In this document: piece after piece, positions 1-64,000 of the stretch
Layout of the letters: each line of letters opens with the position of its first letter
Position numbering within the stretch: the stretch's first letter is position 1
Assembly: GCA_021798985.1 (NCBI GenBank)
Contig: JAJZBI010000011.1
Location: forward strand, 23,775-87,774
Source of the DNA: Actinomycetes bacterium
Lineage (GTDB): Bacteria; Actinomycetota; Acidimicrobiia; Acidimicrobiales; Bog-793
Reading direction: 5' to 3'
Length of the DNA: 64,000 bases
Program-made: the position numbers and the translations under genes
The notes under the pieces: generated by a model
What the model saw: the letters and a program-made list of their open reading frames with translations, nothing else
Database searches by the model: none
What the model was told of the DNA's origin: nothing

Positions 1-1
1 G

Positions 2-364
2 GTCTCGGGCGCGTGTTTCCTTGTGCGGACGCGCGCCTTCGCCTCAATCGGTGGCTTCGACGAGGCGTACTTCATGTACGTCGAGGACCTCGACTTGTGC
101 TGGCGGCTGCGCCGCGCCGGCTGGAGCGTTCGCTACGTGCCCGAGGCGCGCGTGGTGCACGCACAGGGCCTGTCAGCCGGCCGCCACCCCTACCGCATGC
201 TTGTTGCCCACCACGCCTCGACGTGGCGATTCGCCCGGCGACGGGCGGTGGGCGCCGAGCGATTGGCGCTGCCGGCGATCGGCGGGGGGATCGCGGCGCG
301 CCTTGGCGTGTCGCTCGCCCGCCAGGCGCTGCGCCGCAGCAGTTCGCGCCCTTCAGTGCACTAG
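2..364 (+). CDS. glycosyltransferase family 2, C-terminal fragment (gene begins upstream of window)
   Basis: The ORF is open to the window edge. GGFDEAYFMYVEDLDLCWRLRRAGW is the classic C-terminal GT2 (GT-A) signature. Confidence 0.8.
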   Translation, partial: VSGACFLVRTRAFASIGGFDEAYFMYVEDLDLCWRLRRAGWSVRYVPEARVVHAQGLSAGRHPYRMLVAHHASTWRFARRRAVGAERLALPAIGGGIAARLGVSLARQALRRSSSRPSVH

Positions 365-376
365 GCTGCGCCGACA

Positions 377-1375
377 ATGTCACGTGGTTCTTTTGGGCGT
401 ACGGTCGCGCGGGCTGCCGCGAGCGGCGGCAGCCGCAGCTACCGCGCGCGCCCGCCGGTGCTGTGGTACTTCCTGATGGTGGTCATCGTCGTCGGTGGGG
501 TCTTCCTGATCGGCTACTCGCGCAACCAGCGGCTCCACCAGGCGAGCGCGTCGGTCGCCCCCACCAAGACCGACAACTGGCACGCCGCGCTGGCGATCGA
601 TCTGTGCGGCACCGTGCAGCCCAACCTGCCGGCGAACACGAACCTGTCGACCGCTGGCATCCGGACCTTCGGCGACGGCGTCATCGACGTCGACCCCGGC
701 GCGGTCTCCAACCCGTCGGCCTTCACCGGCAAGCACGCCACGCTCGGCACCTTCATCTCCACCTACGGCCACGGCTTCGCGCTCAGCTCGACGACCTTGA
801 CGATGCCGGCCAAGGCGAGTGCCACTGCCGCCGCAGCCTCCAGCACCACGACGCCGGCAGCCTCCAGCACCACGACGTCGGCGCCCTCGAGCACCTCGAC
901 GACGACCGCCGCCGGCTCCAAGGCGGCGACGTCGACGACGAGCGCGGCGCACCGGGCGAAGACGAAGGCGGTCGCCTCGAGCGCCCCCGGATCGGCGAAG
1001 GCGTCGAGCACGACCACACCCGCCAAGACCGGCACGCCGGCGAGGACCACGCCCGCCAAGACCTCCGCCGGGTCGAGTACCTCGCTCCCGGCGACGACCA
1101 CGACGCTCGTTCCGGTGGCCAAGGGCAAGTCCTATGTCGACGGCCACAGCTGCCCGTCGACGAGCAAGACGCCGGGCACCGCGCACCTCGTGGCCAAGGT
1201 GTGGCCGAGCCCGACGGGCAAGGCTCAGCTCATCACGTCCAACCTCGGGGCGATCCGCCTGACCGACGGCGAGATGATCACGCTCGCCTACGTGCCGAGC
1301 TCGGCGACGATCCCCGCGCCCCCCTCCCGCTCGACGCTGCTCAGCGACCTCGGCACCACGAGCTCGGGCAAGTAG
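377..1375 (+). CDS. membrane-anchored hypothetical protein with Ser/Thr/Ala-rich linker
   Basis: ATG at 377. A basic N-terminus is followed by one hydrophobic helix (VLWYFLMVVIVVGGVFLIGY). A ~110-aa S/T/A low-complexity linker splits two ordered segments. No family recognised. Confidence 0.6.
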   Translation: MSRGSFGRTVARAAASGGSRSYRARPPVLWYFLMVVIVVGGVFLIGYSRNQRLHQASASVAPTKTDNWHAALAIDLCGTVQPNLPANTNLSTAGIRTFGDGVIDVDPGAVSNPSAFTGKHATLGTFISTYGHGFALSSTTLTMPAKASATAAAASSTTTPAASSTTTSAPSSTSTTTAAGSKAATSTTSAAHRAKTKAVASSAPGSAKASSTTTPAKTGTPARTTPAKTSAGSSTSLPATTTTLVPVAKGKSYVDGHSCPSTSKTPGTAHLVAKVWPSPTGKAQLITSNLGAIRLTDGEMITLAYVPSSATIPAPPSRSTLLSDLGTTSSGK

Positions 1376-1410
1376 CCCCCCGTCCGGCCAACGACCACAG
1401 GAGCGCGCAG

Positions 1411-2484
1411 TTGCAGGCATTGGTGCTCGTCGGCGGCGAGGGAACCCGGCTCCGCCCGCTCACCTACGACATCCCCAAGCCGATGCTCCCCGTCGTCGGC
1501 AGCCCGATGATTGGTCGCGTCGTCGAGTGGCTCGCCCGCTATGGCGTCGAGCGCGTCGTCTTCTCGCTCGGCTATCGCGCCGACGCGTTCGCCGAATTCC
1601 TCGGGGGTGAGTGGGCGGGCGTCGAGCTCGACTACGCGGTCGAGTCCGAGCCCCTCGACACCGCCGGCGCAGTGCGCTTCGGGGCGATGGCGGGCGGCCT
1701 CACCGAAGAGCGCTTCCTCGTCATCAACGGGGACGTCCTCACCGACCTCGACCTCGAGAAGCTGATCGCCTTCCACAGGGCCCATGGCGGTGAGGCGACG
1801 ATCTCCCTGACGCCCGTCGAGGACCCCTCGGCCTACGGCGTGGTGCCGACGGACCCCGCCGGGCGCGTCCTCGCCTTCATCGAGAAGCCGCCGCGCGCCG
1901 CGGCACCGACGAATTTCATCAACGCCGGCACCTACGTCCTCGAGCCCTCGGTGCTCGACCGCATCGCCTCGGGGCGGCGTGTCTCGATCGAGCGGGAGGT
2001 CTTCCCTGCCCTCGTCGCCGATCGCCAGCTCTACGCGCAGGCCTCGGACGCCTACTGGCTCGACACGGGCACGCCCGAGCGCTACCTCCAGGCCCACCTC
2101 GACGTGCTCTCCGGCCTTCGCCCCGAGGTCACGCTGCCGCGCCACGTCGAGCGCGACGGGCTGCTGCTCGGCGAGGACGCCCGCTTCGAGGGTCTGCTGC
2201 ACGGCCGGGCCTTCTGCTCGGCCGCCTCCCAGGTCGAGCACGGGGCCGAGCTCGAGAACTCGATCTTGTGCGAGCACGTGCGCATCGACGCTGGCGCCCG
2301 GCTCGTCGAGTCGGTGGTCCTCGCGGGCGCCCACGTCGCTGCCGGTGCGGTCGTCGAGCGCTCGATCGTCGGCCCCCGGGCCGTCGTCGGCGCGTCGGCG
2401 CGGCTGAGCTCGCTCTCGGTCGTCGGCGTCGGCTACGAGGTGCCCGCCGGCGCACACCTCGACAGCGCTCGCCTGCCCGAGTGA
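1411..2484 (+). CDS. manC: mannose-1-phosphate guanylyltransferase-like NDP-sugar pyrophosphorylase
   Basis: TTG 1411 is preceded by GGAG (1400-1403). LVGGEGTRLRPLT nucleotidyltransferase motif with a C-terminal beta-helix-like repeat region. Only the last 357 codons of track ORF 13..2484 are used. Confidence 0.8.
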   Translation: MQALVLVGGEGTRLRPLTYDIPKPMLPVVGSPMIGRVVEWLARYGVERVVFSLGYRADAFAEFLGGEWAGVELDYAVESEPLDTAGAVRFGAMAGGLTEERFLVINGDVLTDLDLEKLIAFHRAHGGEATISLTPVEDPSAYGVVPTDPAGRVLAFIEKPPRAAAPTNFINAGTYVLEPSVLDRIASGRRVSIEREVFPALVADRQLYAQASDAYWLDTGTPERYLQAHLDVLSGLRPEVTLPRHVERDGLLLGEDARFEGLLHGRAFCSAASQVEHGAELENSILCEHVRIDAGARLVESVVLAGAHVAAGAVVERSIVGPRAVVGASARLSSLSVVGVGYEVPAGAHLDSARLPE

Positions 2485-3458
2485 GACTCGCGCCCGTGCG
2501 GGTGCTGATCGCTGGAGGCGCGGGGTTCATCGGCGCCGAGCTCGCCGGCCGGCTCCTCGCCGAGGGGCACGCCGTCGAGGTCGTCGACGACCTGTCGGGC
2601 GGCTCGCTCGCCAACCTCGCCGAGGCGCGGCGCAGCGGCGGCGCGTTCCGCTTCCACCAGCTCGACGTGACGGCCCGGGCCTGCAGCGACCTCGTCGCCC
2701 ACCTGCGGCCGGATGTCGTCTTCCATCTCGCCGGCGCTCGCCCTTCGCTGTGCCGAGCGGATCCTCCCCGCGACGTTGAGATCACCGTGGTCGGCCTGCT
2801 GCGCCTGCTCGAAGGCGCCCGCGCGGCCAGCACGCGCAAGGTCGTGATGGCGAGCTCGTGGACCTGCTACGGCGAGCTAGCCCCGGCCGAGCTCCCCGCC
2901 CATGAGCACCTGGCGATGCGCCCGCTCAGCCCGCACGGGATCGCGAAGCGCAGCGCCGTCGAGTACCTGGCGGCGGCGCGCGAGCGCCACGGCATCGAGT
3001 TCTCGGCGCTCGTCCTCTCCAGCGTCTACGGCCCAGGCCAGCTGGCGTCCGACGAGCCCGGCTGCGTGGCGCGCTTTGCCCGAGCGGCGGCGAGCGGCCG
3101 TCCGCTTCGCATCGAGGGGGACGGCAGCCAGACCCGCGACTTCCTCTACGTCGACGACGCCGTCGACGCCTTATCGCGCGCCGCCGAGCGCGGCAGCGGG
3201 CTCGTCCTCAACGTCGGGACCGGGCGGCCCACGGCGATCAACGAGCTCGCCGCCCGCTTCGCCGCGGCCGTCGCCTCCCCGCTCGCCATCGAGCGTGCCC
3301 CGGCCCGTCCCGACGAGAGCGCGCACATCGCGCTCGACCCTGCCCGGGCGCTGATCCATCTCGGCTGGCGGCCCTTCACACCGCTCGAGGCGGGTGTGGC
3401 CGCGCTGTTCGAGGCTGCCGCTCGAGAACAGGCGGCCATGGGGGAGGTGCACGCATGA
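2481..3458 (+). CDS. NAD-dependent epimerase/dehydratase family protein (UDP-glucose 4-epimerase-like extended SDR)
   Basis: GTG 2481 lies in a GTGA overlap with the upstream stop (alternative GTG at 2496). GGAGFIG Rossmann motif. SPHGIAK (HxxxK) sits where YxxxK is expected. Confidence 0.8.
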   Translation: MRLAPVRVLIAGGAGFIGAELAGRLLAEGHAVEVVDDLSGGSLANLAEARRSGGAFRFHQLDVTARACSDLVAHLRPDVVFHLAGARPSLCRADPPRDVEITVVGLLRLLEGARAASTRKVVMASSWTCYGELAPAELPAHEHLAMRPLSPHGIAKRSAVEYLAAARERHGIEFSALVLSSVYGPGQLASDEPGCVARFARAAASGRPLRIEGDGSQTRDFLYVDDAVDALSRAAERGSGLVLNVGTGRPTAINELAARFAAAVASPLAIERAPARPDESAHIALDPARALIHLGWRPFTPLEAGVAALFEAAAREQAAMGEVHA

Positions 3459-4411
3459 CACATGACGTCGACGGCGGCGGGGCGCGCACCGCCGTGCTGT
3501 GCGGCGGGGTCGGCGCGGCGCGCCTGTTGGCCGGGCTCGTCGCCGTGGTCCCCGCGGCATCGGTGACGGCGATCGTCAACGTCGGCGACGACACCGAGAT
3601 GCACGGCCTGCACATCAGCCCGGATCTCGACACGATCACCTACACCTTGGGGGGCGGCTCGGACACCGAGCGCGGTTGGGGGCTGGCCGGTGAGACCTGG
3701 GCGGCCATGGACCAGCTCGACTTCTACGGCGGTGCCGCCTGGTTCCGCCTCGGCGACCGCGACCTCGGCACCCACCTGTACCGCACGGGGCGTCTCAAGC
3801 AGGGCGCCAGCCTCTCGGCGGTGACGGCCGAGATCACCCAAGCCTGGGGGATCGGGATGACCCTCTTGCCCGTGAGCGACGACCCGGTGCGCACGCGCCT
3901 TGAGCTCGAAGGCGGCGAGGAGGTCGACTTCCAGGAGTACTTCGTCCGCCTGCGCCACTCCGTAGCGGTGCGCGCCGTGCACTTCGTCGGCGCCGAGCAG
4001 GCCAAGGCGGCGCCCGGCGTGCTCGAGGCCCTCGAGGCGGCCGAGACGATCGTGATCGCGCCCTCCAACCCGATCGTCTCGATCGGCCCGGTGCTGGCGG
4101 TGCCCGGCATCACCGAGCTGCTCGCCCGCCGGCGTCGTGACGTCGTGGCGGTCTCGCCGCTCGTGGGGGGCCGGGCGCTCAAGGGTCCGGCGGACCGCCT
4201 CCTCGTCGAGCTCGGCGGGGACGCCTCAGCCGTCGGGGTCGCCGAGGTGCTGACGGGCGTGGCCGGCACCCTCGTCATCGACGTGATCGACGCCGGCCTG
4301 GCCGGATCGGTGGAACAGGCGGGCATGGCGTGCCGGGTCGTCGAGACGGTGATGTCCTCGCCGGCGGCCAGCGCCGCGTTGGCGGCTGCGGTCCTCGCCG
4401 CCCGTCCATGA
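3455..4411 (+). CDS. cofD: 2-phospho-L-lactate transferase (F420 biosynthesis, CofD/FbiA)
   Basis: ATGA overlap with the upstream gene. CofD-type sequence (LCGGVGAARLL, VNVGDD, IAPSNPIVSIGPVL), 318 aa. Confidence 0.9.
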   Translation: MTHDVDGGGARTAVLCGGVGAARLLAGLVAVVPAASVTAIVNVGDDTEMHGLHISPDLDTITYTLGGGSDTERGWGLAGETWAAMDQLDFYGGAAWFRLGDRDLGTHLYRTGRLKQGASLSAVTAEITQAWGIGMTLLPVSDDPVRTRLELEGGEEVDFQEYFVRLRHSVAVRAVHFVGAEQAKAAPGVLEALEAAETIVIAPSNPIVSIGPVLAVPGITELLARRRRDVVAVSPLVGGRALKGPADRLLVELGGDASAVGVAEVLTGVAGTLVIDVIDAGLAGSVEQAGMACRVVETVMSSPAASAALAAAVLAARP

Positions 4412-5139
4412 GTCCGATCTCGCCGGCTCCCGAGCTTGCCGCCGAGGGCCTCAGCGTCCTTCCGGTCCGCGGCCTGCCCGAGGTCCACCCCGGCGACGAC
4501 CTCGCCGGGCTGATCGCCGCGTGCGCGCCACTGCGCGACGGCGACGTCGTCGTCGTCACCCAGAAGGTCGTCTCCAAGGCCGAGGGGCGCATCGTCGCGC
4601 TCGATGCCGCCGACGCCGAAGCGAAGCGCCGCCTGGCCGAGTCCGAGGCGGTGCGCGTGCTGCGCCGGCGCGGCGACCTCGTCGTCACCGAGACCGCGCA
4701 TGGCTTCGTCTGCGCCAACTCCGGGGTCGATTTGTCCAACGTCGAGGCGGGGACCGCCGTGCTGCTGCCCGTCGACCCGGACCGCTCGGCGCGGCGGATC
4801 CGCGACGCCCTCGTGTTTCGCCTGAAGGTTCGCGTCGGCGTGATCGTCTCGGACACCTTCGGCCGGGCGTGGCGGCGCGGCCTGACCGACGTGGCGATCG
4901 GCTGCGCTGGCATCGCCGCCATCTTGGACCTGCGGGGGCGCGCGGATGCCACCGGGCGCGAGCTGCAGGCGACGGAGGTGTGCCTCGCGGACGAGATCGC
5001 CGGCGCCGCCGACCTCGTGATGGCCAAGGCGTCCGGGGTGCCCGTCGCGATCGTGCGCGGCCTCGACGCGTCCGCCTTTCGGGAGTCCTCGGTCGCCGAG
5101 GAGATCGTGCGGCCGCCGGCCGAGGACCTGTTCCGGTGA
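4408..5139 (+). CDS. cofE: coenzyme F420:L-glutamate ligase, single-domain CofE type
   Basis: ATG 4408 lies in an ATGA overlap. VVVVTQKVVSKAEGR, NSGVDLSN and SDTFGRAWR motifs. 243 aa, with no C-terminal nitroreductase-like FbiB domain. Confidence 0.85.
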   Translation: MSPISPAPELAAEGLSVLPVRGLPEVHPGDDLAGLIAACAPLRDGDVVVVTQKVVSKAEGRIVALDAADAEAKRRLAESEAVRVLRRRGDLVVTETAHGFVCANSGVDLSNVEAGTAVLLPVDPDRSARRIRDALVFRLKVRVGVIVSDTFGRAWRRGLTDVAIGCAGIAAILDLRGRADATGRELQATEVCLADEIAGAADLVMAKASGVPVAIVRGLDASAFRESSVAEEIVRPPAEDLFR

Positions 5140-6236
5140 GCGACGCCGTCGAGGGCGGCGTCACCTTGGTGGTCGAGCAGCTGCGCCGGGAGGTCCCCGG
5201 TGGCGTCGGCACCTACGTGCGCGGCCTTCTGGCGGGCCTCGAGGCGCTCGGGAGCACCGCCCCGCCGCGGCGCCTGTTCGCCAGCCGGCCGACGCGGCGC
5301 CCGGACCCGCTGCGCCGGCTCGGCCTGCCCCTCGAGCCGGCCCACCTGCCCGCCCCGGCGGCGCTGGCGGCCTGGCGCCTCGGCCTCGATGGGGTGCGGG
5401 GCCCGGGCGCGCTCACCCACGCGCTGTCCTTTGCGATCCCGCCGAGCGCGGCGCCGCTCGTCGTCACGGTGCACGACCTTGCCTGGAGGGCGCTGCCTGA
5501 CGCCTTCCCGCCGCGAGGCCGGCGCTTCCACGAGGCGGCACTGCGCACCGCGCTGCGCCGCGCGGCGCGCCTGGTCGTCCCCTCGCCCGAGGTCGCCGGC
5601 GCCCTCGTCGCCGCCGGCGCGGACGCCGGGCGCGTGGCGGTCATCGCCGAGGGCGCCGACCACCTCCCCGAGCCCGACCTCGACGGCGCCCGAGCCTTGC
5701 TCGCGCGCCTTGGGGTGGACGGCCCGTTCTACCTGAGCGTCGGCACGCTCGAGCCGCGAAAGAACCTCGCCCGCCTCCTGGCCGCGTATCGCGAGCTGCG
5801 GCGCCAAACGAGGATGCCCTGGCCGCTCGTGGTGATCGGGCCGAAGGGCTGGGGAGAGGGGCTCGGGCCGCTCCCCGAGGGCGCCGTGCTCGGCGGCCGC
5901 TGCAGCGACGGCGTGCTGGCGGGCTGCTACGCGATGGCGTCGTGCTTCGTCTACGTCCCCCTGCTCGAAGGGTTCGGGCTGCCGGTGCTCGAGGCGATGC
6001 GCGCCGGGACCGCTGTGGTGGCCAGCGCAGTGCCGAGCGCCGGGCAGGCGGCACGCGTCGTCGATGCCCGCAGCGTCGCCGCGATCGCCGAGGCGCTTGG
6101 CGAGGTGGCCGCTGATCCGACGCTTCGCGGCGAGCTCGAGCGGGCGGGACGCGCCCACGCCGAGCCGCTGACCTGGCGGGCGTGCGCCGCTGCGCACGTG
6201 GCCGTGTGGGCCGAGGTCGCGGGGGGCGGGCGATGA
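5136..6236 (+). CDS. glycosyltransferase family 4 (GT-B)
   Basis: GTG 5136 lies in a GTGA overlap. EGFGLPVLEAMRAGTAVV GT4 signature. Confidence 0.85.
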   Translation: MSDAVEGGVTLVVEQLRREVPGGVGTYVRGLLAGLEALGSTAPPRRLFASRPTRRPDPLRRLGLPLEPAHLPAPAALAAWRLGLDGVRGPGALTHALSFAIPPSAAPLVVTVHDLAWRALPDAFPPRGRRFHEAALRTALRRAARLVVPSPEVAGALVAAGADAGRVAVIAEGADHLPEPDLDGARALLARLGVDGPFYLSVGTLEPRKNLARLLAAYRELRRQTRMPWPLVVIGPKGWGEGLGPLPEGAVLGGRCSDGVLAGCYAMASCFVYVPLLEGFGLPVLEAMRAGTAVVASAVPSAGQAARVVDARSVAAIAEALGEVAADPTLRGELERAGRAHAEPLTWRACAAAHVAVWAEVAGGGR

Positions 6237-7381
6237 GCGCGGGGTTGCGCGTCGCCCTCGACGTCTCGGCGGTGCCGGCCGAGCCGGTGGGCGCCGGGCG
6301 CTACACGATCAACCTCGCCCGGGCGCTCTCGGCCTGCGCCGCCAACGGGGCGGGGCTCGACCTCGAGCTGCTCGCCCGTCGCGACGACGGGGCGCGCTGG
6401 GGTGAGATCGCGCCGGCGGCGAGCATTCGGCCGGTCGCCCCGAGCGGAGTGGGCCCGCGCCTCGCCTGGGGGGAGTGGGGCCTCGCCGGCGCGCTGCGCC
6501 GGGCCGGTGGCGGCCCGGCCGTGCTGCACGGGCCCCATTACACGATGCCGGCGCGCTCGCCCGTCCCGGTCGTCGTGACGGTGCACGACCTCACCTTCTT
6601 TGACCATCCCGAGTGGCACGAGCGCTCCAAGGTCCTCGTCTTCCGCCGGGCGCTGCGCCGGGCCGCGGCCCGGGCCGATCTCGTGGTCTGCGTCTCGGGC
6701 CCCACCGCGGAGCGCTTCGTCGAGCTCTGCCGGCCGAGCGCGCCGGTGCGCGTCATCCCCCACGGGGTCGACCACGACCGCTTCTCGCCGAGCGAGCCGG
6801 TGGCGGGCGCGGATCTCGCCTGGGGTCGCGAGCTCGGCGTGCCCGAGCGCTACGTCCTACACCTCGGGACGATCGAGCCGCGCAAGAACCTCATCGGCGT
6901 CCTGGCCGCCTTCGAGCGACTGGCGGTCGCGGACGCCGACCTCGAGCTCGTGCTCGTCGGCCGGGAGGCGTGGGGGAGCGCGGCGCTCGACGAGGCGCTC
7001 GGCGCGAGCCCGATGGCCGGGCGCGTCCACCGGCTCGGCTACGTGCGCGACGAGGCGCTGCCGGCGCTCTTGCGCCGCGCCGCGGTGGTCGTCTACCCGG
7101 CCTTCGAGGAGGGCTTCGGGCTTCCCGCCCTCGAGGCGCTCGCCTGCGGCGCGCCGCTTGTGACGAGCGAGGGCAGCGTGATGGCGAAGAATGCCGCCGG
7201 GGCGGCACTCAGTGTGCCCCCCCGAGACGTCCAGGCGCTCACCGAGGCGATCGCCGCCGCCCTGGCGGGCGGAGCAGACCTCGAGCGCCGGCGCCGGCTT
7301 GGCGTCGAGGTCGCCGCCCGCTACAGCTGGCAGGCGAGCGCCGAGGCGCACCTGGCGGCCTACCGCGACGCGACGCTTTAG
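6233..7381 (+). CDS. glycosyltransferase family 4 (GT-B)
   Basis: ATG 6233 lies in an ATGA overlap. EEGFGLPALEALACGAPLV GT4 signature. Confidence 0.85.
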   Translation: MSAGLRVALDVSAVPAEPVGAGRYTINLARALSACAANGAGLDLELLARRDDGARWGEIAPAASIRPVAPSGVGPRLAWGEWGLAGALRRAGGGPAVLHGPHYTMPARSPVPVVVTVHDLTFFDHPEWHERSKVLVFRRALRRAAARADLVVCVSGPTAERFVELCRPSAPVRVIPHGVDHDRFSPSEPVAGADLAWGRELGVPERYVLHLGTIEPRKNLIGVLAAFERLAVADADLELVLVGREAWGSAALDEALGASPMAGRVHRLGYVRDEALPALLRRAAVVVYPAFEEGFGLPALEALACGAPLVTSEGSVMAKNAAGAALSVPPRDVQALTEAIAAALAGGADLERRRRLGVEVAARYSWQASAEAHLAAYRDATL

Positions 7382-7394
7382 TACGGTCGGGACG

Positions 7395-8318
7395 ATGCGA
7401 GCCTTGCTCACCGGTGCGTCGGGCTTCGTCGGCGGTTGGCTGCGCGAGTACCTTGAGACCCAAGGCGACGAGGTGGTGGCGCTTGCCGAGTCGATCGACA
7501 TCCGAGACGCAGCGGCGGTCGCGACTGCGCTCGGCGAACAGGAGCCCGAGGCGGTCTACCACCTCGCCGCACTGACGCATGTGGGCCGCTCGTGGGACGA
7601 GCCGGCCGAGACGTTCAGCGTCAACGCCATGGGCACCTTGAACGTGCTCGAGGCCGCCCGGCGCGTTGCCGAGCCCCCGGTGGTCCTGCTCGTCAGCTCG
7701 GCCGAGGTCTACGGCTCGGTCGGCGACGCGCCGGTGCGCGAGGATGCCCCGCTGCGACCCGTGTCGCCCTATGCCGCGAGCAAGGTCGCGGCGGAGTACC
7801 TCGGCGTCCAGGCCGTGCTCGGCCGCTCCCTGCGGGTCGTCCGGGCGCGGCCGTTCAACCACGTCGGCCCGGGTCAGGCGCCCAACTTCGTCGTCTCGGC
7901 GCTCGCCCGGCGCATCGCGCTCGCCGAGCTCGGCGGCGGGGGAGTGGTGGCCGTCGGTAACCTCGAGCCGCGCCGCGACATCACCGACGTCCGGGACGTC
8001 GTGCGCGCCTATCGCCTGCTCGTCGAGCGGGGCGCACCGGGCGAGGCCTATAACGTCGCCTCCGGCCGCACCGTCACGATCGCCGAGGTCCTCGACGAGC
8101 TCGTCGGCCTCGCCAAATGCCCGATCGAGGTGGTGCAGGACCCGGCGCTCGTGCGCCCGGTCGAGGTCCCGGTGCTCTCGGGCGACGCCACGCGCCTCGC
8201 CGAGCGCACCGGCTGGCGCGCCGAGATCCCGCTCGGCCAGACGCTCGGCGACGTCCTCGAGCACTGGCGTCTCCAGCTGCGCGACGAACCGCCGCCTGGG
8301 GAGCAGCCGGACGCCTGA
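7395..8318 (+). CDS. NAD-dependent epimerase/dehydratase (GDP-mannose 4,6-dehydratase / GDP-4-keto-6-deoxymannose reductase-like)
   Basis: ATG 7395. TGASGFVGGWL Rossmann motif and a canonical SPYAASK (YxxxK) motif. Confidence 0.8.
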   Translation: MRALLTGASGFVGGWLREYLETQGDEVVALAESIDIRDAAAVATALGEQEPEAVYHLAALTHVGRSWDEPAETFSVNAMGTLNVLEAARRVAEPPVVLLVSSAEVYGSVGDAPVREDAPLRPVSPYAASKVAAEYLGVQAVLGRSLRVVRARPFNHVGPGQAPNFVVSALARRIALAELGGGGVVAVGNLEPRRDITDVRDVVRAYRLLVERGAPGEAYNVASGRTVTIAEVLDELVGLAKCPIEVVQDPALVRPVEVPVLSGDATRLAERTGWRAEIPLGQTLGDVLEHWRLQLRDEPPPGEQPDA

Positions 8319-8331
8319 GCGCCTCGAGCTG

Positions 8332-8553
8332 CTAGCGCCGGCCCTGCTGGGCGCGCGTCGCCACCTCGCGCAGCGGTCCGGTGATCGGCTCGGCGAGCGC
8401 GTCGGCGGCCGCCCACAGCCGTGCCAGCAAGTTGGCGTCGCCAAGGCGTCGCTGGCTCGCGCGCACGCGCTGGAGGCCGAGCACCGCCATCCCGACGGCC
8501 AGATAGAGGCCCTCTTCGAGGCTGTGCTCGAGCTCGGCGCGCGGCGTCGTCAT
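8332..8553 (-). CDS. small hypothetical protein (73 aa)
   Basis: Only the 3' end of the 1026-aa antisense track ORF is used. ATG at 8553 (MTTPRAELEH...). Strong G/C third-position bias. No family recognised. Confidence 0.45.
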   Translation of the reverse strand: MTTPRAELEHSLEEGLYLAVGMAVLGLQRVRASQRRLGDANLLARLWAAADALAEPITGPLREVATRAQQGRR

Positions 8554-8634
8554 CGCCAGCAGGCTACCGCCGGCCACGCGGCCGACGGCCCGCCCGGCTA
8601 CGGTTTGCTCCCTGATGCTGGAGCACCCCGCCTG

Positions 8635-11600
8635 ATGGGCGACGAAGGGGCCCCGCCGGTCGTCGCCGTCGTGGTCGCCTGCGACCCGGGGCCTTGGCTC
8701 GAGGACTGCCTGCGCAGCCTCGACGCGCAGGACTACCCGAACTGCTCGGTGCTGGTGATCGACAACGCCAGCGCCGAGCCGATCGCCGGGCGGGTGGCGG
8801 CCGTCGCCCCGAACTTGTACCTGCACCGCCTCGGGGAGCGCTGCGGCTACGCGCGCGCCGCCAACGTCGTCGCCGAGCTCGTCGAGAACGCCGCCTTCTA
8901 CCTGTTCTGCCACGACGACGTGGTGCTCGCCCCCGACGCGCTGAGCCGCCTCGTCGCCGAGGCGTTCCGCTCCAACGCGGGCATCGTCGGCCCGAAGCTG
9001 CTCGACGCCGAGGAGCCCTCGCGCCTGTTGCAGCTCGGCCTCGGGGTCGACCGGCTCGGCACCCCGGTCGGGCGCGTGGAGCGCGGCGAGCTCGATCAGG
9101 CCCAGCACGACGAGGTCCGCGAGGTCTTCGCGGTGCCCGGGGGCTGCGGCTTGGTGCGCGCCGACCTGTTCGGCGCGCTCGGGGGATTCGACCCTGAGAT
9201 CTCCCTGTTCGGGGAGGATGTCGACTTCTGCTGGCGGGCGCGCCTCGCCGGAGCGCGCGCCGTCGTCGAGCCCGCCGCGAGCGTGCTGCACCTCGAGGCG
9301 CTTGCCTCGCGGCTGCGCCCGTGCCCCGAGGCGCGCGAGCTGCGCAAGCGCCACGAGCTGCGCGTCGTGCTGAAGAACTACGCCGGGGTGCGCCGCCTGG
9401 TCGCGGCGGGCCAAATGGCGCTGCTCAGCGTGTTCGAGATCGCCTACTTCTTCCTGCTCGGTCAGCGCGACCGGGCCCGCGAGCTCACGGCGGCCTGGCG
9501 CTGGAACCTGGCGGACGATCAGGGCCTGAAGCGGGCACGCGCCGAGGTCGATGCGATCCGCCGCGTGCCGGATCGCATCGTCGCCCGCCTCTTCAGCCAC
9601 CGGCGCAGCCGCACCTGGCGCATCGTCCGGCGCCATCTGCCCGAGCGGCTCCAACTCGGCGAGAGCTGGGCGACCGCGCCCGTTCGCCCACGGCGGGCGG
9701 CGGCGGGCCACGACGGCGTCGGCCGCAGCGGCCCGAGCGCGGCCCTCGCCCGCTCGGCCGCAGTCGCCGGTTCGCGCTATCGCAGCGCTCGGGAGCGAGT
9801 CCAGCACCACGCGCACCACGAGCGCCGCGCCGCGTGGGTCGGCCCCGTCGCGCTCGCCGCCGCACTCGTGCTCGTCGTGGGCGCTCGCTCCGTGCTGTTC
9901 GGCCCGCTGCCACTCGTCGGCCAGCTGCTGCCGATCGCCAGCCCCTCGAGCCTGCTCGGGCACTACTTCGGCGGCTTCAACGACGCCGGCATGCAGAACC
10001 CGGGCCCGGCCAGCCCGGCGCTGTTGGTGCTCGGCCTCGCTGGCGGTCTGCTCACCAATGACACCTCGCTCCTGCTCCACCTCGAGCTGCTCCTTGCCGT
10101 GGTCGCCGGCGGCTTTGGCGTGGCTCGGCTGCTGCGCGGCCTCGCCCCGCCGAGCGCCCGCCTCATCGGCGCGCTCGCCTACCTGTTCGTGCCGCTGGCG
10201 TGGAACGACCTCGCGTCGGGCGGCCTCAACGCGTTGATCGCCTACGGCGGCATGCCCTTCGTGCTGGCTCGCATCGCCCGCGCCACACACGCCGCTCCCT
10301 TTGACGACGGTGCCCTCGCCCGCCAGCCCGCTTGGCGCGAGGTGCTGTCGCTCGGCGCCGTCCTCGGCCTGCTCGGCGCGTTCGCGCCGGCCACGGTCGT
10401 GGTGAGCCTGGTCGCCGCGGTCGCGCTCGGCCTCGGGGGACTGCTCGCCGGCTCGGCGCGCGCCGCAGGCCGGGGCGTGGCCGTGGCCTTCGGCGGGGTG
10501 GCGGTCGCCTTCGTGCTCTGCCTGCCCTGGTCGCTCACCTACCTCCAGCCGGGCGCCTGGTTCAGCGCGCTCGTCGGCGCCCACAGCGCCATGGGGCGCG
10601 TGGCACCGCTGTCGGTCCTCTTGCGCTTCGCGCTCGGGCCGATGGGTCACGGGCTGTTGGGCTGGGCTGTGCTCGCCGCGGCCGGCGTGGCGCTCGTGCT
10701 CGGCCGGGGCGACCGGCTGGCCTGGGCGGCGCGGTACTGGGTGGGCGCGCTCGGCACGCTCGCCTTCGCCTGGGCGCTCGACGAGGGCTGGCTCGGCGCT
10801 GGCGGCGACCTCGGCCTCTTCCTCGCCCCAGCCGCCTGCGCGCTCGCCGCCTGCGTCGGCCTCGGCGCGGCCTCGGTCGTGGTCGACCTCCCGCGGGCGC
10901 GCTTTGGCTGGCGCCACCTCGTCGCCCTCGCCGGCGGGGCCTGCGCGGTCGCCGGGCTGCTTCCGGTCTTCGCCGCGGCTCCCTCGGGGCGCTTCGGCCT
11001 GCCGTCGAGCGGCTATGACAGCGTGCTCTCGTGGACCAGCCACCTGCCAAACGCCGCCTCGCGGCCCGCGGCCGCCCGTGTGCTGTGGCTCGGCGATCCT
11101 GCGGCGCTGCCCCTGCCCGGCTGGCAGCTGCGACCAGGCCTGGCGCTCGGGGTGAGCGAGGGCGGGCTGCCCGACAACACGCGGCTGTGGCGCTCGGCGA
11201 ACCCCGGCGCGGCCCGCCAGGTCATCGCGGACGTCGCGCAGGCCGAGTCGGGCCAGACCGTGCGCCTCGGCCACCTGCTCGTGGCGGAGTCGATCGCCGC
11301 CATCGTCGTGCCCACGGCGACGGCGCCCGTGCTCGGCACCTTGCAGCAGGCGGCGCCTGCGCCACCGCCCGAGGCGCTGCTCGCCGGGCTGGCGGCGCAA
11401 GGGGACCTGCACGCCCTACCGAGCGAGGGCGGGGCGCTCGTCTATGAGAACGCCGCCTGGCGCCCCGGCCCGGTTCCTCGGCTGCCTGGCGGCGGGACGC
11501 CGGCGCCGTTGCGCTCGCTCGGTGTCGCCGCCGAGCTCGTGCTGATCGCCGGGGCCGCGATCGCGCTCGGGTCGCGCCGTCTTGGACGTCGCGCCAGCCA

Positions 11601-11748
11601 CCGCGCCGCCACCGCCGCCGGGGTCTTCGACCTCGACGAGCCGGGCCGCAACGGCGCCATGGCGCCGACGCGCGCGCCCGGGCGGGCCCATGCGCTCGTC
11701 GCCGAGGGCCCGTCGGCGGCCGACGCGCTCGGGACGGGGGAGCCGTGA
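8635..11748 (+). CDS. GT2 glycosyltransferase fused to a large polytopic membrane domain (1037 aa)
   Basis: ATG 8635. N-terminal GT2 motifs (VVVACDPGPWLEDCLRSLDAQDYP, DNASAEP, FGEDVDFCWRARLAG). These are followed by many hydrophobic helices, a ~250-aa non-hydrophobic segment and a last helix (AAELVLIAGAAIALG). Confidence 0.85.
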   Translation: MGDEGAPPVVAVVVACDPGPWLEDCLRSLDAQDYPNCSVLVIDNASAEPIAGRVAAVAPNLYLHRLGERCGYARAANVVAELVENAAFYLFCHDDVVLAPDALSRLVAEAFRSNAGIVGPKLLDAEEPSRLLQLGLGVDRLGTPVGRVERGELDQAQHDEVREVFAVPGGCGLVRADLFGALGGFDPEISLFGEDVDFCWRARLAGARAVVEPAASVLHLEALASRLRPCPEARELRKRHELRVVLKNYAGVRRLVAAGQMALLSVFEIAYFFLLGQRDRARELTAAWRWNLADDQGLKRARAEVDAIRRVPDRIVARLFSHRRSRTWRIVRRHLPERLQLGESWATAPVRPRRAAAGHDGVGRSGPSAALARSAAVAGSRYRSARERVQHHAHHERRAAWVGPVALAAALVLVVGARSVLFGPLPLVGQLLPIASPSSLLGHYFGGFNDAGMQNPGPASPALLVLGLAGGLLTNDTSLLLHLELLLAVVAGGFGVARLLRGLAPPSARLIGALAYLFVPLAWNDLASGGLNALIAYGGMPFVLARIARATHAAPFDDGALARQPAWREVLSLGAVLGLLGAFAPATVVVSLVAAVALGLGGLLAGSARAAGRGVAVAFGGVAVAFVLCLPWSLTYLQPGAWFSALVGAHSAMGRVAPLSVLLRFALGPMGHGLLGWAVLAAAGVALVLGRGDRLAWAARYWVGALGTLAFAWALDEGWLGAGGDLGLFLAPAACALAACVGLGAASVVVDLPRARFGWRHLVALAGGACAVAGLLPVFAAAPSGRFGLPSSGYDSVLSWTSHLPNAASRPAAARVLWLGDPAALPLPGWQLRPGLALGVSEGGLPDNTRLWRSANPGAARQVIADVAQAESGQTVRLGHLLVAESIAAIVVPTATAPVLGTLQQAAPAPPPEALLAGLAAQGDLHALPSEGGALVYENAAWRPGPVPRLPGGGTPAPLRSLGVAAELVLIAGAAIALGSRRLGRRASHRAATAAGVFDLDEPGRNGAMAPTRAPGRAHALVAEGPSAADALGTGEP

Positions 11749-13355
11749 CCCGCCGCGACGGCGCGCTGCGCCTCGGAGCGATCGGCACCGTGGTGGTGGC
11801 CCTCGCCCTCGCCGGCGTCGCCAACGCGCTGGTGCGGCCCGCCCGGCCGGGCGCGCGGGCGCCCATCCGCGTGCGGCCCGCGGCGGTCGCCCTCGGCACC
11901 GACGTGAGCTCCGCTGCGTGGTACTGCCCGGGTCCGCTGCCCGTCGGCGCCGGGGCGCCCGCGGCGGCGATCGAGGTCGTCAACCTCGGCGGCCGGCCGG
12001 TGCGCGGCGAGGTCATCGTGCACGGCGAGCACGGCCTGATCCGCACCAAGGCGTTGGCGATCGATGTGCGCGCGAGCGTCACCGTGCCGCTTCCCGACAC
12101 GGGAAAGCCCACCGAGGCAGCGGCGACGGTGCTCGTGGACCGAAGCGGCGTGGGCGTCCAAGAGGTGGTGGCCGCCCGCGCCTCGACGATCAGCCGCCTA
12201 CGCCGCCCGGCGATGGCCTCGCCCTGCCTGCAGAAGGCGGGCAGCACCGCCTACCTCGCCGCGGGGGACAGCCGCGGGGGGGACAACCTCGACCTCGCCC
12301 TGTACGACCCGGGTGCCACGCCGGCGATCGCCAACGTCGCCCTGGCGACGGCCCACGGCGCCGTCGCGCCGCCGGCGTTCCAGGGGGTGCCCGTTGGCGC
12401 GGGCTCCCTCGTCGTGCTCGACGTCGGCCGCGCCCTGCCGGGTGCGAGTGTGATCGGCACCACGGTCAGCGCGACCGGCGGCGCCCTCGCCACGGGGGCC
12501 GAGCTGACCATGGTGCACGGCGAGGGCATCCAGACCGCGCTCACCCTCGCCGCGGCCCGCCCGGCGCGCCAGTGGAGCCTGCCCGCCACGCTGGCGGGGA
12601 GCGGGACGAGCGAGTCCCTCGCGCTCTACGACCCGGGCAAGCAGGCGGCGAGCGTGACCCTCGAGCTCTACGGTGCCGGTGGGCCGGCCGAGGCGAGCGC
12701 CACGGTGCCCGCCGGCGGGGTAATCACCTTGCAGCCGGCGGCGGCGGCCGCTGCGGCGGCGGTGCGCGCCGAGGCGGTGGTCGTCGACCGGGGCGGTCCC
12801 GTCGTCGTCTCCCGCCAGGTCGCCGCCGCGGCGCGCCCGGCCCAGCCCTCGACCCGCTACCGCACCGTCATCGTCAAGGTGAAACGACGGGTGCACGGCC
12901 ATCTCGAGAGCAGTGGCGTGCCGCACCGCGTGCTGGTCCCGAACGGCCCGGCCCAGCCCACGCTCCTGCCGGCGCTGCCTGCCGGCGACGTGGCGCCCGC
13001 GGCGATCGAGGGGACGGCGCGCCACTGGCTCTTGCCGGTCGCCGATCCCGCACCGAGCGCCGGCGAGCTCGTCGAGGTGGCGAACCCTGGGGACCGGCCA
13101 GCGGGCGTGGAGCTCGCCACGATCGCCCCCTCAGGAGGCGGACGCGCCGTGCTGGCCGGGCTCGGCCAGCTGATCGTCCCAGCCCACGGCACCTTGTCGG
13201 TCGCACTCGCCGGCCTGCTGCACCCCGCCGGCCCCGCCCCGCTCGAGGTGACGGCGACGGCCCCGGTCACGGCGGCGGCGCTCGATTACAGCGATGCCAA
13301 GCAGGCGCCGGGGCTGAATATGGCGACGGGCATTCCCGTCATCTACGACCGCTAA
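11745..13355 (+). CDS. membrane-anchored/exported Ala-Gly-Val-rich protein, DUF5719-like partner of the GT2 fusion
   Basis: GTGA 4-nt overlap with the upstream gene. N-terminal anchor LRLGAIGTVVVALALAGVANA. Repeated beta-type segments. The family name is from recall only, not searched. Confidence 0.65.
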   Translation: MTRRDGALRLGAIGTVVVALALAGVANALVRPARPGARAPIRVRPAAVALGTDVSSAAWYCPGPLPVGAGAPAAAIEVVNLGGRPVRGEVIVHGEHGLIRTKALAIDVRASVTVPLPDTGKPTEAAATVLVDRSGVGVQEVVAARASTISRLRRPAMASPCLQKAGSTAYLAAGDSRGGDNLDLALYDPGATPAIANVALATAHGAVAPPAFQGVPVGAGSLVVLDVGRALPGASVIGTTVSATGGALATGAELTMVHGEGIQTALTLAAARPARQWSLPATLAGSGTSESLALYDPGKQAASVTLELYGAGGPAEASATVPAGGVITLQPAAAAAAAAVRAEAVVVDRGGPVVVSRQVAAAARPAQPSTRYRTVIVKVKRRVHGHLESSGVPHRVLVPNGPAQPTLLPALPAGDVAPAAIEGTARHWLLPVADPAPSAGELVEVANPGDRPAGVELATIAPSGGGRAVLAGLGQLIVPAHGTLSVALAGLLHPAGPAPLEVTATAPVTAAALDYSDAKQAPGLNMATGIPVIYDR

Positions 13356-13364
13356 AGCGAGCGC

Positions 13365-13748
13365 CTAGGGGCGCCCGGCGGAAATCCACTCTTCGACGCG
13401 GGCGTCGGCAATACGGCGGGCGTTTGGCATATCAGCCCACTTGCGGAAGCGCACCTTTTCCTCGTCGCTCAGCTGGGAGAAGGCCGTGGGGCCGCCTCGT
13501 CCAGAGGCGGCGGCCCGCTGGGCGCGCGGCGAGGGCGCGCTTTGGCGCCGGGAGGTGCTGTCGAGGCTCGCCAGCTCGCTCAGGCGCTGCAGCTCGTCCC
13601 GGATGGGCCCGACGTGGCTGTCGCAGACGAGCAGCAGGTAGTCGCGACCTTGCCAGCCAAAGCGCAGGCGATCGGTCGCCACGCTCTCCTTGCCCTCTTG
13701 GTTGAAGCAGACGTCGCAAAACTCTTCAACCACTGTGCGCACCGGCAT
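13365..13748 (-). CDS. Lsr2-family nucleoid-associated protein with CxxC...CxxH insertions
   Basis: ATG 13748 with AGGAGG 7 nt upstream. The N-domain aligns by eye to the Lsr2 dimerisation domain (G..Y.[IL].[LV]....[LI]R..L). The C-terminal VRFRKWADMPNARRIADARVEEWISAG resembles the Lsr2 DNA-binding helix-turn. Confidence 0.65.
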   Translation of the reverse strand: MPVRTVVEEFCDVCFNQEGKESVATDRLRFGWQGRDYLLLVCDSHVGPIRDELQRLSELASLDSTSRRQSAPSPRAQRAAASGRGGPTAFSQLSDEEKVRFRKWADMPNARRIADARVEEWISAGRP

Positions 13749-13910
13749 CGCATGACCTCCTGAAGATCCGTCGCCAAAAACTAGCGAACCGCTAACCCGA
13801 TTGTTGGCGAAAGCCGTTTGTCGGCGCTTTAGCGGCCGAAAGTGGCGCAATATTAGGCGCAGTTTTGACTGCGGAGCGCGGGCCTAAGGCTTTGGCGAGC
13901 GGGGGAGGAG

Positions 13911-13939
13911 AAAAAAAGCGCCCGGCACGAGCCGGGCGC
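13911..13939 (-). terminator. rho-independent terminator of ftsH
   Basis: GCGCCCGGC-acga-GCCGGGCGC 9-bp stem (13918-13939), followed on the minus strand by T7 (13911-13917), 5 nt after the ftsH stop. Confidence 0.8.
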
Positions 13940-13944
13940 TTTGT

Positions 13945-15933
13945 TCAGTTCCGCGCGGTCGGCGGTGCCGCCGCCCCGGGGGGCTGCTGGCTGGCGGGCA
14001 TCACCGGGCCGCTGCCGAAGATGCTCCCGGCGAAGTGGGGGACCGCCTGGTCCTCGTGCACCGGGCGGCCGTAGGCGGTGTCGATCAGCCGGGCCACCTC
14101 GGCGCCGTCCAGGGTCTCCTTCTCAAGGACGGCCCGGGCGACGGCCTTCAGACCCTCGAGGTGTTCCTCGAGCACGCGGCGCGCCCGGTCCTCCTGCTCG
14201 CGAAGGATCGTCGCCACCTCTTCGTCGACAACCCGGCTCATGTCCTCGGAGTAGTCGCGTGAGTGCATCAGGTCCTCGCCAAGGAAGACCATGCCCTGGC
14301 TTCCCCAGGCCATCGGCCCGACGCGCGACGACATGCCCCACTCGCGGACCATCTTGCGGGCGAGCTCGGTGTTGCGCTGCAGGTCGTCGCTGGCGCCCGT
14401 CGAGAGGTCGCCGTAGACCAACAGCTCGGCGACGCGGCCGCCCATGCGCACCGCCAAGGAGTCCTCGATGTACTCCTTCTTGTAGATGTGGCGGTCCTCT
14501 AGGGGGAGCTGCTGGGTGACCCCGAGCGCCATGCCCGTCGGGATGATGCTCAGCTTGAGCAGCGGGTCGGCGTTGGGCAGCACGTAGGAGAGCAGGGCGT
14601 GACCCGACTCGTGGTACGCGATGCGCTCCTTCTCGGCGTCGGAGAGCACCAGGCTCTCGCGCCGCTGGCCCATCAGCACCCGGTCGCGCGCGGCGTCGAA
14701 GTCCTTCATCTCGATCAGGTGGGCGCCGCGGCGCACCGCGTGCAGCGCCGCCTCGTTGACGAGGTTCGCGAGGTCGGCCCCGCTCATCCCCGGGGTGCCG
14801 CGCGCCACCATGTTGAGGTCGACGTCCGGCCCGATGCGCTTGTCCCGGCAGTGCACCTGGAGGATCGGCAGGCGCTCTTCGAGGTCGGGGAGCGGCACCA
14901 TGATCTGGCGGTCGAAGCGGCCCGGGCGCAACAGGGCCGGGTCCAAGATGTCGGGCCGGTTGGTCGCCGCCATCATCACGACGCCCTCGGAGGGGTCGAA
15001 GCCGTCCATCTCCGACAGCATCTGGTTGAGCGTCTGCTCGCGCTCGTCGTGGCCGCCGCCGAGCCCGGCGCCGCGCTTGCGGCCGATGGAGTCGATCTCG
15101 TCGACGAAGATGATCGCCGGTGCCTGCTTACGGGCGGTCTGGAACAGGTCGCGGACGCGCGACGCCCCGACGCCGACGAACATCTCCATGAAGTCCGAGC
15201 CGCTCACCGACAAGAAGGGGACACCGGCCTCGCCGGCGACGGCCCGGGCGAGCAGCGTCTTGCCCGTGCCGGGCGGGCCGACGAGCAGCACGCCCTTGGG
15301 GATGCGGGCCCCGATGTCTCGGAAGCGCCCGGGGCTCTTCAAGAAGTCGACGACCTCGCTGATCTCCTCCTTCACGCCGCGGTAGCCGGCGACGTCATTG
15401 AAGGTGGTGCGTGGCCGGTCGGTCGAAAAGACCTTGGCCCGCGAGCGGCCGATCGACATGATCCCCGACATCTGACCCTGCGCCCGGCGCTGCAGCCAGA
15501 CGAGGACGACGATGAAGGCGACGAGCGGGAGGATCCAGGTCAACAGGCTGGGCAGGATGCTCGAGCTCGGCGTGGCGAAGCTGAGCTTGGCGCCCGAGGA
15601 CTGGATGGCGTTGATCTCGTCCTGGGTGGCCGGGAGGGGGCCGGTCACGGTGTAGGACGTCCCGTTGCTGAGCGTGCCGGTGATCGTCCCGGTGGTGTTG
15701 TCGATCTGGGCGCTGTGGACCTGGCGAGCCTTCAGCTCGTGCTGCAAGGTCGTATAGGCGATGGACTTCGCAGTGCTGCGGTTCACGAGCGAAGAACCGA
15801 AGATCAAGAGGACGACGATGACGGCGAGGGCGGCAAGGCCCCAACGCCACATCGAGTCATTGCCGGAGCCCATCCCGCCGGGCACCGGTCGACCGGGTCC
15901 GCCGGCGCGTGGATCCTGTGGCTGTCGACTCAC
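13945..15933 (-). CDS. ftsH: ATP-dependent zinc metalloprotease FtsH
   Basis: Two N-terminal TM helices, Walker A GPPGTGKT, an AAA+ SRH region and an HESGHA zinc site. Confidence 0.97.
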
Positions 15934-16004
15934 ATCACCATGCTAGGCGCCGCCGAGCCGCGGCCGGTCTCACGGGCTGGGAGTTGCGTGAGAATCTGGC
16001 GCCG

Positions 16005-16820
16005 ATGACGATGCCGCTGTCCGGTCCCCCTGAGCGCCCGGCGCCACCCGCCAGCGCGACGGCACCGGGCGGCAACCCCTTCGGCCTGGTCGAGGCGCTG
16101 GTCGGCTTCGTGGCCGCCGAGGTCTTCGCCTCGATCGCCGTCACCGCCTTCGGGGCGGCGAGCGGACACCCGCACCAGCTGAAGACCTTCGGCGCCGACC
16201 TCGCCAACCTCGCCGGCGTGTGGACCGGCTTCTTCGGCGCCGTCGTGCTCGCCAGCTTGATCTGGCACCACCGCCGCGGCGAGGCGCTCGCCAGCGTGTC
16301 GGAGCGCTGGCGGGCGGTGCGGGCCGACTACGGCATCGCCCTGTCACCTTGGCCCGACGTCCCGCTCGGGATCCTCGTCGGCGTCGGCTCCCAGTACCTG
16401 CTGGTCCCGGCGTTCGAGGCGCCGCTGCTCCCCTTCGTGCCCCACCTCTACGAGCGCCTCGGCGGCCCAGCGCACCAGCTCACGAGCACGACGCAGGGCG
16501 CGAGCCTCGCCGTACTCGGGCTGTTCTTGTGCGTCGGCGCCCCCTTTGTCGAAGAGTGCTTCTTCCGCGGCTTGTTGCTGCGGGCACTCGTGGGCCGCCT
16601 CGGCGCGCTCGGGGCGCGCCTTGGACCTGGGGTCGCGGTCGTCCTCAGCGCGCTGGTCTTCGGCCTCGCCCACTTCGAGCCGCTGCAGTTCCTCGGCCTG
16701 TTCGGTTTCGGCGTGCTGCTCGCGCTCTTGGCGCGGCGCACGGGACGGCTCGGTGCGGGCATGGTGGCCCACCTGAGCTTCAACGCCGTCACGGTGATCG
16801 CCCTCGCGCTCGCCCGCTGA
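16005..16820 (+). CDS. CPBP family intramembrane glutamic endopeptidase (CAAX protease-like)
   Basis: ATG 16005. EECFFRG, FGLAHF and HLSFN motifs in a polytopic protein. Confidence 0.8.
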   Translation: MTMPLSGPPERPAPPASATAPGGNPFGLVEALVGFVAAEVFASIAVTAFGAASGHPHQLKTFGADLANLAGVWTGFFGAVVLASLIWHHRRGEALASVSERWRAVRADYGIALSPWPDVPLGILVGVGSQYLLVPAFEAPLLPFVPHLYERLGGPAHQLTSTTQGASLAVLGLFLCVGAPFVEECFFRGLLLRALVGRLGALGARLGPGVAVVLSALVFGLAHFEPLQFLGLFGFGVLLALLARRTGRLGAGMVAHLSFNAVTVIALALAR

Positions 16821-16858
16821 GGCGGCACCGCCCGGCCGTCACTAGGCTGCGCCGCACC

Positions 16859-18256
16859 ATGTCGACACCTGCCTGGTCCTCCATCTTCAAGGCCTACGAC
16901 GTCCGCGGGACCGTGCCCGACCAGCTCGACGCCAAGGTCGCGTGGGCGGTCGGCGTCGGCTTCGGACGCTTCGTGCAAGGACGCGACGCCTCGACCAAAG
17001 GGATCGTCGTCGGGCGTGACATGCGCGAGTCCGGGCCCGAGCTCGCCCGCGCGCTGATGGCCGGGGCGGCCTCGACGGGCCTGTCGGTGACCGACGTCGG
17101 CCTGTGCTCGACCGACCTGCTCTACTTCGCCGCCGGACACCTGGACCGGCCGGGGGCGATGCTGACGGCCTCGCACAACCCGGCTCGTTACAACGGCATC
17201 AAGCTCTGCCTCGCCGGCGCCGCGCCGATCGGCGAGGAGTCGGGGCTGCGCGAGATCCGAGCGATCGCCGAGCAGTCCTTTGCGGACGCGCCGGACCAAC
17301 CCGGCGAGGGCCTGGCGGTCGAGTCGCGCGACCTGCTGAGCGCCTTCGCCGAGCACGTGCACCGCTTCGTCGAGCTCGACGCGCTGGCGCCCTTGCGCAT
17401 CGTCGCCGACACCGCGAACGGCATGGGCGGCCTCGTCTGCCCGAAGGTCTTCGCCGGCCTCCCCTTCCACCTCGAGGTCCTCTTCGGCGAGCTCGACGGC
17501 AGCTTCCCGAACCACCCCGCCGACCCCATCCAGATCGAGAACCTCGCCGCCTTGCAGGCCCGGGTGCTCGAGACCGGGGCCGACGTCGGCCTCGCCTTCG
17601 ACGGCGACGCCGACCGGGTCTTCCTCGTCGACGAGAAGGCCCAGCCGTTGTCCGGCTCGACGACCACGGCGATCGTCGCCAAGGCGATGCTCGACAAGCA
17701 CCCCGGCGCGACGATCCTGCACAACTGCATCTGCTCGCGCGCGGTCCCCGAGATCGTGCGCGAGAACGGCGGCACGCCGGTGCGCACCCGGGTCGGGCAC
17801 TCGTTCATCAAGGCGGTCATGGCCGAGACCGGCGCCGTCTTCGGCGGCGAGCACTCGGGCCACTACTACTTCAAGGACAACTTCCGCGCGGACTCGGGCA
17901 TCATCGCCGCCACCGTGGTCCTCGAGGTGCTGTCGCGCGCCGGGACCAGCCTGTCGGAGCTGCGCAAGCCCTACGAGCGCTACGCGGACTCGGGCGAGAT
18001 CAATACCGAGGTCGCCGACCCGAAGGCGATCGTCGCCGCCGTCGGCGACCTCGTGGCGAGCCGCGGGGCGACGGTGGACTACTTCGACGGCCTGACCGCG
18101 GACTTCGGCGAGTGGTGGTTCAACCTGCGCCCCTCCAACACCGAGCCGCTGCTGCGCCTGAACGTCGAGGCGGCCGACGCTCCGGCCTGCGCCGAGCGCG
18201 TGCAGGAGGTGCTCGGGCTCGTGCGCGAGCTCGGCGTCGAGACGGCGGAGGCCTGA
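16859..18256 (+). CDS. manB: phosphomannomutase/phosphoglucomutase
   Basis: ATG 16859. TASHNPARYNG phosphoserine loop with the four-domain PGM/PMM layout. Confidence 0.9.
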   Translation: MSTPAWSSIFKAYDVRGTVPDQLDAKVAWAVGVGFGRFVQGRDASTKGIVVGRDMRESGPELARALMAGAASTGLSVTDVGLCSTDLLYFAAGHLDRPGAMLTASHNPARYNGIKLCLAGAAPIGEESGLREIRAIAEQSFADAPDQPGEGLAVESRDLLSAFAEHVHRFVELDALAPLRIVADTANGMGGLVCPKVFAGLPFHLEVLFGELDGSFPNHPADPIQIENLAALQARVLETGADVGLAFDGDADRVFLVDEKAQPLSGSTTTAIVAKAMLDKHPGATILHNCICSRAVPEIVRENGGTPVRTRVGHSFIKAVMAETGAVFGGEHSGHYYFKDNFRADSGIIAATVVLEVLSRAGTSLSELRKPYERYADSGEINTEVADPKAIVAAVGDLVASRGATVDYFDGLTADFGEWWFNLRPSNTEPLLRLNVEAADAPACAERVQEVLGLVRELGVETAEA

Positions 18257-18258
18257 GC

Positions 18259-18525
18259 ATGGCGCTCGACTCGCTGCTCATCGAGCTGCTGGTGTGCCCC
18301 GAGGACAAGGGGCCGCTGTGGTACTTCGAGGAGGACGCCCTCTTGTACAACCCCCGCCTGCGGCGGCGTTACCCCGTCCGCGACGGGATCCCCGTGCTGC
18401 TCATCGCCGAGGGGGAGACGACCGACGACGTCACCCACGCGGCGCTCGCCGAGCGCTTCGCGCACTCGGGCGTCGAGACCGGCACTGGTCCCATCCCGGG
18501 GGAGCCCTCGCCGTCGCGTGGGTAG
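18259..18525 (+). CDS. Trm112-family small protein
   Basis: ATG 18259, 2 nt after the manB stop. LVCPEDKGPL...YPVRDGIPVLL motifs. 88 aa. Confidence 0.75.
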   Translation: MALDSLLIELLVCPEDKGPLWYFEEDALLYNPRLRRRYPVRDGIPVLLIAEGETTDDVTHAALAERFAHSGVETGTGPIPGEPSPSRG

Positions 18526-18537
18526 GCTCAGACTGGG

Positions 18538-18765
18538 CCGGGGCGGGTCTGTGGTTGAAAGTCGATGCCAGCCGCAGGCGAAGCGACCCACGTAAGGCAA
18601 CCCGTGGTTGCCGAGCACGGTGCGGTTTAGACGTAAGTCCCGCCCGGTGGCGCGCCGGCAGTCGGCGCGTGCTGGAGAAGGGGTGAAGCGGTCCGCTCCC
18701 GCTGGCGCTGGATCGGCCTCGGCCGGTCGCCGCCGGCAGGGCCGTCAGCTCCTCTGCGGGCGAGT
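18538..18765 (+). ncRNA. candidate structured RNA / 5' leader of miaA (class unknown)
   Basis: Stop codons occur in all frames. Helices: a long-range helix 18538-18549/18637-18647, a 7-bp hairpin at 18596-18612, a 7-bp hairpin at 18651-18669, a hairpin at 18711-18728 and a helix 18727-18733/18756-18763. A/U-containing unpaired strings sit between the GC stems. Strand is assumed from the flanking genes. Confidence 0.3.
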
Positions 18766-19767
18766 GTGGGGTCGAAGACCAGGTCAGCCGCTCCGGCCCA
18801 CGCCGCCGCGCCCGTGAGCGGCGCGGCGATCGTCGGCGCCACCGCGACGGGCAAGACGGCCCTCGCCCTCGCGCTCGCCCGGCGCCTCGGCGACCTCGAG
18901 CTCGTGTCAATCGACGCGATGGCGCTCTACCGCCACCTCGACATCGGCACCGCCAAGCCGACCCCCGACGAGCGCGCCGCGGCGCGCTGGCACCTGCTCG
19001 ATTTGGCCGAGCCCGAGGAGGAGTTCTCCGTCGCCCGCTTCCAGCGCGCGGCGCGCGTCGCGCTGGCCGAGATCGCGAGCCGGCACCACCGCCCGCTCCT
19101 CGTCGGCGGGACCGGGCTGTACCACCGCGCCGTCCTCGACGACCTGGCGCTGCCCGGGCGCTACCCGGCGGTCGCCGCCGAGCTGTGGGCCGAGGTGGAG
19201 GCCGCCGGAGGCAGCGCGGCGCTCCACGCCCGCCTTGCGCGCCTCGATCCGGTCGCGGCGGCCCGCATCGAGCCGCGCAACGCCCGTCGCGTCGTGCGCG
19301 CCCTCGAGGTGACGCTCGGCAGCGGGCAGCCCTTCTCGGCGAGCGGCCCCGGGCTCGAGCGCTACGGCGAGACGCCCTTCGTCCAGATCGGCCTGCGGAT
19401 CGAGCGCGCCGAGCTCGACCGCCGTATCGCCGCGCGCCTCGACGCCCAGCTGGCAGCTGGCTGGCTCGAGGAGGCGGCGGCGCTGGCGGCGCGCCCGGGT
19501 GCGCTCTCGCGCACCGCGGCCCAGGCGCTCGGCTACCGCCAGCTGCTCGACCACCTTGCCGGGCACTGCTCGCTCGAGGCAGCGCGCGAGGAGATCTTGC
19601 GCCGGACGCGAGCCTTCGCCCGCCGCCAAGAGTCCTGGTTCCGGCGCGACCCGCGCGTGCGGTGGCTCGATGCCACCGACCCGGACCTCGCGAGCGGCGC
19701 TGCCGCGCTCGTCGGCACCGCGGCGAGCCAGGGCACCGCGGCGAGCCAGGAAGGCAAGGGGCGCTGA
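18766..19767 (+). CDS. miaA: tRNA dimethylallyltransferase
   Basis: IVGATATGKTALALALA P-loop and an MiaA-type core. The start is ambiguous (GTG 18766 or GTG 18814). Confidence 0.9.
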   Translation: MGSKTRSAAPAHAAAPVSGAAIVGATATGKTALALALARRLGDLELVSIDAMALYRHLDIGTAKPTPDERAAARWHLLDLAEPEEEFSVARFQRAARVALAEIASRHHRPLLVGGTGLYHRAVLDDLALPGRYPAVAAELWAEVEAAGGSAALHARLARLDPVAAARIEPRNARRVVRALEVTLGSGQPFSASGPGLERYGETPFVQIGLRIERAELDRRIAARLDAQLAAGWLEEAAALAARPGALSRTAAQALGYRQLLDHLAGHCSLEAAREEILRRTRAFARRQESWFRRDPRVRWLDATDPDLASGAAALVGTAASQGTAASQEGKGR

Positions 19768-19828
19768 GACGGACCAGGCCTTGCCCGCTGGCGCGCGCCG
19801 CTGGTGGGAGGATGGTGGGGTGGGGCTC

Positions 19829-20626
19829 ATGCTTGTCAAGTACGAGGCGCTCGGCAACGACTTCTTGTGCTCGATCGACCCGGACCGCTCCGGGCGCTTC
19901 GACGCCGATCTCGCGCGCTTCCTGTGCGACCGGCGCCGGGGCGTGGGGGCGGACGGGTGGCTGCGCATCAGCCGCGCGGCGGGCGGCGGCCTTTGCATGG
20001 AGCTACGCAACGCGGACGGCAGCGCCGCGGAGACGAGCGGCAACGGGCTGCGCTGCTGTGTGCTCGCCGCGCTCCACGCCGGCCTCGTCCCCGCCGGCAC
20101 CACGACGCTCGACATCGACACGGCGGCGGGGCGCGTCGCGGCCCTCGTGCACGCCGCTGGCGAGGACGGTACCGGTGAGATCGAGGTCGCGATGGGCGAG
20201 CTGGCGGTGACGGTGCTGGCGGACTCGCCGGTGATGGGCCGGCGCGCGCTGTTCGTCGACGTCGGCAACCCGCACCTCGTGCTGCTCGACGAGGGCGCAC
20301 CGGTGCCGCTCGACCTCGCGGCGCGGGGCCCCGCCCTCGAGGCGTCGCGCCCTGGTGGGGTGAACGTCGAGGTGGTCGACGTGCTCGACGCGACGCGCGT
20401 GCAGCTATTTGTCTACGAGCGCGGCGCCGGGCTCACCTTGGCGTGCGGCTCGGGCAGCTGCGCCGCTGCAGCCGCTGGCCGCGCGCTCGGTCGGCTGGGT
20501 GACGAGGTCAGCGTGGCGAACCCGGGCGGGGACGTGACGGTCCGCCTGAGCGGCCCTCGCGAGCACCCGAGCGCCACCTTGGCGGGCCCGGCGCGGCGCG
20601 TGGCGCGCATCGAGGTCGATCTGTGA
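19829..20626 (+). CDS. dapF: diaminopimelate epimerase
   Basis: ATG 19829. Two catalytic Cys motifs (SGNGLRC, ACGSGSCA). Confidence 0.9.
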   Translation: MLVKYEALGNDFLCSIDPDRSGRFDADLARFLCDRRRGVGADGWLRISRAAGGGLCMELRNADGSAAETSGNGLRCCVLAALHAGLVPAGTTTLDIDTAAGRVAALVHAAGEDGTGEIEVAMGELAVTVLADSPVMGRRALFVDVGNPHLVLLDEGAPVPLDLAARGPALEASRPGGVNVEVVDVLDATRVQLFVYERGAGLTLACGSGSCAAAAAGRALGRLGDEVSVANPGGDVTVRLSGPREHPSATLAGPARRVARIEVDL

Positions 20627-21951
20627 GCCTGATCGAGCGCAGCTTCCGGGAACGGATCGTGCTCGTCGGCGTGGTCAGCTGGCCGCGCAGCCTCGATGAG
20701 GTCGAGGCGAGCCTGGATGAGCTCTCGCTGCTCATCGACACCGCCGGCGCCGACGAGGCGGCGCGGGTGATCCAGAGCCGGGACGCGCCGGACCCGGCCA
20801 CCTACCTTGGGCGCGGCAAGGCCGAGGAGCTGCACCGGCTCTGCGAGGAGGTCGATGCCGACACCGTCGTCTTCGACGAGGAGCTCAGCCCTGCCCAGCA
20901 GCGCAACCTCGAGAAGATCCTCGGCCGCACGGCGATCGACCGGACGGCGGTCATCCTCGACATCTTCGCCCAGAACGCCCGTACCGAAGAGGGCCGTGCC
21001 CAAGTCGAGCTCGCCTTGTTGCGCTACCGGCTCCCGCGCCTTCGCGGTCGCGGCGTCTCGCTGTCCCAGCAGGCCGGCGGTATCGGTACGCGGGGGCCGG
21101 GTGAGACCCAGCTCGAGGTCGACCGGCGGCGGATCATGCGCCGCATCACCAAGCTCGAAGCCGAGCTGCGGGCCCTCGAGGGAACCCGGCACACCCAGCG
21201 CCGGTCGCGCCGGCGCGGGGCGCTGCGCAGCGTGTCGCTCGTCGGCTACACGAACGGCGGCAAGTCCACGCTGCTCAACGCGCTCACCGATGCCGACGTG
21301 TTGGTCGAGAACCGCCTGTTCGCGACGCTCGACCCGCGCACCCGTCGCCTCGAGCTGCCCGGTGGTGAGGTCGTGTTGTGCTCGGACACGGTGGGCTTTG
21401 TGCGCAAGCTGCCCCACCAGCTGGTCGAGGCATTCCACTCGACGCTCGAGGTCGTGGTCGACGCCGACCTGCTGGTCCACGTCGTCGACGCCTCGGCCCG
21501 GGACCCGAATGGGGCGATCGACGCGGTGCACAGCGTGCTCGCCGAGATCGGCGCCGAGGACGTGCCCGAGCTGTACTGCTTCAACAAGGCCGATCTCGAT
21601 CCCGACGCCGCCAAGCGCCTGAGCGCCGCCACGCCGGGCTCGGTCACCTGCTCGGGCCGCACCGGTGAGGGCACCGATCGCCTGCTTGCGGCGATCGCCG
21701 AGCACCTGCGGATCCACGACCGGACGGTGGAGCTCGAGATCCCCTACGAGCGCGGCGACGTGCTCGCCGCGTTGCACCGCGCCGGCGAGGTGCTCGACCA
21801 GCGCGACACCGGCAGCGGGCTGGCGGTGCGCGCGCGCCTCGATGAGGCGACCCGCCAGCGCTTTGCGGCCTTTGCCCCGCCTGGCGGCGCCGCCCCGAGC
21901 GGCGATGCGGCCGCTGTTCATCCCGACGACCACGAGGACCCCGCCCGATGA
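20623..21951 (+). CDS. hflX: GTPase HflX
   Basis: GTGA overlap with dapF. G1 GYTNGGKSTLLN, G3 DTVGF, G4 NKAD, and an HflX N-domain. Confidence 0.93.
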   Translation: MSLIERSFRERIVLVGVVSWPRSLDEVEASLDELSLLIDTAGADEAARVIQSRDAPDPATYLGRGKAEELHRLCEEVDADTVVFDEELSPAQQRNLEKILGRTAIDRTAVILDIFAQNARTEEGRAQVELALLRYRLPRLRGRGVSLSQQAGGIGTRGPGETQLEVDRRRIMRRITKLEAELRALEGTRHTQRRSRRRGALRSVSLVGYTNGGKSTLLNALTDADVLVENRLFATLDPRTRRLELPGGEVVLCSDTVGFVRKLPHQLVEAFHSTLEVVVDADLLVHVVDASARDPNGAIDAVHSVLAEIGAEDVPELYCFNKADLDPDAAKRLSAATPGSVTCSGRTGEGTDRLLAAIAEHLRIHDRTVELEIPYERGDVLAALHRAGEVLDQRDTGSGLAVRARLDEATRQRFAAFAPPGGAAPSGDAAAVHPDDHEDPAR

Positions 21952-23132
21952 CTGCGACGCCGTTCCGGCCGCCGACCTATCCCTTCGACCGGCTGCGCCC
22001 ACTCGCCGCGCTCGCCGCCAAGCACGAGGGGGGCATGGTCGACCTGTCGGTCGGCACCCCGTGCGACCCGCCGCCCGATGCGGTGATCGCCGCGCTCGGG
22101 GGCTCGGGCGCCGAGCGCGGCTATCCGCCCGGCGTCGGCTCGGCGCGCCTTCGGGCCGCGGCGCTCGGCTGGGTGGAGCGCCGCTTCGGCGTCAGCCTCG
22201 AGCCCGAGCAGCTCGCCTTTTGCATCGGCACCAAGGAGTTCGTTGCCGGGGTGCCGCACTGGCTGCGGCTGCGCCGCCCCGAGCGCGACGTCGTGCTCTA
22301 TCCCGAGGTCGCCTACCCGACCTACGCGATGGGAGCGCTGCTCGCCGGGGCGCGACCGGTCGCCGTGCCGGTGCGCGACGGCCGACTCGCCCTCGAGACG
22401 GTGAGCGAGCAGGACGCCGAGCAGGCGCTGTGCCTGTGGGTGAACAGCCCCTCGAACCCGACGGGGGCGCTCGACGACCTGGTGGCGGCGGCGAGCTGGG
22501 GACGCGTGCGGGAGGTCCCCGTGCTCTCCGACGAGTGCTACGCCGAGTTCACCTGGCAGGGCTCGCCGGCGACGATCCTCTCCGCGGGCAGCGCCTCGGT
22601 GCTGGCCCTGCACTCGATCTCCAAGCGCTCGAACGCGGCCGGGCTGCGCTGCGGCTTTTATGCCGGCGACCCCGAGCTCGTCCACTACCTCTCCGAGCTC
22701 CGCCGCCACGCCGGCTTCATGATCCCCGGCCCGATCCAGCTGGCCGGCGCCGTGGCCCTCGAGGATGACGACCACGTCGTCGCCCAGCGCCAGCGCTACC
22801 GCGCCCGGCTCGAGCTGCTGCACGCGCTCCTTGCCGGCCTTGGGATCGACGCGGAGCTCCCCGCCGGGGGCTTCTACCTCTGGGTGGACCTCGACGAGCG
22901 CGCCGCTCGGCGCGTCGCCGAGCGCGCGGCGACCGGGGCGCCGTGGAGCGACGAGCCCGGTGAGCCGCCGGCGTGGGCCTTCACCCGGGCGCTCGCCGAG
23001 TACGCCGGCGCGCTCGTCAGCCCCGGCGACTTCTACGCCGAGCACGCCGCGGACCACGTCCGCATCGCCGTCGTGCAGCCCGACGAGCGCCTTGCGCTCG
23101 TCGGCCGGCGCCTCGGAGTCGCCGTCGGCTGA
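21948..23132 (+). CDS. dapC: PLP-dependent aminotransferase, succinyldiaminopimelate transaminase (DapC)-like
   Basis: ATGA overlap with hflX. SNPTG and SISKRSNAAGLR PLP-lysine motifs. Confidence 0.75.
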   Translation: MTATPFRPPTYPFDRLRPLAALAAKHEGGMVDLSVGTPCDPPPDAVIAALGGSGAERGYPPGVGSARLRAAALGWVERRFGVSLEPEQLAFCIGTKEFVAGVPHWLRLRRPERDVVLYPEVAYPTYAMGALLAGARPVAVPVRDGRLALETVSEQDAEQALCLWVNSPSNPTGALDDLVAAASWGRVREVPVLSDECYAEFTWQGSPATILSAGSASVLALHSISKRSNAAGLRCGFYAGDPELVHYLSELRRHAGFMIPGPIQLAGAVALEDDDHVVAQRQRYRARLELLHALLAGLGIDAELPAGGFYLWVDLDERAARRVAERAATGAPWSDEPGEPPAWAFTRALAEYAGALVSPGDFYAEHAADHVRIAVVQPDERLALVGRRLGVAVG

Positions 23133-23136
23133 CCTT

Positions 23137-23157
23137 CCCCTGGCCGTGGCCAAGGGG
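23137..23157 (+). terminator. terminator-like hairpin after dapC
   Basis: CCCCTGGC...GCCAAGGGG stem (8 bp with one bulge), 5 nt after the stop. There is no U-tract. Confidence 0.35.
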
Positions 23158-23204
23158 ACTTTGGCCCCTACGCGCCCTGCGGCGCGCGGCGCGAGGCTGC
23201 GGCA

Positions 23205-24776
23205 ATGGGCAGCCTGGCGGCTCTTCCCGCGCCCAAGGTGCGCGATCGCGGCGTCATCTTGGCGGTGCTTTGCCTGAGCTTGCTCATCGTCAGCCTCGAC
23301 AACACCGTGTTGAACGTGGCGATGCCCGACATCGTGCGGGAGCTGAACGCCACCTCGGGCCAGCTGCAATGGGTGATCGACGCGTACGCCGTGGTCTTTG
23401 CGGGGCTGCTGCTCGTCATCGGCAGCATCGGCGACCGCGTGGGGCGCAAGTGGACCTACCTCGGCGGACTGACCGTCTTCGGGGCCGGCTCGGCGATCAG
23501 CGCCTTTGCCGGATCGCCGAACCACCTCATCGCCGCGCGCGTCGTGATGGGCGTGGGCGCCGCGGCGATCATGCCTTCGACGCTGTCGATCCTGACCAAC
23601 GTCTTCCCCGAGCCCGCCGCGCGCGCCCGGGCGATCGGGCTGTGGTCGGGAACGACGGGGCTTGGCGTCGCGATCGGCCCGGTCATCGGCGGCTGGCTGC
23701 TCGCCCACTACTGGTGGGGATCGGTCTTTTTGATCAACGTGCCGATCGCCGCGCTCGCCGTCGTGGCGACCCTGCTGATCGTCCCGAACTCGGCGAGCGG
23801 CAACGCGCGCCGCGCCGATCCGATCGGCGCGGCCCTCTCGATCATCGGCATGGGGGCCCTGTTGTGGGGGATCATCGAGGCCCCGACGCGAGGCTGGGAC
23901 CACCCGGTCGTGCTCGGCGCCCTCGTCGGCGCCGTCGTGATCCTGGCGGTGTTCGCGCGCTTTGAGCAACGCAGCTCCTCGCCCATGCTCCAGGTGGCCT
24001 TCTTCGCCTCCCGGCGCTTCTCGGTGGCGATGGCCGGCCTCGCCTTCGTCATCTTCTCCTTGATGGGCGGATTGTTCGTGCTCACGCAGTACCTGCAGTT
24101 CGCCCTCGGCTACAGCGCGCTGCAGGCGGGAATGCGGATCTCGCCGATCGCGGCGGTGATCTTGGTCGTGGCGCCGGCGTCGATGTTGGCGGTGCAGCGC
24201 ATCGGGACCAAGCCGGTCGTCGCTGCCGGGATCGCGCTGATCGCCGGCGGGCTCTTCGCGCTCTCGCGCGTGACGGTCGCCGGCGGCTACGGCGACGCCC
24301 TGCCGGCGTTCTTCTGCCTCGGCATCGGCGCGGGCCTTTCCTTTGCCCCCTGCACCGACGCGGTCATGGGCTCCTTGCCCCTTGAGGATGCCGGCGTGGG
24401 ATCGGCGACCAACGGCGCCGCCTTGCAGACCGGGGGCGCGATCGGCGTGGCGGTCTTCGGCAGCCTGCTCAACACCCGATATCAGGACCAGCTGAAGCCG
24501 CTGCTCGCCCACCACCCGATGCCGGCGAGCGTCTTGCACCTCATCATGGGATCCCTCGGCGGGGCGCTCGAGGTCGCCAAGCACGCCGGGCCGCTCGGCG
24601 CCGCGCTGGCGGGCGCGGCGCGCCAGGCCTTCGTACACGGACTGGACCTCGCCGTCTTGGTCGGCGGGATCGTCGCGCTCGCTGCCGCGGTGCTCGTCCT
24701 CGCCCTGTTGCCGAACCGCCCCGAGCGCCGAGGCCTCGATCGCGCCGCCGAGGGCGAGGCGGCAGACGCCGCCTGA
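23205..24776 (+). CDS. MFS transporter, DHA2 (EmrB/QacA, 14-TMS) type
   Basis: About 14 hydrophobic helices and the GSIGDRVGRKW MFS motif. Confidence 0.85.
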   Translation: MGSLAALPAPKVRDRGVILAVLCLSLLIVSLDNTVLNVAMPDIVRELNATSGQLQWVIDAYAVVFAGLLLVIGSIGDRVGRKWTYLGGLTVFGAGSAISAFAGSPNHLIAARVVMGVGAAAIMPSTLSILTNVFPEPAARARAIGLWSGTTGLGVAIGPVIGGWLLAHYWWGSVFLINVPIAALAVVATLLIVPNSASGNARRADPIGAALSIIGMGALLWGIIEAPTRGWDHPVVLGALVGAVVILAVFARFEQRSSSPMLQVAFFASRRFSVAMAGLAFVIFSLMGGLFVLTQYLQFALGYSALQAGMRISPIAAVILVVAPASMLAVQRIGTKPVVAAGIALIAGGLFALSRVTVAGGYGDALPAFFCLGIGAGLSFAPCTDAVMGSLPLEDAGVGSATNGAALQTGGAIGVAVFGSLLNTRYQDQLKPLLAHHPMPASVLHLIMGSLGGALEVAKHAGPLGAALAGAARQAFVHGLDLAVLVGGIVALAAAVLVLALLPNRPERRGLDRAAEGEAADAA

Positions 24777-24788
24777 CTGCCCGGCGCC

Positions 24789-25259
24789 TCAGGGGCCCTC
24801 GTCGAAGATGAGGACGGGGACCTCGATGCGCTGCAGTCGGCGCGTGTCGCCGAGCGGGGCGCGGATCTCGAGCGTCGTGCCGCGGTAGCGGGCGGCGACC
24901 TGCTCTTCGATCGTGCCGGGCGGCAGCGCGATGTCGCGCACGAAGGTGCCAAAGCGCAGATCCGAGGCGTGCTCAGCCGGCTCGGCCAGGAACTCCCGGC
25001 TGGCGCGGATGTGGAGCACGTCGTTCGCGATCCAGACGCGGATGTCCCGGTGCGGATCTAGGCCGGGCAGCTCGGCCTGGATCACCAGCTGGCCACCTTG
25101 GCGGAACTCGAGTGCCACGCTCACCGTCCTTTGCGTGCGGCGCGGCGGTGCAGCCGAACCCGCGGCGCCGGCCGCCGTCGAAATGACCACCTTGACGGTC
25201 TCGATGCGCAACAATGACGCACCGCTTCGGTCATGGGTCCCGGCGTCGTGGTCGACCAT
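24789..25259 (-). CDS. Hsp20/alpha-crystallin family small heat-shock protein
   Basis: Alpha-crystallin domain (FVRDIALPPGTIEEQVAARYRGTTLEIRAPL). The start is uncertain. Confidence 0.75.
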   Translation of the reverse strand: MVDHDAGTHDRSGASLLRIETVKVVISTAAGAAGSAAPPRRTQRTVSVALEFRQGGQLVIQAELPGLDPHRDIRVWIANDVLHIRASREFLAEPAEHASDLRFGTFVRDIALPPGTIEEQVAARYRGTTLEIRAPLGDTRRLQRIEVPVLIFDEGP

Positions 25260-25378
25260 AGGGTCACCATGGTCCGCGGACTAGGGCCGAAAGACCACCC
25301 CGACAGCCACCTTCGCCCCTGCAGCGACCCACCGGCCACGCGGCAGGGTGACCGAGATGCCAAGGACAGGAGAGATCC

Positions 25379-26584
25379 GTGAGTGAGGCTTCTCAGCAAG
25401 CGAGCTCCGGTACCAATCGGTTGCAGGTTGCAGCGATCCGCGAGCGCGCCGTCGGCGAGCAACGGGTCGCGCTCACGCCCGACGCGGTCCCCAAGCTCGC
25501 CAAGGCGGGGATCGACGTCCTGATCGAGTCGGGCGCCGGCGCAGCCGCCTGGTTCGCCGATGAGGCCTACGCCGAGGCCGGGGCGAGCGTCGTCGACGCC
25601 GATGAGCTCTACCGGCGGGCGGACGTCGTGGTGACCGTCGCCTCGCCGCCGGTCGAGGACCTCGCTCGCTTGCGGCGCGGGACGACCTTGATCGGCATGC
25701 TGCGGCCGCTGGTGAGCGCGGACCTCGTGACGGCGCTCGCGAGCGCGGGGATCGACGCCATCAGCATGGACGGCCTGGCGCGCACGATCAGCCGGGCGCA
25801 GTCGATGGACGCCCTCAGCTCGCAGGCGAACGTGGCGGGCTACAAGGCGGTGCTCGTGGCTGCGGACCGCTTCGCCCGCTTCTTCCCGCTCTTGATCACC
25901 GCCGCCGGGACCGCCAAGCCGGCCGACGTCCTCGTGCTCGGCGCCGGCGTCGCCGGGCTCCAGGCGATGGGCACGGCACGTCGCCTCGGCGCCCAGGTGA
26001 CCGGCTATGACGTGCGCCCCGAGACGCGCACCGAGATCGAGTCGGTGGGCGCGCGCTTCTTGCAGCTGCAGTCGGTCACCTCGGCCGCAGGCGAGGGCGG
26101 ATACGCCCGGGCGCTCACCACTGAGGAGCAGGCCGCGCAGCAAGAAGAGCTCAACCGGCTGATCGGCCGCTTCGACATCGTGATCACCACGGCGCAGGTG
26201 CCGGGCCGCCGCCCGCCGCTGCTCGTCACGGGTGCGGCGGTGAAGGCGATGCGGGCCGGCTCGGTACTCGTCGACCTGGCGGCGAGCGCGCTCGGTGGCA
26301 ACGTCGAGGGATCGGTCCCTGACGAGGTCGTCCAGACCGAGAACGGCGTCACGATCGTCGGGGCCGGCAACCTCCCCGCCCAGGTGCCGACGGCGTCGTC
26401 CTCGGCCTTCTCCAACAACCTCTGCGCGCTGCTCGCGTCCTTGGTGCATGACGGGCAACTCGCCATCGACCTCGAGGACGAGATCCACGCCAGCGTCGTC
26501 GTGGTGCGCGGGGGCACGGTCGTGCACCCCGCCGTGGCGGCGCGGCTCGAACCCTCCCCACAAGAGAAAGGCGGCGACCAATGA
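25379..26584 (+). CDS. pntAA: NAD(P) transhydrogenase subunit alpha part 1
   Basis: Alanine dehydrogenase/PNT fold with the VLGAGVAGLQA Rossmann motif. Confidence 0.9.
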   Translation: MSEASQQASSGTNRLQVAAIRERAVGEQRVALTPDAVPKLAKAGIDVLIESGAGAAAWFADEAYAEAGASVVDADELYRRADVVVTVASPPVEDLARLRRGTTLIGMLRPLVSADLVTALASAGIDAISMDGLARTISRAQSMDALSSQANVAGYKAVLVAADRFARFFPLLITAAGTAKPADVLVLGAGVAGLQAMGTARRLGAQVTGYDVRPETRTEIESVGARFLQLQSVTSAAGEGGYARALTTEEQAAQQEELNRLIGRFDIVITTAQVPGRRPPLLVTGAAVKAMRAGSVLVDLAASALGGNVEGSVPDEVVQTENGVTIVGAGNLPAQVPTASSSAFSNNLCALLASLVHDGQLAIDLEDEIHASVVVVRGGTVVHPAVAARLEPSPQEKGGDQ

Positions 26585-26901
26585 GCGCCGGGCTCGTCTC
26601 GGACATCAGCATCTTCGTGCTGGCGATCCTTGCCGGATTCGAAGTCATCTCCAAGGTGCCCTCGACGTTGCACACGCCGCTCATGTCGGCGTCCAACGCG
26701 ATCCACGGCATCGTCTTCGTCGGCGCGATGGTGACGGCCTCCCAGGCGCACAGCGCTGTTGGCTACGTGTTGACCTTCGTCGCCTCGCTCTTCGCAGCGA
26801 TGAACGTCGCCGGCGGCTATGCGATCACCGACCGCATGCTCCAAATGTTCCGCAAGCGGCCGCTGCCGCGAACTGACGCCGAGCCGAGCGAGGGGAACTA
26901 G
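26581..26901 (+). CDS. pntAB: NAD(P) transhydrogenase subunit alpha part 2 (membrane)
   Basis: ATGA overlap. 106 aa made of hydrophobic helices. Confidence 0.85.
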   Translation: MSAGLVSDISIFVLAILAGFEVISKVPSTLHTPLMSASNAIHGIVFVGAMVTASQAHSAVGYVLTFVASLFAAMNVAGGYAITDRMLQMFRKRPLPRTDAEPSEGN

Positions 26902-26904
26902 GCC

Positions 26905-28323
26905 ATGGGAACCGTCAACACGATCCTCGCGTTCGTCTACCTCCTCGCCGCCGTCGGCTTCGTCGCCGGGCTGCACTTGATGAACTCGCCGGCGACGGCC
27001 CGCAAGGGCAGCCCACTGTCGATGTGGGCGATGGTGGCGGCAATTGCCGCAACGATCGCCAAGATGGGCTACGACAACAAGACCAGCGCGACCGCATGGA
27101 TCGTGCTGGCGGCCGGTGCGCTGATCGGCGGCGTGGTCGGGCTGTGGATGGCACGAACGGTGAAGATGACGGCCATCCCCCAGCTCGTCAGCCTCTTCAA
27201 CGCGGTCGGCGGCGGTGCCGCTGCAGTCGTCGCCATCGCCGACTACGTGCGGCTGTCGGGGGTGTCTGCGAGCGCGATCACGACGCGGGTCACCGTCTCG
27301 ACCGTGCTCGACGTGATCATCGGCGCCGTCACCTTCGCCGGGTCGTTGATCGCGGCGGGCAAGCTGCAGGGCTGGATCACCGGCCAGCCGGTGGTCTTCC
27401 CCGGGGCGCGGATCCTCTCGGGCCTGCTGGCGGTGTGCGCGCTTGGCGGCAGCGGCTACTTGCTGTCGGGCGCCGACAACATCGCGGTGCTGATGGTCGT
27501 GCTCGGCGCGGCGCTGATCTTCGGGATCGCGATGGTGCTGCCCATCGGTGGCGCCGACATGCCGGTCGTCATCGCCTTGCTCAACGCCTTCACGGGCATC
27601 GCCGTCGCGATGGCGGGATTCGTCATCAACAACTCCGGCCTGATCATCGCCGGGGCGCTCGTCGGGGCATCGGGAAGCATCCTCACCAAGCTGATGGCCG
27701 ATGCCATGAACCGCTCGATCCTCAACATCATCGTCGGCGGCTTCGGCACCGGCGACAGCGCCAACGTCGTGGTCGGTGCCGGCGGAGCCGACATCCGCCA
27801 GATCTCGGCGGAGGACGCGGCCATCCAGCTGGCGTACGCGACCAAGGTGATGGTGGTTCCCGGCTACGGTCTGGCCGCCGCGCAGGCCCAGCACGAGGTC
27901 CGCGAGCTCGCCGAGGTGCTCGAGTCCCGCGGCATCGAGGTGCACTTCGCCATCCACCCGGTGGCCGGCCGCATGCCCGGGCACATGAACGTGCTGTTGG
28001 CCGAGGTGAACGTGCCTTACACCGAGCTCAAGGAGATGGACGAGGCGAACCGCGAGTTCCCGACCGTGGACGTGTCCCTGGTCGTCGGGGCCAACGACGT
28101 CACCAACCCCGCCGCCCGGCGCCCGAACACGCCGCTGTCGGGTATGCCGATCCTCGACGTCGACCGCTCGCACAACATCATCGTCATCAAGCGCTCGATG
28201 GGCCACGGGTACGCCGGCATCGACAACGAGCTCTACGCCGATCCGAAGACGGGCATGTTCTTCGCGGATGCCAAGCGCGGCCTGGCCGAGATCGTCGCGG
28301 CGGTGAAAACCTTGGTCGGGTGA
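26905..28323 (+). CDS. pntB: NAD(P) transhydrogenase subunit beta
   Basis: N-terminal polytopic domain plus a C-terminal NADP(H) domain (VVPGYGLAAAQAQH, GANDVTNP). Confidence 0.92.
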   Translation: MGTVNTILAFVYLLAAVGFVAGLHLMNSPATARKGSPLSMWAMVAAIAATIAKMGYDNKTSATAWIVLAAGALIGGVVGLWMARTVKMTAIPQLVSLFNAVGGGAAAVVAIADYVRLSGVSASAITTRVTVSTVLDVIIGAVTFAGSLIAAGKLQGWITGQPVVFPGARILSGLLAVCALGGSGYLLSGADNIAVLMVVLGAALIFGIAMVLPIGGADMPVVIALLNAFTGIAVAMAGFVINNSGLIIAGALVGASGSILTKLMADAMNRSILNIIVGGFGTGDSANVVVGAGGADIRQISAEDAAIQLAYATKVMVVPGYGLAAAQAQHEVRELAEVLESRGIEVHFAIHPVAGRMPGHMNVLLAEVNVPYTELKEMDEANREFPTVDVSLVVGANDVTNPAARRPNTPLSGMPILDVDRSHNIIVIKRSMGHGYAGIDNELYADPKTGMFFADAKRGLAEIVAAVKTLVG

Positions 28324-29432
28324 GCGACTCCATCAACGCTGCGGCGGCCGAGGCAGAGCCGGCCCTGTCGGCGGGGCGGATCGCCTCGCTCGCCCATCAA
28401 TTCGTCGAGACGCCTTCGGTGAGCGGCGACGAGGCGGCACTTGCCGCCCTCGTCGCCGCGCACCTCGAGCGCTGCGAGGCGCTCGAGGTGACCCGGATCG
28501 GCGACAACGTCGTCGCCCGCCGCCGCGGCGAAGACGGTGAGCCGGTGCTGTTCGCCGGGCATCTCGACACCGTGCCACCAAGCCAGGGCGTCCGGCCGCC
28601 GTCGCTTCGCGGCGGGGTGCTCGCCGGCCTCGGCGCGGTGGACATGAAGGGCGGGCTCGCCGTCCTGGTGGCGCTTGCCACCGCGCCGGGCCGCTTCCGG
28701 CGCCCCGCCACCTTCGTCTTCTACGCCCGCGAGGAGATCGCCCGCTCACGCTCGGGGCTGCTCGAGATCGCGGCCGCCCGCGCCGACGTGCTCGAGGCGG
28801 GCGCGGCCGTCATCGCCGAGCCGACCGGCGGCGTGCTCGAGGCGGGGTGCCAAGGGGTGCTGCGCCTGCGGGTGCGCCTCGCCGGGGCGCGGGCCCACAC
28901 CGCCCGACCCTGGATGGGGGAGAACGCGATCCACCGTCTCGCACCGTTGCTCGAGCGGGCGGCCCGCTTTGTGCCCCGCGAGCCCGAGCTCGACGGCTGC
29001 CGCTACCGCGAGAGCCTCGAGGCGGTCGCTGTGAGTGGCGGGGTGGCGCCGAACGTCGTGCCCGACGCCGCCGAGGTGCTGCTCGCGCACCGCTTCGCAC
29101 CCGACCGCTCGGCCCACGCCGCCCAGGCCGCCCTCGAGGACTACCTCGCGCCGGCGCTGCGTCGCGAGGCGGGCGACGTCGTCGAGCTCGAGGAGGCGGC
29201 GCCGGCCGCGGCGCCAGGTCTCGAGCACCCGATCCTCTCCGCGTTGGTGGCGGCGAGCGCCGCGGCGCCGCGGGCCAAGCTCGGCTGGACCGACGTCGCC
29301 TTCTTCTCCGAACGCGGCGTGCCGGCCGCGAACTTCGGCCCCGGCGACCCGCTGCTCGCGCACGGCGCCGCGGAGGAGGTCAGCACGGCCGAGCTCGAAC
29401 GGTGCGCGCTCGTGCTTGCCTCATTGGTGTGA
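28320..29432 (+). CDS. dapE: succinyl-diaminopimelate desuccinylase (M20 peptidase family)
   Basis: GTG 28320 lies in a GTGA overlap. HLDTVP and DMKGGLA M20 motifs. Confidence 0.8.
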   Translation: MSDSINAAAAEAEPALSAGRIASLAHQFVETPSVSGDEAALAALVAAHLERCEALEVTRIGDNVVARRRGEDGEPVLFAGHLDTVPPSQGVRPPSLRGGVLAGLGAVDMKGGLAVLVALATAPGRFRRPATFVFYAREEIARSRSGLLEIAAARADVLEAGAAVIAEPTGGVLEAGCQGVLRLRVRLAGARAHTARPWMGENAIHRLAPLLERAARFVPREPELDGCRYRESLEAVAVSGGVAPNVVPDAAEVLLAHRFAPDRSAHAAQAALEDYLAPALRREAGDVVELEEAAPAAAPGLEHPILSALVAASAAAPRAKLGWTDVAFFSERGVPAANFGPGDPLLAHGAAEEVSTAELERCALVLASLV

Positions 29433-29472
29433 CGCCGCCCGCCCTGCGGCTGGCGGCGCAGAACCCGGCGGG

Positions 29473-30105
29473 CTAGAGGCGCCGCAGGACGGTGACGACC
29501 TTGCCGTAGAGGCGGACGTCGCCGGGCGCGAGCTCGATCGGCGCGAACGCGGCGTTCGCCGGCTCGAGCACCACCTTGTTGCGGCGACGCCGGTAGGTCT
29601 TCACGGTCGCCTCCTCGCCTGGGATCCCGGCGACCACCACGTCGCCGGGATCGGCGTCGGGCTGGCTGCGGACGACGACGAAGTCGCCGTCCAAGATCCC
29701 GGCCTCGATCATCGAGTCCCCGCGCACCCGCAGCATGAACAGCGCGCCGTCCCCGGTGAACTGCTGGGGGAGCGGCAGGACCTCCTCGACGTTCTGCTCG
29801 GCGAGCACTCCGGTGCCGGCGGCCACGTCGCCGACGAGGGGGACGTGGGCGACGGGCCCGACCGCGATGGCAGCGCCCGAGGAGGGCTCGAACTGCACGG
29901 AGATCGCGCGCGGTTTGGTCGGGTCGCGCCGCAGGTAGCCCTGGCGCTGTAGCACCTGCAGGTGCGTGTGGACGGTCGAGGACGAGGTGAGCCCGACCGC
30001 CTCGCCGATCTCTCGGACCGAGGGCGGATAGCCGCGCTCGCGGATCTGCTCCGCGATGAACTCGAGGATCTGGCGCCGCTTGCCGGTGAGGGCCACCTCG
30101 GCCAT
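29473..30105 (-). CDS. lexA: LexA repressor
   Basis: Winged HTH (GYPPSVREIGEAVGLTSSSTVHTHL) and an S24 peptidase domain (GDSM...VKTY). Confidence 0.97.
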   Translation of the reverse strand: MAEVALTGKRRQILEFIAEQIRERGYPPSVREIGEAVGLTSSSTVHTHLQVLQRQGYLRRDPTKPRAISVQFEPSSGAAIAVGPVAHVPLVGDVAAGTGVLAEQNVEEVLPLPQQFTGDGALFMLRVRGDSMIEAGILDGDFVVVRSQPDADPGDVVVAGIPGEEATVKTYRRRRNKVVLEPANAAFAPIELAPGDVRLYGKVVTVLRRL

Positions 30106-30180
30106 GTCGCACCTCCTGACCGCCGACGTGAGGCCGCCTCGCGCCGTTGGTGCAGGCTACAGCGCTGTCACAGCCACTTG

Positions 30181-30209
30181 CAAACATGCGTTCGTGAAAC
30201 ATACGTTTG
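30181..30209. promoter_or_regulatory. two tandem degenerate SOS (Cheo-type) boxes
   Basis: cAAAC-ATGC-GTTCg (30181-30194) and GAAAC-ATAC-GTTTg (30196-30209). Both have the RAAC-N4-GTTY form and lie between lexA and the divergent LysM gene. Confidence 0.55.
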
Positions 30210-30219
30210 CTCCTACTAG

Positions 30220-30233
30220 CGAACAGGTGTTCG
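30220..30233. promoter_or_regulatory. canonical actinobacterial/Gram-positive SOS box
   Basis: CGAAC-AGGT-GTTCG is a perfect match to the GAAC-N4-GTTC consensus, 24 nt upstream of the LysM gene ATG. Confidence 0.85.
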
Positions 30234-30256
30234 CACTGCTCCTCGAGGAGGCTCCG

Positions 30257-30652
30257 ATGGCCGCGATTGCCTTTCCCTCCGTCGCCCGCTCGCAGCGACC
30301 CGGGCGCCCGGCGCTTCGCCTGGTGCCCGGTGGGTTCGCGGAAACGCGCCCGTCGCCTGGGCATCGCCGCGGCCGGCTGGCTCCGCTGCTCGCGTGTGTC
30401 GCCTTGGTGGTCGGGGTCTGGTTCGGTGCCGGGGCGCTCCGATCGGCCGCCACGCCGTCGCACCTCGCGAGGATCCCCGGGGCGGTGGTCTCCGATGGCG
30501 TCGCTCACTACGTCGCGCGACCGGGAGACACGCTGTGGTCGATCGCCAGCCGACTCGACCCGGGCGGTGATCCACGGCCGATTGTCGACGAGCTCGCCGC
30601 CGAGCTGCACGGAGCGCCGCTCGAGGCCGGAATGAGCCTGATCCTGCCGTGA
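30257..30652 (+). CDS. LysM domain membrane protein (SOS-box-associated, Mtb Rv2719c-like position)
   Basis: ATG 30257 follows GAGGAGG. One TM segment (LLACVALVVGVWFGAGAL) and a C-terminal LysM (YVARPGDTLWSIASRL). Confidence 0.8.
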   Translation: MAAIAFPSVARSQRPGRPALRLVPGGFAETRPSPGHRRGRLAPLLACVALVVGVWFGAGALRSAATPSHLARIPGAVVSDGVAHYVARPGDTLWSIASRLDPGGDPRPIVDELAAELHGAPLEAGMSLILP

Positions 30653-30712
30653 GCCACCCAGCCACGATCGGGGCGATCGTCGGCTCGCCCGCCGGGGCGG
30701 TAGCCTCCCGCG

Positions 30713-31201
30713 GTGCGCTGCCCGAGCTGCGGTGGGATGGAAGACCGCGTCATCGACTCGCGCGAGGTCGAGGCGGGGGCGGCGGTGCGCCGTCGCCGCG
30801 AGTGCGTGGCCTGCGGCGCGCGCTTCACGACGATGGAGCGCAGCATCGGGCCGTCCCTCGCCGTCTTGAAGCGCTCTGGTGAGCGGGAGCCATTCGTGCG
30901 CGAGAAACTCGTGGCGGGCGTGCGCGCCGCCTGCAAGAACCGGCCGGTCGACGACGCGCTCGTCGAGTCCTTGGCGCTCGAGATCGAAGAGTCGTGCCGG
31001 GGGGCAGGGGGCGAGGTCACGAGCCAAGCGCTCGGCCTGGCGGTCCTCGATCGCCTGCGCGAGCTCGACGAGGTCGCGTACCTGCGCTTCGCGAGCGTCT
31101 ACAAGGGCTTCGAGGACGCTGGCGACTTCGCCCGTGAGGCGGGGATGCTGAGCGGAGGCGCGCTCACCAAGGTGACCGCGCCCAAGCGCCACCAGCGCTG
31201 A
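30713..31201 (+). CDS. nrdR: transcriptional repressor NrdR
   Basis: Zn ribbon CPSCG...CVACG plus an ATP-cone. Confidence 0.95.
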   Translation: MRCPSCGGMEDRVIDSREVEAGAAVRRRRECVACGARFTTMERSIGPSLAVLKRSGEREPFVREKLVAGVRAACKNRPVDDALVESLALEIEESCRGAGGEVTSQALGLAVLDRLRELDEVAYLRFASVYKGFEDAGDFAREAGMLSGGALTKVTAPKRHQR

Positions 31202-31208
31202 GCCGGTC

Positions 31209-31919
31209 GTGGAGCTGCTCGCGGCGGCGCCCGAGCGGGTGCTCGCGATCTATGCCCATCCCGACGATCCCGACGTCGCCTGCGGTGCCACCTTGGCGCA
31301 CTGGGCGGCGGCGGGCGCCGAGGTGCACATCGTGCTCGCCGCCGTCGGTGACAAGGGAGCCGACGATCCGGCGGCGGATCCCGGCGAGCTCGCCCGCGTG
31401 CGAGCGGGCGAGGTGGCCCGTGCCGCGGCCGCGCTCGGGGTGGCCTCGAGCATCCAGCTCGGCGGGCGCGACGGCGAACTCGAGAACGACCTCGCGCTCC
31501 GGCGGACGCTCGTCAGCGCGGTCCGCTCGATCCGCCCGGCAGTGGTCGTTTGCCCCGACCCCACGGCGGTCTTCTTCGGCGAGCACTACTACAACCACCG
31601 CGATCACCGGGTGATCGGCTTCGCCGCGCTCGACGCCGTCGCCCCGGCTGCCGCCTCGCCGCTGTACTTTCCCGAAGCGGGAGCCCCCTGGCAGGTGTCC
31701 ACGGTGTACCTCTCTGGCACCCTCGAGCCCAACGTGTGCGTGGAGGTGAGCGACACCATCGGCCAGAAGCTCGAGGCCGTCCTGGCGCATCGCAGCCAGC
31801 TCGGCGAGGGCGACGAGCACTTCCGGGCAGTGCTCGAAGCGCGCGCCCGCGAGATGGGCCGCGAGGTCGGCGTGCGCTACGCGGAATCGTTCCGCCGGCT
31901 CCAGCTGGCGGCGGGCTGA
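31209..31919 (+). CDS. PIG-L/LmbE family deacetylase
   Basis: AHPDDPD motif and an LmbE-like fold pattern. Confidence 0.8.
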   Translation: MELLAAAPERVLAIYAHPDDPDVACGATLAHWAAAGAEVHIVLAAVGDKGADDPAADPGELARVRAGEVARAAAALGVASSIQLGGRDGELENDLALRRTLVSAVRSIRPAVVVCPDPTAVFFGEHYYNHRDHRVIGFAALDAVAPAAASPLYFPEAGAPWQVSTVYLSGTLEPNVCVEVSDTIGQKLEAVLAHRSQLGEGDEHFRAVLEARAREMGREVGVRYAESFRRLQLAAG

Positions 31920-31926
31920 CGCGCCC

Positions 31927-33225
31927 GTGGGCGCCGGCGACCGCCGGGCGCTGAGCGCTGTTCAGGCGGCCGCCGCAGGCGCGCCGAGCGACATCTTGCA
32001 CCTCGACATGGACGCGTTCTTCGCCTCCGTCGAGGTCCTCGACGACCCGACGCTCGCCGGAAAGCCGGTGGTCGTCGGCGGAACGGGAGGACGCGGGGTG
32101 GTGGCCTCGGCGTCCTATGCCGCCCGGCGGTTCGGCGTCTTCTCGGCGATGCCGATGGCCGAAGCGCGCCGGCGCTGCCCCGGGCTCATCGCCGTGCCCG
32201 GTCGCTTCGGGCGCTACAGCGAGGTGAGCGCGGCCCTGATGGGGCTGCTGCGCGAGGTGACGCCGCTCGTTGAGCCCGTCTCGCTCGACGAGGCTTACCT
32301 CGACGTGTCAGGTGCCCATGGGCTGTGGGGGACGAGCGAGCAGATCGCCGTCGCCCTGCGCGGGCGCGTGCATGCAGCGCTCGCCTTGAGCTGTGCGGTG
32401 GGCGTCGGGCGGACCAAGCTGATCGCCAAATTGGCGTCCAAGGCGGCCAAGCCGCCGGCCGACGAGGGCGGCACGCTGGCCGGTGCCGGGGTGCTCATCG
32501 TCCGCGCTGGCGAGGAGGAGGCGTTCTTGCTCGGCCAGCCGATCCGGGCGATCCCGGGGGTCGGGCCGCGCAGCGCCGAGCGCCTGGCGCGCTATGGGAT
32601 CGCGACGGTCGCCGATGCCCGGCAGCTCGAGCGGGCGGGCTTTGTCCGGCTCTTTGGGAGCTCGCACGGCAATGCCCTGTGCGACCTCATCGCCGGCATC
32701 GACCCCCGTCGGGTCGAGCCCGAGCGCGAGGTGCGTTCGATCGGCCACGAGGAGACCTTTGCCAGCGACGATGCGGACCTCGCGTCGCTGCAACGCAAGG
32801 CGAGGCGGATGGCCGACGCGGTCGCCGCGCGCTGTCGGCGGGCGGCGGTCGTCGGCCGGACCGTCACCGTCAAGGTGCGCTTTTCGGACTTCAGCACCAT
32901 CAACCGCTCGCGCACCCTGGCGCACCCGGCGGCGACCGGCGCCGAGATCGGGGCGGTCGCCGCCGCGCTCCTCGAGGCGCTCGAGCTGGGGCGCGGGGTT
33001 CGCCTGCTCGGGGTCCATGTGAGCGGGCTCGTGTCGCGCGACGAGGGGGCAGAGCAGCTCGAGCTCTTCCCGGCCGCGTCCAGCGAGCCCGATGGATCGC
33101 TGGACGCGGGGACGCGCGAGCGGCGGCTCGAGCTCGAGGCTGCCGCCGATGCGGTCCGTCGCCGCTTCGGCGAGGGGGCGCTCTGGCCGCCTCGCGGGGA
33201 CGACGGGGGCCCAGCACGCCCCTGA
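31927..33225 (+). CDS. dinB: DNA polymerase IV (Y-family)
   Basis: LHLDMDAFFASVE and SLDEAYLDV motifs, with a little-finger domain. Confidence 0.92.
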   Translation: MGAGDRRALSAVQAAAAGAPSDILHLDMDAFFASVEVLDDPTLAGKPVVVGGTGGRGVVASASYAARRFGVFSAMPMAEARRRCPGLIAVPGRFGRYSEVSAALMGLLREVTPLVEPVSLDEAYLDVSGAHGLWGTSEQIAVALRGRVHAALALSCAVGVGRTKLIAKLASKAAKPPADEGGTLAGAGVLIVRAGEEEAFLLGQPIRAIPGVGPRSAERLARYGIATVADARQLERAGFVRLFGSSHGNALCDLIAGIDPRRVEPEREVRSIGHEETFASDDADLASLQRKARRMADAVAARCRRAAVVGRTVTVKVRFSDFSTINRSRTLAHPAATGAEIGAVAAALLEALELGRGVRLLGVHVSGLVSRDEGAEQLELFPAASSEPDGSLDAGTRERRLELEAAADAVRRRFGEGALWPPRGDDGGPARP

Positions 33226-33377
33226 GGGGCGGGGTTGCCCGGAGGTGATGCCCCCGTCTGGGCCGACGGCGCATTGTTCCGCCTTGGGGCCTGCGCGAGA
33301 ATGACGCGTCCGGTGGTTCGGGCATGCAGCAACGGCAGGCGACGGGGGGCCGTCGCCATGGCCGGGAAGGGGCAGGT

Positions 33378-33758
33378 GTGCCGCTCTCCGAAGAGGAACA
33401 GCGGATCCTCCAGGAGCTCGAGCAGAAGCTCTACGAGCAGGACCGGGCCTTTGTCGACCGCGTCCGCGCGGAGAGTCCGGGCTCGATGGCCCGCCGCTCC
33501 CTGCGCTGGGCAGGCGGCGCGTTCATCGTCGGCTTCGCGGTCGTGCTGGTCTCCTTCCGCTCCTCCCTGCTCCTTGGCACCTTCGGCTTCTTGGTGATGC
33601 TTTTCGCCGCCCTGCTCTTCGAGCGCAGCGCCCGCGTCGCCTACCGGGCCGAACCGACCCGGCAGCACGGCGAGGCGCGCGGCGCGCGGCGGCGCGGGGA
33701 TCTCGCCAACGCGCTCCAACGCATCCGGCGCCTGCCGCGCTCGCGGCGCAGCCACTGA
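33378..33758 (+). CDS. DUF3040-type membrane protein
   Basis: GTG 33378 (the track ORF starts at 33324). LSEEEQRILQELEQKL is followed by two hydrophobic helices. Confidence 0.7.
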   Translation: MPLSEEEQRILQELEQKLYEQDRAFVDRVRAESPGSMARRSLRWAGGAFIVGFAVVLVSFRSSLLLGTFGFLVMLFAALLFERSARVAYRAEPTRQHGEARGARRRGDLANALQRIRRLPRSRRSH

Positions 33759-33781
33759 CGCGCCCCATCGCCACCGGCGCG

Positions 33782-34030
33782 GTGCTGCGCGCCCTTGGCG
33801 ACGAGCCGCGGCTGTGGGCCGAGGCCGTGCGCACGGCGCGCGCCCACGTGCCCCGTCGATGGTGGCGCCGCGCGCCCTTCCTGCCCTTGCCGGACCGGGC
33901 CTGGCTCGCGTTCCGCCTCGAGACCGCGTACGGCGCCTCGGGTGCCGAGATGCCGGTCGAAGACCTCCTCGGGTATCTGCGGTGGTGTCGTGGCCTGCGC
34001 CACGACCGGCGCTCGCCCATCCGCCGGTGA
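33782..34030 (+). CDS. small Trp/Arg-rich hypothetical protein (82 aa)
   Basis: Strong G/C third-position bias, while the overlapping frames look like nonsense. No family recognised. Confidence 0.5.
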   Translation: MLRALGDEPRLWAEAVRTARAHVPRRWWRRAPFLPLPDRAWLAFRLETAYGASGAEMPVEDLLGYLRWCRGLRHDRRSPIRR

Positions 34031-34100
34031 GGGACCGCGGCGCGATAAGGTCCCCGACGATGCCGCCCGGGGGATACGGGATCATCGCGGTGGAGGGCCC

Positions 34101-34619
34101 GTGAACGCTCGCGCCCTCGTGCTCAACGCCACCTACGAGCCCCTCTGTGTCGTCCCCTCGCGCCGCGCGCTGGTGCTCGTGTTGAACGACCGGGCCGAGC
34201 TCGTCCACGACACCGGTCGCGCGTTCCACTCCGCCCGGGCGAGCTTCCCCGAGCCATCTGTCGTCCGCCTGGCGCAATACGTGCGGGTGCCGCGCCAAGG
34301 GCGCGTCGCCATCTCGCGGCGCTCGGTGTTCGCCCGCGACGGGCACCGCTGCCAGTACTGCGGCTCGGCGGCAGAGAACATCGACCACGTCGTTCCGCGC
34401 AGCCGCGGCGGCACCCACACCTGGGACAACGTCGTCGCCGCCTGCCGGCGCTGCAACGCCGCCAAAGAGGACCGCCTGCTCGAAGAGACCGCGTTCGTGC
34501 TGCGGCGGCGCCCGGTCGCGCCGCGCTCACGGGTGTGGCTGCTCGTCGCCAGCGGGGAGGTGCGCGCCGAGTGGGAGGCTTACGTCAACCCGGTGCTCGG
34601 ACGAGCCGTCGGGCTCTAG
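34101..34619 (+). CDS. HNH endonuclease
   Basis: GTG 34101 follows GGTGGAGGG. HRCQYCG...DHVVPRSRGG...WDNVVAACRRCN HNH motif. Confidence 0.85.
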   Translation: MNARALVLNATYEPLCVVPSRRALVLVLNDRAELVHDTGRAFHSARASFPEPSVVRLAQYVRVPRQGRVAISRRSVFARDGHRCQYCGSAAENIDHVVPRSRGGTHTWDNVVAACRRCNAAKEDRLLEETAFVLRRRPVAPRSRVWLLVASGEVRAEWEAYVNPVLGRAVGL

Positions 34620-35287
34620 GGGGCTTCCCCCTCACCTACTGCAGCGCCGCGACCGAACGGCTCGTCGCGCCGGCGCCGCCTGAGGATGGCGAGCGCCGAG
34701 CGGTCTTCCTCGAGCCCCTGCGCCCCGCCGTGGTGCTCGGGAGCGCCCAGCCGGTCGCCCTCGCCGATGCCGGGCGCGCCGAGCGGGCGGGCTTCGACAT
34801 CGTCCGGCGACGAAGCGGCGGCGGTGCGGTGCTCGTCGCCCCGGGCGCCCAGCTCTGGCTGGACGTCTTCGTGCCGGCCAGCGACCCGCTGTTTGATCAC
34901 GACGTCGTGGCGTCGTCGCGCTGGCTCGGCGAGCTGTGGCGTGGTGTGCTGAGCGAGGCGGGGGTGCCGGCCACCGCCCTCGAGGTGCACGCCGGCGGCC
35001 TGGTCGCCACGGCGAGCTCGCGCCTCGTCTGCTTCGCCGGCCTCGGCCCGGGCGAGGTCACGCTGGAGGGCCGCAAGCTGGTCGGCTGCTCGCAACGCCG
35101 CACCCGCGCCGGGGCCTGGTTCCACTCGATGGTGCTGCTCGAGGCGCGCCAGCACGAGCTCGCCGAGCTGCTCGTGCTCGAGCCGTCCGCACGCGAGGAG
35201 CTCCGGCAGACCATCCGCGCCGAGACGACCGCGGTGGCGCTGAGCGCCGCCGAGCTCACCAAGCGTCTGGGTGACGCGCTGGGGTGA
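34571..35287 (+). CDS. biotin/lipoate A/B protein ligase family protein (LplA/LipB-like)
   Basis: RRRSGGGAVLVAPGAQLW and GRKLVGCSQRR motifs. The start is uncertain (GTG 34571 or GTG 34535); either one overlaps the HNH gene. Confidence 0.65.
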   Translation: MGGLRQPGARTSRRALGGFPLTYCSAATERLVAPAPPEDGERRAVFLEPLRPAVVLGSAQPVALADAGRAERAGFDIVRRRSGGGAVLVAPGAQLWLDVFVPASDPLFDHDVVASSRWLGELWRGVLSEAGVPATALEVHAGGLVATASSRLVCFAGLGPGEVTLEGRKLVGCSQRRTRAGAWFHSMVLLEARQHELAELLVLEPSAREELRQTIRAETTAVALSAAELTKRLGDALG

Positions 35288-35316
35288 GGCGGGCCGCGCG
35301 CCCTGCACGACGCGGA

Positions 35317-36900
35317 TCAGTGGCCGTGGCCCTTGGCCTTGCCCGGCCCGCCGTTGCCCGGGCCACCGTCGCCGCCGGGCGGGCCCGGTGACGGGCCCGC
35401 GGAAATCGTCGGGGCGTTGAGGCCGAGGCTCGCGGCGAGCACGTCGACGTCGTGGGTGAGCGCGCCCACCGCCGCGCCGTTCACGCCACCGGCACCGATC
35501 GCGTAGCCGAGGTCGCCGCCGAGGCGGTTGATGCCCTGCTGGTAGCCGCCGCCCGGACCGCCCTGGGCCATTGACTGGAGCGCTTGGTACAAGGTGCCGG
35601 CGGCCACCGGGCTGACGGTGCCGGCCCGTACCCCCGAGGTGATCGCCGCCACGAGGGTGTCCGCCGCACGCGTGGGGCTCGGCAGCGTGGTGGTGGTCGG
35701 CGGCGTGCTCGTCGTGGTGGTGCTCGTCGTCGTGGTGGTGCTGGTGGTCGTACTGGTCGAGGTCGTGGTGGAGCTCGTGGTGCTCGGTGAGCTCGTGGTG
35801 CTCGAGCGGCTCGAGTGCCGCGAGGCGGTCTCGTGCGGCCCGAGCGACTGGTGGCCAGCGGCGGTGCCCCCCGAGCCCACGAGCCGCTCGATCCCAAAGC
35901 CGACCGCCCCGGCGAGGACCATCGCGGCGAGCGCCCCGGCGAGCAGGGCGCCCCGCCGGCGGCCCGCCGGGAGCTCTTCTGGTGCCTCGGCTCCCGCCGC
36001 GGCCGCCGCCGGTCCGGAGAGCTGCAGCGTGGCCGGCTCGGGGACGGCGATCACCCGGGTGGGGTCGGTCGCGCGGTCGGCGACGGCGAGCGCGCCGAGC
36101 GCCCCGGCGAGCTCGCCGGCGGGCGGACGCCGTGCGGGATCCGGGTCGGTCAAGGCCGCGATCAGCGACTGCCAGGCCGGCTCCAGCTCCTCGAGCACGA
36201 GGCGGTCGGCATGGACCTTGGCGGCGGCGACCTCGACGGCGGGCCCGTCGTAGAGGCGGCGGCCCAGCAAGCACTCGGCGAGCACGAGGCCGAGGCCGTA
36301 GCAGTCCGCCGGCGGCCCCACCACGCGGCCGGCGACCTGTTCGGGCGCGAGGTAGGCGGGGGTGCCGAGCACGGTGCCCGTGACCGTCAGCCCTCCGGTG
36401 TCGACGAGCCGGGCGATGCCGAAGTCGGCGAGGCGGACGCGCGCCTCGGGGCCGAGCAGGATGTTGCCGGGCTTGACGTCGCGGTGGACGACGCCTTGGG
36501 CGTGCACGTACGCGAGCCCCGTGGCGACGGCGCTGCCGATGCGGGCGACCTCGGTGGGCGGGAGCGTCCCGGCTTGGCGGCGGCGCTCGGCGAGGCTCTC
36601 GCCGACGACGAGCTCCATCACGAGGTAGGGGCGCTCGCCGGTCTCGCCGGCGTCGAGCAGCCGGACGATGTTGGGATGTTCGAGGCGCGCCAGGGTGCGG
36701 ATCTCGCCCGAGAAGCGCTCGGGGTCAGCGCCCGAGGACGCCGCCAGCAGCTTGATGGCGACGGTCCGCTCGAGGCGCTCGTCCACCGCGGCGCGCACCT
36801 CGGCCATGCCCCCGCGCCCGAGGAGCTCGCCGAGCCGGTAGCGCCCGTCCAAGAGCTCGCCGGTGTGGCCCCGCGGGCCGGGTGGTTCGGGAGCTACCAC
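35317..36900 (-). CDS. Ser/Thr protein kinase with one TM helix and a Thr/Ser-rich extracellular tail
   Basis: GTG 36900. Hanks motifs GRGGMAEV, HRDVKPGNILL, DFG and GTPAYLAPE. TM helix ALLAGALAAMVLAGAVGFGI. No PASTA domain is evident. Confidence 0.9.
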   Translation of the reverse strand: MVAPEPPGPRGHTGELLDGRYRLGELLGRGGMAEVRAAVDERLERTVAIKLLAASSGADPERFSGEIRTLARLEHPNIVRLLDAGETGERPYLVMELVVGESLAERRRQAGTLPPTEVARIGSAVATGLAYVHAQGVVHRDVKPGNILLGPEARVRLADFGIARLVDTGGLTVTGTVLGTPAYLAPEQVAGRVVGPPADCYGLGLVLAECLLGRRLYDGPAVEVAAAKVHADRLVLEELEPAWQSLIAALTDPDPARRPPAGELAGALGALAVADRATDPTRVIAVPEPATLQLSGPAAAAAGAEAPEELPAGRRRGALLAGALAAMVLAGAVGFGIERLVGSGGTAAGHQSLGPHETASRHSSRSSTTSSPSTTSSTTTSTSTTTSTTTTTSTTTTSTPPTTTTLPSPTRAADTLVAAITSGVRAGTVSPVAAGTLYQALQSMAQGGPGGGYQQGINRLGGDLGYAIGAGGVNGAAVGALTHDVDVLAASLGLNAPTISAGPSPGPPGGDGGPGNGGPGKAKGHGH

Positions 36901-37313
36901 GATCTCGTGCCCTTTCGTGCAGCCGCGAGGGCGCGCGTCCCGGTTCCCTTGCGCGCGGCGCGGCGGAGTGGCCTGCAGCAAGGCCTCGCCGGGCCGTCGA
37001 GGTGCGGGACATCGCGGATGCCCCAGAACGGGGTACCGAGCACCCCGGCATGGTACTCGGCGCCCCCTCCTGCTTCGCGCGCCGCCGGCCCCGCGCCCCG
37101 TCGCCGCTAGAACGTGCGGCATGATGGGTGCCACGAGCGACACGAGGGCGTCGACGGGCGGCGGCGTGGCCCGCGGGGGACCGATGCTCCGATGGCCGGT
37201 GCTCCGCCCCCACATGGCGCTGCTCGAGCGTCGGGTGTGCACGGAGGAGGTTGCACGGTGAGGTCACCACGGACAGCTCGCGGCGCGCTGCGCGCCGGGA
37301 AGAGCCTCCGACC

Positions 37314-38834
37314 GTGAGGGCGCCGCGCCGCCTGCTCACGGCGATCGGCGCCGCCGCGCTCATGGCGAGCGCCTCGGGCGTCGTGCTCGGGGCTGCCCCG
37401 GCCATCGGCAGCGCCGCCACCAAGACGACGACGGCTGCGCCGAGCACCTCGCTGTCGTGGCATCGCTGTGACAAGAAGTTCCGCTGCACCAGCCTCAAGG
37501 TGCCGATCGACTACCAGGCACCGAGCAAGGGGAGCTTGTCCCTCGCGCTCGTCGAGCTGCCCTCGACGAGCGCGCATCCCGTCGGCGACCTGCTGATGAA
37601 CCCGGGCGGGCCGGGAGGCTCGGGGGTGCAGTTCCTCGAGCAGAACCCCTTCCCGGCGAGCCTGCGCCACCTGTTCAACCTCGTGAGCTGGGATCCCCGT
37701 GGCGTCGGCGCGAGCGACCCGGTTCGCTGTGTCGGGACCGCGGCGATGCGGCGACTGATCGGCCTCAACCCGGCGCCGACCACGCCGGCGCAGGTGGCAG
37801 AGGTCGTGAAGGCCACCAAGTCCTTCGTGCATGAGTGCACGGCGCACACCTCCAAGCTGTTGCTTGAGAACGTGGGGAGCATCCAGACGGTCCAGGACAT
37901 GGACCGCATCCGTGTCGCGCTCGGTGAGTCGAAGGTGAACTACCTCGGCTTCTCCTACGGCACCTACCTCGGCGAGCTCTACGCAGCGCGCTATCCGACC
38001 CACATCCGGGCGATGGTGCTCGACGGAGTCGTCGACCCGGCGCTCAACACGGTCACCTCCGACATCCAGCAGGCGCAAGGATTCGAGACCGACCTCAAGG
38101 CGTTCTTCGCGTGGTGCCCCACCAACAAGGCCTGCACGAGCGAGCTCCCCGAGGGGGCAAAGGCGGCGTACGACCGCCTCTTTGGGGCCTTCGCCCACGG
38201 TCGCACCGTCCCGGCCCACCTTCCGGCCAAGTTCGGTGGGCTCCAGCAGGTGAACCTCGGGGTCGCCGAGGTCGCGCTCGCCGGCTCGCTGTACTCGCGC
38301 CAGTCCTGGCCAGATCTCGCCCAGGCGATCCAGCAGGGGCTGGCCGGCAACGGCATCGACCTCATTGCCATCGCCTACCAATACGAGGGCCTCCAGGCGA
38401 ACGGCACGTTCGACAACGAGCTCGCCGCCGAGGTGGCGACCGATTGCGTGGATCGCCCCTCGCCGACCAAGCTGTCGACCTACGAGAAGCTCTCCGACCA
38501 GATGGCGCGAGTTGCCCCGGACTTCGGCGCTTCGGAGGCCTGGGGGAGCCTGACGTGCGCCTACTGGCCGATCAAGCCACAGGCCACGCCGCATGCCGTC
38601 ACCGCCAAGGACGCGCCGCCGATCCTGCTCGTCGGCTCGACCGCGGACCCGGCGACGCCCTATCGCTGGGCCAAGGCCGTCGCTCACCAGCTGGCACACG
38701 CCGTGCTGCTGACCCGCCAGGGCCCCGGCCATACGGGCTACTTCTTCAGTACGTGCATCCAGTCCCACGTCAACCGGTACCTCGCTACCTTGAAGATGCC
38801 GGCCGCCGGGACCCTCTGTCCGACCACCTCGTGA
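37314..38834 (+). CDS. secreted alpha/beta hydrolase, tripeptidyl aminopeptidase (TAP)-like
   Basis: GTG 37314 (alternative TTG 37251 right after GGAGGAGG). Signal peptide and the GFSYGT nucleophile elbow. Confidence 0.8.
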   Translation: MRAPRRLLTAIGAAALMASASGVVLGAAPAIGSAATKTTTAAPSTSLSWHRCDKKFRCTSLKVPIDYQAPSKGSLSLALVELPSTSAHPVGDLLMNPGGPGGSGVQFLEQNPFPASLRHLFNLVSWDPRGVGASDPVRCVGTAAMRRLIGLNPAPTTPAQVAEVVKATKSFVHECTAHTSKLLLENVGSIQTVQDMDRIRVALGESKVNYLGFSYGTYLGELYAARYPTHIRAMVLDGVVDPALNTVTSDIQQAQGFETDLKAFFAWCPTNKACTSELPEGAKAAYDRLFGAFAHGRTVPAHLPAKFGGLQQVNLGVAEVALAGSLYSRQSWPDLAQAIQQGLAGNGIDLIAIAYQYEGLQANGTFDNELAAEVATDCVDRPSPTKLSTYEKLSDQMARVAPDFGASEAWGSLTCAYWPIKPQATPHAVTAKDAPPILLVGSTADPATPYRWAKAVAHQLAHAVLLTRQGPGHTGYFFSTCIQSHVNRYLATLKMPAAGTLCPTTS

Positions 38835-38835
38835 C

Positions 38836-38872
38836 CCTTTGGCCGCCCGACTGCTCGTCGGGCGGCCAAAGG
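38836..38872 (+). terminator. perfect 16-bp hairpin after the peptidase gene
   Basis: CCTTTGGCCGCCCGAC-tgctc-GTCGGGCGGCCAAAGG begins 2 nt after the stop. There is no U-tract. Confidence 0.5.
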
Positions 38873-39007
38873 TGACGCCAGTCCCCGGGCGAGGGACCTT
38901 TGGCCCCCTCACCGTTTCCTGCGCGCCCGTAGCGTCGCCCGCGACGGGCTTGCACACCTCGCCACGTGCCGGCTCGTGGAGCCCGAGGGCGGCAGGGAGC
39001 GGAGGCG

Positions 39008-39541
39008 ATGACGAGCGCAACAGCGGACGCCGTCGGGGCCAGGGGCACGCCAGGGGTGCCAGCGGGCCCAGCGCATCCAAGCGAGGACCGGCGCTGGCGC
39101 CAGGTCGACGTGCGGATCCGCCGGCTCGGGGCCCGGCCCGACGGCCTCATCGAGGTGCTCCACACCCTCCAGCAGCTCTTCGGCTACCTCGATGACGACG
39201 CGCTTGCCTATGTGAGCGAGGCGCTCGGGGTGCCGCCCAGCCAGGTGATGGGCGTAGCGACCTTCTACTCGTTCTTCGTTTTGAAGCCTCAGGGCGCCCA
39301 CACCTGCGTCGTGTGCACCGGGACCGCCTGCTACCTGAACGGCGCGAAGGCGATCCTGCGGGCGCTTCGCGAGGCCCTTGGCGTCGAGGTCGGCGGGACC
39401 ACCGCGGACGCGAGCCTCTCGCTGCTCGGCGCTCGCTGCCTCGGCGCCTGCTCGCAGGCACCCGCCGTGGTGCTCGACGGCGAGGTGCACGGCAAGGTGC
39501 TTGCCGAGGAGATCACCGCACTGGTGGCGAGCCATGCCTGA
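39008..39541 (+). CDS. hoxE: bidirectional [NiFe] hydrogenase diaphorase subunit HoxE (NuoE-like 2Fe-2S)
   Basis: ATG 39008 follows GGAGG. Thioredoxin-like 2Fe-2S motifs CTGTAC...CLGAC. Confidence 0.88.
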
Positions 39542-41198
39542 GCCCGACGACGCCCCGGCCCGAGCGCGCCACCACGAGCCTGTGCTCCCCGAGGGCCCGG
39601 TGCGTGCCACGGCGAACGTCTGCCACGCCGCCGGATGCCTCTCGCTCGGCTCCGACCTCGTCTTCGACCGCCTCTGCGAACGCGTCGAGGCGTCGGGCAC
39701 CGACGACGTGGGGGTGCGCCGGGTCGGCTGTCTCGGCCTGTGCGCGCAGGGCCCGCTCGTGAAGGTGCCCGAGCACGACCGCCTCTATGCCAAGGTGCCC
39801 GCCGAGCCCGACGAGCTCGATCAGCTCGTGGAGCAGTTCCGCTCGGGGACCGGCGGCCTCGTCGTCTCCGAGGACCCCTTCTTCGCCCGCCAGGTCAAGG
39901 TGGTCCTCCGCCACTGCGGGTCGGTCGATCCCGAGGAGGTCGAGGACTACGTCGCCAAGGGGGGATACGCGGCGCTGCGCAGGGCGGTGACGGAGATGAC
40001 CCCCGAGGAGGTCGTCGCTGAGGTCACCGAGAGCGGGCTGCGCGGGCGCGGCGGTGCCGGCTACCCGACCGGCCTCAAGTGGGCGACCGTCGCCAAGTCC
40101 GGCGAGGGCGGCCACAAGTACGTGGTCTGCAACGCCGATGAGGGGGATCCGGGGGCCTTCATGGACCGCAGCGTGCTCGAGAGCTGCCCGCAACAGGTGC
40201 TCGAGGGCATGGCGATCGCCGCCTATGCCGTCGGCGCCAACGAGGGCTACGTGTACGTGCGCGCCGAGTACCCCCTTACGGTCCGGCGGCTCAACTCGGC
40301 GATCCGCCAGGCCGAGCGCGCCGGGCTGCTCGGCACGGCGATTGCCGACACGAGCTTCTCGTTCCACCTCGAGGTGCGCATCGGTGCCGGGGCCTTCGTC
40401 TGTGGCGAGGAGACCGCCTTGTTGGCCTCGATCGAGGGTCGGCGGGGGACGCCCCGGCCGCGCCCGCCCTATCCCGCCGCCGCAGGGCTGTTCGGCGAGC
40501 CGACGCTCATCAACAACGTCGAGACCTTCGCCAGCATCTCGGCGATCATCGAGCGCGGCGGGCGGTGGTACGCGGCGATCGGCGCCAACAAGAGCCGCGG
40601 GACCAAGGTCTTCGCGCTCGCCGGGGCGGTCGAGCGCACCGGGCTGATCGAGGTGCCGATGGGCCTCAGCCTGCGCCAGATCGTCTTCGAGATCGGCGGC
40701 GGCGTGCCCGGCGGGCACCGCTGCAAGGCCGTGCAGACCGGCGGCCCCTCGGGAGGCTGCATCCCCGAGGAGCTGCTCGACATGCCGGTCGACTACGAGT
40801 CCCTCGTGAGCGCCGGGTCGATCATGGGCTCTGGCGGCATGATCGTGATGGACGAGACGACCTGCATGGTCGACGTCGCCCGCTACTTCATGGACTTTTG
40901 CCGAGAGGAGTCCTGCAGCCGGTGCGTCCCCTGCCGGGCGGGAACCGTCCAGATGCACCGGCTGCTCGATCGCATCTGCTCGGGCCTCGCCACCCGCGCC
41001 GACCTCGAGCGCCTCGAGCGCCTTGCGGCGATGGTCCAGCGCGCGAGCCTGTGCGGCCTCGGCCAGGGCGCGCCGAGCACCGTGTTCTCGACGCTCCGCT
41101 ACTTCAAGGACGAATACCTCGCCCACATCGATCACCGGACGTGCCCGGCCGGGGTGTGCGAGATGGCCCCGTTTGAGATGGCGGGGAGTGGACGATGA
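39534..41198 (+). CDS. hoxF: diaphorase subunit HoxF (NuoF-like, FMN/NAD(P)H)
   Basis: ATG 39534 overlaps the hoxE end by 8 nt. [23 protein letters not shown] and an N-terminal 2Fe-2S domain. Confidence 0.92.
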
Positions 41199-41899
41199 GC
41201 GTCGTCACGCTGGTGATCGACGGGCACGACGTCGCCGGTCAGAGCGGCCAGAGCATCTTGTCGGTAGCGCGCGAACACGGCATCGCCATCCCAACGCTGT
41301 GCCATCTCGATGGGCTCTCGGAGGTGGGCGCGTGCCGCCTGTGCATGGTCGAGGTGCGGGGGGCGAGGCGCCCGCTCGCCGCCTGCGTCACCGAGGTGCA
41401 AGAGCACATGGAGGTGACGACCACCACCGACGAGCTCACCGACTACCGCCGCCAGATCATCGAGCTGTTGTTCACCGAGCGCAATCACGTCTGCGCCGTC
41501 TGCATCGCCAACCGGCACTGCGAGCTGCAAGACCTCGCCAAGGCGCTCGGGATGACGCACTTCGACCTGCCGGCGCTCAATCCGTCCGCCGGCGTGGACG
41601 CCAGCCACGAGCGCTTCGGGATCGACCACAACCGCTGCGTGCTCTGCACGCGATGCGTGCGCGTCTGCGCCGAGATCGAAGGAGCCCATACCTGGGACGT
41701 GCGCGGCCGGGCCAGCGAGGCGAGGGTGATCACCGACCTCGGCACCCCCTGGGGAGAGTCGCCCACCTGCACGAGCTGTGGCAAGTGCGTCCAGGTGTGC
41801 CCGACCGGAGCGCTGTTTGAGAAGGGTCGGGCGGTCGCCGAAGGCAAGGAGCGGCGCCCCTACGTCCCCTTCCTCGTCGCAAGGAACCGGAGGTCTTGA
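41195..41899 (+). CDS. hoxU: diaphorase subunit HoxU (NuoG N-terminal-like Fe-S protein)
   Basis: ATGA overlap. 2Fe-2S (CHLDGL..GACRLC) and 4Fe-4S ([23 protein letters not shown]) motifs. Confidence 0.9.
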
Positions 41900-41900
41900 G

Positions 41901-42431
41901 ATGGCAAAGCCGCGGCTCGCCACGATTTGGCTGGACGGCTGCTCTGGCTGTCACATGTCCTTCCTCGACCTCGACGAGCGCCTCTTCGACGTCTTCGCCC
42001 GCGCCGAGCTCGTCTATGGTCCCCTGGTCGACGCCAAGGAGTTCCCCGAGGATGTCGACGTCACGCTCGTCGAGGGCGCCGTCAGCACCGAGGACGACCT
42101 GCGTCGGGTGCGCGAGGTGCGCGCCAAGACCAAGATCCTCGTCTCGCTCGGCGACTGTGCGGTGACGGCGAACGTCCCGGGCATGCGCAACCCGCTCGGC
42201 CCGAAGGCGATCTTGGAGACCGCCTACGCGAGCGGCGTCACGGGCGCGTCGGCGGCGCCGAGCGAATGGGTCCCGGCGCTGCTCGAGCGCGTGCAGCCCG
42301 TGCACGCGGTTGTGCCGGTCGACGTGTACCTGCCGGGGTGCCCGCCCTCGGCCGACGTGATCGCCGAGGCGATCGACCAGCTGCTCGCCGGTCAGCTGCC
42401 TGACACCGCGCACCTGGCGAGCTTCGGCTGA
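41901..42431 (+). CDS. hoxY: [NiFe] hydrogenase small subunit HoxY
   Basis: ATG 41901, 1 nt after the hoxU stop. WLDGCSGCHMSFLD proximal-cluster motif and GCPP. Confidence 0.9.
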   Translation: MAKPRLATIWLDGCSGCHMSFLDLDERLFDVFARAELVYGPLVDAKEFPEDVDVTLVEGAVSTEDDLRRVREVRAKTKILVSLGDCAVTANVPGMRNPLGPKAILETAYASGVTGASAAPSEWVPALLERVQPVHAVVPVDVYLPGCPPSADVIAEAIDQLLAGQLPDTAHLASFG

Positions 42432-42450
42432 GCCGGACAAGGACGATGCG

Positions 42451-43869
42451 ATGAGCGAGATCATCATCGAGCCGGTCACAAGGATCGAGGGCCACTCCAA
42501 GATCACGGTGCAGCTCGACGACACCGGCGAGGTCGTCGACGCCCACTTCCACGTGACCCAGTTCCGCGGCTTCGAGCGGATCTGCGTGGGCCGCCCGCTC
42601 TGGGAGATGCCCTCACTGATGGCGCGCATCTGCGGCATCTGCCCCGTCAGCCATCTGATCGCGTCAGCGAAGGCCTGCGACGAGATCCTCGCCGTCGAGA
42701 TCCCTCCGCTGGCACGCCGGCTGCGGCGCGTCATGAACCTGGCGCAGATCGTGCAATCCCATGCCCTGAACTTCTTCCATCTCTCCTCGGCTGACCTCGT
42801 CTTCGGCTTCGACGGGGACCCGAAGGAGCGCTCCTTCGCGGGGGTGGCCGAAGCCGCCCCCGAGCTCGCTCGCGACGGCGTGGCGCTGCGGCGCTTCGGC
42901 CAGCAGATCATCGAGCGGCTCGGCGGCAAGCGCATCCACCCGGCCTGGGTCGTTCCCGGCGGGGTGAGCCGCCCGCTCGAGGCCGCCCAGCGCGACGCGA
43001 TCCTCGCCGAGGTGCCCGACGCGAGAGCACGAGCCAAGCGGGCCCTTGGCTGGTACAAGGAGCACCTCGCTCGCTTTGCCGAAGAAGCGGACCAGTTCGG
43101 CAACTTCCCGAGCCTGTTCATGGGGCTCGTGCACGAGAGCGGGCGGGCTGCTTATTCCGAAGGCTTGTTGAAGGTGGTCGACGCCAATGGCTGGGTGCTG
43201 GCGGACCAGGTCGATCCCAGGCCGTATTGGGAGTATCTCGGCGAGCACGTCGAGCCGTGGAGCTATCTGAAATCGCCGTATTTCAAGCCGCTCGGCTACC
43301 CCGATGGCCTCTACCGGGTCGGTCCGCTCGCCCGGCTGAACGTCATCGACCGGCTCGGGACTCCGAGCGCGGACGGCGAGCTCGCCGAGTACCGCGAGCG
43401 GCTCGGCCGCTATCCCCAGAGCTCGTTCCACTACCACTGGGCACGGCTCATCGAGATCGTGCACTGCATCGATGCAATCGAGCACATCCTCTCCGAGCCG
43501 GACATCTTGGACCACCACGTTCGCGCCGAGGCGCGCGTCAACCGCAACGAGGGAGTCGGCGTTGCCGAGGCGCCGAGGGGGACGCTCATCCACCACTACC
43601 AAGTGGACGACCACGGCCTCGTCGAGTCCGCCAACCTCGTCATCGCGACCGGCCACAACAACCTGGCGATGAACGCCGCGGTGAAGCAGGTGGCCCGCCA
43701 CTACGTCCACGGCCCGGACGTGGCCGAAGGGATCTTGAACCGGATGGAGGCGGCCATCCGCTGTTTTGACCCCTGCCTCAGCTGCTCGACGCATGCGATC
43801 GGACAGATGCCGCTTGCGATCGAACTGCGCGCCCCCGACGGCACGATCGTGCGCGAGGTGGCGCGGTGA
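42451..43869 (+). CDS. hoxH: [NiFe] hydrogenase large subunit HoxH (group 3d type)
   Basis: L1 RICGICPVSH and L2 DPCLSCSTH, followed by a 24-aa C-terminal extension. Confidence 0.93.
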   Translation: MSEIIIEPVTRIEGHSKITVQLDDTGEVVDAHFHVTQFRGFERICVGRPLWEMPSLMARICGICPVSHLIASAKACDEILAVEIPPLARRLRRVMNLAQIVQSHALNFFHLSSADLVFGFDGDPKERSFAGVAEAAPELARDGVALRRFGQQIIERLGGKRIHPAWVVPGGVSRPLEAAQRDAILAEVPDARARAKRALGWYKEHLARFAEEADQFGNFPSLFMGLVHESGRAAYSEGLLKVVDANGWVLADQVDPRPYWEYLGEHVEPWSYLKSPYFKPLGYPDGLYRVGPLARLNVIDRLGTPSADGELAEYRERLGRYPQSSFHYHWARLIEIVHCIDAIEHILSEPDILDHHVRAEARVNRNEGVGVAEAPRGTLIHHYQVDDHGLVESANLVIATGHNNLAMNAAVKQVARHYVHGPDVAEGILNRMEAAIRCFDPCLSCSTHAIGQMPLAIELRAPDGTIVREVAR

Positions 43870-44357
43870 GCGCGCCAGCGCCTGCTCCGACCCGCGACCG
43901 TCTCGCCGGGCTCGTCGTGGTAGGCGTCGGTAACGAGCTGCGCCGCGACGACGGCATTGGTGTCGCCGTCGCCCGGGCGCTGTCGGGCTCGTTCGGCGAG
44001 CTCGGGGCGCGCGTCGTGCTCTTGCACCAGCTCGTGCCGGAGCTGGCAGCGGAACTCACCGGCGCACAGGCCGTGATCTTTCTCGACGCGGCGGTCGATC
44101 TCCCGCCGGGTGCGGTGCGCGTCGCGACCCCTGCCCCGGGGAAGGTGCCGGGGTCCGCGACCCACCAGACAGAGCCCGACGCGCTCGTCGATTTGTGCGC
44201 GGCGCTGTATGGAACGAGGCCCGCGGCGATGATCGTGTCCGTCGGGGCCGCAGATCTCGAAGCGGGGGTCGGGCTCAGCACGGCTGCCCGCCAAGGTTGC
44301 GAACGCGCGGGCGAGATCGTCCGCGCCCTCGCTGAGGAGATGATCGCCGATGCATGA
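43866..44357 (+). CDS. hoxW: hydrogenase maturation endopeptidase (HoxW/HyaD family)
   Basis: GTGA overlap. VVGVGNELRRDDGIGV motif. Confidence 0.85.
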   Translation: MSAPAPAPTRDRLAGLVVVGVGNELRRDDGIGVAVARALSGSFGELGARVVLLHQLVPELAAELTGAQAVIFLDAAVDLPPGAVRVATPAPGKVPGSATHQTEPDALVDLCAALYGTRPAAMIVSVGAADLEAGVGLSTAARQGCERAGEIVRALAEEMIADA

Positions 44358-44682
44358 GTACTCGCTTGTGACCGAGCTGGTGGAAGAGTGCCAGCGGCGC
44401 GCCGGGTCGCGCCGGGTGCGCAGTGTCACGGTGCGATGCCCCTCGACCGTTGACCGGGTCGAGCTGAAGACGCTGTTCGCTGCGGCCTCGGCGGAGCACC
44501 ACATGGCCGGTGCGCGCCTTGAGATCGAGACGGTGGCAACTCTGTGGCACTGCACGTGTGGCTACGAGGGGGAGCTTCCGCCCGAGGCGCGCGTGGGTCA
44601 CCTGGCGGTGTGCCCGCGCTGCAGTTCCGTGCAACCGCTCGAGGACGCCCTCGAGCTGGTCGCCGTGGATACCGAGACCTAG
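44350..44682 (+). CDS. hypA: hydrogenase nickel-insertion protein HypA
   Basis: MHEYSL N-terminus (Ni site) and a CTCG...CPRC zinc site. It overlaps hoxW by 8 nt. Confidence 0.88.
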   Translation: MHEYSLVTELVEECQRRAGSRRVRSVTVRCPSTVDRVELKTLFAAASAEHHMAGARLEIETVATLWHCTCGYEGELPPEARVGHLAVCPRCSSVQPLEDALELVAVDTET

Positions 44683-44723
44683 GGAGACCTTCGCCGAAGC
44701 GGCGAAGGTCCAAGCGCCCTAGG
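44678..44723 (+). terminator. extended hairpin between hypA and nifJ
   Basis: GACCTTCGCCG-aag-CGGCGAAGGTC perfect 11-bp stem (44686-44710), flanked by CCTAGGG/CCCTAGG (44678-44684 / 44717-44723). There is no U-tract. Confidence 0.4.
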
Positions 44724-44776
44724 CGCCGATGCTCGGCCGGCGATACACCGGGACGAGCCACCCGAGGAGGCATGGC

Positions 44777-47700
44777 GTGAACAGCCCACAGCGCATCTGT
44801 GTCGACGGGAACGAGGCGGCGGCGCGGGTCGCCTACCAGCTGGCCGAGGTGGTCGCGCTCTACCCGATCACCCCGTCGTCTCCGATGGGAGAGCATGCTG
44901 ACGACTGGGCGGCGGCGGGCACGCCGAACCTGTTCGGCCAGGTGCCCGCCATCGTCGAGATGCAGTCCGAAGCCGGCGCTGCCGGAGCGCTGCACGGCGC
45001 CCTGCAGAAGGGCGCGCTCGCCACCACCTTCACGGCCTCCCAGGGGCTGTTGTTGATGTTGCCGAACATGTTCAAGATCGCCGGCGAGCTGCTGCCGACG
45101 GTGATCCACGTGGCGGCGCGCAGCATCGCCACCCACGCGCTGTCGATCTTCGGGGACCACTCCGACGTGATGGCGGCGCGGGCGACGGGCTTTGGGATGC
45201 TCGCGTCCTCCTCGGTCCAAGAGGCACAAGATCTCGCTGCCATCGCCCACCTCGCGACGCTGCGCTCGCGCGTGCCGTTCCTGCACTTCTTCGACGGCTT
45301 CCGGACCTCCCACGAGGTGGCGACGATCGTGCCGCTTCAGCCTGGTGATCTCGAGGCGCTGGTGGACCGCGAGGCGATCCGCGCCATGCGCCTGCGCGGC
45401 ATGAGCCCCGACCGCCCCGATGTGCGGGGCACCGCGCAGAACCCCGACGTCTTCTTCCAAGGCCGCGAGGCCGCCGCGCCCTACCACGCCCGGGTGCCTG
45501 CGATCGTGACGGCGGCGATGGACGCCTTCGAGCGTCGCTGTGGTCGGCATTACGCCGTGGTCGAGTACCACGGCGCCCCCGACGCCGAGCGCGTCGTCGT
45601 GGCGATGGGGTCGGGATGCGGGGCGATCGAAGAGGCGGTCGACACCTTGGTGGCGCGGGGCGAGCGGCTCGGGCTGTGCAAGGTACGCTTGTACCGTCCC
45701 TTCCCCGCGGGCGAGTTCGTCGCTGCCCTGCCGCCGAGCGTGCGGGCGATCGCAGTCCTCGATCGCACCAAGGAGCCCGGTGCGGTCGGCGAGCCCCTCT
45801 ACCTCGATGTGCGCGCCGCCATCGACGAGGCGATGGAGCACACCGAGGCGCCCTTTGTGGTCGCCCCGAAGGTGATCGGCGGCCGCTATGGGCTGTCGTC
45901 CAAGGAGTTCACCCCACCGATGGCCAAGGCCGTCTTCGACGAGCTCGCTGCCGCCTCCCCCAAGGCGCACTTCAGCGTCGGGATCGACGACGACGTCTCG
46001 TCCTCGAGCCTTGCCGTAGACCCCGACTTTCGCGTGGAGATCGCCGAAGCGCCCTTCCAGGCGGTCTTCGCCGGCCTCGGTTCGGACGGGACGGTGGGGG
46101 CGAACAAGAACAGCGCCCGCATCATCGCCGCCCACGGTGATACGAACGTGCAGGCCTATTTCGTCTACGACTCGAAGAAGTCCGGATCGATCACGATCTC
46201 GCACCTTCGATTCGGCCCCCGGCCGATCAATTCGAGCTACCTCATCGACGAGGCGGATTTCGTCGCCTGCCACCAGTTCAATCTGCTCGAGCGGGCCAAG
46301 GTGCTCGACATCGCGCGACCGGGCGCGACCTTGCTGTTGAACAGCCCGTACCGTGCGGAGGAGACCTGGCACGCGCTGTCGGCGCGCGCCCAGCGCCAGA
46401 TCCTCGACAAGAAGCTCCGCTGCTTTGTGATCGACGCCCACCAGATCGCGAGCGAGCACGGCCTCGGCACGCGGATCAACACCGTCATGCAGGTCTGCTT
46501 CTTCGCCCTCAGCGAGCTGATGCCGATCGAACAGGCCGTGGCGGCAATCAAGGCGGCGATCGAGCGCAGCTATGGTCGCCGGGGCCCCGAGGTCGTCGCG
46601 CGCAACTTCGCTGCGGTGGATGCTGCGCTGGCCGGCTTGCAGCCGCTCGAGACACCGATGCGGTTCGCGGCGGAGCCGGCGCCGCCGCGAGCTCCCGAGG
46701 ACCGCTTCGCCGGGGCGCCGGACTTCGTCCGTGAGGTGACGGCGGTCTTGCTCGCCGACGACGGGGACCGCCTGCCGGTCTCGGCGATGCCGCCCGACGG
46801 CCGTTTCCCCTCGGGCACGGCGCGCTACGAGCGTCGGGCGATCGCCAGCGAGATCCCGATCTGGGACCCCTCGCTGTGCACGGACTGCGGCAAGTGCGCC
46901 ATCGTCTGCCCGCACGCCGCGATCCGCATGAAGGTCTTCGAGCCCGACGCGATCACCGGCGCGCCCGACGGGTTTCTCGCCAAGCCCTTCCGTTCGAAGG
47001 ACCTCGCCGGGCACCTGCTCAGCATCCAGGTGGCGCCGGACGACTGCACGGGATGTGGGATCTGCGTCGAGGTCTGCCCGGCGCACTCCAAGACCGAGGC
47101 GTGGAGGAAGTCGATCAATCTCGAGCCGGCGCTCGCGCACCGCGACGAGGAGCGGGTGCGCTGGGACTTCTTCAAATCGATCCCCGAGCTTGCCCGCGAC
47201 GCCCTGCCGCACGACAGCGTGAAGGGCGCGGCGGTCCTCGAGCCGCTCTTTGAGTTCTCTGGCGCCTGCGCGGGGTGTGGCGAGACCCCCTACCTCAAAC
47301 TGTTGAGCCAGCTCTTCGGCGACCGGCTGCTCGTCGCCAACGCGACGGGGTGCTCGTCGATCTACGGCGGCAATCTCCCGACCACGCCGTGGGCGCACGA
47401 CGCGTCGGGCCGCGGACCGGCGTGGGCGAACTCGCTGTTCGAGGACAACGCCGAGTTTGGCCTCGGCATCCGCCTCGGCCTCGAGGCCGAACAGCGCGCG
47501 GCACGCGACCTGCTCGTCGGACTCGCCCCCGAGCTCGACGCCGAGCTCGTCGCCGGTCTGTTGCACGCGAGCCAGGAAGGCGAGGCCGACATCGTTGCGC
47601 AGCGGGCGCGGGTGGCCGAGCTAAAGCGCCAGCTTTCCGGCCTCGGCGGCGAGCGCGCCGAGGCGGCCTCGGACCTGCTGGCGTGCGCCGACGAGCTCGT

Positions 47701-48412
47701 CGACAAGTCGGTGTGGATCGTCGGCGGAGACGGCTGGGCCTATGACATCGGCTTCGGCGGCCTCGACCACGTCCTTGCCTCGGGGCGCAACGTCAACGTC
47801 TTGGTGCTCGATACCGAGGTCTACTCCAACACCGGTGGGCAGGCGTCCAAGGCCACGCCGCGCGGCGCCGTGGCGAAGTTCGCGGCCTCGGGCAAGATCA
47901 CCGCGAAGAAGGACCTCGGGGAGATCGCGCGGGCCTACGGCGACGTCTACGTGGCCCAGGTGGCCCTCGGCGCGAGCGACATCCAGACGATCAAGGCGCT
48001 CCTCGAGGCGAACGCCCATCCCGGCCCCTCCCTCGTGATCGCGTACTCGACGTGCATCGCGCACGGCATCGACATGGCGACCTCGATGGCGCACCAGCGT
48101 GACGCGGTGCGCAGCGGGTACTGGCCGCTGTATCGCTACCGGCCGACGACGGCGAGCGAGGGGCATCCCTTCAGCCTCGACGCGAAGGATCCGAGCGTCC
48201 CGATCGCCGACTTCGTCAAGAGCGAGGTTCGCTACGCCTCCCTTGCCCGGAGCGACCCCGCGCGCGCCAGCGAGCTGGTGGAGCTGCTGCAGCAAGACAC
48301 CGAGGAGCGCTGGCGTTACTACCGCCAGCTGGCGGGGCTGGAGCGGACGATGCACGAGCCGGACGCCGAACTTTCGGCCGGCAGGGTCCAGGTGATCGAG
48401 GAGGAGCAGTGA
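44777..48412 (+). CDS. nifJ: pyruvate:ferredoxin (flavodoxin) oxidoreductase, monomeric NifJ/PFOR type
   Basis: GTG 44777, 6 nt after GAGGAGG. About 1211 aa with PFOR domains I-VII. Internal 2x CxxCxxCxxxCP and a TPP GDG motif (GGDGWAYDIG). Confidence 0.95.
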   Translation: MNSPQRICVDGNEAAARVAYQLAEVVALYPITPSSPMGEHADDWAAAGTPNLFGQVPAIVEMQSEAGAAGALHGALQKGALATTFTASQGLLLMLPNMFKIAGELLPTVIHVAARSIATHALSIFGDHSDVMAARATGFGMLASSSVQEAQDLAAIAHLATLRSRVPFLHFFDGFRTSHEVATIVPLQPGDLEALVDREAIRAMRLRGMSPDRPDVRGTAQNPDVFFQGREAAAPYHARVPAIVTAAMDAFERRCGRHYAVVEYHGAPDAERVVVAMGSGCGAIEEAVDTLVARGERLGLCKVRLYRPFPAGEFVAALPPSVRAIAVLDRTKEPGAVGEPLYLDVRAAIDEAMEHTEAPFVVAPKVIGGRYGLSSKEFTPPMAKAVFDELAAASPKAHFSVGIDDDVSSSSLAVDPDFRVEIAEAPFQAVFAGLGSDGTVGANKNSARIIAAHGDTNVQAYFVYDSKKSGSITISHLRFGPRPINSSYLIDEADFVACHQFNLLERAKVLDIARPGATLLLNSPYRAEETWHALSARAQRQILDKKLRCFVIDAHQIASEHGLGTRINTVMQVCFFALSELMPIEQAVAAIKAAIERSYGRRGPEVVARNFAAVDAALAGLQPLETPMRFAAEPAPPRAPEDRFAGAPDFVREVTAVLLADDGDRLPVSAMPPDGRFPSGTARYERRAIASEIPIWDPSLCTDCGKCAIVCPHAAIRMKVFEPDAITGAPDGFLAKPFRSKDLAGHLLSIQVAPDDCTGCGICVEVCPAHSKTEAWRKSINLEPALAHRDEERVRWDFFKSIPELARDALPHDSVKGAAVLEPLFEFSGACAGCGETPYLKLLSQLFGDRLLVANATGCSSIYGGNLPTTPWAHDASGRGPAWANSLFEDNAEFGLGIRLGLEAEQRAARDLLVGLAPELDAELVAGLLHASQEGEADIVAQRARVAELKRQLSGLGGERAEAASDLLACADELVDKSVWIVGGDGWAYDIGFGGLDHVLASGRNVNVLVLDTEVYSNTGGQASKATPRGAVAKFAASGKITAKKDLGEIARAYGDVYVAQVALGASDIQTIKALLEANAHPGPSLVIAYSTCIAHGIDMATSMAHQRDAVRSGYWPLYRYRPTTASEGHPFSLDAKDPSVPIADFVKSEVRYASLARSDPARASELVELLQQDTEERWRYYRQLAGLERTMHEPDAELSAGRVQVIEEEQ

Positions 48413-49458
48413 GCACCGACACGGCGACCACGCGCGAGCAGACCGATCTGTCGACGCGCTATCTCGGGTTGGATCTGTCCTCGCCGATCGTGGCCTCGGC
48501 GAGCCCGATGACCGAGCACGTGGATTCGATCGTGGCGCTCGAGGCTGCCGGGGTCGGCGCCGTCGTCTTGCCGTCGCTGTTCGAGGAGGAGATCCTCGCG
48601 GAAGAGCACATGGTGGACTCCGCCTTCGAGCTCGGGGCTGAGCAGCACTACGAGGCGCGTGGCTACTTCCCGCTGCCGAGCGAGGTGCGAGGGGTGGCGG
48701 AGCGCTACGTGGGCCGGCTCGAGGCCGCCAAGGCCGCCGTGCGCATCCCGGTAATCGCGAGCCTCAACGCCTGGCACGCCGGCGCCTGGAGCCGCTACGG
48801 CCGTCTGCTGGCCGACGCCGGCGCCGACGCCATCGAGCTCAACGTCTATCGCGTCGCGACGAACGAAAAGCTGTCGGCGGCCGAGCTCGAAGCGGCCGAG
48901 CTCGCCTTCATCGCCGAGGTCTGCGAGCGGGCCGGGGTTCCCGTCGCGGTCAAGCTGTCGCCGTTCTACTCCTCCTTTGCCAATTTCGCCGCCAAGGTGG
49001 TGGCCGCCGGGGCGAGCGGGCTCGTGCTCTTCAATCGCTTCTACCAACCCGACCTCGACCTCGAGACCATGGAGGTGCTGCCGAGGGTGCACCTGTCGAG
49101 CAGCACCGAGCTCGGCTTGCCGCTGCGCTGGACGGCGATCTTGCGCCCACAGCTCGGTGAGGAGGTCTCCTTGGCGGCGAGCTCAGGGGTCGAGCACGGC
49201 AGCGACGTGGCGAAGCTGATCGCGGCGGGAGCCGACGTCGTCATGGTGGCCTCCGAGCTGCTGCGCAGCGGTGCGCGCGGGGCAGCCACGCTCGAGGCAT
49301 CGCTGCGCGACGCGATGGAGCTGACCGGCCACGCCACACTCGCCGAGCTGCACGGCTGTGCCAGCCGCGCCAGCGCGCCCCGCGGCGAGGCGTTCGAGCG
49401 GGCGCAGTACGTGAGGACGCTGCGGTCCTGGGGGGCAGGGCTCACCGGCCATCGGTGA
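48409..49458 (+). CDS. dihydroorotate dehydrogenase-like flavoprotein (PyrD-family TIM barrel, function unknown)
   Basis: GTGA overlap with the nifJ stop. N-terminus DLSTRYLGLDLSSPIVASASP...AVVLPSLFEEEI is typical of the 'DHOD-like protein' family. Confidence 0.8.
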   Translation: MSTDTATTREQTDLSTRYLGLDLSSPIVASASPMTEHVDSIVALEAAGVGAVVLPSLFEEEILAEEHMVDSAFELGAEQHYEARGYFPLPSEVRGVAERYVGRLEAAKAAVRIPVIASLNAWHAGAWSRYGRLLADAGADAIELNVYRVATNEKLSAAELEAAELAFIAEVCERAGVPVAVKLSPFYSSFANFAAKVVAAGASGLVLFNRFYQPDLDLETMEVLPRVHLSSSTELGLPLRWTAILRPQLGEEVSLAASSGVEHGSDVAKLIAAGADVVMVASELLRSGARGAATLEASLRDAMELTGHATLAELHGCASRASAPRGEAFERAQYVRTLRSWGAGLTGHR

Positions 49459-49481
49459 AGACAGAGGCAAAAGGAGCGGAG

Positions 49482-49715
49482 ATGAAGGTGTGGATCGACC
49501 AGGAGTACTGCACGGGTGACGGGCTGTGCGAGGAGCTGTGCCCGGCGATGTTCCAGCTCGAGGACGACGGTTTGGCCTACGTCAGGGAGAACGGCGTCGT
49601 CCCGAGCGACCGCGCGGGGCGCGAGGCGATGGTTGTCGTCTCAGGTGAAGACGAGGAAGCGGTGCGCGAGGCGGCACAAGAGTGCGCCGGGGAGTGCATC
49701 TTCATTGAGGAGTGA
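49482..49715 (+). CDS. single-cluster ferredoxin (CxxDxxC...CP type)
   Basis: ATG 49482 follows AAAGGAG. CTGDGLCEELCP plus a distal C-terminal Cys. 77 aa, with an acidic C-terminus. Confidence 0.85.
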   Translation: MKVWIDQEYCTGDGLCEELCPAMFQLEDDGLAYVRENGVVPSDRAGREAMVVVSGEDEEAVREAAQECAGECIFIEE

Positions 49716-49722
49716 GGCTCGG

Positions 49723-49746
49723 GGCGGCGCGGCGCGCCGCGCCGCT
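49723..49746. terminator. GC palindrome between convergent ferredoxin and cNMP-binding genes
   Basis: GGCGCGGC-GC-GCCGCGCC perfect palindrome (49726-49743), extended by flanking pairs. Confidence 0.4.
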
Positions 49747-49754
49747 CGGCGCGC

Positions 49755-50345
49755 TCAGGCGTCGGTGCGCTCTTGACTGAGCTCCGCCAGCCGCCAGCGC
49801 GTGGCCTGCAGTCGCTCGAGCAGCAGCGCGCTCACCCGGGACATGAGGGCGTAGCCGAAGTCCCGGTCGCGCTCGGCAAGGGTGCGTAGGCTGTTCGCGT
49901 CGACGGCGATCGCGCGGACCGGGCCGATGGCGCGGGCGTCGAAGTGCCAGCGGTAGGGGGGGAACAGCCACGACCAGCCGAGCGCGGCGCCGGGCCCGAG
50001 CGTCTCGATGCGGATCCTCCCGTTGCCGAACTGGGCGGACTCGAGCGCAACGTGGCCGCGGCGGATGAAGTAGAGCGCGTCCGCGGGCTCGCCTTCGGTG
50101 AGCAACAGTCGCCCCCCGCCGAAGTCGACCGTCGTCGTGAACCCGGAGATGGCGTCGGCGACGTCGCCGGGGAGGTCCGACAACAGCGGGTGCATGGCCA
50201 CGATCTCGGGCAAGGTGCGCGCCCCGGCGCCGTCGAAGATCCCACCGGTGGCGCTCGGGCGCCCCTCGGTTTCGAAGGGGTCTTCGAGGGAATCGAAGGC
50301 GACTGCCTCGCCGATGAGGTCGCGGATCGAACGCTTGACAGACAT
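49755..50345 (-). CDS. cyclic-nucleotide-binding domain protein without a recognisable DNA-binding domain
   Basis: ATG 50345. cNMP beta-barrel (LLLTEGEPADALYFIRRGHVAL...RIETLGPGAALGWSWL). No C-terminal HTH is visible. Confidence 0.75.
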   Translation of the reverse strand: MSVKRSIRDLIGEAVAFDSLEDPFETEGRPSATGGIFDGAGARTLPEIVAMHPLLSDLPGDVADAISGFTTTVDFGGGRLLLTEGEPADALYFIRRGHVALESAQFGNGRIRIETLGPGAALGWSWLFPPYRWHFDARAIGPVRAIAVDANSLRTLAERDRDFGYALMSRVSALLLERLQATRWRLAELSQERTDA

Positions 50346-50584
50346 GGATCGATCATGTCGCCATGGCAACTGCAAGGAATGGGCCGATGGTGGCTTGATG
50401 CGCGGCCGAATGTCGGCGGGCGTATGGCTCCATTGAGGCCTTGTGTCTCCGGCACGGTGACCTTCGCCCCTTACGAGTTCGCGCCTTCGGGCGCATCGTG
50501 ACCCGGGAAGCGTTGATGGCCTCTTCCACCAGGCGCTTGTAGTGCCGCGAGCGGGCACTGCCCGCGGCCCGAAAGGAGCGGCAG

Positions 50585-51589
50585 ATGACGATCAAGATCG
50601 GCATCAACGGCTTTGGGAGAACGGGACGGGCGCTGTATCGGGCGATCCTCGAGCGCCACTTGTACATGGAGGTCGTCGCGATCAACGATCTCGACGACCC
50701 TCAGTCGCTGACCCGCCTGCTGCGGGCGGACTCGGTGCACGGCCCGTACCGTGCGCCGCTACGGCTCGAGGGGGACCAGCTTGTCACCGAGCATCAGCAC
50801 ACGCGGTTCCTGCGCGAGCCAGACAGCACCCAGCTCCCCTGGAAAGAGCTGGGGGTGCAGGTGGTGGCTGAGTGCACGGGGACCGTCTCGACGCGAAGCG
50901 ATGCCGCCCGGCACCTCGAGGCGGGAGCCGAGCGGGTCGTCGTCTCGGCGCCCTGTGAGGATGCCGATGCCACCTTCGTCCTCGGGGTCAACGAGGAGCG
51001 CTTCGATCCCCTTTCCCATTACGTCGTCTCGAACGGCTCGTGCACGACCAATTGCGTGGCGCTGCTCGCCAAGGTGCTCGACGAGTCCTTCGGGATCGAC
51101 TCAGGCCTGATGACGACGGTGCACGCCTACACGAGTGACCAGGCGCTCCTTGACCGCCTGCACGACGACCCACGCCGCGGCCGCGCGGCGGCACTGAACA
51201 TCGTCCCCACGACGACGCGGGCCGCCCGGACGACCGGTCGCGTCCTGCCCTCGCTCGCCGGTCGCATGGACGGAGCGGCGCTGCGCGTGCCCGTCGCCGA
51301 TGGCTCGATCGTGGACCTCGTCGCGCTGGTGGAGCACGCGGTCCGCCCCGAAGAGGTCAACGAGGCCTTCCGCTCCGCCGCGGAGGGGCGCCTCGGGCAC
51401 GTCCTCGGCTACAGCGAGGAGCCGCTCGTCTCGAGCGACATCCTCGGCGATCCTGCGTCGTGCGTCTTCGACCCGTCGCTCACGCTCGTGCAGGGACGCC
51501 TCGTCAAGGTCTTCGGTTGGTACGACAACGAGTGGGGCTACTCGAACCGCCTCGCAGAGCTCTGCGCGTTGCTTGCGTCCCGCGGTTGA
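50585..51589 (+). CDS. gap: type I glyceraldehyde-3-phosphate dehydrogenase
   Basis: INGFGRTGR, the SNGSCTTNC catalytic Cys motif and WYDNEWGYS. Confidence 0.95.
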   Translation: MTIKIGINGFGRTGRALYRAILERHLYMEVVAINDLDDPQSLTRLLRADSVHGPYRAPLRLEGDQLVTEHQHTRFLREPDSTQLPWKELGVQVVAECTGTVSTRSDAARHLEAGAERVVVSAPCEDADATFVLGVNEERFDPLSHYVVSNGSCTTNCVALLAKVLDESFGIDSGLMTTVHAYTSDQALLDRLHDDPRRGRAAALNIVPTTTRAARTTGRVLPSLAGRMDGAALRVPVADGSIVDLVALVEHAVRPEEVNEAFRSAAEGRLGHVLGYSEEPLVSSDILGDPASCVFDPSLTLVQGRLVKVFGWYDNEWGYSNRLAELCALLASRG

Positions 51590-51610
51590 CAGGAGAACAG
51601 GAGCATCAGC

Positions 51611-54025
51611 ATGAACAACTCGCACTACGTCCGCTTCTTCTCAGAGATCGGCATCGACGACGTCCCGATCGTCGGCGGGAAGAACGCCTCGCTCGGGGAG
51701 ATGTACCGCGGGCTTGCCGACGAGGGCGTGCGCGTGCCGAACGGCTTCGCGCTGACGGCAGATGCCTACCGCCATACCCTCAGCGAGGCAAAGGCGTGGG
51801 AGCGGCTGCATGAGGCGCTCGACGGACTCGATCCCGACAACGTCGCAGACCTCGCCCGGCGCGGGCGGCGCGCCCGTGAGATCGTCTACGGCGCACCGCT
51901 TCCCCACGACGTGATCGGCGAGATCCTCGGGGCCTACCGCCAGCTCCAGCAAGAGTACGGCGACGACGTCCGTCTGGCGGTGCGCTCATCGGCCACCGCC
52001 GAGGACCTGCCGACGGCCAGCTTTGCCGGCCAGCAGGAGACCTTCCTCAACATCAGCGGCGAGGAGAGCCTGCTCGACTCGATCCGGCGCTGCTTCGCCT
52101 CGATGTTCACCGACCGCGCCATCCACTACCGCATCGACCAGGGATTCGACCACTTCAAGGTGGCGCTCTCGGTCGGCATCATGAAGATGGTCCGGTCCGA
52201 CATCGCCTCCTCGGGCGTGGTCTTCACCATCGACACCGAGTCGGGCTTCTCCGACGTGGTCTTCATCACCGGCTCCTATGGGCTCGGCGAGAACATCGTC
52301 CAGGGCGCCGTCGACCCCGATGAGTTCTACGTGCACAAGCCCACCTACGCCGCGGGACACCGGACCGTGCTGCGCCGGCTGATGGGGGAGAAGGGCGTGA
52401 AGATGGTGCTCGTCGAGGGCGAGACGCGCCAGACCACGCGCAACGTCCCCACGCCGCGAGCCGACCGCGAGCGCTACTGCCTGAGCGACGACGAGGTGCT
52501 CGAGCTCGCCGGCTACGCGATGGCGATCGAGCGGCACTACGGGCGCCCGATGGACATCGAGTGGGCCAAGGACGGCAGCGACGGCAAGATCTACCTCGTC
52601 CAGGCCCGCCCCGAGACGGTCGCCTCCCAACGGAGCGGGACCACGCTCGAGCGCTACGTCATCGACGAGCCCGGCGAGGTCTTGATCGAGGGCCGCTCGG
52701 TCGGCGAGCGGGTCGCGCTCGGCAACATCCGGGTGATCGACAACCTCCAGCAGCTATCGAGCTTCGTTCCCGGCGAGGTGCTCGTCGCCGACACGACGAC
52801 GCCGGACTGGGAGCCGGTGATGAAGACCGCCGCGGCGATCGTCACCAACCGCGGGGGACGGACCTGCCATGCCGCGATCATCGCCCGCGAGCTCGGGATC
52901 CCCGCCGTAGTCGGCTGCTCGAGCGCGACGACGACGCTCACCTCGGGCGAGCGCGTCACGGTGTCGTGTGCCGAGGGGGATACCGGCCGCGTCTATCGGG
53001 GCGAGGTCCCCTTCCGCATCGAGCGGACCGAGCTCGCGACGCTGCGCCGACCGAAGACCGAGATCATGATCAACCTCGGCAACCCTGACCTCGCCTTCAA
53101 GACGTCCTTCTTGCCGAACGACGGGGTCGGGCTGGCGCGCATGGAGTTCATCATCAGCGAGTCGATCCGTGCCCACCCGCTCGCCCTGCTGCACCCCGAG
53201 AAGGTCACCGACCCCGCCGAGCGGGCGATCATCGACCACCTCACCGCCTGCTACAGCGACGGCGGCGAGTTCTTCGTCGAGCGCCTGTCTGAGGGCATCG
53301 GCACGATCGCGGCGGCGTTCTGGCCAAAGCCGGTCGTGGTGCGGATGTCGGACTTCAAGACCAACGAGTACGCCAGCCTGGTCGGCGGGCGCGCCTTCGA
53401 GCCGGCCGAGAGCAACCCGATGCTCGGCTGGCGCGGCGCCTCGCGCTACGCGCACCCGGCCTATGCTGAGGGTTTCGCGCTCGAGTGCCAGGCGATGCGC
53501 AGGGTGCGCGAGGAGATGGGCTTCACCAACGTGATCTTGATGTTGCCCTTCGTCCGCCGGGTCGACGAGGCGCGCCAGGTGCTCGACAAGATGGCCGAGT
53601 TCGGCCTGCGCCGTGGCGAGAACGACCTCAAGGTCTACGCCATGTGTGAGATCCCGAACAACGTCGTGTTGATCAACCGCTTCGCGGAGCTCTTCGACGG
53701 CTTCTCGATCGGCTCGAACGACCTCACCCAGCTCACCTTGGGCGTCGATCGCGACAGCGAGATCGTCGCCTTCGACTACGACGAGCGAGACGAGGGCGTG
53801 AAGGAGATGATCAAGCTCGCCGTCGTGGGCTGCCGCGAGAACCACATCCATTCCGGCCTGTGCGGCCAGGCGCCGTCGGACTACCCGGACATGGCCGAGT
53901 ACCTGGTCGAGCTGGGCATCGACTCGATCAGCCTCAACCCCGACACGGTGCTCAAGACGACGAGCCTCGTCGTCGAGCTCGAGGAGCGGCTCGAGCGCGA
54001 GCCGCGACCCGTCGCGGCATCGTGA
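51611..54025 (+). CDS. ppsA: phosphoenolpyruvate synthase (pyruvate, water dikinase)
   Basis: 804 aa. ATP-grasp N-domain, a phosphohistidine swivel ([17 protein letters not shown]) and a PEP-utilising C-domain. Confidence 0.95.
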
Positions 54026-54178
54026 TCGTCCCCGCCCGCTAAGGGCTGGGGAGGGGGGACGGAGCAGGGCCCGCCCGCTATCACTGCCCCGCCTGCAGGA
54101 CGCGGCAGGCGCAGGGCGCGGGTTTCAGGGCCCTGCTCCCTATTCGCGCCCCGGGGCCAGATCACTAGGATCGGGGCC

Positions 54179-56281
54179 ATGGCCAGGCGGTGGGCACGCT
54201 TGGTGCTGGCCCACAAGAACCTGATGCTCGGCCTCTGGCTCGTGCTCGCGGCCCTCGGCGCGATCGCTTCGCGGACGCTGCCGGGGTTGCTGACGACCTC
54301 GCTCGCGGTGCCCGGCAGCCAGAGCGCCGCCGCCGATGCGCGCTTGTCGCAGGGCTTTGGGGCCAACGTCGAAGGCGCGTTCGTCGTCGTGCTCGCCCAT
54401 TCCCCGGCGCGCGCCGCTGCGCTGTCGGCCGACGACCGTCGGCTGCGCGCCGCCGCCTCGGTCATCGCCGGGGCGACGACGAGCAGCTTCGCGTCGAGCG
54501 GCGGTGCGGCCTACGCGACCGTGCAGAGCCCGCTCGGCCTCAAGGCGGCCGCCGCGGCGACCGCATCGCTGCGCGCGTCGCTCACCACCCACCACCTCGC
54601 TCGGGCGGAGGTGACGGGCGCGCCCGCGCTGCAGGCGGACGTGACGCCGTTGCTCGCCCACGACCTGGCGGTCGGTGAGGTGGTGGCGGGCGCGGTCGCC
54701 GTGTTGGTCATCGCCGCCGTCATCGGGCCCTCGCTTGCCGCGCTGATTCCGCTGCTCGCCGCCGCGGGAACGGTCGCCGTGGCGCTCGGTGCGCTGTGGG
54801 TGCTCGCGCACTTCGTCGTGATGGTGCTGTACGTGCCGAATCTCGCCGAGCTCATCGGGGTCGGGATCGCGCTCGACTACTCGCTCCTCATCGTCCGTCG
54901 CCATGCCGAGCACGTGGCGGACGGCATGAGCCGATCCGAGGCGGTCCTGGCGACGATGGAGAGCGCCGGCCGGACGGTGGCGTGGTCAGGGCTGACGGTC
55001 GCCGTGGCGTTGTCGGCACTCTTTGTCGTCGACGTCCCCTTCATCCACTCCCTTGCCGTCGCCGGAGTGCTCGTGCCGCTGGTGGCGGTCGCCGCCGCGC
55101 TCAGCCTCCAGCCCGTCTTGCTGAGCCTCCTCGGCTCGTTCCGCCGTGGGGCACTGTCGGACTCCGCATCGCCCGCCTGGGGGCGCTTCGGTGCCCTGGC
55201 GGTGCGTGCGCCCCGCCGCACGCTCGTCGGCGCCCTCGTGCCGCTCGTCGCGCTGGCGATCCCGCTCGGATGGCTGCAGCTCACGCCGACCTCGCTCCGG
55301 GCGCTGCCGGGCTCGCTCGCCTCGGTCCCGCCCCTCGCCGTGCTCTCCGAGCGGTTCGCCCCGGGACTGGTCACGCCGATCGATGTGGTGGTGACGACCT
55401 CGGCGCGAGGCGGCGCGCTGCGCGCCGACGTCTCGGCGGCGACGCTGCGCCTCGCGCGCGAGCTGCTCGCTAACGAAGATGTGGCGGTCGTCGCCATCGG
55501 TTCTCGCCCACCCTACGTCGACCGGGCACGCCGCGACCGGCTGATGGTCGTCGTCGCCCGCTCCTCGCTGGACGCGCCGGCGACCGGCGCGCTGGTGGGC
55601 GAGATCCGCGGCGAGCTCGGCCGCCGGGCGCGACTGCCTGCGGGCGCCTCGCTGCTCGTCGGGGGCGCGCCGGCCCAAGGCGTCGACTTCATCGCCCGCG
55701 TCGACGGCGCCATCCCGATCATCGGCGCCTGGCTCGGGCTGGCGAGCCTCGTGCTGTTGAGCGTGAGCTTCGGCTCGCTCGTGCTGGCGCTGCTCGCCAT
55801 CGCGCTCGACGTCGTGGCGATCGCGGCGGCCTTCGGCGCGACGGTCGCGGTCTTCCGCTTCGGTGCCGGTGTGCCCTTCGGTCGCTACCACGTCGGCGCG
55901 CTCGAGGCGTGGGTGCCGGTGTTCTTGCTGGCGATGCTCTTCGGGTTGTCGATGGACTACGAGATGTTCATCGTGCGGCGCATCCGCGAGGCGCGTCAGG
56001 CCGGGGCCGAGGACGCCTCGGCGATCGTCGCCGGGCTGGCGGGGACCGGTCGGGTGGTGAGCGCCGCGGCCTGCATCATGGTCGGCGCTCTCTTCGGCCT
56101 CTACGCCGGCTCGGTCGCCGGCCTGCAAGAGCTCGGCGTCGGTCTCGCCCTCGGCGTGCTGATCGACGCGTCGGTGGTGCGCGCCCTCGTCCTTCCCGCC
56201 GCGATGGCCCTACTCGGCCGTTTTGCGTGGTGGTTGCCCGGGCGCCCACCGCCCCGGGGCGCGCCGGCGCCGCCCGCGTGA
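54179..56281 (+). CDS. MMPL family (RND superfamily) transporter
   Basis: Two blocks of ~6 TM helices, each preceded by an extracytoplasmic loop. MMPL-type sequence. Confidence 0.85.
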   Translation: MARRWARLVLAHKNLMLGLWLVLAALGAIASRTLPGLLTTSLAVPGSQSAAADARLSQGFGANVEGAFVVVLAHSPARAAALSADDRRLRAAASVIAGATTSSFASSGGAAYATVQSPLGLKAAAAATASLRASLTTHHLARAEVTGAPALQADVTPLLAHDLAVGEVVAGAVAVLVIAAVIGPSLAALIPLLAAAGTVAVALGALWVLAHFVVMVLYVPNLAELIGVGIALDYSLLIVRRHAEHVADGMSRSEAVLATMESAGRTVAWSGLTVAVALSALFVVDVPFIHSLAVAGVLVPLVAVAAALSLQPVLLSLLGSFRRGALSDSASPAWGRFGALAVRAPRRTLVGALVPLVALAIPLGWLQLTPTSLRALPGSLASVPPLAVLSERFAPGLVTPIDVVVTTSARGGALRADVSAATLRLARELLANEDVAVVAIGSRPPYVDRARRDRLMVVVARSSLDAPATGALVGEIRGELGRRARLPAGASLLVGGAPAQGVDFIARVDGAIPIIGAWLGLASLVLLSVSFGSLVLALLAIALDVVAIAAAFGATVAVFRFGAGVPFGRYHVGALEAWVPVFLLAMLFGLSMDYEMFIVRRIREARQAGAEDASAIVAGLAGTGRVVSAAACIMVGALFGLYAGSVAGLQELGVGLALGVLIDASVVRALVLPAAMALLGRFAWWLPGRPPPRGAPAPPA

Positions 56282-56314
56282 GGCGGGCGGCGCGCGGGCA
56301 GGGGAGGCGCCAGA

Positions 56315-57898
56315 TCAGCCGACGATGCGGATCGCCAGGCGGATGGCGGGGAGGTGGTAGCCGAGGGCGAGCGCCGGCTCGTCCTGGGCGTAGGTGAGCA
56401 CCGGCACCATCCCATAGGGCGTGTTGGCGAACGAGGGGGACTCGGTGTAGATCATCGGATAGATGTCGATGAGGTGGATCCCCGGCCCGCCCGTCGCGTG
56501 CAGGGGCAGCACCACGTCTCCATTGGAGTTGAAGCCGCAGCCATAGCCGAGGTAGCTATTGTCGTAATCGACCGCGATCGTGTTGTCGAGCTGGGTCCAG
56601 CCGACGCCCTTCAGGTGGATGGTGAAGGCCTGGCCCTCTTTCAGCGTGATCGCCGACAGGCCCGGGCCGACGAGGCTCTCTTGGAGGTAGAAGGGGACCT
56701 GGGCGAGCACCTTGTTGTCCTGCTCGACCTGGACCACGTGCCAGCCCCCGAGCCCGTCAGGGACCGTAAGCGTGCTCGACAGGCTGGTCCCTGACGGGGT
56801 GGCCGTCGCGAGCGGGATCGACGTGAAGGCCCAGCAGACGCTCTTGCAGTTGACGCGGCTTCCGACGACCGTGGACCAGACGAGCTGGGTGGGCACGCCA
56901 GGAGCCAGGCCGCTCACGGTCGCCTGGAACGAGGCGCCGACCGCGCCGCGGGTTGTCGAGAGCGCGAGGCCGGCGCCGGAGGCCGGCGCCGAGCCGGTCG
57001 GCGCGAGGGTCGTGCGCGCCGAGACGGTCGGGGCGACCTCGTCGGGCCAGTCGATCGAGGGCGCGGGGAGGGTCGTGTCGGCGGTCACCTCGAAGGTCGC
57101 GGTCGCGCCCTTGGCGAAGGGGAGCGGCGACTGGGGCAGGTTGAGGTACAGGAAGCTGATGGCGTCGCCGACCTGGATGACGTGCGGGCCGACCGTGCCC
57201 GAGGCGCGGATCACGACGCGGGCGACGCCGCGCGTCCAGTTCGCCATCATCTCGCCGACGTAGTGGTTGTCATAGAGCAACGACGCCCCACCTTCGTACA
57301 GCGACGCGCCAATGCCGCGGTAGGTGACGGTGATCGGTGTGCCGACCGGACCGCTGCGCGGGCTGATGGTGACCGACCGAGTGATGATGAAGCCGCCGTG
57401 GGCGTGCTCGACGCCGTTGACGACGGCGTAGATGTCGTGCACGCCGCCCCAGTCTTGAGGGGCCCGCACGGTGGTCGAGAAGGCGCCAGCGGCATTGGTG
57501 GTGGCGTGCGCGAGCACGACCGTGACCGGGGTGGAGGAGCGGCCGAGGTAGTTGACCGAGTCCGGCTGGGGATCGACGAGCCAGGTGTTGTTCGCGCTCG
57601 ACCACGTCAGCTCCACCGAGGCGTTGGCGGCAAGGTGGGATCCCGAGATGTGCATCGGGGTCCCGGCGACGGCCTGGTCGGGGGTGACCTTCAAGATGCC
57701 CATGTCGCTCGCCGGCTTGGCGGGGGCTGCGATCGGCCCGGGGAGGGGGGCGACGCCGGGGATCGCCGGCGGCGGGAGCGCGACGGCCGTGGTCGAGCTC
57801 GGGCTCGTCGCGGCGAGGCTCGCCGGGACGAAGGAGACCAGCGCGGTGGCGATGCCGAGGAACACCCCAGCGGCGAGCCGAGCGCGAATGTGATTCAT
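56315..57898 (-). CDS. exported protein with four Ig-like (IPT/TIG-like) repeats, function unknown
   Basis: ATG 57898. Sec signal MNHIRARLAAGVFLGIATALVSFVPASLA. Four segments fit the pattern [VL]x[VI]xPxxGxxGTxhxhxGxG. Confidence 0.7.
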   Translation of the reverse strand: MNHIRARLAAGVFLGIATALVSFVPASLAATSPSSTTAVALPPPAIPGVAPLPGPIAAPAKPASDMGILKVTPDQAVAGTPMHISGSHLAANASVELTWSSANNTWLVDPQPDSVNYLGRSSTPVTVVLAHATTNAAGAFSTTVRAPQDWGGVHDIYAVVNGVEHAHGGFIITRSVTISPRSGPVGTPITVTYRGIGASLYEGGASLLYDNHYVGEMMANWTRGVARVVIRASGTVGPHVIQVGDAISFLYLNLPQSPLPFAKGATATFEVTADTTLPAPSIDWPDEVAPTVSARTTLAPTGSAPASGAGLALSTTRGAVGASFQATVSGLAPGVPTQLVWSTVVGSRVNCKSVCWAFTSIPLATATPSGTSLSSTLTVPDGLGGWHVVQVEQDNKVLAQVPFYLQESLVGPGLSAITLKEGQAFTIHLKGVGWTQLDNTIAVDYDNSYLGYGCGFNSNGDVVLPLHATGGPGIHLIDIYPMIYTESPSFANTPYGMVPVLTYAQDEPALALGYHLPAIRLAIRIVG

Positions 57899-57985
57899 CG
57901 GAGCGAGCCTTTCAGTGAAGGGGGAAGCGCAGGAGCCGGGCGGCAACCGGGGGCGCCGGTCGGTGCCCCCGGTTGCCGATTCGGC

Positions 57986-58549
57986 TCAGTTGATGGTGAG
58001 TCGCGAGGTGGCGGGAAGGCCCCGCTGGGTGAAGACGCCGCTGAGCGAGGGGACGGCCTTGGCGGTCCCGGTGGCCGCGACGGGCTTGGTGACGACGGTC
58101 ACGTGGAAGTCCACGACGCCGAGCGGGTAGGACGCGGTCGGGATCCACGCCGCGGTCCAGTACGAGGTCGTGCCATGGGTCCCGTACGCGAGCGGGATCT
58201 TGCCAACCCCGGGCACGTACACCCATGCCGCCTTGACGTTGTCACCCGTGAGCGCCATGCCGCGGTCACGGACGTTGACGCCCCACATCCGGAAGACCAC
58301 CTGCTGGGTCTGCTGGAAGAGGTTGGTCATCCCGCACGGCGCACTGGGCTTGGGTGAGCCTGAGCTTCCCTGCACGGTGTCGACGTACAAGAAGAGCGCG
58401 TGCTGGCTCGCGCCCTGCACCGGGGGCGCCGGCGTCGTGGTCGTGGTGGTCGAGGCCGCGCTGGCGCTCGGTGCGCTCGTCGCGAGCGCCCCGAGCCAGG
58501 CCGGTGCGGCCAGCGCGAGCGCGACCGCTCCTCCAACCAGTTTTCTCAT
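57986..58549 (-). CDS. exported hypothetical protein with Thr-rich linker
   Basis: Sec signal MRKLVGGAVALALAAPAWLGALATSAPSASA, then a STTTTTTPAPP linker and a ~140-aa beta-rich domain. Confidence 0.7.
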   Translation of the reverse strand: MRKLVGGAVALALAAPAWLGALATSAPSASAASTTTTTTPAPPVQGASQHALFLYVDTVQGSSGSPKPSAPCGMTNLFQQTQQVVFRMWGVNVRDRGMALTGDNVKAAWVYVPGVGKIPLAYGTHGTTSYWTAAWIPTASYPLGVVDFHVTVVTKPVAATGTAKAVPSLSGVFTQRGLPATSRLTIN

Positions 58550-58589
58550 CTGTATTCTCCCTTCCTTGGTCTGCGGGTGAGGAGCGAGC

Positions 58590-59168
58590 TCAGCGGACCG
58601 ACAGGCGGCCGTGCAGGGTCACGGTGAAGCTGCCGGACTGGGATCCCGAGGTGCCGCCGAGCTTCAAGGTGCCGCTGAAGGCGAGAGATCCGCTCGCCCC
58701 CTTGTCCTTGCCGGTGCCACCGGTCGCCTTGGCGATCCCCTTGAAGGTCACCGTGACCGGGCCGCTCTCGCCGCTCGAGCACCCCTTGGCGGTCGAGTCC
58801 GCGACCGTGAAGTTGATGGTCCCACCGGTGCCCACGATGGCGCCCTTGCCGGTGAAGGGGTCGCACAGCGCTGACGCGCTTGCGCTGCCCGATCCTTTGA
58901 TCGTGCTCCTGCCCACGAGGGCGGCCGTGCCGGTGCCCGAGCCTTGGACCGAAGAGATCGTGGCGGTGCCGTTGTTGATCAACAGCGCCGCGGTTCCCTT
59001 GTAGTGGCCGACGAAAGCAACGCTGCGGTGCCGGACTGCGGCGATTGCGTTGGTTTGCAGCGCCATGGTGGCGGTGGCGGCGAGCGGGATCAGCGCCAGG
59101 TAGTGGGCGCGGCGCCGAGATTGGCGAAGCGACTGGTCCGTCGGCGGCCGTTGGACGATCGGGGTCAT
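58590..59168 (-). CDS. Tat-signal Gly/Ser/Thr-rich exported hypothetical protein
   Basis: ATG 59168. Twin-arginine motif SRRRAHYLAL followed by a hydrophobic region. The mature part is G/S/T-rich beta repeats. Confidence 0.65.
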   Translation of the reverse strand: MTPIVQRPPTDQSLRQSRRRAHYLALIPLAATATMALQTNAIAAVRHRSVAFVGHYKGTAALLINNGTATISSVQGSGTGTAALVGRSTIKGSGSASASALCDPFTGKGAIVGTGGTINFTVADSTAKGCSSGESGPVTVTFKGIAKATGGTGKDKGASGSLAFSGTLKLGGTSGSQSGSFTVTLHGRLSVR

Positions 59169-59464
59169 GGGGGCTCTCCCTTCGGCGGGATCGCGTGGTC
59201 TTGGCATGCGAACCCGCACCACTCGTAGTGCGACCCTTGCAGATCAGCATCCGCCACCGCGAGCGAACTAGGGACTAAGGGCACAAGGGGAGTGCAGGAA
59301 GTCCTGGTGGTGAGGTACATTGGACTGACGCTTTCGAGCAGGGGGATTTCGCGTTCGGACAAGGGGTCTTTCGCCCCCTGACACCTCGTGGTGGCGTGGC
59401 TGATGCTTGGACCAAAGCGATGCCGGGCCGCGCGATGGCGTGACCTCGGGCACGGGAGGAGCAG

Positions 59465-59701
59465 ATGCGGCCCGACGAGTCGTGGATGGACGAGGCGGCG
59501 TGTCGCGGACGGTCGCCCGAGCTGTTCTACGCGAACGACGAGGTGCTGCTGCGTGCCGCAGTGCAGGTCTGCTCGAGCTGCCCGGTCCGCCGCCAATGCC
59601 TCGAGTACGCGCTCAGCTACGGCATCGAGGACGGCGTGTGGGGTGGCCGTACCGAGCGCGAGCGGCGGCGGATGCTGCGATCGATGCGCCGGAGCGCATA
59701 G
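59465..59701 (+). CDS. WhiB-family (Wbl) Fe-S transcription factor
   Basis: Four Cys (C...CSSCPVRRQC), a GVWGG turn and a basic tail. GGAGGAG lies before the ATG. Confidence 0.92.
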   Translation: MRPDESWMDEAACRGRSPELFYANDEVLLRAAVQVCSSCPVRRQCLEYALSYGIEDGVWGGRTERERRRMLRSMRRSA

Positions 59702-59880
59702 CGGGCTCTCCCGGTGGCGCGCCGACGCGCCAGGCGACAACGCGCTCTACACCGGCGCACCAGCGCGACCGAGCGGGGGTGGAACGGGGCGCTCGTGTGC
59801 CAACCGCTTCGCCCGGGAGCGACGGCCGTGCCGATCGGTCGCGCGAGATCCGCCCGATGGCGAGCGACGCGCCGATCCGA

Positions 59881-60936
59881 TCAGCTGGGTGCTGGGGCAC
59901 CTTTGCCAGCAGCCAGGAGGCTCTCGTCAGCGACCAAGACGGCGGCTCCAGCGAAGCGGCCCTCGGAAAGGTCCCGCAGCGCGTCGGTTGCCTCAGCGAG
60001 ACGGTAGGCATGCGTGGTCGCCCGCAGTCCCAAGCGCGCGGCGAGCTCCAAGAAGACGAGGCCGTCCTGTCGGGTGTTGGCCGTCACGCTCCGGACGCTC
60101 TTTTCGTAAAAGAGGTGCTCGGCGTAATTGAGCGGCGGGACGTCGCTCAGGTGGATGCCGGCGATGCAGAGCGTGCCGCCGCGCCCGAGCGCGCTGAGCG
60201 CGACCGGGACCAGCGTGCCGACCGGCGCGAAGAGGATCGCCGCATCGAGCGGCTCGGGTGCCATCGCGTCCGCCGCGCCGGCGCTCGCCGCGCCGAGCTC
60301 GAGGGCGAGCGCTCGGGCGGCCGCGCCGCGGGTGAGGACATGGACGCGGGCGCCCTGCGCGATCGCCAGCTGGGCGCACAGGTGTGCCGACGCGCCGAAG
60401 CCGTAGATGCCGAGGCGACCCCCTGGGGGGAGTTCGGCGCGCAGCAGCGCGCGATAGCCGATGATCCCCGCACACAGCAGAGGTGCCGCCGCCACGGGGC
60501 TGAGCCCGGCGGGGATGGGGTAGGCGAACCGCTCGTCGACGAGGGTGAACTCGCTGTAGCCGCCGTCGCGGTCCCATCCCGTGAAGCTGGGCGCGACGCA
60601 AAGGTTCTCCCGGCCGGCCACGCAGAAGTGGCAGCGACCACAGGTTGCCCCGAGCCACGCGACGCCGACGCGCTGGCCGAGGGAGAAGCGCCCGGCGCCT
60701 GCTCCGAGCGCGTCCACGACGCCGACGACCTCGTGGCCCGGCACGACCCGGCTCCGGCGCGGCTCGAGGTCCCCCTCGGCGAGGTGGAGGTCGGTCCGAC
60801 ACACCCCGCAGGCCTCGACCTGCACGCGGACCTCGCCCGGCCCCGGCTCGGGCAGGGGGCGTTCCAGCTCGACGAGCGGGTGCGTGGCGATGGGGCCGGG
60901 GACGTCGACCGCGTAGGCGCGCATCGACTCAGCCAC
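59881..60936 (-). CDS. zinc-dependent alcohol dehydrogenase family protein
   Basis: GHEVVG, the structural-Zn loop [15 protein letters not shown] and a GFGASAH Rossmann motif. Alternative ATG start at 60924. Confidence 0.88.
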
Positions 60937-61153
60937 TCGACCAGGCTACGCGCGAGGCCCGAGGACCGTCATCGGGTGCCTCCGGCCGGGGCGGAGCACC
61001 GTCCGGCGGGGCCGGACGAGTGCTCGCCCCGAGACCAAGTCCCCGCACCTTTCCGGGGCCGAGAGCACTTCCCGGTCGGGCGCGAGAGCCAAGGTTGTCC
61101 CGCAGCAGGACAGACCGACCCGGTGCGTACCCAACCGACGTGCCCGGCGAACT

Positions 61154-61603
61154 TCACCCAGCACGTCCGTCCCGCACGATGACCACCGAGCAGCCCGCCA
61201 GGCGGGCGCAGTTCTCTCCACAGTGTCCGAGGAGGAGACCTGCGAAGCCACCGTAGCCGCGATCGCCCACCACAAGCATCCGAGCACCTCGCGACGCCTC
61301 GACCAGCACCGGCGTCGAGTGGCCGCGGATCACCTTGCGCTCGATCGGGGGGACGGGCGCCGACTCCTCGTCGCAGACCTTCTGGATGGTGCGCTCAAGG
61401 GCAAGCCGCGCCTCTTCCTCCAGGCTGTGCGCGCCCGGCGGCACGAAGCCGAAGCCGAGGGTGTTCTCCCAGGCGATCACCGCCTGGACCGGCGCCCCGG
61501 TGCGGCGCGCGTAGTCGATGCCCCAGCGCAGCGCCTCGGCGCTCTCTCGAGAGCCATCGATGCCGACCACGACCGGCCGGTGATCGTCCCGCTCGTTCAT
61601 CAC
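61154..61603 (-). CDS. universal stress protein (UspA family)
   Basis: VVVGIDGS...MLVVGDRGYGGFAGLLLG...C.VVIV pattern. Confidence 0.88.
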   Translation of the reverse strand: MMNERDDHRPVVVGIDGSRESAEALRWGIDYARRTGAPVQAVIAWENTLGFGFVPPGAHSLEEEARLALERTIQKVCDEESAPVPPIERKVIRGHSTPVLVEASRGARMLVVGDRGYGGFAGLLLGHCGENCARLAGCSVVIVRDGRAG

Positions 61604-61652
61604 CCCTCCTTGCCGCTCGGGCGCTGTCGCCCGCGCTCTTTGACCAAGGTGC

Positions 61653-63296
61653 TCAGTTCGCCTCGGGAACGAGGTCGATGGCCCCGCACGGGCACTCCTC
61701 GACGCAGATCCCGCAGCCCTTGCAGTAGTCGTAGTTGAAGGCGTAGCGGCGGCCGCCTGCGGCCTGCGTCTCGCGATCGGTCAGCTTGACCACGGCGTTG
61801 TCCGGGCAGACGCCGAAGCAGTTGTCGCACTCAAAGCAGTTGCCGCACGACAGGCAGCGGCGCGCCTCGAACAGGGCGGTGTCCTCATTGAGGCCGCCCA
61901 CGACCTCAGCGAAGGTGTCGACGCGGCGCGCGGCGGCGAGCTCGGGGCGGCGGCTCCTCGGCGCGTCGTCGTAGTACCAGGTGTTCAGGCGCTCGAGGCT
62001 CGCGAGGCCATGGCGCTCGGGTGCGAGGCGCGTCCCTCCCGCCAGGTAGGCGTCGATCGCCCGGGCGGCGCGCTTCGCGTGGCCGATGGCCACGGTGGCG
62101 GTGCGCGCGGAGGGCACGGCGTCGCCGCCGGCGAATATCCCCACCTCGCCGGTCATCATCGACGGGCCGACCTCGACCACGCCGTGGCGAACGGCGATGT
62201 GCTCGGCGCCCTCGACGACGGACAGGTCGCTGTCCTGGCCGAGCGCCAGCACCAGCGCGTCCGCTGGGAGCTGCTCGAACTCACCGGTCGGCACCACCTT
62301 GCCGTCTTCGAGGACGACCTTTTCGATGACGAGGTGATCGCCCTCGAACGAGTCGACGGTCGAGAGCCAGCGCGTGGTGATCCCCTCGGTCAAGGCCTGA
62401 TCGAGCTCCTCGCGCTCGGCCGGCATCTCCTTGTCGGTGCGGCGGTAGACGATGACCGTCTCGGTCGCCCCGAGGCGCCGCGCCGTCCGGGCGGCGTCCA
62501 TCGCCGTATTGCCGCCGCCATAGACGGCGACGCGGCGACCGAGCAGCACGGGGCGGTCCTCCTCGACGCTGCGGAGCAGCGACAGGGCATCCACGATCCG
62601 GGCGGAGTCGCCCGCCGGGATCTCGATCCTCCGGCCGAGCTGGGCCCCGACGGCGAGGTAGGCGGCGTCGTAGCCTCCCGCCTCCCGTTCGGCGACGACG
62701 TCTTCGACACGGTGGTTCGGGATCCACTGCACCCCGAGGGCGAAGATCCGCTCGATCTCGGCGTCGAGGACGGCGCGGGGGAGGCGGTAGGCGGGGATGC
62801 CGTAGCGCATCATCCCGCCGGGCTTGGCTGCGCTGTCGACTAGATCGACGCGGTGGCCGAGGCGCCGGAGGTGGTAGGAGGCTGCCAGCCCAGACGGCCC
62901 GGCGCCGACGACAAGGACGCGGCGCCCGGTCTCGCGGGTTTGCGCGTCGAAGCCAAAACCCTTTTCGATGGCCAGATCGCCGAGGAAGCGCTCGACGGCG
63001 TTGATGCCGACCGCCTCGTCGACCTGGGCGCGGTTGCAGGCCGTCTCGCAGGGGTGGTAGCAGATCCGGCCCATGATCGCCGGCAGCGGGTTCTCCTCCA
63101 CCAGCTGGCGCCAGGCGGCTTCGTAGTCTCCGGACTCGGCGTGATAGAGCCAGCGCTGGATGTTCTCGCCGGCGGGGCAGGCATCGTTGCACGGCGGCAG
63201 GCGGTCCACGTAGACGGGGCGCTCGACGCGCCAGGTGCCCGTGCGGTTGGCGTGGCTCGTGCCGACCTCGAGCGTGATGGCAAAGGGGTGCTCCAT
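61653..63296 (-). CDS. chimeric OFOR delta subunit: PorD-type N-terminus and 2x[4Fe-4S] C-terminus interrupted by a GltD/NfnB-like FAD-NAD(P)H module
   Basis: NRTGTWRVERPVY; CNDACPAGENIQRW and GRICYHPCETACNR; VLVVGAGPSGLAAS and VAVYGGGNTAMDAA Rossmann folds; CLSCGNCFECDNCFGVCP and FNYDYCKGCGICVEECP. The start overlaps the porB stop by 1 nt. Confidence 0.8.
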   Translation of the reverse strand: MEHPFAITLEVGTSHANRTGTWRVERPVYVDRLPPCNDACPAGENIQRWLYHAESGDYEAAWRQLVEENPLPAIMGRICYHPCETACNRAQVDEAVGINAVERFLGDLAIEKGFGFDAQTRETGRRVLVVGAGPSGLAASYHLRRLGHRVDLVDSAAKPGGMMRYGIPAYRLPRAVLDAEIERIFALGVQWIPNHRVEDVVAEREAGGYDAAYLAVGAQLGRRIEIPAGDSARIVDALSLLRSVEEDRPVLLGRRVAVYGGGNTAMDAARTARRLGATETVIVYRRTDKEMPAEREELDQALTEGITTRWLSTVDSFEGDHLVIEKVVLEDGKVVPTGEFEQLPADALVLALGQDSDLSVVEGAEHIAVRHGVVEVGPSMMTGEVGIFAGGDAVPSARTATVAIGHAKRAARAIDAYLAGGTRLAPERHGLASLERLNTWYYDDAPRSRRPELAAARRVDTFAEVVGGLNEDTALFEARRCLSCGNCFECDNCFGVCPDNAVVKLTDRETQAAGGRRYAFNYDYCKGCGICVEECPCGAIDLVPEAN

Positions 63297-64000
63297 CAGT
63301 CCTCCACGACCTCGGGCGCCTCGGCGCTGGTCGGCTCCAGCAGGCCGTAGCGGGCAATGTTGGCTTCGGCTAGCGCCTGCAGTTGGTCGATCACGTCGGA
63401 GTGGTCACCTTTGAACAGATGCGCGTAGCGGCGCTGGGCCTGTAGGTACTCGACGACTGGCGCCTTGTGGCGGATCTTTGCAACCGAGACCACCTCACCG
63501 TGTTCGGCCTCAAAGACCGGGAAGATCCCCGTCTCCTTGGCGAGCCGGGCGAGGCGGATGGTGTCTTTGGACGCAGCGCCCCAACCGAGCGGGCAGGGGA
63601 CGAGCACGTGCAGGTAGCGGGCGCCGCGATGGGCCATCGCCCGGATCGTCTTGGCCTCGAGGTCGTGCAGGTCGGCGACCGTGGCCGTGGCGACGTAGGA
63701 GATCTCGTGCGCCATCGCGATGCGCGGGAGGTCCTTTCCTTGGCCAAAGGCATTACCCGGCGCCGGGCCCACCGCCTCGGTCGTCGCGGTGCGCGCCGCG
63801 GGTGGGGTTGCGCCCGAGCGCTGTACCCCGGTGTTCATGTAGGCCTCGTTGTCGTAGCAGACGTACAAGACGTCGTCGTTGCGCTCGAACATTCCCGACA
63901 AGGTGCCGAACCCGATGTCGACCGTGCCGCCGTCGCCACCCTGGGCCACGACGCGCACGTCGTCGCGCCCCTTGGCCCGCATCGCCGCGGCGACACCGGT
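63296..64000 (-). CDS. porB: 2-oxoacid:ferredoxin oxidoreductase beta (TPP-binding) subunit, 3' part (gene continues beyond window)
   Basis: The frame is open to the window end. GGDGGTVDIGF TPP motif and CYDNEAYMNTG, a PorB-type C-terminus. Confidence 0.85.
   Translation of the reverse strand, partial: TGVAAAMRAKGRDDVRVVAQGGDGGTVDIGFGTLSGMFERNDDVLYVCYDNEAYMNTGVQRSGATPPAARTATTEAVGPAPGNAFGQGKDLPRIAMAHEISYVATATVADLHDLEAKTIRAMAHRGARYLHVLVPCPLGWGAASKDTIRLARLAKETGIFPVFEAEHGEVVSVAKIRHKAPVVEYLQAQRRYAHLFKGDHSDVIDQLQALAEANIARYGLLEPTSAEAPEVVED

Follow-up and report, generated by a model that had tools for sequence, protein, structure and literature searches.

The HoxEFUYH hydrogenase of Synechocystis has been described as a confurcating enzyme, for which H2 production requires NADH and reduced ferredoxin together and with which, given H2, NAD+ and ferredoxin are reduced together; its two electron donors have been tied to GAPDH and PFOR (bioRxiv 10.64898/2026.06.25.734504). 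Confurcation by a Hox enzyme is known from this single 2026 preprint, on the cyanobacterial enzyme. The Synechocystis hox genes and the nifJ operon (nifJ, sll0743, and sll0744, the latter labeled 'DHOD') are co-induced in microoxia (PMC11368403). The DosR island of Mycobacterium smegmatis contains Hyd3 and PEP synthase. In hypoxia, the PEP synthase mRNA rises 23-fold and the protein 70-fold, a putative PFOR/OFOR is up, and pyruvate kinase and a putative PDH are down, with the hydrogenase evolving H2 and PEP dropping while PEP synthase is induced (PMC2799521; bioRxiv 10.1101/2023.09.11.557286).

Here, we describe a ~15-kb locus within a 64-kb stretch of DNA (the window) in which hox, nifJ, gap, and ppsA genes lie side by side. 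The host is an uncultured actinobacterium known only as a metagenome-assembled genome (MAG).

Gene content of the locus

Profile and motif annotation confirmed all 13 genes between 39008 and 54025 at the coordinates and in the order given by the first-pass annotation, which was also right about the monomeric PFOR (the nifJ product is a single chain), the spacings of 94 nt from hypA to nifJ and 21 nt from gap to ppsA, and one antisense gene, for a cNMP-binding protein, amid the plus-strand run (Table 1). At least four independent assemblies, from two species, share this layout. A 102-kb MAG contig of GCA_027357925.1 and a Logan assembly made independently from SRR13201267 show the identical arrangement, as do the separate ENA and NCBI assemblies of a sister species, whose DHOD-like protein is 88% identical, so the arrangement is no assembly artifact.

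Table 1. Genes, boxes, and hairpins of the locus and the surrounding island, in window coordinates.
Feature	Position	Strand	Evidence or remark
Perfect 16-bp stem-loop	38836..38872	+	dG -35.4 kcal/mol, z = -6.6
DevR/OsdR-like box AGGGACCTTTGGCCCCC	38892..38908	+	3' end 99 nt upstream of hoxE; score 15.7
hoxE, NuoE-like [2Fe-2S] diaphorase subunit	39008-39541	+	NF005747 216.5 bits, just below the cut-off of 224
hoxF, FMN/NADH subunit	39534-41198	+	flavin-site motifs; 7t2r_B 657 bits
hoxU, NuoG-N-terminal-like iron-sulfur subunit	41195-41899	+	NF005745 375 bits (cut-off 333)
hoxY, hydrogenase small subunit	41901-42431	+	PF01058
hoxH, [NiFe] large subunit	42451-43869	+	PF27537 HoxH; RICGICPVSH and DPCLSCSTH
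hoxW, maturation endopeptidase	43866-44357	+	TIGR00072 76 bits (cut-off 47)
hypA, nickel metallochaperone	44350-44682	+	PF01155 51.8 bits
11-bp GC-rich stem-loop	44686..44710	+	dG -28.5 kcal/mol, z = -4.05
nifJ, single-chain pyruvate:ferredoxin/flavodoxin oxidoreductase	44777-48412	+	TIGR02176 1662 bits (cut-off 911)
DHOD-like FMN TIM-barrel protein	48409-49458	+	NF005741 371 bits (cut-off 303)
Ferredoxin (fdx), 77 residues, single cluster	49482-49715	+	CxxDxxCxxxCP
GC-rich hairpin between convergent fdx and cNMP genes	49713..49757	.	dG -34.3 kcal/mol, z = -1.9
Stand-alone cNMP-binding-domain protein, 196 aa	49755-50345	-	orthology to group 3b operon gene
DevR/OsdR-like box GGTGACCTTCGCCCCTT	50456..50472	+	3' end 112 nt upstream of gap; score 22.6
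gap, type I GAPDH	50585-51589	+	TIGR01534 390 bits (cut-off 367)
ppsA, pyruvate, water dikinase	51611-54025	+	NF005057 1168 bits (cut-off 598)
WhiB-family regulator	59465..59701	+	part of wider island
Zn-dependent alcohol dehydrogenase	59881..60924	-	70% identical in L171
Universal stress protein	61154..61600	-	80% identical in L171
GltD-like FAD/NAD(P) protein, C-terminal 2x[4Fe-4S] domain	61653..63296	-	75% identical in L171
OFOR beta (TPP) subunit	63296..64000	-	cut by window end

By its sequence, HoxEFUYH is assigned to group 3d, Synechocystis type. HoxE carries the cluster motif C103x4C108...C144x3C148, and HoxF combines an N-terminal [2Fe-2S] domain (C30x4C35...C66x3C70) with AFM (208-210), GAGAF (284-288), and GGPSG (403-407), the features named for the confurcating Synechocystis enzyme. 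By analogy, the window's enzyme may also confurcate. The best solved relative of HoxF is 7t2r_B, and HoxH, with both its CxxC motifs and, at the C terminus, a cleavable extension of 24 residues, matches 7t2r_D (548 bits) and 5xf9_D (447 bits). Examination of the HoxF sequence revealed no C-terminal ferredoxin domain of the kind found in classical bifurcating HydB. HoxY has only four cysteines (14, 17, 86, and 147).

In the PFOR, CxxCxxCxxxCP occurs twice, at residues 701 and 757. A 4-nt overlap predicts that the DHOD-like gene is translationally coupled to nifJ, and PFOR lies directly 5' of the DHOD-like gene in 66 of 68 loci. The DHOD-like sequence shows neither the catalytic Cys of DHOD nor an iron-sulfur motif, and its ELNVYRV occupies the position of ELNISCPN in DHOD B. 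The 77-residue ferredoxin is a candidate electron carrier from PFOR to Hox, although it is of another type than the plant-type ferredoxin used by Synechocystis Hox. GAPDH is of the NAD type (Asp in VAIND), and the gene downstream of gap is ppsA, with no pgk following. For PpsA, which carries the phospho-histidine motif, we favor a role in PEP supply or in an ATP-yielding conversion of PEP to pyruvate that would replace pyruvate kinase. The 196-aa cNMP-binding protein contains no DNA-binding domain.

Transcription units and upstream boxes

The locus is not one operon: the plus strand is divided into at least three transcription units (hoxEFUYHW-hypA, nifJ-DHOD-like-fdx, and gap-ppsA), the cNMP gene runs antisense, and strong hairpins stand between units. 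The 16-bp stem-loop directly 3' of the upstream alpha/beta-hydrolase gene is likely the terminator of that gene, which puts the left edge of the hox unit at this point. The stem-loop abutting the hypA stop codon, between hox and nifJ, was matched in stability by 0 of 200 shuffles and is read as a putative terminator, attenuator, or RNA-stabilizing hairpin; an alignment with the sister species, read by eye, indicates that pairing is still possible there via G-U wobbles. The hairpin between fdx and the cNMP gene, with a stability weakly above that of shuffles, is likely a two-way terminator.

In the window and in relatives, hoxE and gap are each preceded, at about 100-115 nt, by a box. This box resembles DevR/OsdR boxes, an assignment made from its likeness to the published OsdR consensus AGGGCCGATCGGCCCT (PMC5069765), and both copies were scored with a matrix derived solely from other genomes. 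The chance rate of the hoxE box is 1.0e-6 per position, or ~1.6e-4 per 150-nt promoter region, and the score of the gap box was reached by 0 of 19.2 million simulated positions. The sister species keeps the hoxE box unchanged but differs at bases a few nt 5' of it, and the gap box is the only conserved stretch of its intergenic region in a relative (L171). Exact core matches numbered seven in 1.98 Mb of unrelated loci, six of them with an ORF just 3'; four of these six ORFs encode a universal stress protein, a Pyridox_ox_2 protein, a Zn-ADH, and a flavodoxin-like protein. The common box predicts co-regulation of hoxE and gap. The 64-kb window yielded neither a DevR-type regulator nor a sensor kinase; judged from the box, the regulator would be of DevR/OsdR type. 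Because a strong hairpin follows hypA and no such box precedes nifJ itself, co-expression of nifJ with hox is an assumption.

Gene neighborhoods and the wider island

Within 10 kb of the PFOR-DHOD-like pair, hoxEFUYH was found in six of 80 loci, which span five phyla and vary in arrangement. Two of the three HoxH relatives examined (74-78% identity) have PFOR and the same ferredoxin type beside hox, and the third has gap and a three-subunit OFOR instead. One locus (L169) reads PFOR-DHOD-like-Fdx-hoxEFUYHW-hypA on one strand with gaps of 4-50 nt, and an Acidimicrobiales MAG (L170) has hox-hypA-PFOR-Fdx, in the order of the window; the ferredoxin orthologs (57-59% identity) lie between the DHOD-like gene and hoxE in the former and after PFOR in the latter. 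Within the same 10 kb, gap followed downstream by ppsA occurs in 0 of the 80 loci and a gap homolog of any kind in only two, and gap-ppsA beside nifJ is confined to one genus.

Seven independent lineages have a relative of this GAPDH adjoining a cytosolic [NiFe]-hydrogenase, OFOR, or ppsA. A gap-OFOR-GltD operon is divergent from hoxE in L168, gap-ppsA is divergent from a group 3b hydrogenase operon in L171, L174, and L176, OFOR-GltD-gap forms a single operon in L172, gap and ppsA are mutually divergent in L173, and gap adjoins OFOR-GltD in L175. The group 3b operon of three relatives fills the slot of the hox-hypA-nifJ-DHOD-like-fdx block, and the cNMP gene and gap-ppsA border the exchanged slot in both versions. 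An ortholog of the cNMP gene (56-60%) is embedded in the group 3b operon of relatives; the antisense gene is probably a retained piece of such an operon, with the 3b arrangement ancestral.

The 15-kb locus is a stretch of a larger low-oxygen island. The WhiB-family regulator of this island is also present in L171 and L174, and the GltD-like gene is the last in a three-subunit OFOR operon. Beyond the window on the contig (L166) lie OFOR alpha and gamma, a Pyridox_ox_2 gene, a GNAT/ADP-forming acyl-CoA synthetase gene, and cydAB-cydDC.

These comparisons alter several claims of the first-pass annotation. Its single cluster fails as a transcription unit, as hairpins and an antisense gene part the sub-operons; of its 'one module', the hox-PFOR tie, the GAPDH-redox tie, and the common box stand, but the units are transcribed separately. 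In the neighborhood comparison that it proposed, the adjacency of hox, PFOR, and ferredoxin recurs, whereas gap-ppsA beside nifJ stays within its genus. That the cluster would be unusual for actinobacteria was overstated, given the Acidimicrobiales MAG and the M. smegmatis island, in which hydrogenase and PEP synthase occur together as in the window's island.

Direction of electron flow

With moderate confidence, we read the locus as the core of a DosR/DevR-type redox island for hypoxia-induced fermentative H2 release, encoded in separately transcribed units. Under O2 limitation, the NAD-type GAPDH would form NADH from triose phosphate, PFOR with its coupled DHOD-like flavoprotein would convert pyruvate to acetyl-CoA and CO2 and reduce the 77-residue ferredoxin, and the group 3d HoxEFUYH would release H2 from NADH and reduced ferredoxin combined. 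As electrons from both carriers would leave as H2, glycolysis and substrate-level ATP formation could go on even when no terminal electron acceptor is available. The OFOR-GltD-like operon and the ADH, universal stress protein, ADP-forming acyl-CoA synthetase-like, and cytochrome bd genes would belong to the same adaptation. Of the two directions suggested at first, the gluconeogenic one is the less probable; the regulatory and neighborhood evidence leans to hypoxic fermentation as the probable direction of flux. Points against the fermentative reading are that PpsA normally works toward PEP, a better fit with the reductive direction, that gap-ppsA beside nifJ is limited to one genus, and that HoxF is without the HydB-type domain.

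Flow in the reductive direction is a less probable alternative, though one to be taken seriously. Hox would oxidize H2 and bifurcate its electrons to NADH and low-potential ferredoxin, ferredoxin would drive PFOR from acetyl-CoA and CO2 to pyruvate, PpsA would continue to PEP, and GAPDH would spend NADH to reach triose phosphate, with H2 powering sugar synthesis from acetate or acetyl-CoA as the net result. All four functions would be useful, PpsA in its usual direction; PFOR is reversible, in Synechocystis, HoxEFUYH passes electrons from H2 to NAD+ and ferredoxin together, and the island's ADP-forming acyl-CoA synthetase-like gene could activate acetate. However, the neighbors (universal stress protein, WhiB, ADH, and cytochrome bd) and the common box point to a hypoxia/dormancy regulon, the 64 kb and 10 kb beyond showed no CO2-fixation genes and no H2-sensing regulators, and the GAPDH is NAD-type, whereas dedicated anabolic paralogs are typically of the NADP type. 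In M. smegmatis, moreover, induction of PEP synthase accompanies H2 evolution and falling PEP.

It is improbable that the hox-nifJ block was merely inserted by chance in a recombination-prone slot by gap-ppsA, with its units used independently. The slot has demonstrably been swapped between hydrogenase types, hairpins and the antisense gene part the units, and gap-ppsA adjoins nifJ in one genus only, but two hydrogenase classes fill the same slot by gap-ppsA, the common box precedes both hoxE and gap, and this GAPDH type recurs with OFOR/hydrogenase genes in rearranged orders across seven lineages; persistence of an association through rearrangement is a classic sign of functional linkage. An aerobic NAD+-reducing uptake Hox feeding respiration, as in Cupriavidus, Rhodococcus, and Hydrogenophilus, with PFOR and ferredoxin serving unrelated pyruvate catabolism, would suit a Hox of group 3d whose NADH site is of the NuoF type, in an organism with cytochrome bd, pnt transhydrogenase, and F420 biosynthesis genes, but is doubtful in view of the presence of HoxE, the closer match to the bifurcating A. 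mobile enzyme (HoxF 657 and HoxH 548 bits, against 447 bits for HoxH to Hydrogenophilus), the PFOR and ferredoxin kept beside hox, and the hypoxia-type box upstream.

Read as hypoxic fermentation, the locus places a reversible hydrogenase beside two enzymes predicted to provide its electrons, GAPDH through NADH and PFOR through ferredoxin. It is not a new kind of locus but a variant of the gene islands for low oxygen that mycobacteria and cyanobacteria are known to have.

Composition and unit structure of the locus

The window has a G+C content of about 72%, and real reading frames were picked by third-position G+C. Profile searches recovered every gene that the first-pass annotation had named in the run (hoxEFUYHW-hypA, nifJ encoding PFOR, the gene for a DHOD-like protein, the ferredoxin gene fdx, an antisense cNMP gene and gap-ppsA), and the public gene calls of the 102-kb source contig gave the same boundaries. 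The spacings reported there, 94 nt from hypA to nifJ and 21 nt from gap to ppsA, also held, and nifJ overlaps the DHOD-like gene by 4 nt. The source organism is uncultured and known as a MAG. Since the layout is identical in a second, independent assembly of the source sample and is also found in a sister species (DHOD-like protein 88% identical) in separate ENA and NCBI assemblies, it is not an assembly artefact.

The run is divided into several units. The genes from hoxE to hypA overlap or lie at most 19 nt apart; they follow a hydrolase gene closed by a 16-bp hairpin (z = -6.6) and are followed by an 11-bp G+C-rich hairpin (dG -28.5 kcal/mol, z = -4.05), which in the sister species can pair through G-U wobbles, as read by eye from the alignment. 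The next tight group consists of nifJ, the DHOD-like gene and fdx; a G+C hairpin at its end is common to it and the convergent cNMP gene. A 239-nt region of its own precedes the gap-ppsA pair; it is divergent from the cNMP gene and 91% conserved between the two species. A single operon was ruled out by the antisense gene, the hairpins after hypA and fdx and this divergent promoter region. A scan of 38.7-54.4 kb for sigma-70 promoters and intrinsic terminators returned no promoters and four terminator-like sites, with 4.3 expected; such generic scans say little in a genome of 72% G+C. Rfam gave no RNA family in the locus.

On the basis of the flanking genes, the 15 kb represent a stretch of a larger low-oxygen/redox island. 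To the right of ppsA lie, in order, an MMPL transporter gene, three family-less genes, whiB, and genes for a Zn-alcohol dehydrogenase (ADH), a universal stress protein, a GltD-like protein with an iron-sulfur domain and a three-subunit 2-oxoacid:ferredoxin oxidoreductase (OFOR). Past the window end these are followed by a Pyridox_ox_2 gene, a GNAT/ADP-forming acyl-CoA synthetase-like gene and, on the opposite strand beyond the OFOR operon, cydAB-cydDC. The iron-sulfur domain of the GltD-like protein is of the 2x[4Fe-4S] type, with the universal stress protein and ADH genes next to it. To the left of the run are hsp20 and pntAA-AB-B; pntAB belongs to the microoxic transient gene set of Synechocystis (PMC11368403). 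The F420, PknB-type kinase and lexA-nrdR genes are ordinary actinobacterial core context.

Positions of features in the window and in loci fetched from other genomes or contigs (L-numbers; L166 is the source contig beyond the window)
Feature	Position	Strand	Remarks
F420 biosynthesis genes (cofD/fbiA-like, cofE/fbiB-like)	3455-5139
raiA RNA motif	18538-18796	+	Rfam RF03072, 128.8 bits against a gathering threshold of 101.3; just upstream of a miaA-like gene, overlapping its start
hsp20, divergent from pntAA-pntAB-pntB (proton-translocating transhydrogenase)	24789-28323	- (hsp20)
Weak DevR/OsdR-like match	25305		between hsp20 and pntAA; score 12.0, chance level
lexA-nrdR	~29.5-31.2 kb
PknB-type Ser/Thr kinase gene	35317-37242	-
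DevR/OsdR-like box before hoxE	38892-38908		core at 38894
Gene run, hoxE to ppsA	39008-54025
nifJ, ATG of the longer reading	44729
cNMP gene	49755-50345	-
DevR/OsdR-like box before gap	50456-50472		core at 50458
Three consecutive genes (527/187/192 aa)	56315-59168	-	no Pfam/NCBIfam match; between the MMPL gene and whiB
Weak box-like site	59269		~100 nt upstream of the first of the three family-less genes
Ferredoxin-linked operon	61653-64000 on into contig (L166 3887-11644)	-	acyl-CoA synthetase-like, Pyridox_ox_2, OFOR gamma/alpha/beta, GltD-like
cNMP gene between group 3b beta and gamma genes	L171 8078-8545
cNMP gene between group 3b beta and gamma genes	L174 4810-5277
cNMP gene between group 3b beta and gamma genes	L176 8063-8533
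DHOD-like gene without PFOR	L059 1-11000		Chthoniobacteraceae
Heterodisulfide-reductase/MvhD-like genes after hox cluster	L169 12604-21425		metagenome contig; CCG, FlpD, large Fer4/Pyr_redox proteins

Encoded proteins and their neighborhoods in other genomes

HoxH carries the nickel motifs of a group 3d large subunit (RICGICPVSH at 59-68, of the form RxCGxCxxxH, and DPCLSCSTH at 440-448, of the form DPCxxCxxH), followed by a cleavable 24-residue C-terminal tail for HoxW, and has a precomputed PF27537 (HoxH) match. Profile searches identified the NuoE/F/G-like diaphorase and the protease of the HoxEFUYH type: HoxE scored 216.5 bits, just below the cut-off of 224, HoxF matched Complex1_51K and NADH_4Fe-4S, HoxU scored 375 bits against a cut-off of 333, and HoxW matched TIGR00072. 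HoxY has 176 residues and four cysteines only. HoxF contains the flavin-site motifs AFM (208-210), GAGAF with a single Phe (284-288) and GGPSG (403-407), and [2Fe-2S] motifs are present at the HoxF N terminus (C30x4C35...C66x3C70) and in HoxE (C103x4C108...C144x3C148). These are the sequence motifs of the confurcating/bifurcating HoxEFUYH of the Synechocystis type.

The nifJ product is a single-chain NifJ-type PFOR of full length. It matched TIGR02176 with 1662 bits (cut-off 911) over residues 24-1202 of the longer 1227-residue reading and contains the POR_N, PFOR_II, POR, EKR, Fer4 and TPP_enzyme_C domains, with the [4Fe-4S] motif CxxCxxCxxxCP present twice. The following gene product matched NF005741 'DHOD-like protein' with 371 bits against 303. 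In a profile alignment its ELNVYRVA lies opposite the catalytic ELNISCPN of 1ep1_A, and it has two cysteines only and no iron-sulfur motif. A bona fide dihydroorotate dehydrogenase was ruled out by the absence of the catalytic Cys/Ser base from this loop; the protein is a predicted FMN barrel to which no substrate was assigned. The 77-residue fdx product carries CxxDxxCxxxCP, which we take to be the pattern of Pyrococcus furiosus ferredoxin.

To examine these associations elsewhere, 80 loci around DHOD-like homologs (L003-L082) were taken from species-representative genomes. Among the 68 loci whose upstream sequence covered 3.6 kb or more, 66 had a PFOR gene ending at most 400 nt upstream of the DHOD-like gene. 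The pair occurs in at least eight phyla, including Actinomycetota, Chloroflexota, Cyanobacteriota, Verrucomicrobiota, Bacteroidota and Acidobacteriota, and is ancient and near-universal. One of the two exceptions, L059, has a PpsA homolog (60%) and HoxF/HoxU-like genes upstream. In Propionibacterium, DHOD-like and GltD-like genes are co-transcribed with PFOR (PMC7650540). A ferredoxin gene lay downstream of the DHOD-like gene in 1 of 78 loci, which rules out ferredoxin as a general partner of the pair and indicates that fdx is specific to the closer hox-linked loci.

In six of the 80 loci, hoxEFUYH was found at most 10 kb from the pair, downstream or divergent (two Limnocylindrales, Trueperaceae, Terriglobales, Chlorogloeopsis and Gloeobacterales). 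By a rough estimate (~20 kb per 4-Mb genome, multiplied by the share of hox-bearing genomes), chance would account for a small fraction of one locus. HoxH relatives with 70-78% identity are frequent among Acidimicrobiales and Dormibacterota, and the neighborhoods of three were inspected. L169 has PFOR-DHOD-like-Fdx-hoxEFUYHW-hypA on one strand, and L170 (Acidimicrobiales) has hoxEFUYHW-hypA-PFOR-Fdx, the window order minus the DHOD-like gene. In L168, hox is divergent from a gap-OFOR-GltD-like operon. The heterodisulfide-reductase/MvhD-like genes after the L169 cluster suggest a possible extra electron-bifurcating partner for Hox in that organism.

The gap product shows the features of a type I NAD-dependent GAPDH, with 390 bits to TIGR01534 (cut-off 367), the catalytic Cys in SNGSCTTNC and an Asp in VVAINDL (VAIND) that points to a preference for NAD. 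PpsA is a PEP synthase with all three domains and the phospho-histidine motif (NF005057, 1168 bits against 598; TIGR01418, 1115 against 740). None of the 80 PFOR-DHOD-like loci had gap followed by ppsA downstream within 10 kb, and two had any gap homolog; the nifJ/gap junction is thus genus-specific. A scan of metagenome contigs found GAPDH relatives of at most 61% identity and no same-strand gap-ppsA pair. The ordinary gap-pgk pair was present in 30 of 51 of these loci; the window gap lacks pgk, and its product is a distinct type of GAPDH.

Closer GAPDH relatives, with 63-75% identity, were retrieved by protein search in seven loci. The Dermatophilaceae isolate Sec6.4 has a GAPDH that is 67% identical. 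The nearest three (L176, 75%; L174, 73%; L171, 72%) have a group 3b (sulfhydrogenase-type) hydrogenase operon divergent from gap-ppsA. L172 (69%) has a single OFOR-GltD-gap operon, and in L173 (67%) ppsA is divergent from gap, amid genes for universal stress protein, ADH and a P-type ATPase. In L175 (67%) gap adjoins OFOR-GltD and acyl-CoA synthetase fragments, and the gap-OFOR-GltD operon of L168 (63%) is the one divergent from hoxE. OFOR and the GltD-like gene thus recur beside this GAPDH type in L168, L172 and L175.

The flanks identify L171 as the same island as the window (alpha/beta hydrolase 71%, PpsA 81%, universal stress protein 80%, GltD-like protein 75% and ADH 70% identical). Between the hydrolase gene and gap, it has a minus-strand operon whose products best match sulfhydrogenase subunits, in the order beta, cNMP, gamma, delta, alpha, protease, hypC. 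The cNMP gene of the 3b operons is orthologous to the window antisense gene (56-60% identity); it overlaps its neighbors in two of L171, L174 and L176 and stands alone in the window. Because its ortholog is embedded in the L171 operon, the window gene is most likely a retained piece of a 3b operon that gave way to the hox-hypA-nifJ-DHOD-like-fdx block in the window genus, an exchange that would explain the presence of the antisense gene. The 3b form is the likelier ancestral state of the slot, since three relatives carry it and there is a mycobacterial precedent. The cNMP protein consists of the binding domain alone and has no DNA-binding domain. The Gly-Glu and Arg-Ser/Thr of its phosphate-binding cassette are non-canonical, as read by eye, which makes nucleotide binding doubtful. 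Its 42-residue N-terminal extension was considered as a leftover from the beta subunit of the lost 3b hydrogenase, and no similarity was found. We know of no role for a cNMP-binding-domain protein in hydrogenases.

A predicted regulatory box shared by hoxE and gap

The only gap-upstream stretch conserved between the window and L171 was GGTGACCTTCG(C/G)CCCTT. When up to one mismatch is allowed, its core, KGACCTTYGSCCC, is present only twice in the 64-kb window, before hoxE and before gap. Core or matrix matches were also present ~50-150 nt upstream of gap in L171, L174, L176 and L173, of the gap-OFOR operon and pfkB in L168, of hoxE in L170, of the OFOR-GltD-gap operon in L172, of the OFOR gamma subunit gene in L175 and of a short ORF heading the ppsA unit in L173, and a weak match lies upstream of PFOR in L169. 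In 1.98 Mb of other fetched loci, seven exact core matches were found, six with an ORF just downstream, encoding a universal stress protein, a Pyridox_ox_2 protein, a Zn-ADH (divergent from PFOR), a flavodoxin-like protein, an AAA_33-domain protein and one protein without a family match.

To avoid circularity, the box matrix was built from other genomes only. The gap box scored 22.6, a value reached at 0 of 19.2 million simulated positions, and the hoxE box scored 15.7, with a chance of 1.0e-6 per position or ~1.6e-4 per 150-nt promoter region. Both sites have the palindromic GGGNCC-N4-GGNCCC-type box of the DosR/DevR/OsdR regulon, and in other genomes boxes of the same type precede gap, hox and OFOR genes as well as genes for universal stress proteins, PNPOx-like proteins and ADH. 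The box agrees, by an eye count, with 12-13 of the 16 positions of the consensus AGGGCCGATCGGCCCT of OsdR, the Streptomyces ortholog of DevR, whose targets include a pyridoxamine-phosphate-oxidase gene (PMC5069765). We infer that the regulator is of the DevR/OsdR type. No NarL-family response regulator or haem sensor kinase gene was found in the window, including its unannotated gaps; in L170 a NarL-family regulator gene adjoins the hox-PFOR-fdx genes.

The box surfaced only on comparison of gap upstream regions across genomes. The upstream regions of hoxE, nifJ and gap shared no word at 10/1, 12/2 or 14/3 (length/mismatches), fewer than in shuffles, and the canonical mycobacterial DosR pattern GGGAC-N-GTCCC gave no informative matches. 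For nifJ there was no box, only a half-match within the hypA-nifJ hairpin, and its expression probably depends on read-through or a promoter of its own. The predicted box provides a concrete candidate regulatory element common to the hox and gap units. The first-pass annotation had described the locus as one module. The predicted shared regulon and the recurrent gene neighborhoods partly support this description; its single physical module gives way to a mosaic of units within a larger island.

Possible function and relation to described systems

The gene identities, recurrent associations, box and motifs were observed directly; for the inferred direction of flux, the balance tips slightly toward a hypoxia-induced fermentative module. 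GAPDH would supply NADH, PFOR together with the DHOD-like protein would reduce the encoded ferredoxin, and Hox would merge both electron streams into H2, with confurcation by the window Hox proposed by analogy. The remaining island would add further ferredoxin-linked oxidation, acetate/ethanol formation and high-affinity respiration. The weak point of this fermentative reading is PpsA, which would either supply PEP or run backward for ATP; such backward operation has reportedly been seen in Thermococcus kodakarensis. The usual direction of PpsA fits a reductive route, in which H2 is bifurcated into NADH and reduced ferredoxin, and these power pyruvate synthase, PpsA and GAPDH one after another; we regard this route as possible and clearly the less probable.

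A bolder version of the fermentative reading seems doubtful. It would make the locus a self-contained, DosR-type-controlled confurcation cassette with generators of both obligatory donors (GAPDH for NADH, PFOR and the dedicated ferredoxin), with backward PpsA (PEP + AMP + Pi -> pyruvate + ATP) replacing pyruvate kinase in hypoxia and the DHOD-like protein an obligatory redox partner of single-chain PFORs across bacteria. If true, backward PpsA would also explain why PEP synthase is induced 70-fold while PEP falls in hypoxic Mycobacterium smegmatis. Pure adjacency of units with no common function would fit the mosaic structure and sits poorly with the shared box and the recurrent neighborhoods, and we consider it improbable.

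Synechocystis sp. PCC 6803 and its relatives have the same five Hox subunits, 53-61% identical to those of the window (cyanobacterial loci L071 and L077), and the same HoxF flavin-site motifs, and they also have PFOR followed by a DHOD-like gene, with sll0741, sll0743 and sll0744 forming the nifJ operon. One gene of this operon is given as a 'dihydroorotate dehydrogenase', and microoxia transiently induces the operon together with hox (PMC11368403); hox-nifJ proximity and fermentative electron disposal were noted in 2010 for Arthrospira and Synechococcus WH 5701 (PMC2974642). A June 2026 preprint, the only confurcation precedent for Hox, reports that Synechocystis HoxEFUYH forms H2 only from NADH plus reduced ferredoxin and that H2 reduces both, names the same AFM, single-Phe and GGPSG motifs, and credits GAPDH and PFOR as sources of the two donors (bioRxiv 10.64898/2026.06.25.734504). 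However, in Synechocystis hox (sll1220-1226) and nifJ (sll0741) are separate operons controlled by SigE, cyAbrB2 and LexA, and the ferredoxin is of the plant-type [2Fe-2S] kind. In the window the genes are contiguous, gap-ppsA is attached, the ferredoxin is a CxxDxxC single-cluster protein and control by a DevR/OsdR-like box is predicted. Because the hydrogenase repeatedly lies beside an NADH-making GAPDH and a ferredoxin-reducing oxidoreductase, these neighborhoods provide comparative-genomic support from non-cyanobacteria for a joint need of HoxEFUYH for NADH and reduced ferredoxin.

The second close system is the DosR cluster msmeg_3926-3955 of M. smegmatis, whose products include the group 3b Hyd3 (Hyh), universal stress proteins, DevR, PfkB and the PEP synthase MSMEG_3934. 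Under hypoxia the mRNA of this PEP synthase increases 23-fold and the protein 70-fold as PEP falls, a putative PFOR/OFOR is up, pyruvate kinase and a putative PDH are down, and the authors called the role of PEP synthase unexplained (PMC2799521; PMC11303327; bioRxiv 10.1101/2023.09.11.557286). In both islands, PEP synthase and universal stress proteins accompany a cytosolic bidirectional [NiFe]-hydrogenase in an actinobacterial hypoxia setting, and L171, L174 and L176 represent a 3b version of the window's own island. The window differs in having group 3d Hox with PFOR and ferredoxin in place of 3b, GAPDH co-operonic with ppsA, a cNMP-domain gene and no visible DevRS genes. Hypoxia islands of Actinomycetota may thus contain an exchangeable hydrogenase slot, 3b or 3d plus PFOR, beside a conserved gap-ppsA operon. 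The locus also sharpens the question of why PEP synthase ranks among the most strongly hypoxia-induced proteins of mycobacteria.

Among solved structures, the best relative is the enzyme of PDB 7t2r/7t30 (HoxH 548 bits, HoxF 657 bits), which we take to be the electron-bifurcating NiFe-HydABCSL of Acetomicrobium mobile. HydABCSL and HydABC (Bfu) have the same flavin pocket of AFM, Phe and GGPSG as HoxF, and their B subunit has the same [2Fe-2S] motif at its N terminus. The alignment of the 554-residue HoxF to 7t2r_B stops at HoxF 543 and chain position 537 of 597, and HoxF ends 11 residues past CPAGVC, lacking ~60 C-terminal residues of 7t2r_B that form a 2x[4Fe-4S] ferredoxin domain. Classical Bfu/HydABC(SL) membership was ruled out by the absence of this HydB domain. 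It is likewise missing from the Synechocystis enzyme (bioRxiv 10.64898/2026.06.25.734504). The NAD+-reducing soluble hydrogenases of aerobes (Hydrogenophilus thermoluteolus 5xf9, Cupriavidus necator, Rhodococcus opacus) share the group 3d subunits and a NuoF/NuoG-like diaphorase; HoxH scores lower against 5xf9 (447 bits) than against 7t2r. These enzymes work in H2 uptake under air and, to our knowledge, have no separate HoxE and no link to PFOR or ferredoxin. A role of the window Hox in aerobic H2 uptake is therefore unlikely.

The literature available to us contained no account of this arrangement for Actinomycetota or Acidimicrobiia. The tight combination of a Synechocystis-type Hox with generators for its two electron donors is new, as are the 3b/3d exchange within an otherwise conserved island and the predicted DevR/OsdR-like box. 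Nevertheless, the locus is, contrary to what had been proposed, not especially unusual for actinobacteria, and it is no new kind of system; it is a variant of two known ones, the hox/nifJ regulon of cyanobacteria and the Dos island of mycobacteria.

Follow-up and report, generated by a model that had tools for sequence, protein, structure and literature searches.

Pyruvate:ferredoxin oxidoreductase (PFOR, NifJ) has a central place in carbon metabolism without or at low oxygen, and fermentative hydrogen production in cyanobacteria draws its electrons mainly from it. A precedent exists for PFOR electrons passing to a dedicated flavoprotein module instead of free ferredoxin, i.e. the pyruvate:NADP+ oxidoreductase of Euglena and Cryptosporidium, in which the PFOR chain continues into a flavoprotein reductase, a diflavin FMN/FAD/NADPH domain of the cytochrome P450 reductase type. 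A gene for a dihydroorotate dehydrogenase-like (DHOD-like) protein next to nifJ has already been recorded in two papers. In Synechocystis the same arrangement is listed (sll0741-sll0744), and nifJ, sll0743 and sll0744 of the transcription unit TU3296 are jointly induced under microoxic conditions (PMC11368403). For Propionibacterium, joint transcription and regulation of the DHOD-like gene and PFOR are described (PMC7650540). The annotation of Synechocystis sll0744 and its place in the operon make it a probable member of the catalogued NCBIfam family NF005741 ("dihydroorotate dehydrogenase-like protein"). We found no published test of the function of the DHOD-like partner in the literature.

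The present locus lies in a 64,000-nucleotide stretch of DNA from a member of the Acidimicrobiia, here called the window. Its features are collected in Table 1. The gene order is hoxF/U/Y/H, hoxW, hypA, nifJ, the DHOD-like gene and a ferredoxin gene (fdx), and the genes from hoxF to hypA are on the same strand as nifJ with gaps of at most 50 nt. The relatives L081-L083 have the identical order with called Pfam domains, and a hoxE-type gene additionally stands first there.

Table 1. Features of the nifJ region, in positions of the window.
Feature	Position	Strand	Evidence
hoxF, hoxU, hoxY, hoxH, hoxW, hypA (bidirectional NiFe hydrogenase)	39378-44682	+	Pfam HoxF/HoxU, TIGR00072
hoxH	42451-43869	+	
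hoxW protease	43866-44357	+	TIGR00072
hypA	44350-44682	+	
nifJ, homodimer-type pyruvate:ferredoxin (flavodoxin) oxidoreductase, 1227 aa	44729-48412	+	TIGR02176, Pfam, 6CIN match
Coupling junction: GAGGAGGAG (48398-48406), then GTGA overlap (48409-48412)	48398-48412	+	read from sequence
DHOD-like TIM-barrel protein, 349 aa, NF005741 / PRK07565	48409-49458	+	profile scores, AlphaFold2 and Foldseek, residue mapping
Family-specific segment, residues 56-95	48574-48693	+	hhalign/HMMER against PreA and DHODA, 85-sequence conservation, pLDDT, charge
AAAGGAG, ribosome-binding site of ferredoxin gene	49470-49476	+	read from sequence
Single-cluster ferredoxin, 77 aa, C10-x2-D13-x2-C16-x3-C20-P...C67-x3-C71	49482-49715	+	Fer4_15, alignment
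GC-rich inverted repeat between convergent fdx and cNMP-binding genes	49717-49752	.	18-nt arms
Convergent cNMP-binding (Crp/Fnr-like) protein	49755-50558	-	Pfam cNMP_binding, weak FtrB match

The nifJ product is a homodimeric PFOR. It scores 1662 bits against TIGR02176 (cut-off 911), Moorella PFOR (6CIN) matches its residues 24-1202 with 1340 bits, and Pfam places the POR_N, PFOR_II, POR, EKR, 2x[4Fe-4S] and TPP-binding domains all in a single chain. The overlap of the DHOD-like GTG with the nifJ stop, which the original prediction had pointed out, can be read directly from the sequence: the TGA occupies 48410-48412 and the GTG 48409-48411, i.e. the two genes share GTGA. The overlap does not depend on which start is chosen, because this GTG is the only ATG, GTG or TTG start of the reading frame 5' of the conserved N-terminal core (residue 13 onward). 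The sequence GAGGAGGAG, which lies within the final PFOR codons, can serve as ribosome-binding site of the DHOD-like gene.

Co-occurrence with nifJ had been proposed as a check on the original prediction, and the adjacency proved to be conserved. Eighty related loci were compared; they were picked by similarity to an actinobacterial query and their taxonomic picture is therefore biased. A PFOR gene is directly upstream on the same strand at 77 of them, and for two of the remaining three there is no sequence upstream, which gives 77 of 78 testable loci from more than 10 phyla. The distance between the two genes is at most 150 nt at 71 of the 77 loci, the median from the PFOR stop to the conserved DHOD-like core is 25 nt, and an ATG, GTG or TTG at -4, i.e. 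the same 4-nt overlap, is present at no fewer than 20 of the 77 (at least 20/77) as well as in L073. The same adjacent pair is found on Phenylobacterium and Methylovirgula plasmids. No other ORF cluster is common to more than 19 of the 81 compared regions; hox/hyp, ppsA/PPDK, pfk, ldh, Zn-ADH and universal stress protein genes are looser recurrent neighbours. We conclude that the arrangement is more than chance.

A shared regulon could also bring the two genes together. The DHOD-like protein would then be a free-standing flavin reductase of a hypoxia or fermentation regulon, co-regulated with PFOR without contacting it, that passes electrons from reduced ferredoxin to an organic electron sink, e.g. 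an unsaturated acid. Family members do occur away from nifJ (Acaryochloris, Stanieria, Methylocella, Parabacteroides and L055), and members without an adjacent nifJ still stand amid pyruvate and fermentation genes: pfk and hypD in Acaryochloris, ldh and ppsA in Stanieria, and ppsA, ADP-forming acetyl-CoA synthetase, formate dehydrogenase and focA in L055. The invariant residues R210, R331, Y212, E60 and Y147, all charged or polar, would suit a defined small anionic substrate. However, a 4-nt overlap or a gap of at most 150 nt across more than 10 phyla, with nothing else conserved, is tighter than mere co-regulation, and the acid/base Cys, which in class 1A DHODs also serves fumarate reduction, is absent. 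We consider a free-standing reductase possible but rather improbable.

Two null results count against a PFOR partner: no conserved docking motif was found in the PFOR C-terminal tails, and fusions of the DHOD-like domain to PFOR or ferredoxin were absent among the 150 best representatives. Moreover, most of 40 PFOR-bearing records of the plasmid collection, among them Azospirillum, enterobacteria, Firmicutes and Fusobacterium, carry no such partner on the same replicon. Core PFOR activity therefore does not depend on such a partner. This distribution touches on a different role, namely that the DHOD-like protein protects or maintains PFOR and is not a metabolic enzyme. It might remove O2 near the exposed clusters with PFOR electrons, or it might serve as a subunit for the stability or maturation of PFOR, perhaps with no redox turnover. 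The partnerless PFORs of enterobacteria, Firmicutes and Fusobacterium agree with protection, as does the origin of most of the 80 loci from mostly aerobic or facultative lineages (Cyanobacteria, Acidimicrobiia, Chloroflexia, Verrucomicrobiota, Acidobacteriota, Gemmatimonadota and Trueperaceae), the universal stress protein genes downstream at 9 loci, and the loss of the lysine equivalent to K43 of DHODA. Nevertheless, the sample carries the taxonomic bias of its query, the pair also exists in Anaerolineae, Thermanaerothrix, Caldithrix and Melioribacteraceae, and the invariant residues at the active-site barrel positions of DHODs resemble an enzyme site. Protection of PFOR therefore appears unlikely to us.

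The 349-residue protein is a clear member of NF005741: it scores 371.2 bits (cut-off 303), with its residues 12-340 aligned to positions 2-328 of the 335-position profile. It is an ordinary instance of the family, with the same length (about 335 residues), a single domain and a position directly 3' of nifJ. Its N terminus is slightly longer (12 residues before the core), it has P55 where others have Tyr or His, and its locus has a 3' ferredoxin gene that is absent at most other loci; none of this is an essential difference. PyrD and PreA were tried as identities and rejected, as the models give 19-53 bits against cut-offs of 200-366: PRK07259 52.6 (269), archaeal PyrD 46.6 (330), TIGR01037 38.7 (270), TIGR01036 19.1 (200) and PreA 51.3 (335). 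The PRK05286 models reach at most 27 bits (341-433).

The comparison of the active site with true PyrD, also suggested with the original prediction, points in the same direction. Family conservation was calculated from 85 sequences of 31-55% identity and more than 10 phyla. Cys130 of DHODA, Cys135 of DHODB and the Cys of PreA all align with R148 of the window protein, in a column that is mostly Y/H/R/F/S and never C in the family, and the residue before it is Tyr in 84 of 85 sequences. In other words, the catalytic base of DHODs, Cys (class 1) or Ser (class 2) in the ELN-x-S-C-P-N loop, is missing. K43 of DHODA aligns with P55, where the 85 sequences have Y/P/H/F/T and never Lys, and the substrate loop is replaced. 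It had also been claimed that the protein lacks the PyrK partner and the Fe-S domain, and we agree: there is no PyrK-like gene in the string from hoxF to fdx, and the whole protein has two Cys, neither of them conserved, and therefore no Fe-S domain. Neither an N-terminal extension or membrane-anchor helices of the class 2 type, nor a C-terminal 2x[4Fe-4S] domain with an adjacent PreT (GltD-like) gene, was found. An ordinary dihydroorotate or dihydropyrimidine dehydrogenase, next to nifJ by chance, would be in line with the Pfam DHO_dh match (38.7 bits) and with the JGI automatic naming of relatives as "dihydroorotate dehydrogenase (fumarate)". Such an identity is extremely improbable in view of the equivalog scores, the lost Cys and K43 positions, the replaced NSMGLPN loop and the lack of PyrK, Fe-S domain and anchor helices; besides, copies are carried on accessory plasmids in Acaryochloris, Phenylobacterium and Methylovirgula, unlike a housekeeping pyrD.

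The AlphaFold2 model (pLDDT 83) has its best Foldseek matches in class 1A DHOD and DPD (TM 0.65-0.76, 16-20% identity). It suggests a single-domain (beta/alpha)8 barrel in which most of the FMN-binding core of DHOD and DPD is kept and the substrate side is rebuilt. K182, N145, N209 and G260 are invariant in 85 of 85 sequences, S282 occurs in 83 of them, and the five correspond to K164, N127, N193, G250 and T272 of L. lactis DHODA (hhalign, HMMER), i.e. the barrel with the FMN phosphate and isoalloxazine core is present. Class 1A and 1B DHODs (L. lactis DHODA; DHODB PyrD + PyrK), the best structural matches with TM up to 0.76, have the ELN motif, the VKLSP Lys and the N of the "NT" motif in common with the window protein, whereas ELN-x-S-C-P-N has become ELN-x-Y-x-[VIL]-[PA]. 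DPD domain IV (pig) and E. coli PreA share the fold and several FMN-contacting residues (hhalign probability 98.5% over 289 columns); here the differences are the missing C-terminal 2x[4Fe-4S] domain and PreT partner, the missing equivalents of Cys671 and Lys574, and an acidic segment of about 40 residues in place of the pyrimidine-binding loop. Flavin binding is not certain, because the FMN/orotate Lys (DHODA K43, DPD K574) is absent in the family.

The family has a signature of its own, consisting of S56, F58, E59, E60, S118, N120, E143, N145, Y147, K182, F208-D215 (FNRFYQPD), S230, W241, G260, K269, G274 and R331. The window protein has all of SxFEE, SxN, ELNxY, K182, FNRFYQPD, W241 and R331, and each of them is either invariant in the 85 sequences or conserved to no less than 95%; the Tyr of ELNxY and the SxFEE/NRFYQPD signature stand in for the DHOD substrate residues. 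The family-specific segment, the one additional stretch of the protein, which opens with the invariant S56-x-F58-E59-E60, replaces the N-x-x-G-x-x-N substrate loop of DHODs; its net charge is -8, and the pLDDT is 45-54 over residues 61-90. Throughout the family the proteins are acidic (median pI 5.0, net charge -15). This resembles the ferredoxin and flavodoxin acceptors of PFOR and speaks, weakly, for a PFOR partner.

The original prediction further held that the building blocks of DPD are shared between two oxoacid oxidoreductase loci of the window, and this idea has to be given up. The second locus contains an ORF (61653-63296) that encodes a GltD-like protein in fusion with a PorD-type delta domain. 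A gene of this type follows porB at 78 of 80 metagenome loci, i.e. it is tied to porAB, and the DHOD-like gene is near it at none of the 80. In the other direction, a GltD-like match within 10 kb, and a weak one, was found at just 1 of 80 DHOD-like loci. The same counts bear on the broader view that the DHOD-like protein and a GltD-like NAD(P)H protein are subunits of one multi-flavin complex resembling Nfn or DPD; the split DPD is one version of this view and the Propionibacterium hypothesis another. The acidic segment is also unlike the quinone-binding helices of class 2 DHODs, which are hydrophobic. For such a complex speak the GltD-like protein with its 2x[4Fe-4S] domain in the window itself and the Propionibacterium genes, where GltD-like and DHOD-like genes flank PFOR and are co-transcribed (PMC7650540), but NfnA is PyrK-like and not PyrD-like (PMC12221290). 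We regard a multi-flavin complex as very unlikely.

The adjoining ferredoxin gene begins with the ATG at 49482, after a gap of 23 nt (49459-49481) behind the DHOD-like stop, as had been described. Its product, MKVWIDQEYCTGDGLCEELCP...ECAGECIFIEE, matches Pfam Fer4_15 with 59.2 bits (cut-off 22.4), and the 77-residue form is favoured over one of 86 residues because homologues begin at the same MKVW. P. furiosus and T. maritima ferredoxins (1SJ1, 1VJW) belong to the same Fer4_15 fold family. The window motif CTGDGLCEELCP aligns with the P. furiosus motif CIGDAICASLCP (1SIZ/1SJ1), which contains D14, residue for residue over CxxDxxCxxxCP, and C67 aligns with the fourth-ligand (CP) Cys of 1VJW, so the alignment predicts a Pyrococcus-type single-cluster ferredoxin with an Asp ligand. 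It differs in the residue after the fourth-ligand Cys, which is Ala here and Pro in most homologues, and in its C-x3-C-IFIE ending, which is family-specific; it also lacks the partner Cys of the disulfide that Pyrococcus and Thermotoga ferredoxins have. The subfamily is widespread (2334 clusters, the Asp motif in 109 of the closest 120 homologues) and is named mostly from Acidimicrobiia. It is not specific to the DHOD-like locus: a small ferredoxin gene is downstream at 1 of the 80 other loci, and homologues of 64-69% identity stand in unrelated gene contexts. The ferredoxin is thus lineage-specific and not part of a conserved module.

The inverted repeat that follows has a folding energy of -41 kcal/mol (z-score against shuffles -0.6), and a terminator scan gave nothing at this position; it may possibly be a two-way terminator. 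The convergent cNMP-binding gene is conserved in the close relatives (L081-L083), and its product is a possible regulator.

An FMN-based electron exit or entry module for PFOR, as first proposed, is still the most economical reading, given the flavin-contacting residues and the predicted fold. Our best reading of the DHOD-like protein, to which we give about an even chance, is a probably flavin-binding redox partner dedicated to PFOR; what we infer here is that it binds flavin and contacts PFOR, which way the electrons flow and what accepts them. One mRNA would encode both this protein and PFOR, and translational coupling would probably keep their synthesis in step. Electrons from pyruvate oxidation would run along the three [4Fe-4S] clusters of PFOR and on to the barrel flavin, directly or via a small ferredoxin such as the adjoining one. 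This would parallel the passage from Fe-S chain to FMN in class 1B DHOD and in DPD, where the FMN fed by [4Fe-4S] clusters is a model for PFOR feeding the barrel. The flavin would gather two electrons and reduce a two-electron acceptor. The hox-hypA-nifJ-DHOD-like-fdx string may then be a fermentative module that also passes pyruvate electrons to the bidirectional hydrogenase. More tentatively, the NF005741 barrel could be a stoichiometric flavin subunit on the ferredoxin-binding face of PFOR, i.e. part of a two-component "pyruvate:X oxidoreductase" where X is a two-electron acceptor or O2. Unlike the module of pyruvate:NADP+ oxidoreductase, the NF005741 protein is a separate DHOD-fold barrel without a nucleotide-binding domain.

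For the family, the pipeline label "dihydroorotate dehydrogenase (fumarate)" is almost certainly wrong. If the pyruvate:X oxidoreductase is real, it would add a third exit to ferredoxin and flavodoxin for the electrons of PFOR, which cyanobacteria, actinobacteria, Chloroflexota, Verrucomicrobiota and others would use during fermentation or at low oxygen. If PFOR has a dedicated partner in more than 10 phyla, including the Synechocystis nifJ operon, the current pictures of the fate of PFOR electrons, which feed models of H2 yield, propionibacterial redox balance and aerobic PFOR use, would be incomplete for a large part of the bacteria. The NF005741 family is therefore a worthwhile target, and both Synechocystis and P. 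freudenreichii are genetically tractable.

The 349-aa DHOD-like protein encoded 3' of nifJ gives a full-length match to the NCBIfam family NF005741 (PRK07565, "dihydroorotate dehydrogenase-like protein"; 371 bits, cut-off 303), and its scores against every PyrD and PreA model lie between 19 and 53 bits, at cut-offs of 200-366. Pfam finds weak DHO_dh and FMN_dh matches only. The AlphaFold2 model is a (beta/alpha)8 barrel (pLDDT 83) that, among PDB structures, most resembles class 1A dihydroorotate dehydrogenases (DHODs) and the FMN domain of pig dihydropyrimidine dehydrogenase (DPD), with TM scores of 0.65-0.76 and 16-20% identity; no solved structure of a family member was found by sequence search. 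An alpha-hydroxyacid oxidase was rejected, since FMN_dh, the best Pfam match, spans only the C-terminal phosphate-binding part and the family has no invariant His.

The residues were mapped using HMMER alignments to the DHODA and DHODB of L. lactis and hhalign to E. coli PreA, and conservation was taken from an alignment of 85 family sequences (more than 10 phyla, 31-55% identity). The flavin-side core is kept, i.e. K182, N145, N209, G260 and S282 correspond to K164, N127, N193, G250 and T272 of DHODA; all but S282 are invariant, and S282 itself is present in 83 of the 85 sequences. The catalytic Cys of DHOD and DPD aligns with R148, in a column that is mostly Y/H/R/F/S and never Cys, and the Ser preceding it is replaced by the nearly invariant Tyr147. 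K43 of DHODA (K574 of DPD) aligns with P55, where the family has Y, P or H. The N-x-x-G-x-x-N substrate loop has given way to an acidic segment of ~40 residues that starts from the invariant S56-x-F58-E59-E60 and is a low-confidence region of the model. New invariant residues are F208-N-R-F-Y-Q-P-D215, W241 and R331. There is no conserved Cys in the family, and hence no Fe-S cluster.

In other words, the flavin-side residues are common to DHOD, DPD and the family, whereas the catalytic chemistry of the former two is gone from the latter. Judged from the low model scores and the residue losses, the protein is neither PyrD nor PreA, and belongs to a separate, already catalogued family. The barrel and the flavin-side core are what an ordinary DHOD or DPD would have as well, yet with these losses we give that identity practically no credence. 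A quinone-linked enzyme is unsupported, because the extra family-specific segment is acidic.

The family comprises at least 8000 clusters at 90% identity among the matches listed and 1527 clusters at 50% identity (E <= 1e-30), with matches in the genomes of at least about 600 species. Nearly all of the best 150 of the 1527 representatives are 320-345 aa long and consist of a single domain. The sole fusion seen among these 150 is P0304, a protein of 500 aa with a response-regulator receiver domain N-terminal to the barrel; it may hint at phosphorylation control of barrel activity in some lineages, or may alternatively be a gene-calling merge. Several representatives (P0290, P0292, P0315, P0317, P0320 and others) have 300-316 aa and match the profile in two stretches. 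They are ~25-30 residues shorter before profile position 90, i.e. some lineages have a shortened acidic segment.

Features of the two 2-oxoacid oxidoreductase loci and their surroundings (window positions)
Feature	Position	Strand	Remarks
hoxF, hoxU, hoxY, hoxH, hoxW, hypA	5' of nifJ	+	gaps <=50 nt
nifJ (canonical single-chain PFOR)	44729-48412	+	TIGR02176 1662 bits, cut-off 911; all PFOR domains
DHOD-like gene	48409-49458	+	349 aa
fdx (ferredoxin)	49482 (ATG)-49715	+	77 aa; 23 nt after DHOD-like stop
cNMP-binding (Crp/Fnr-like) gene	49755-50558	-	convergent, 3' of fdx
type I GAPDH gene	50585-51589	+	
PEP synthase gene	51611-54025	+	
GltD-like~PorD fusion	61653-63296	-	547 aa; Fer4_20 and Pyr_redox_2; NF009410 720 bits
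PorB gene	63296-63982	-	cut by window end; 1-nt start/stop overlap with GltD-like fusion

The DHOD-like gene is the last but one in an unbroken plus-strand string, hoxE(?)-F-U-Y-H, hoxW, hypA, nifJ, DHOD-like gene and fdx, at about 38900-49715. The pyruvate:ferredoxin oxidoreductase (PFOR) matches that of Moorella thermoacetica with 1340 bits (residues 24-1202). Its TGA (48410-48412) overlaps the GTG (48409-48411) of the DHOD-like gene, which is the sole ATG, GTG or TTG start 5' of the conserved core and is immediately preceded by GAGGAGGAG; AAAGGAG lies within the gap before fdx. The overlap, the short spacing and the downstream ferredoxin gene, all described in the original prediction, were confirmed in every observed detail. 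By its gene content, the string encodes the complete route from pyruvate to H2. Contigs L081-L083, which code for a DHOD-like protein of 88% identity, have an identical order from hoxE up to the cNMP-binding gene. The closest named relatives of the source genome are Acidimicrobiales. Relatives of the cNMP-binding protein also occur near the nifJ/DHOD-like pair at two other loci (L037, L056), and the GAPDH and PEP synthase genes beyond it mean that pyruvate and glycolysis genes flank the operon. Promoter and terminator scans of the GC-rich window were uninformative, and a hairpin 3' of fdx was no better than shuffled sequence.

The best 80 genome loci of the family, which represent Chloroflexota, Actinomycetota, Verrucomicrobiota, Cyanobacteriota, Bacteroidota and relatives, Acidobacteriota, Gemmatimonadota, Deinococcota and others, were compared together with 10 kb of DNA on either side. 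A full PFOR gene stands directly upstream on the same strand in 77 of them; of the remaining three, only L055 is a real exception, the other two lacking DNA on that side. The adjacency to nifJ, which the original prediction had noted in the window, is thus conserved. The conserved core begins a median of 25 nt after the PFOR stop, at most 150 nt after it in 71/77 loci, and a start codon is at -4, as in the window, in at least 20 of the 77. The overlap is also present at L073 (Gloeobacterales), where the DHOD-like gene has a normal end and pfk comes next. In the comparison of 81 regions, every other ORF cluster is confined to 19 regions at most. Further genes recur nearby in a looser way, namely those for Hox/Hyp hydrogenase (HoxH within 10 kb in 7/80 other loci), ppsA/PPDK, Zn-ADH, universal stress protein and two-component regulators.

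The reverse link, from PFOR to the DHOD-like gene, is partial. Among 40 plasmid records with PFOR an adjacent pair is found only in Phenylobacterium and Methylovirgula, and the same collection holds no same-replicon family member for the PFORs of Azospirillum, enterobacteria, Firmicutes and Fusobacterium. No docking motif was recognised in PFOR, since 75 partner-linked enzymes have variable C-terminal tails of low complexity. Nor do identity values suggest a distinct clade, as those to the window PFOR are similar for partner-linked (53-69%) and partnerless enzymes (Azospirillum 57-58%, enterobacteria 52-53%).

Several copies detached from nifJ are on accessory plasmids. In Acaryochloris (pREB4, L090) the gene adjoins pfk and hypD, with nifJ 100 kb off on the same plasmid; on a Stanieria plasmid (L092) it adjoins ldh and ppsA, and on a Methylocella plasmid (L091) it is isolated. 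At L055 it follows ppsA, ADP-forming acetyl-CoA synthetase/acetyltransferase, NAD-linked formate dehydrogenase and focA. Parabacteroides distasonis (L093) and Bacteroides finegoldii (H10) have a distant member (32% identity, named "DHOD-like protein") without adjacent nifJ; in Parabacteroides it adjoins a YggS-family gene, near a large FAD-dependent oxidoreductase gene. The Bacteroidales members may be a functionally different subfamily.

The downstream ferredoxin is of the single-cluster Fer4_15 type. Its CTGDGLCEELCP aligns with CIGDAICASLCP of P. furiosus ferredoxin and its C67 with the fourth-ligand Cys of T. maritima ferredoxin, so the Asp at the second ligand position is real by alignment. 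It is a trait of the subfamily (2334 clusters) and not of the locus, i.e. the Asp motif occurs in 109 of the closest 120 homologues and the C-x3-C-I ending in all 120. Homologues with 64-69% identity lie in unrelated places, e.g. after groEL or beside proteasome genes, and a small ferredoxin gene is downstream in only 1/80 other DHOD-like loci, there with Cys instead of Asp. The ferredoxin is therefore no fixed part of a nifJ/DHOD-like module. It is of a general type, named mostly from Acidimicrobiia, that in this lineage closes the hox-nifJ string, and it plausibly carries electrons between PFOR and hydrogenase.

It was also proposed that the building blocks of DPD are split over the two loci of the window. 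This idea had to be abandoned. The C-terminal 2x[4Fe-4S] part of the GltD-like ORF is a PorD-type delta subunit (TIGR02179, 64.5 bits, cut-off 60). Of 80 metagenome loci with genes for relatives of the fusion, 78 have PorB directly before it, and a PorA-like sequence precedes PorB wherever the DNA suffices (order porA-porB-(gltD~porD)); a DHOD-like gene is present in none of the 80. The fusion thus belongs to a conserved module of its own, which is probably a 2-oxoacid oxidoreductase linked to NAD(P). The domain families common with DPD reflect shared ancestry of building blocks and not cooperation between loci.

The gene pair is already known descriptively. In Synechocystis, nifJ (sll0741), sll0743 and sll0744, annotated "dihydroorotate dehydrogenase (fumarate)", form transcription unit TU3296, and a transcriptome study found all three transiently induced on microoxic entry (PMC11368403). 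In the Propionibacterium pan-genome, GltD-like and DHOD-like genes flank PFOR, all three being co-transcribed and co-regulated, and the authors put forward an Nfn-like bifurcating complex as a hypothesis (PMC7650540). With the GltD-like fusion of the window tied to PorB, a complex of the Nfn or DPD type that includes a GltD-like protein seems very improbable. A full-text literature search found no functional study of the family.

A flavin protein dedicated to PFOR is what the tight and widespread coupling to nifJ suggests, together with a flavin-side core that is kept and a substrate side that is rebuilt. In DPD and class 1B DHOD the FMN of the barrel exchanges electrons with the Fe-S chain of a neighbouring domain or subunit, and PFOR ends in an Fe-S chain of this sort. 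By this precedent we propose that PFOR would reduce the barrel flavin, directly or via ferredoxin, and that the flavin would hand two electrons on to an acceptor. Family membership, the loss of DHOD residues, fold and synteny were observed here, and co-expression is taken from the two papers (PMC11368403, PMC7650540); from these we infer flavin binding, contact with PFOR, the direction of flow and an acceptor. Two findings call for real caution, namely that the K43-type Lys is lost and that many PFORs have no partner. Family members without adjacent nifJ tend toward pyruvate or fermentation gene neighbourhoods, as a free-standing fermentative reductase merely co-regulated with PFOR might; given the coupling in 77 loci we regard this as possible, if rather unlikely. 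A role in protecting or stabilising PFOR, e.g. against O2, is improbable. Of the original interpretation, the link to nifJ and the non-PyrD identity stand, and the ferredoxin as a fixed module part falls together with the split DPD.

By sequence and position the DHOD-like protein of the window is an ordinary member of its family. What makes it of interest is the family more than the locus, i.e. a conserved putative partner of a central enzyme that is present in genetically tractable model organisms.

Follow-up and report, generated by a model that had tools for sequence, protein, structure and literature searches.

What do three adjacent genes for exported proteins of no characterised family do, and with which partner do they work? 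This question is raised by positions 56,315 to 59,168 of a stretch of DNA from an Actinomycetes bacterium (GCA_021798985.1 JAJZBI010000011.1:23775-87774; the whole 64,000 nucleotides analysed are called the window here). A preliminary description had seen in this block an operon, perhaps for an extracytoplasmic complex or surface structure and possibly acquired horizontally, with an MMPL exporter gene as one of its flanks.

Gene models, export signals and base composition

The three genes lie consecutively on the minus strand: A (58590..59168, 192 aa from ATG), B (57986..58549, 187 aa) and C (56315..57898, 527 aa from ATG). In-frame GTG and TTG codons occur upstream of A (at 59222) and C (at 57946), respectively. 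The lengths, coordinates and spacers (40 nt between A and B, 87 nt between B and C) given in the preliminary description were all reproduced, and they match the NCBI models. The identical NCBI proteins, MDA8295098.1 (A), MDA8295097.1 (B) and MDA8295096.1 (C), are each annotated 'hypothetical protein' and are encoded on contig DAHVUF010000089.1 of GCA_027357925.1. A Shine-Dalgarno-like sequence precedes each start (GAAGGGAG, GGAAGGGAG and AAAGG). These are real genes and not chance ORFs, as each has hundreds to thousands of homologues and the codons follow a GC3>GC1>GC2 pattern with GC3 of 0.89-0.93.

All members of the three families carry an N-terminal signal or anchor sequence, so the proteins are extracytoplasmic, as had been proposed. 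Their position outside characterised families was also borne out, with no significant match in Pfam, NCBIfam or PDB sequence searches. The flanks are as first described: a convergent MMPL gene 33 nt from C, and a divergent WhiB-like gene (PF02467, E 4.8e-22) 296 nt from A. The A-B-C promoter presumably lies within this divergent intergenic region (59169..59464), and no sigma-70-like site, terminator or Rfam match was detected in the block.

The reported drop in G+C was confirmed, with 0.647 at 56.4-56.8 kb compared with 0.722 on average over the window, but it is matched by dips in other parts of the window and does not extend to third codon positions. The lower total G+C of the block is due to first codon positions and so reflects proteins rich in Thr, Ser and Asn. 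With GC3 values for A, B and C (0.89, 0.90 and 0.93) inside the window range of 0.78-0.94, and with the locus syntenic in the nearest relative, the suggestion of horizontal acquisition is not supported.

Linkage to an MmpL3-like transporter

The survey of gene linkage covered 80 MAGs, one per species, from Acidimicrobiia and Thermoleophilia/Gaiellaceae, with counts taken per testable locus. The three genes do occur together in other genomes: B lies beside C in 71/74 loci and A in 65/70. The MMPL gene adjoins C in 67 of 71. In 14 Gaiellaceae/Thermoleophilia loci it is co-directional and follows C in a tight A-B-C-MMPL operon with abutting junctions, as in locus L063 (A 3395-3919, B 3939-4883, C 4884-6464, MMPL 6529-8634). 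Of the 67 loci in which MMPL adjoins C, 53, the window among them, have it in convergent orientation and therefore as a separate transcript. Rearrangement leaves the four genes in company: in L047, A immediately precedes MMPL in the same orientation, and in L087 all four genes fall within 6 kb. The unit is thus one of four genes, with MMPL as its most informative conserved partner and not the mere flank it had been taken for.

Of the loci without MMPL, all but L044 were open to checking, and these are second copies in the same MAG (L040/L026, L054/L041 and L037/L017). Some second copies consist of a B-C pair with neither A nor MMPL, so B and C can function with no MMPL gene beside them. Other flanking genes are conserved within sub-lineages only. 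WhiB was rejected as part of the unit, being found in the closest relative (L008) alone, and 13 loci have a divergent gene for a TetR regulator upstream of A. At least 395 species-level genomes carry the module together with an MmpL3-like pump, all from Actinomycetota that are abundant in soil and peat but have yet to be cultured. In both classes the number of Cys residues is fixed at two in A, one in B and three in C. The charge pattern is also conserved, A and B being basic and C acidic.

The transporter itself (54179..56281, plus strand; identical to MDA8295095.1, 'MMPL family transporter') is an MMPL-family RND protein of 700 aa with an MmpL3-like minimal core. It matches PF03176 over both halves, in two stretches (E 4.7e-60; 203.7 bits, cut-off 20.5). 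Its closest solved structure is MmpL3 (E 5.5e-46), with MmpL5 (E 7.6e-30) and MmpL4 (E 1.1e-26) more distant. By alignment to MmpL3 (7nvh), both Asp-Tyr proton-relay motifs are intact: GIALDYSLLIV in TM4 (Asp233-Tyr234; 54863..54895, plus strand) corresponds to GIAIDYGLFIV, and LSMDYEMFIV in TM10 (Asp593-Tyr594; 55946..55975, plus strand) to LSTDYEVFLV. The protein shares these motifs with MmpL3 but lacks its long C-terminal cytoplasmic domain. It was rejected as an MmpL3 orthologue on that ground and on its score against NF052608 (172.6 bits, cut-off 1400), and it falls below all NCBIfam equivalog cut-offs. The lineages that host the module are not known as mycolate producers.

MmpL3, the trehalose monomycolate exporter, has dedicated accessory proteins: TtfA and MSMEG_5308 provide a precedent for non-homologous partners in complex with it (PMC6593404). 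Searches against Pfam and NCBIfam families connect none of A, B and C to TtfA or to the beta-propeller partner.

Folds, conserved residues and competing readings

Protein B has an N-terminal hydrophobic helix, then a Thr-rich stalk, then a predicted eight-strand Ig-like beta-sandwich. Residues 1-41 (58427..58549, minus strand) hold a signal peptide or signal anchor, marked by the hydrophobic run, and a poly-Thr/Pro stalk with Thr/Ser runs. The poly-Thr linker noted earlier is present, and runs of at least four consecutive Thr/Ser occur in 75/103 homologues. The hydrophobic run has a median of 23 residues among B homologues, which is membrane-anchor length, compared with 15-16 in A and C. The AlphaFold2 model (pLDDT 86.7) is all-beta from about residue 50 to 187. 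Among the 107 homologues of this orphan family C72 is invariant, H125 and D57 nearly so, and exactly one Cys is present in 100.

This architecture recalls MmpS5, a 'single helix TM protein with a C-terminal Ig-like domain' that MmpL5 requires for function (PMC12501195). By that definition B has both elements, a predicted N-terminal helix and an Ig-like domain, and as in the mycobacterial MmpS4/5-MmpL4/5 (HAE-2 RND) pairs a small extracytoplasmic protein of this build is genetically linked to, and specific to, its MMPL transporter. The differences are also clear. The Ig-like domain of MmpS5 has an intradomain disulfide, and C137S abolishes function (PMC12501195), whereas B has one Cys, is larger and carries a Thr-rich stalk. 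In place of the mmpS-mmpL gene order we find A-B-C-MMPL or a convergent arrangement; B is on the same strand as MMPL in 14 loci yet separated from it by C, and convergent to it in 53. The module also includes two more orphan proteins, A and C, and its transporter is short and MmpL3-like, lacking the insertion of MmpL4/5. Among 74 B members no Pfam family comes up repeatedly above noise level, PF05423 (MmpS) is absent from the matches of all 74 at E<=1, and no MmpS structure appears among the top 50 Foldseek matches of B. Membership of the MmpS family by sequence was rejected on the missing PF05423 match and on the single Cys, which leaves no intradomain disulfide. In the model, a Thr-rich stalk carries the Ig-like sandwich of B, an architecture that resembles MmpS where the sequence does not.

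The fold of B could point elsewhere. In Foldseek, its top matches group coherently around periplasmic copper and iron proteins (FetP 5i0x, P19 3lzo, FtrA 8vv5 and Tp34 2o6c; probability 0.97-1.00), which are likewise exported beta-sandwiches of one domain and act together with a membrane transporter. The locus might then be an extracytoplasmic metal (copper/iron) or redox module, with B resembling P19/FetP/FtrA, A a cupredoxin-associated module, C binding metal through invariant His and Cys (C351-x3-C355, C454 and five His), and MMPL exporting a metallophore. The conserved Cys, His and Asp of B would suit such a role, as would the fusion of distant A-domain relatives (P0402, P0407) to plastocyanin/azurin-type or cupredoxin domains and the naming of MmpL4/5 as siderophore exporters in the PDB. 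We consider this reading quite improbable. The fold matches are weak (E ~0.01, TM 0.36-0.46, none above 0.5) and reflect a generic Ig-like sandwich; the 74 B members have no Pfam match to P19 or any metal-binding family, and a copy of the B domain at the N-terminus in Gaiellaceae lacks the Cys. The partner of the P19-type proteins is an FTR1 permease, that of B is MMPL, and Pfam searches of called genes found no FTR1-type permease or cupredoxin gene in the seven neighbourhoods examined. B was accordingly rejected as a P19/FetP/FtrA protein. The cupredoxin-A fusion P0407 is not beside an MMPL gene, and the transporter is nearer to MmpL3 than to MmpL5 or MmpL4, with 700 aa compared with chains of 964-1008 residues in the latter two.

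Protein C, with more than 2000 homologues, is exported and acidic, and its AlphaFold2 model (pLDDT 81.3, pTM 0.81) is compact, with four beta-sandwich domains. D1 (residues 61-173; 57380..57718, minus strand) is modelled as an Ig-like sandwich with a long beta-hairpin, its strands assigned by DSSP. D2 (residues 174-273; 57080..57379, minus strand) is TIG-like and has a conserved YDNHYVG motif. D3 (residues 308-407; 56678..56977, minus strand) repeats D1, with the invariant C351-x3-C355 in the hairpin loop, and D4 (residues 408-527; 56318..56677, minus strand) repeats D2, with the invariant YDNSYxGYGC454GFNS. Each of the four Ig-like repeats picked out in the preliminary description coincides with the start of one of these predicted domains. 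D1 aligns with D3 (hhalign 96.2%, E 2.1e-9) and D2 with D4 (95.0%, E 3.5e-8); from these alignments C is an internal duplication, (D1-D2)x2. The window copy falls below threshold against TIG (PF01833), which 30/82 homologues match at E<=0.01 (best 7.1e-6). By sequence identity, C is the most conserved member of the module, above the transporter (median 63% against 47% across 80 species), and it retains 57-70% identity between the two classes when the closest relative is set aside. Its most conserved loops are the lowest-confidence regions of the model, which fits the expectation for partner or ligand sites.

The invariant GC454GFN bears a superficial resemblance to the thioester motif GCGEQ. 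An alpha-2-macroglobulin or thioester protein was tried as an identity for C and rejected, since the only two helices of the model (246-250 and 508-511) are too short for a helical TED domain and TM to alpha-2-macroglobulins is below 0.2.

A protein of this kind could belong to the cell surface, and the reading closest to the preliminary description is a structural or adhesive assembly, S-layer-like or wall-associated, made mainly of C, with A and B as minor parts and MMPL loosely related. All three proteins are exported, and Foldseek ranks the S-layer glycoprotein of Haloferax volcanii first for C (7ptp, E 1.1e-10). The Thr-rich stalk of B is reminiscent of O-glycosylated linkers in surface proteins. 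A lipobox-like L-[SGA]-[SA]-C in 11/120 C homologues (~9%) predicts lipoproteins, which qualifies the earlier statement that sortase and lipobox signals are absent; the statement does hold for the window copies. We nonetheless judge a surface assembly improbable. C shares tandem beta-sandwiches with IPT/TIG, archaeal S-layer and alpha-2-macroglobulin/complement MG proteins, but it lacks a thioester domain, a bait region and any lattice-forming feature, and its Foldseek matches are generic multi-Ig proteins with TM <0.2, S-layer and MG-domain proteins among them. Its model is compact and not an extended fibre, and surface proteins with Ig repeats are typically far less conserved than its (D1-D2)x2 body. 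The window copies lack sortase, SLH and other anchoring motifs: C has no SLH Pfam match and no LPxTG, and ends in ...LAIRIVG. Its one LAPTG is internal (residue 298, in the D2-D3 linker) with no downstream anchor, and the middle positions of this motif fall in variable columns of the alignment. A surface assembly also leaves unexplained why the MMPL linkage is kept through inversions and rearrangements. The frequency of this linkage (67/71, in an operon in 14) makes a transporter accessory set more likely than a surface structure; of the original proposal, the exported, co-occurring orphan proteins remain.

Protein A is exported, basic and rich in Gly, Ser and Thr, as first described (46.6% of the mature protein). 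It has 132 homologues and belongs to an orphan family of only 193 clusters among 1.84 billion representatives, with no significant sequence match for A in Pfam, NCBIfam or the PDB. C102 and C130 are invariant, exactly two Cys lie beyond residue 45 in 117/120 homologues, and net charge is positive in 100%. A is putatively a small, basic, disulfide-containing β-protein. Residues 1-44 (59037..59168, minus strand) form a signal peptide with an RRR motif and a short, weakly hydrophobic core (run of 9, KD19 1.38). The twin-arginine signal read there is present in the window copy (SRRRAHYLAL), and RRR recurs in the closest relatives, but only 7/120 homologues have a Tat-like RRx-hydrophobic pattern and most have plain Sec-type N-termini. 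Tat export was therefore rejected as a conserved property of the family.

Distant A-domain proteins are also fused to domains of the neocarzinostatin family, which are chromophore-binding apoproteins. A further reading has A sequestering an extracellular ligand of hydrophobic or aromatic nature, such as a secondary metabolite, toxin or phenolic, with MMPL as an efflux pump like the ActII-ORF3 type or MmpL5. The transporter does match the actII MMPL subfamily TIGR00833 (E 3.9e-39), MmpS5L5 exports hydrophobic drugs (PMC12501195), and the divergent TetR gene would fit. The single PDB match of a broadened A profile is the pyocyanin demethylase PodA (motif tGGTGkfkgAkGtL, E 0.016), but it is sub-significant and spans 25 residues, and the A-domain fusions indicate an extracytoplasmic module, nothing more. 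Small-molecule export appears very improbable to us, as no biosynthetic gene cluster is conserved beside the module in the examined neighbourhoods and the strong conservation of C is left unexplained.

A proposed envelope export module

In the reading we favour, the neighbouring exporter, MmpL3-type and driven by protons, has A, B and C as its partners outside the cytoplasm, and the four genes form one cell-envelope export module of Acidimicrobiia and Thermoleophilia, although we would place this reading just short of an even chance. The MMPL protein would lift an amphiphilic substrate from the membrane into its outer-face domains, powered by the proton gradient. An envelope lipid or a glycolipid is the probable substrate, although a different hydrophobic small molecule is possible; neither mycolic acids nor an outer lipid layer is known from these lineages. 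B could take the role that MmpS has with MmpL4/5 and dock on or organise the transporter, given its helix of membrane-anchor length, Thr-rich stalk and Ig-like domain. C would be a rigid, acidic, internally duplicated four-Ig body that serves as a platform or receiver beyond the membrane, and A, small, strongly basic and disulfide-bonded, may be a soluble carrier or adaptor. The fixed Cys counts (2/1/3) and the opposite charges suggest a stoichiometric complex, and an intermolecular disulfide between B and C is possible.

A more specific model, which we regard as doubtful, has A, B and C as three new families that build a wall-zone machine on the MmpL3-type transporter, possibly through the B-C disulfide and charge complementarity, with B as a functional MmpS analogue, C as the receiving platform and A as a shuttle. 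If it were true, uncultured soil and peat Acidimicrobiia and Thermoleophilia would export a dedicated envelope lipid or glycolipid, and hence possess a hitherto unrecognised envelope layer.

MMPL transporters are understood almost exclusively in mycolate-producing pathogens, where MmpS and TtfA play a central part in envelope assembly and drug resistance. The locus described here encodes a putative accessory set unrelated in sequence to MmpS and tied to an MmpL3-like pump across those 395 or more species-level genomes. If this link is functional, it would define three new protein families and offer a handle on MMPL pump function outside Mycobacteriales. It would also represent an independent, convergent case of a membrane-anchored Ig-domain helper for HAE-2 RND pumps, and point to an unrecognised exported envelope component in lineages relevant to peat and soil carbon cycling.

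Gene models and conserved neighbourhood

The three minus-strand genes of the preliminary description are real and lie where they had been placed. A (58590..59168, 192 aa), B (57986..58549, 187 aa) and C (56315..57898, 527 aa) encode proteins identical to MDA8295098.1, MDA8295097.1 and MDA8295096.1 from contig DAHVUF010000089.1 of MAG GCA_027357925.1, each called 'hypothetical protein', and their frames show the same GC3>GC1>GC2 pattern as the window. The A-B spacer is 40 nt and the B-C spacer 87 nt, and a Shine-Dalgarno-like sequence precedes each start. Both flanking genes were confirmed by Pfam: the RND transporter gene MMPL (54179..56281, plus strand; PF03176, E 4.7e-60), convergent with C, and a WhiB-like regulator gene (59465-59701, plus strand; PF02467, E 4.8e-22), divergent from A across 296 nt. 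In the 33 nt between the 3′ ends of C and MMPL (56282-56314) no intrinsic terminator-like hairpin was found; at the loci L001-L003 the called C and MMPL genes overlap by 8 nt (L001 11616-11623). Within the A-B-C block, an Rfam scan found no family, and a promoter and terminator scan returned one intragenic chance match and no terminators.

The conserved unit is four genes, not three. C is present in 395 genomes, scanned at one per species, and the best 80 of the 395 were analysed as loci. All 80 are MAGs, from Acidimicrobiia and Gaiellaceae/Thermoleophilia plus three otherwise labelled, and their habitats are peat (bog, fen, palsa, SPRUCE) and soils. Window proteins were compared with these loci by tblastn, counting only loci with enough flank. 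B lies upstream of C in 71 of 74 and A in 65 of 70, so the proposed three-gene operon stands as far as the linkage of A, B and C goes; it falls short in treating as a flank the MMPL gene, which lies directly downstream of C in 67 of 71. In 53 loci, the window included, MMPL runs convergently towards C; in the other 14, all from Gaiellaceae/Thermoleophilia, it shares the strand of C, and the four genes make up a tight A-B-C-MMPL operon whose junctions abut. One of these, L063, has A at 3395-3919, B at 3939-4883, C at 4884-6464 and MMPL at 6529-8634; B ends and C begins at 4883/4884, which suggests translational coupling. The four genes also stay together where the locus is rearranged, as in L047, with A directly upstream of MMPL on the same strand, and L087, with all four genes within 6 kb. 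Complete or partial modules also occur under the labels Chloroflexota (L085), 'proteobacterium' (L027) and Umezawaea (L086, a 2.7-kb contig), which could be mis-binning or rare transfer.

Among the loci without MMPL, L040, L054 and L037 each share a MAG with a complete module (L026, L041 and L017, respectively) and are thus second copies. B-C stands without an adjacent MMPL in L005/L040 (the same place), L037, L044 and L054; A is retained in L054 and absent from the others. In L005/L040 (L005 9390-14304) two convergent genes for FtsX-type permeases sit where MMPL normally stands. MMPL and FtsX/MacB-type permeases both act on substrates at the membrane's outer face. Since FtsX permeases are confined to this one genome's paralogue locus, they were rejected as an alternative partner in general.

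All neighbours outside the four genes are lineage-specific, and for this reason WhiB and TetR regulators were not counted as module members. For WhiB, the closest relative, L008, is the only other locus with the gene beside the module (84% identity). A divergent TetR gene lies about 150-300 nt upstream of A in 13 loci of one Acidimicrobiia sub-lineage (L001, L013, L018, L020, L022, L023, L029-L031, L045 and L046 among them), where it may act as the module's local regulator.

The block had also been described as poorer in G+C than its surroundings and possibly acquired horizontally. A dip to 0.647 at 56.4-56.8 kb is real, but comparable dips occur elsewhere in the window, and the reduced total G+C of the three genes traces to first codon positions. 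GC3 is 0.89 in A, 0.90 in B and 0.93 in C, typical of the window range of 0.78-0.94. With native GC3 and a native codon-position pattern, horizontal acquisition was set aside as unsupported; the locus is also syntenic, WhiB included, in L008.

Elsewhere in the window, a full-length raiA RNA motif (18538-18796, plus strand; Rfam RF03072, 128.8 bits against a gathering score of 101.3, E 2.2e-31) is the sole Rfam family above threshold. Genes of an NAD-linked [NiFe]-hydrogenase (a Nuo51/HoxF-like subunit and the NiFeSe large subunit) adjoin a gene for a 1229-aa pyruvate:ferredoxin oxidoreductase, over 39339-43869 and 44723-48412 (both plus strand), with GAPDH and PEP synthase/PPDK following. Together these genes make up an energy metabolism cluster of anaerobic type that has no connection with the A-B-C-MMPL module.

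Properties of the three exported proteins

The description of A, B and C as proteins of unknown function holds. Pfam and NCBIfam scans gave chance-level matches only, none reaching threshold, and PDB sequence searches with single sequences and with family profiles found nothing significant. When every family member was scanned against Pfam, TIG appeared in 30 of 82 C homologues, and A and B gave noise. Profile-profile comparison of A, B and C with one another detected no relationship. Homologues number more than 2000 clusters for C, 107 for B and 132 for A, almost all from Acidimicrobiales MAGs, and none carries a name. An exhaustive profile search puts the small A family at 193 clusters among 1.84 billion representatives. 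The MmpS, P19, Tat-substrate, sortase-anchored and thioester families were each considered, and each failed at least one defining feature tested.

Conservation within the module is highest in C, whose median identity to the window copy is 63%, against 52% for A, 52% for B and 47% for MMPL. The AlphaFold2 model of C (pLDDT 81.3, pTM 0.81) is compact and nearly all beta, with four sandwich domains (D1-D4) whose starts match the four Ig-like repeats seen earlier by eye. Internally C is duplicated as (D1-D2)x2: D1D2 aligns with D3D4 in hhalign at 98.2% (E 2.9e-14). Many His, Trp, Tyr and Asp residues are invariant, and there are exactly three Cys (C351-x3-C355 and C454). The parts modelled with least confidence include several loops that rank among the best conserved (residues 246-254, 347-350 and 486-495), as is typical where a partner or ligand binds. 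In 89% of homologues the mature protein is acidic. Foldseek returned an archaeal S-layer glycoprotein, alpha-2-macroglobulin and complement MG domains, all at TM <0.2, and these leads were set aside as generic multi-Ig proteins. The invariant GYGC454GFNS superficially recalls the GCGEQ thioester motif.

The multi-Ig architecture of C is what favours the earlier view of a surface or S-layer-like structure. That view fits poorly with the extreme conservation of C, the compactness of its model, the persistent linkage to MMPL and the lack of anchoring motifs, and we consider it unlikely. A sortase signal was rejected because the internal LAPTG of C is not conserved. A lipobox-like motif occurs in about 9% of C homologues.

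The AlphaFold2 model of B (pLDDT 86.7) is an eight-strand Ig-like sandwich. The N-terminal hydrophobic run has a median of 23 residues in B homologues, the length of a membrane anchor, against 15-16 in A and C, and a Thr/Ser-rich stalk follows it in 75 of 103. One Cys is invariant, and 86% of B homologues are basic. In Gaiellaceae (L063 3939-4883 and others in L052-L083) B reaches about 300-320 aa through tandem duplication of its domain, with the invariant Cys kept in the C-terminal copy only.

A is small, Gly/Ser/Thr-rich and, to judge by its sequence pattern, apparently beta-rich; its two invariant Cys presumably form a disulfide. The mature part is basic in all homologues (median +9). A twin-arginine signal had been assigned to A, and the RRR motif is present in the window copy; it is not conserved, and a Tat-like pattern occurs in 7 of 120 homologues. 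The exhaustive profile search, followed by a Pfam scan of long distant relatives, found the A domain fused to fn3, neocarzinostatin-family and cupredoxin/plastocyanin-type domains (P0402, P0407, P0385, P0428 and P0392; L088-L090). P0407, the sole cupredoxin fusion with usable context (the other contigs being too short), is not beside an MMPL gene. A broadened A profile gave a sub-significant motif match in the PDB to the pyocyanin demethylase PodA (E 0.016), and the link was not retained.

In Foldseek, B comes closest to FetP, P19, FtrA and Tp34, all of them periplasmic Cu/Fe proteins. This P19-like cluster, the cupredoxin fusions of the A domain and the invariant Cys and His residues would suit a module for copper or iron handling. 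However, the fold matches are weak (E ~0.01, TM 0.36-0.46), neither an FTR1 nor a cupredoxin partner turned up in the neighbourhoods examined, and the transporter belongs to a subtype other than that of the siderophore exporters; we regard a metal function as quite improbable.

The transporter and a possible export module

The MMPL protein is a minimal core of 700 aa. Its nearest solved structure is MmpL3 (E 5.5e-46), and it scores far below the MmpL3 equivalog cut-off (172.6 bits against 1400). Both Asp-Tyr proton-relay motifs are retained, Asp233-Tyr234 in TM4 and Asp593-Tyr594 in TM10, so that active, proton-driven export by this protein is very probable. Sequestration and efflux of a small molecule would agree with its similarity to the actII type, the PodA motif and neocarzinostatin fusions of A and the TetR neighbours; each of these is a weak pointer, and we regard this explanation as very doubtful.

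We tentatively favour another reading, in which the four genes could well form one envelope export module. It builds on the gene linkage, the export signals, the intact proton relay and the predicted folds of B and C. The substrate, the physical contacts and the part played by each protein are what we infer: the MMPL pump would raise an amphiphilic substrate from the membrane, B would have an MmpS-like docking or organising role on the transporter, C would be a rigid platform or receiver, and A a small carrier or adaptor. The closest functional analogues are the MmpS-MmpL pairs (PMC12501195) and MmpL3 with its accessory proteins (PMC6593404). MmpS5, which MmpL5 requires, is described as having a single TM helix and an Ig-like domain at its C-terminus (PMC12501195). 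B resembles it in this layout and adds a stalk, but it has no sequence similarity to MmpS, and no MmpS structure is among its top fold matches.

Cys counts are fixed across both classes, at two in A (102 and 130), one in B (72) and three in C (351, 355 and 454). Together with the basic, basic and acidic charges of A, B and C, they fit a stoichiometric complex. As the count is odd in both B and C, these two may share an intermolecular disulfide or carry functional thiols. Against the export module stand the convergent MMPL gene in most loci and the second copies of B-C that lack MMPL. The lack of MmpS similarity in B, in sequence and among its top fold matches, also counts against it, as does the fact that no lipid-binding fold was demonstrated.

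A literature search for MmpL with Acidimicrobiia or Thermoleophilia returned no paper linking MMPL transporters to these lineages. An RND/MMPL exporter is known; what is new, and unprecedented, is its proposed extracytoplasmic accessory set of three highly conserved proteins from orphan families. The module is a well-defined, widespread and testable case.
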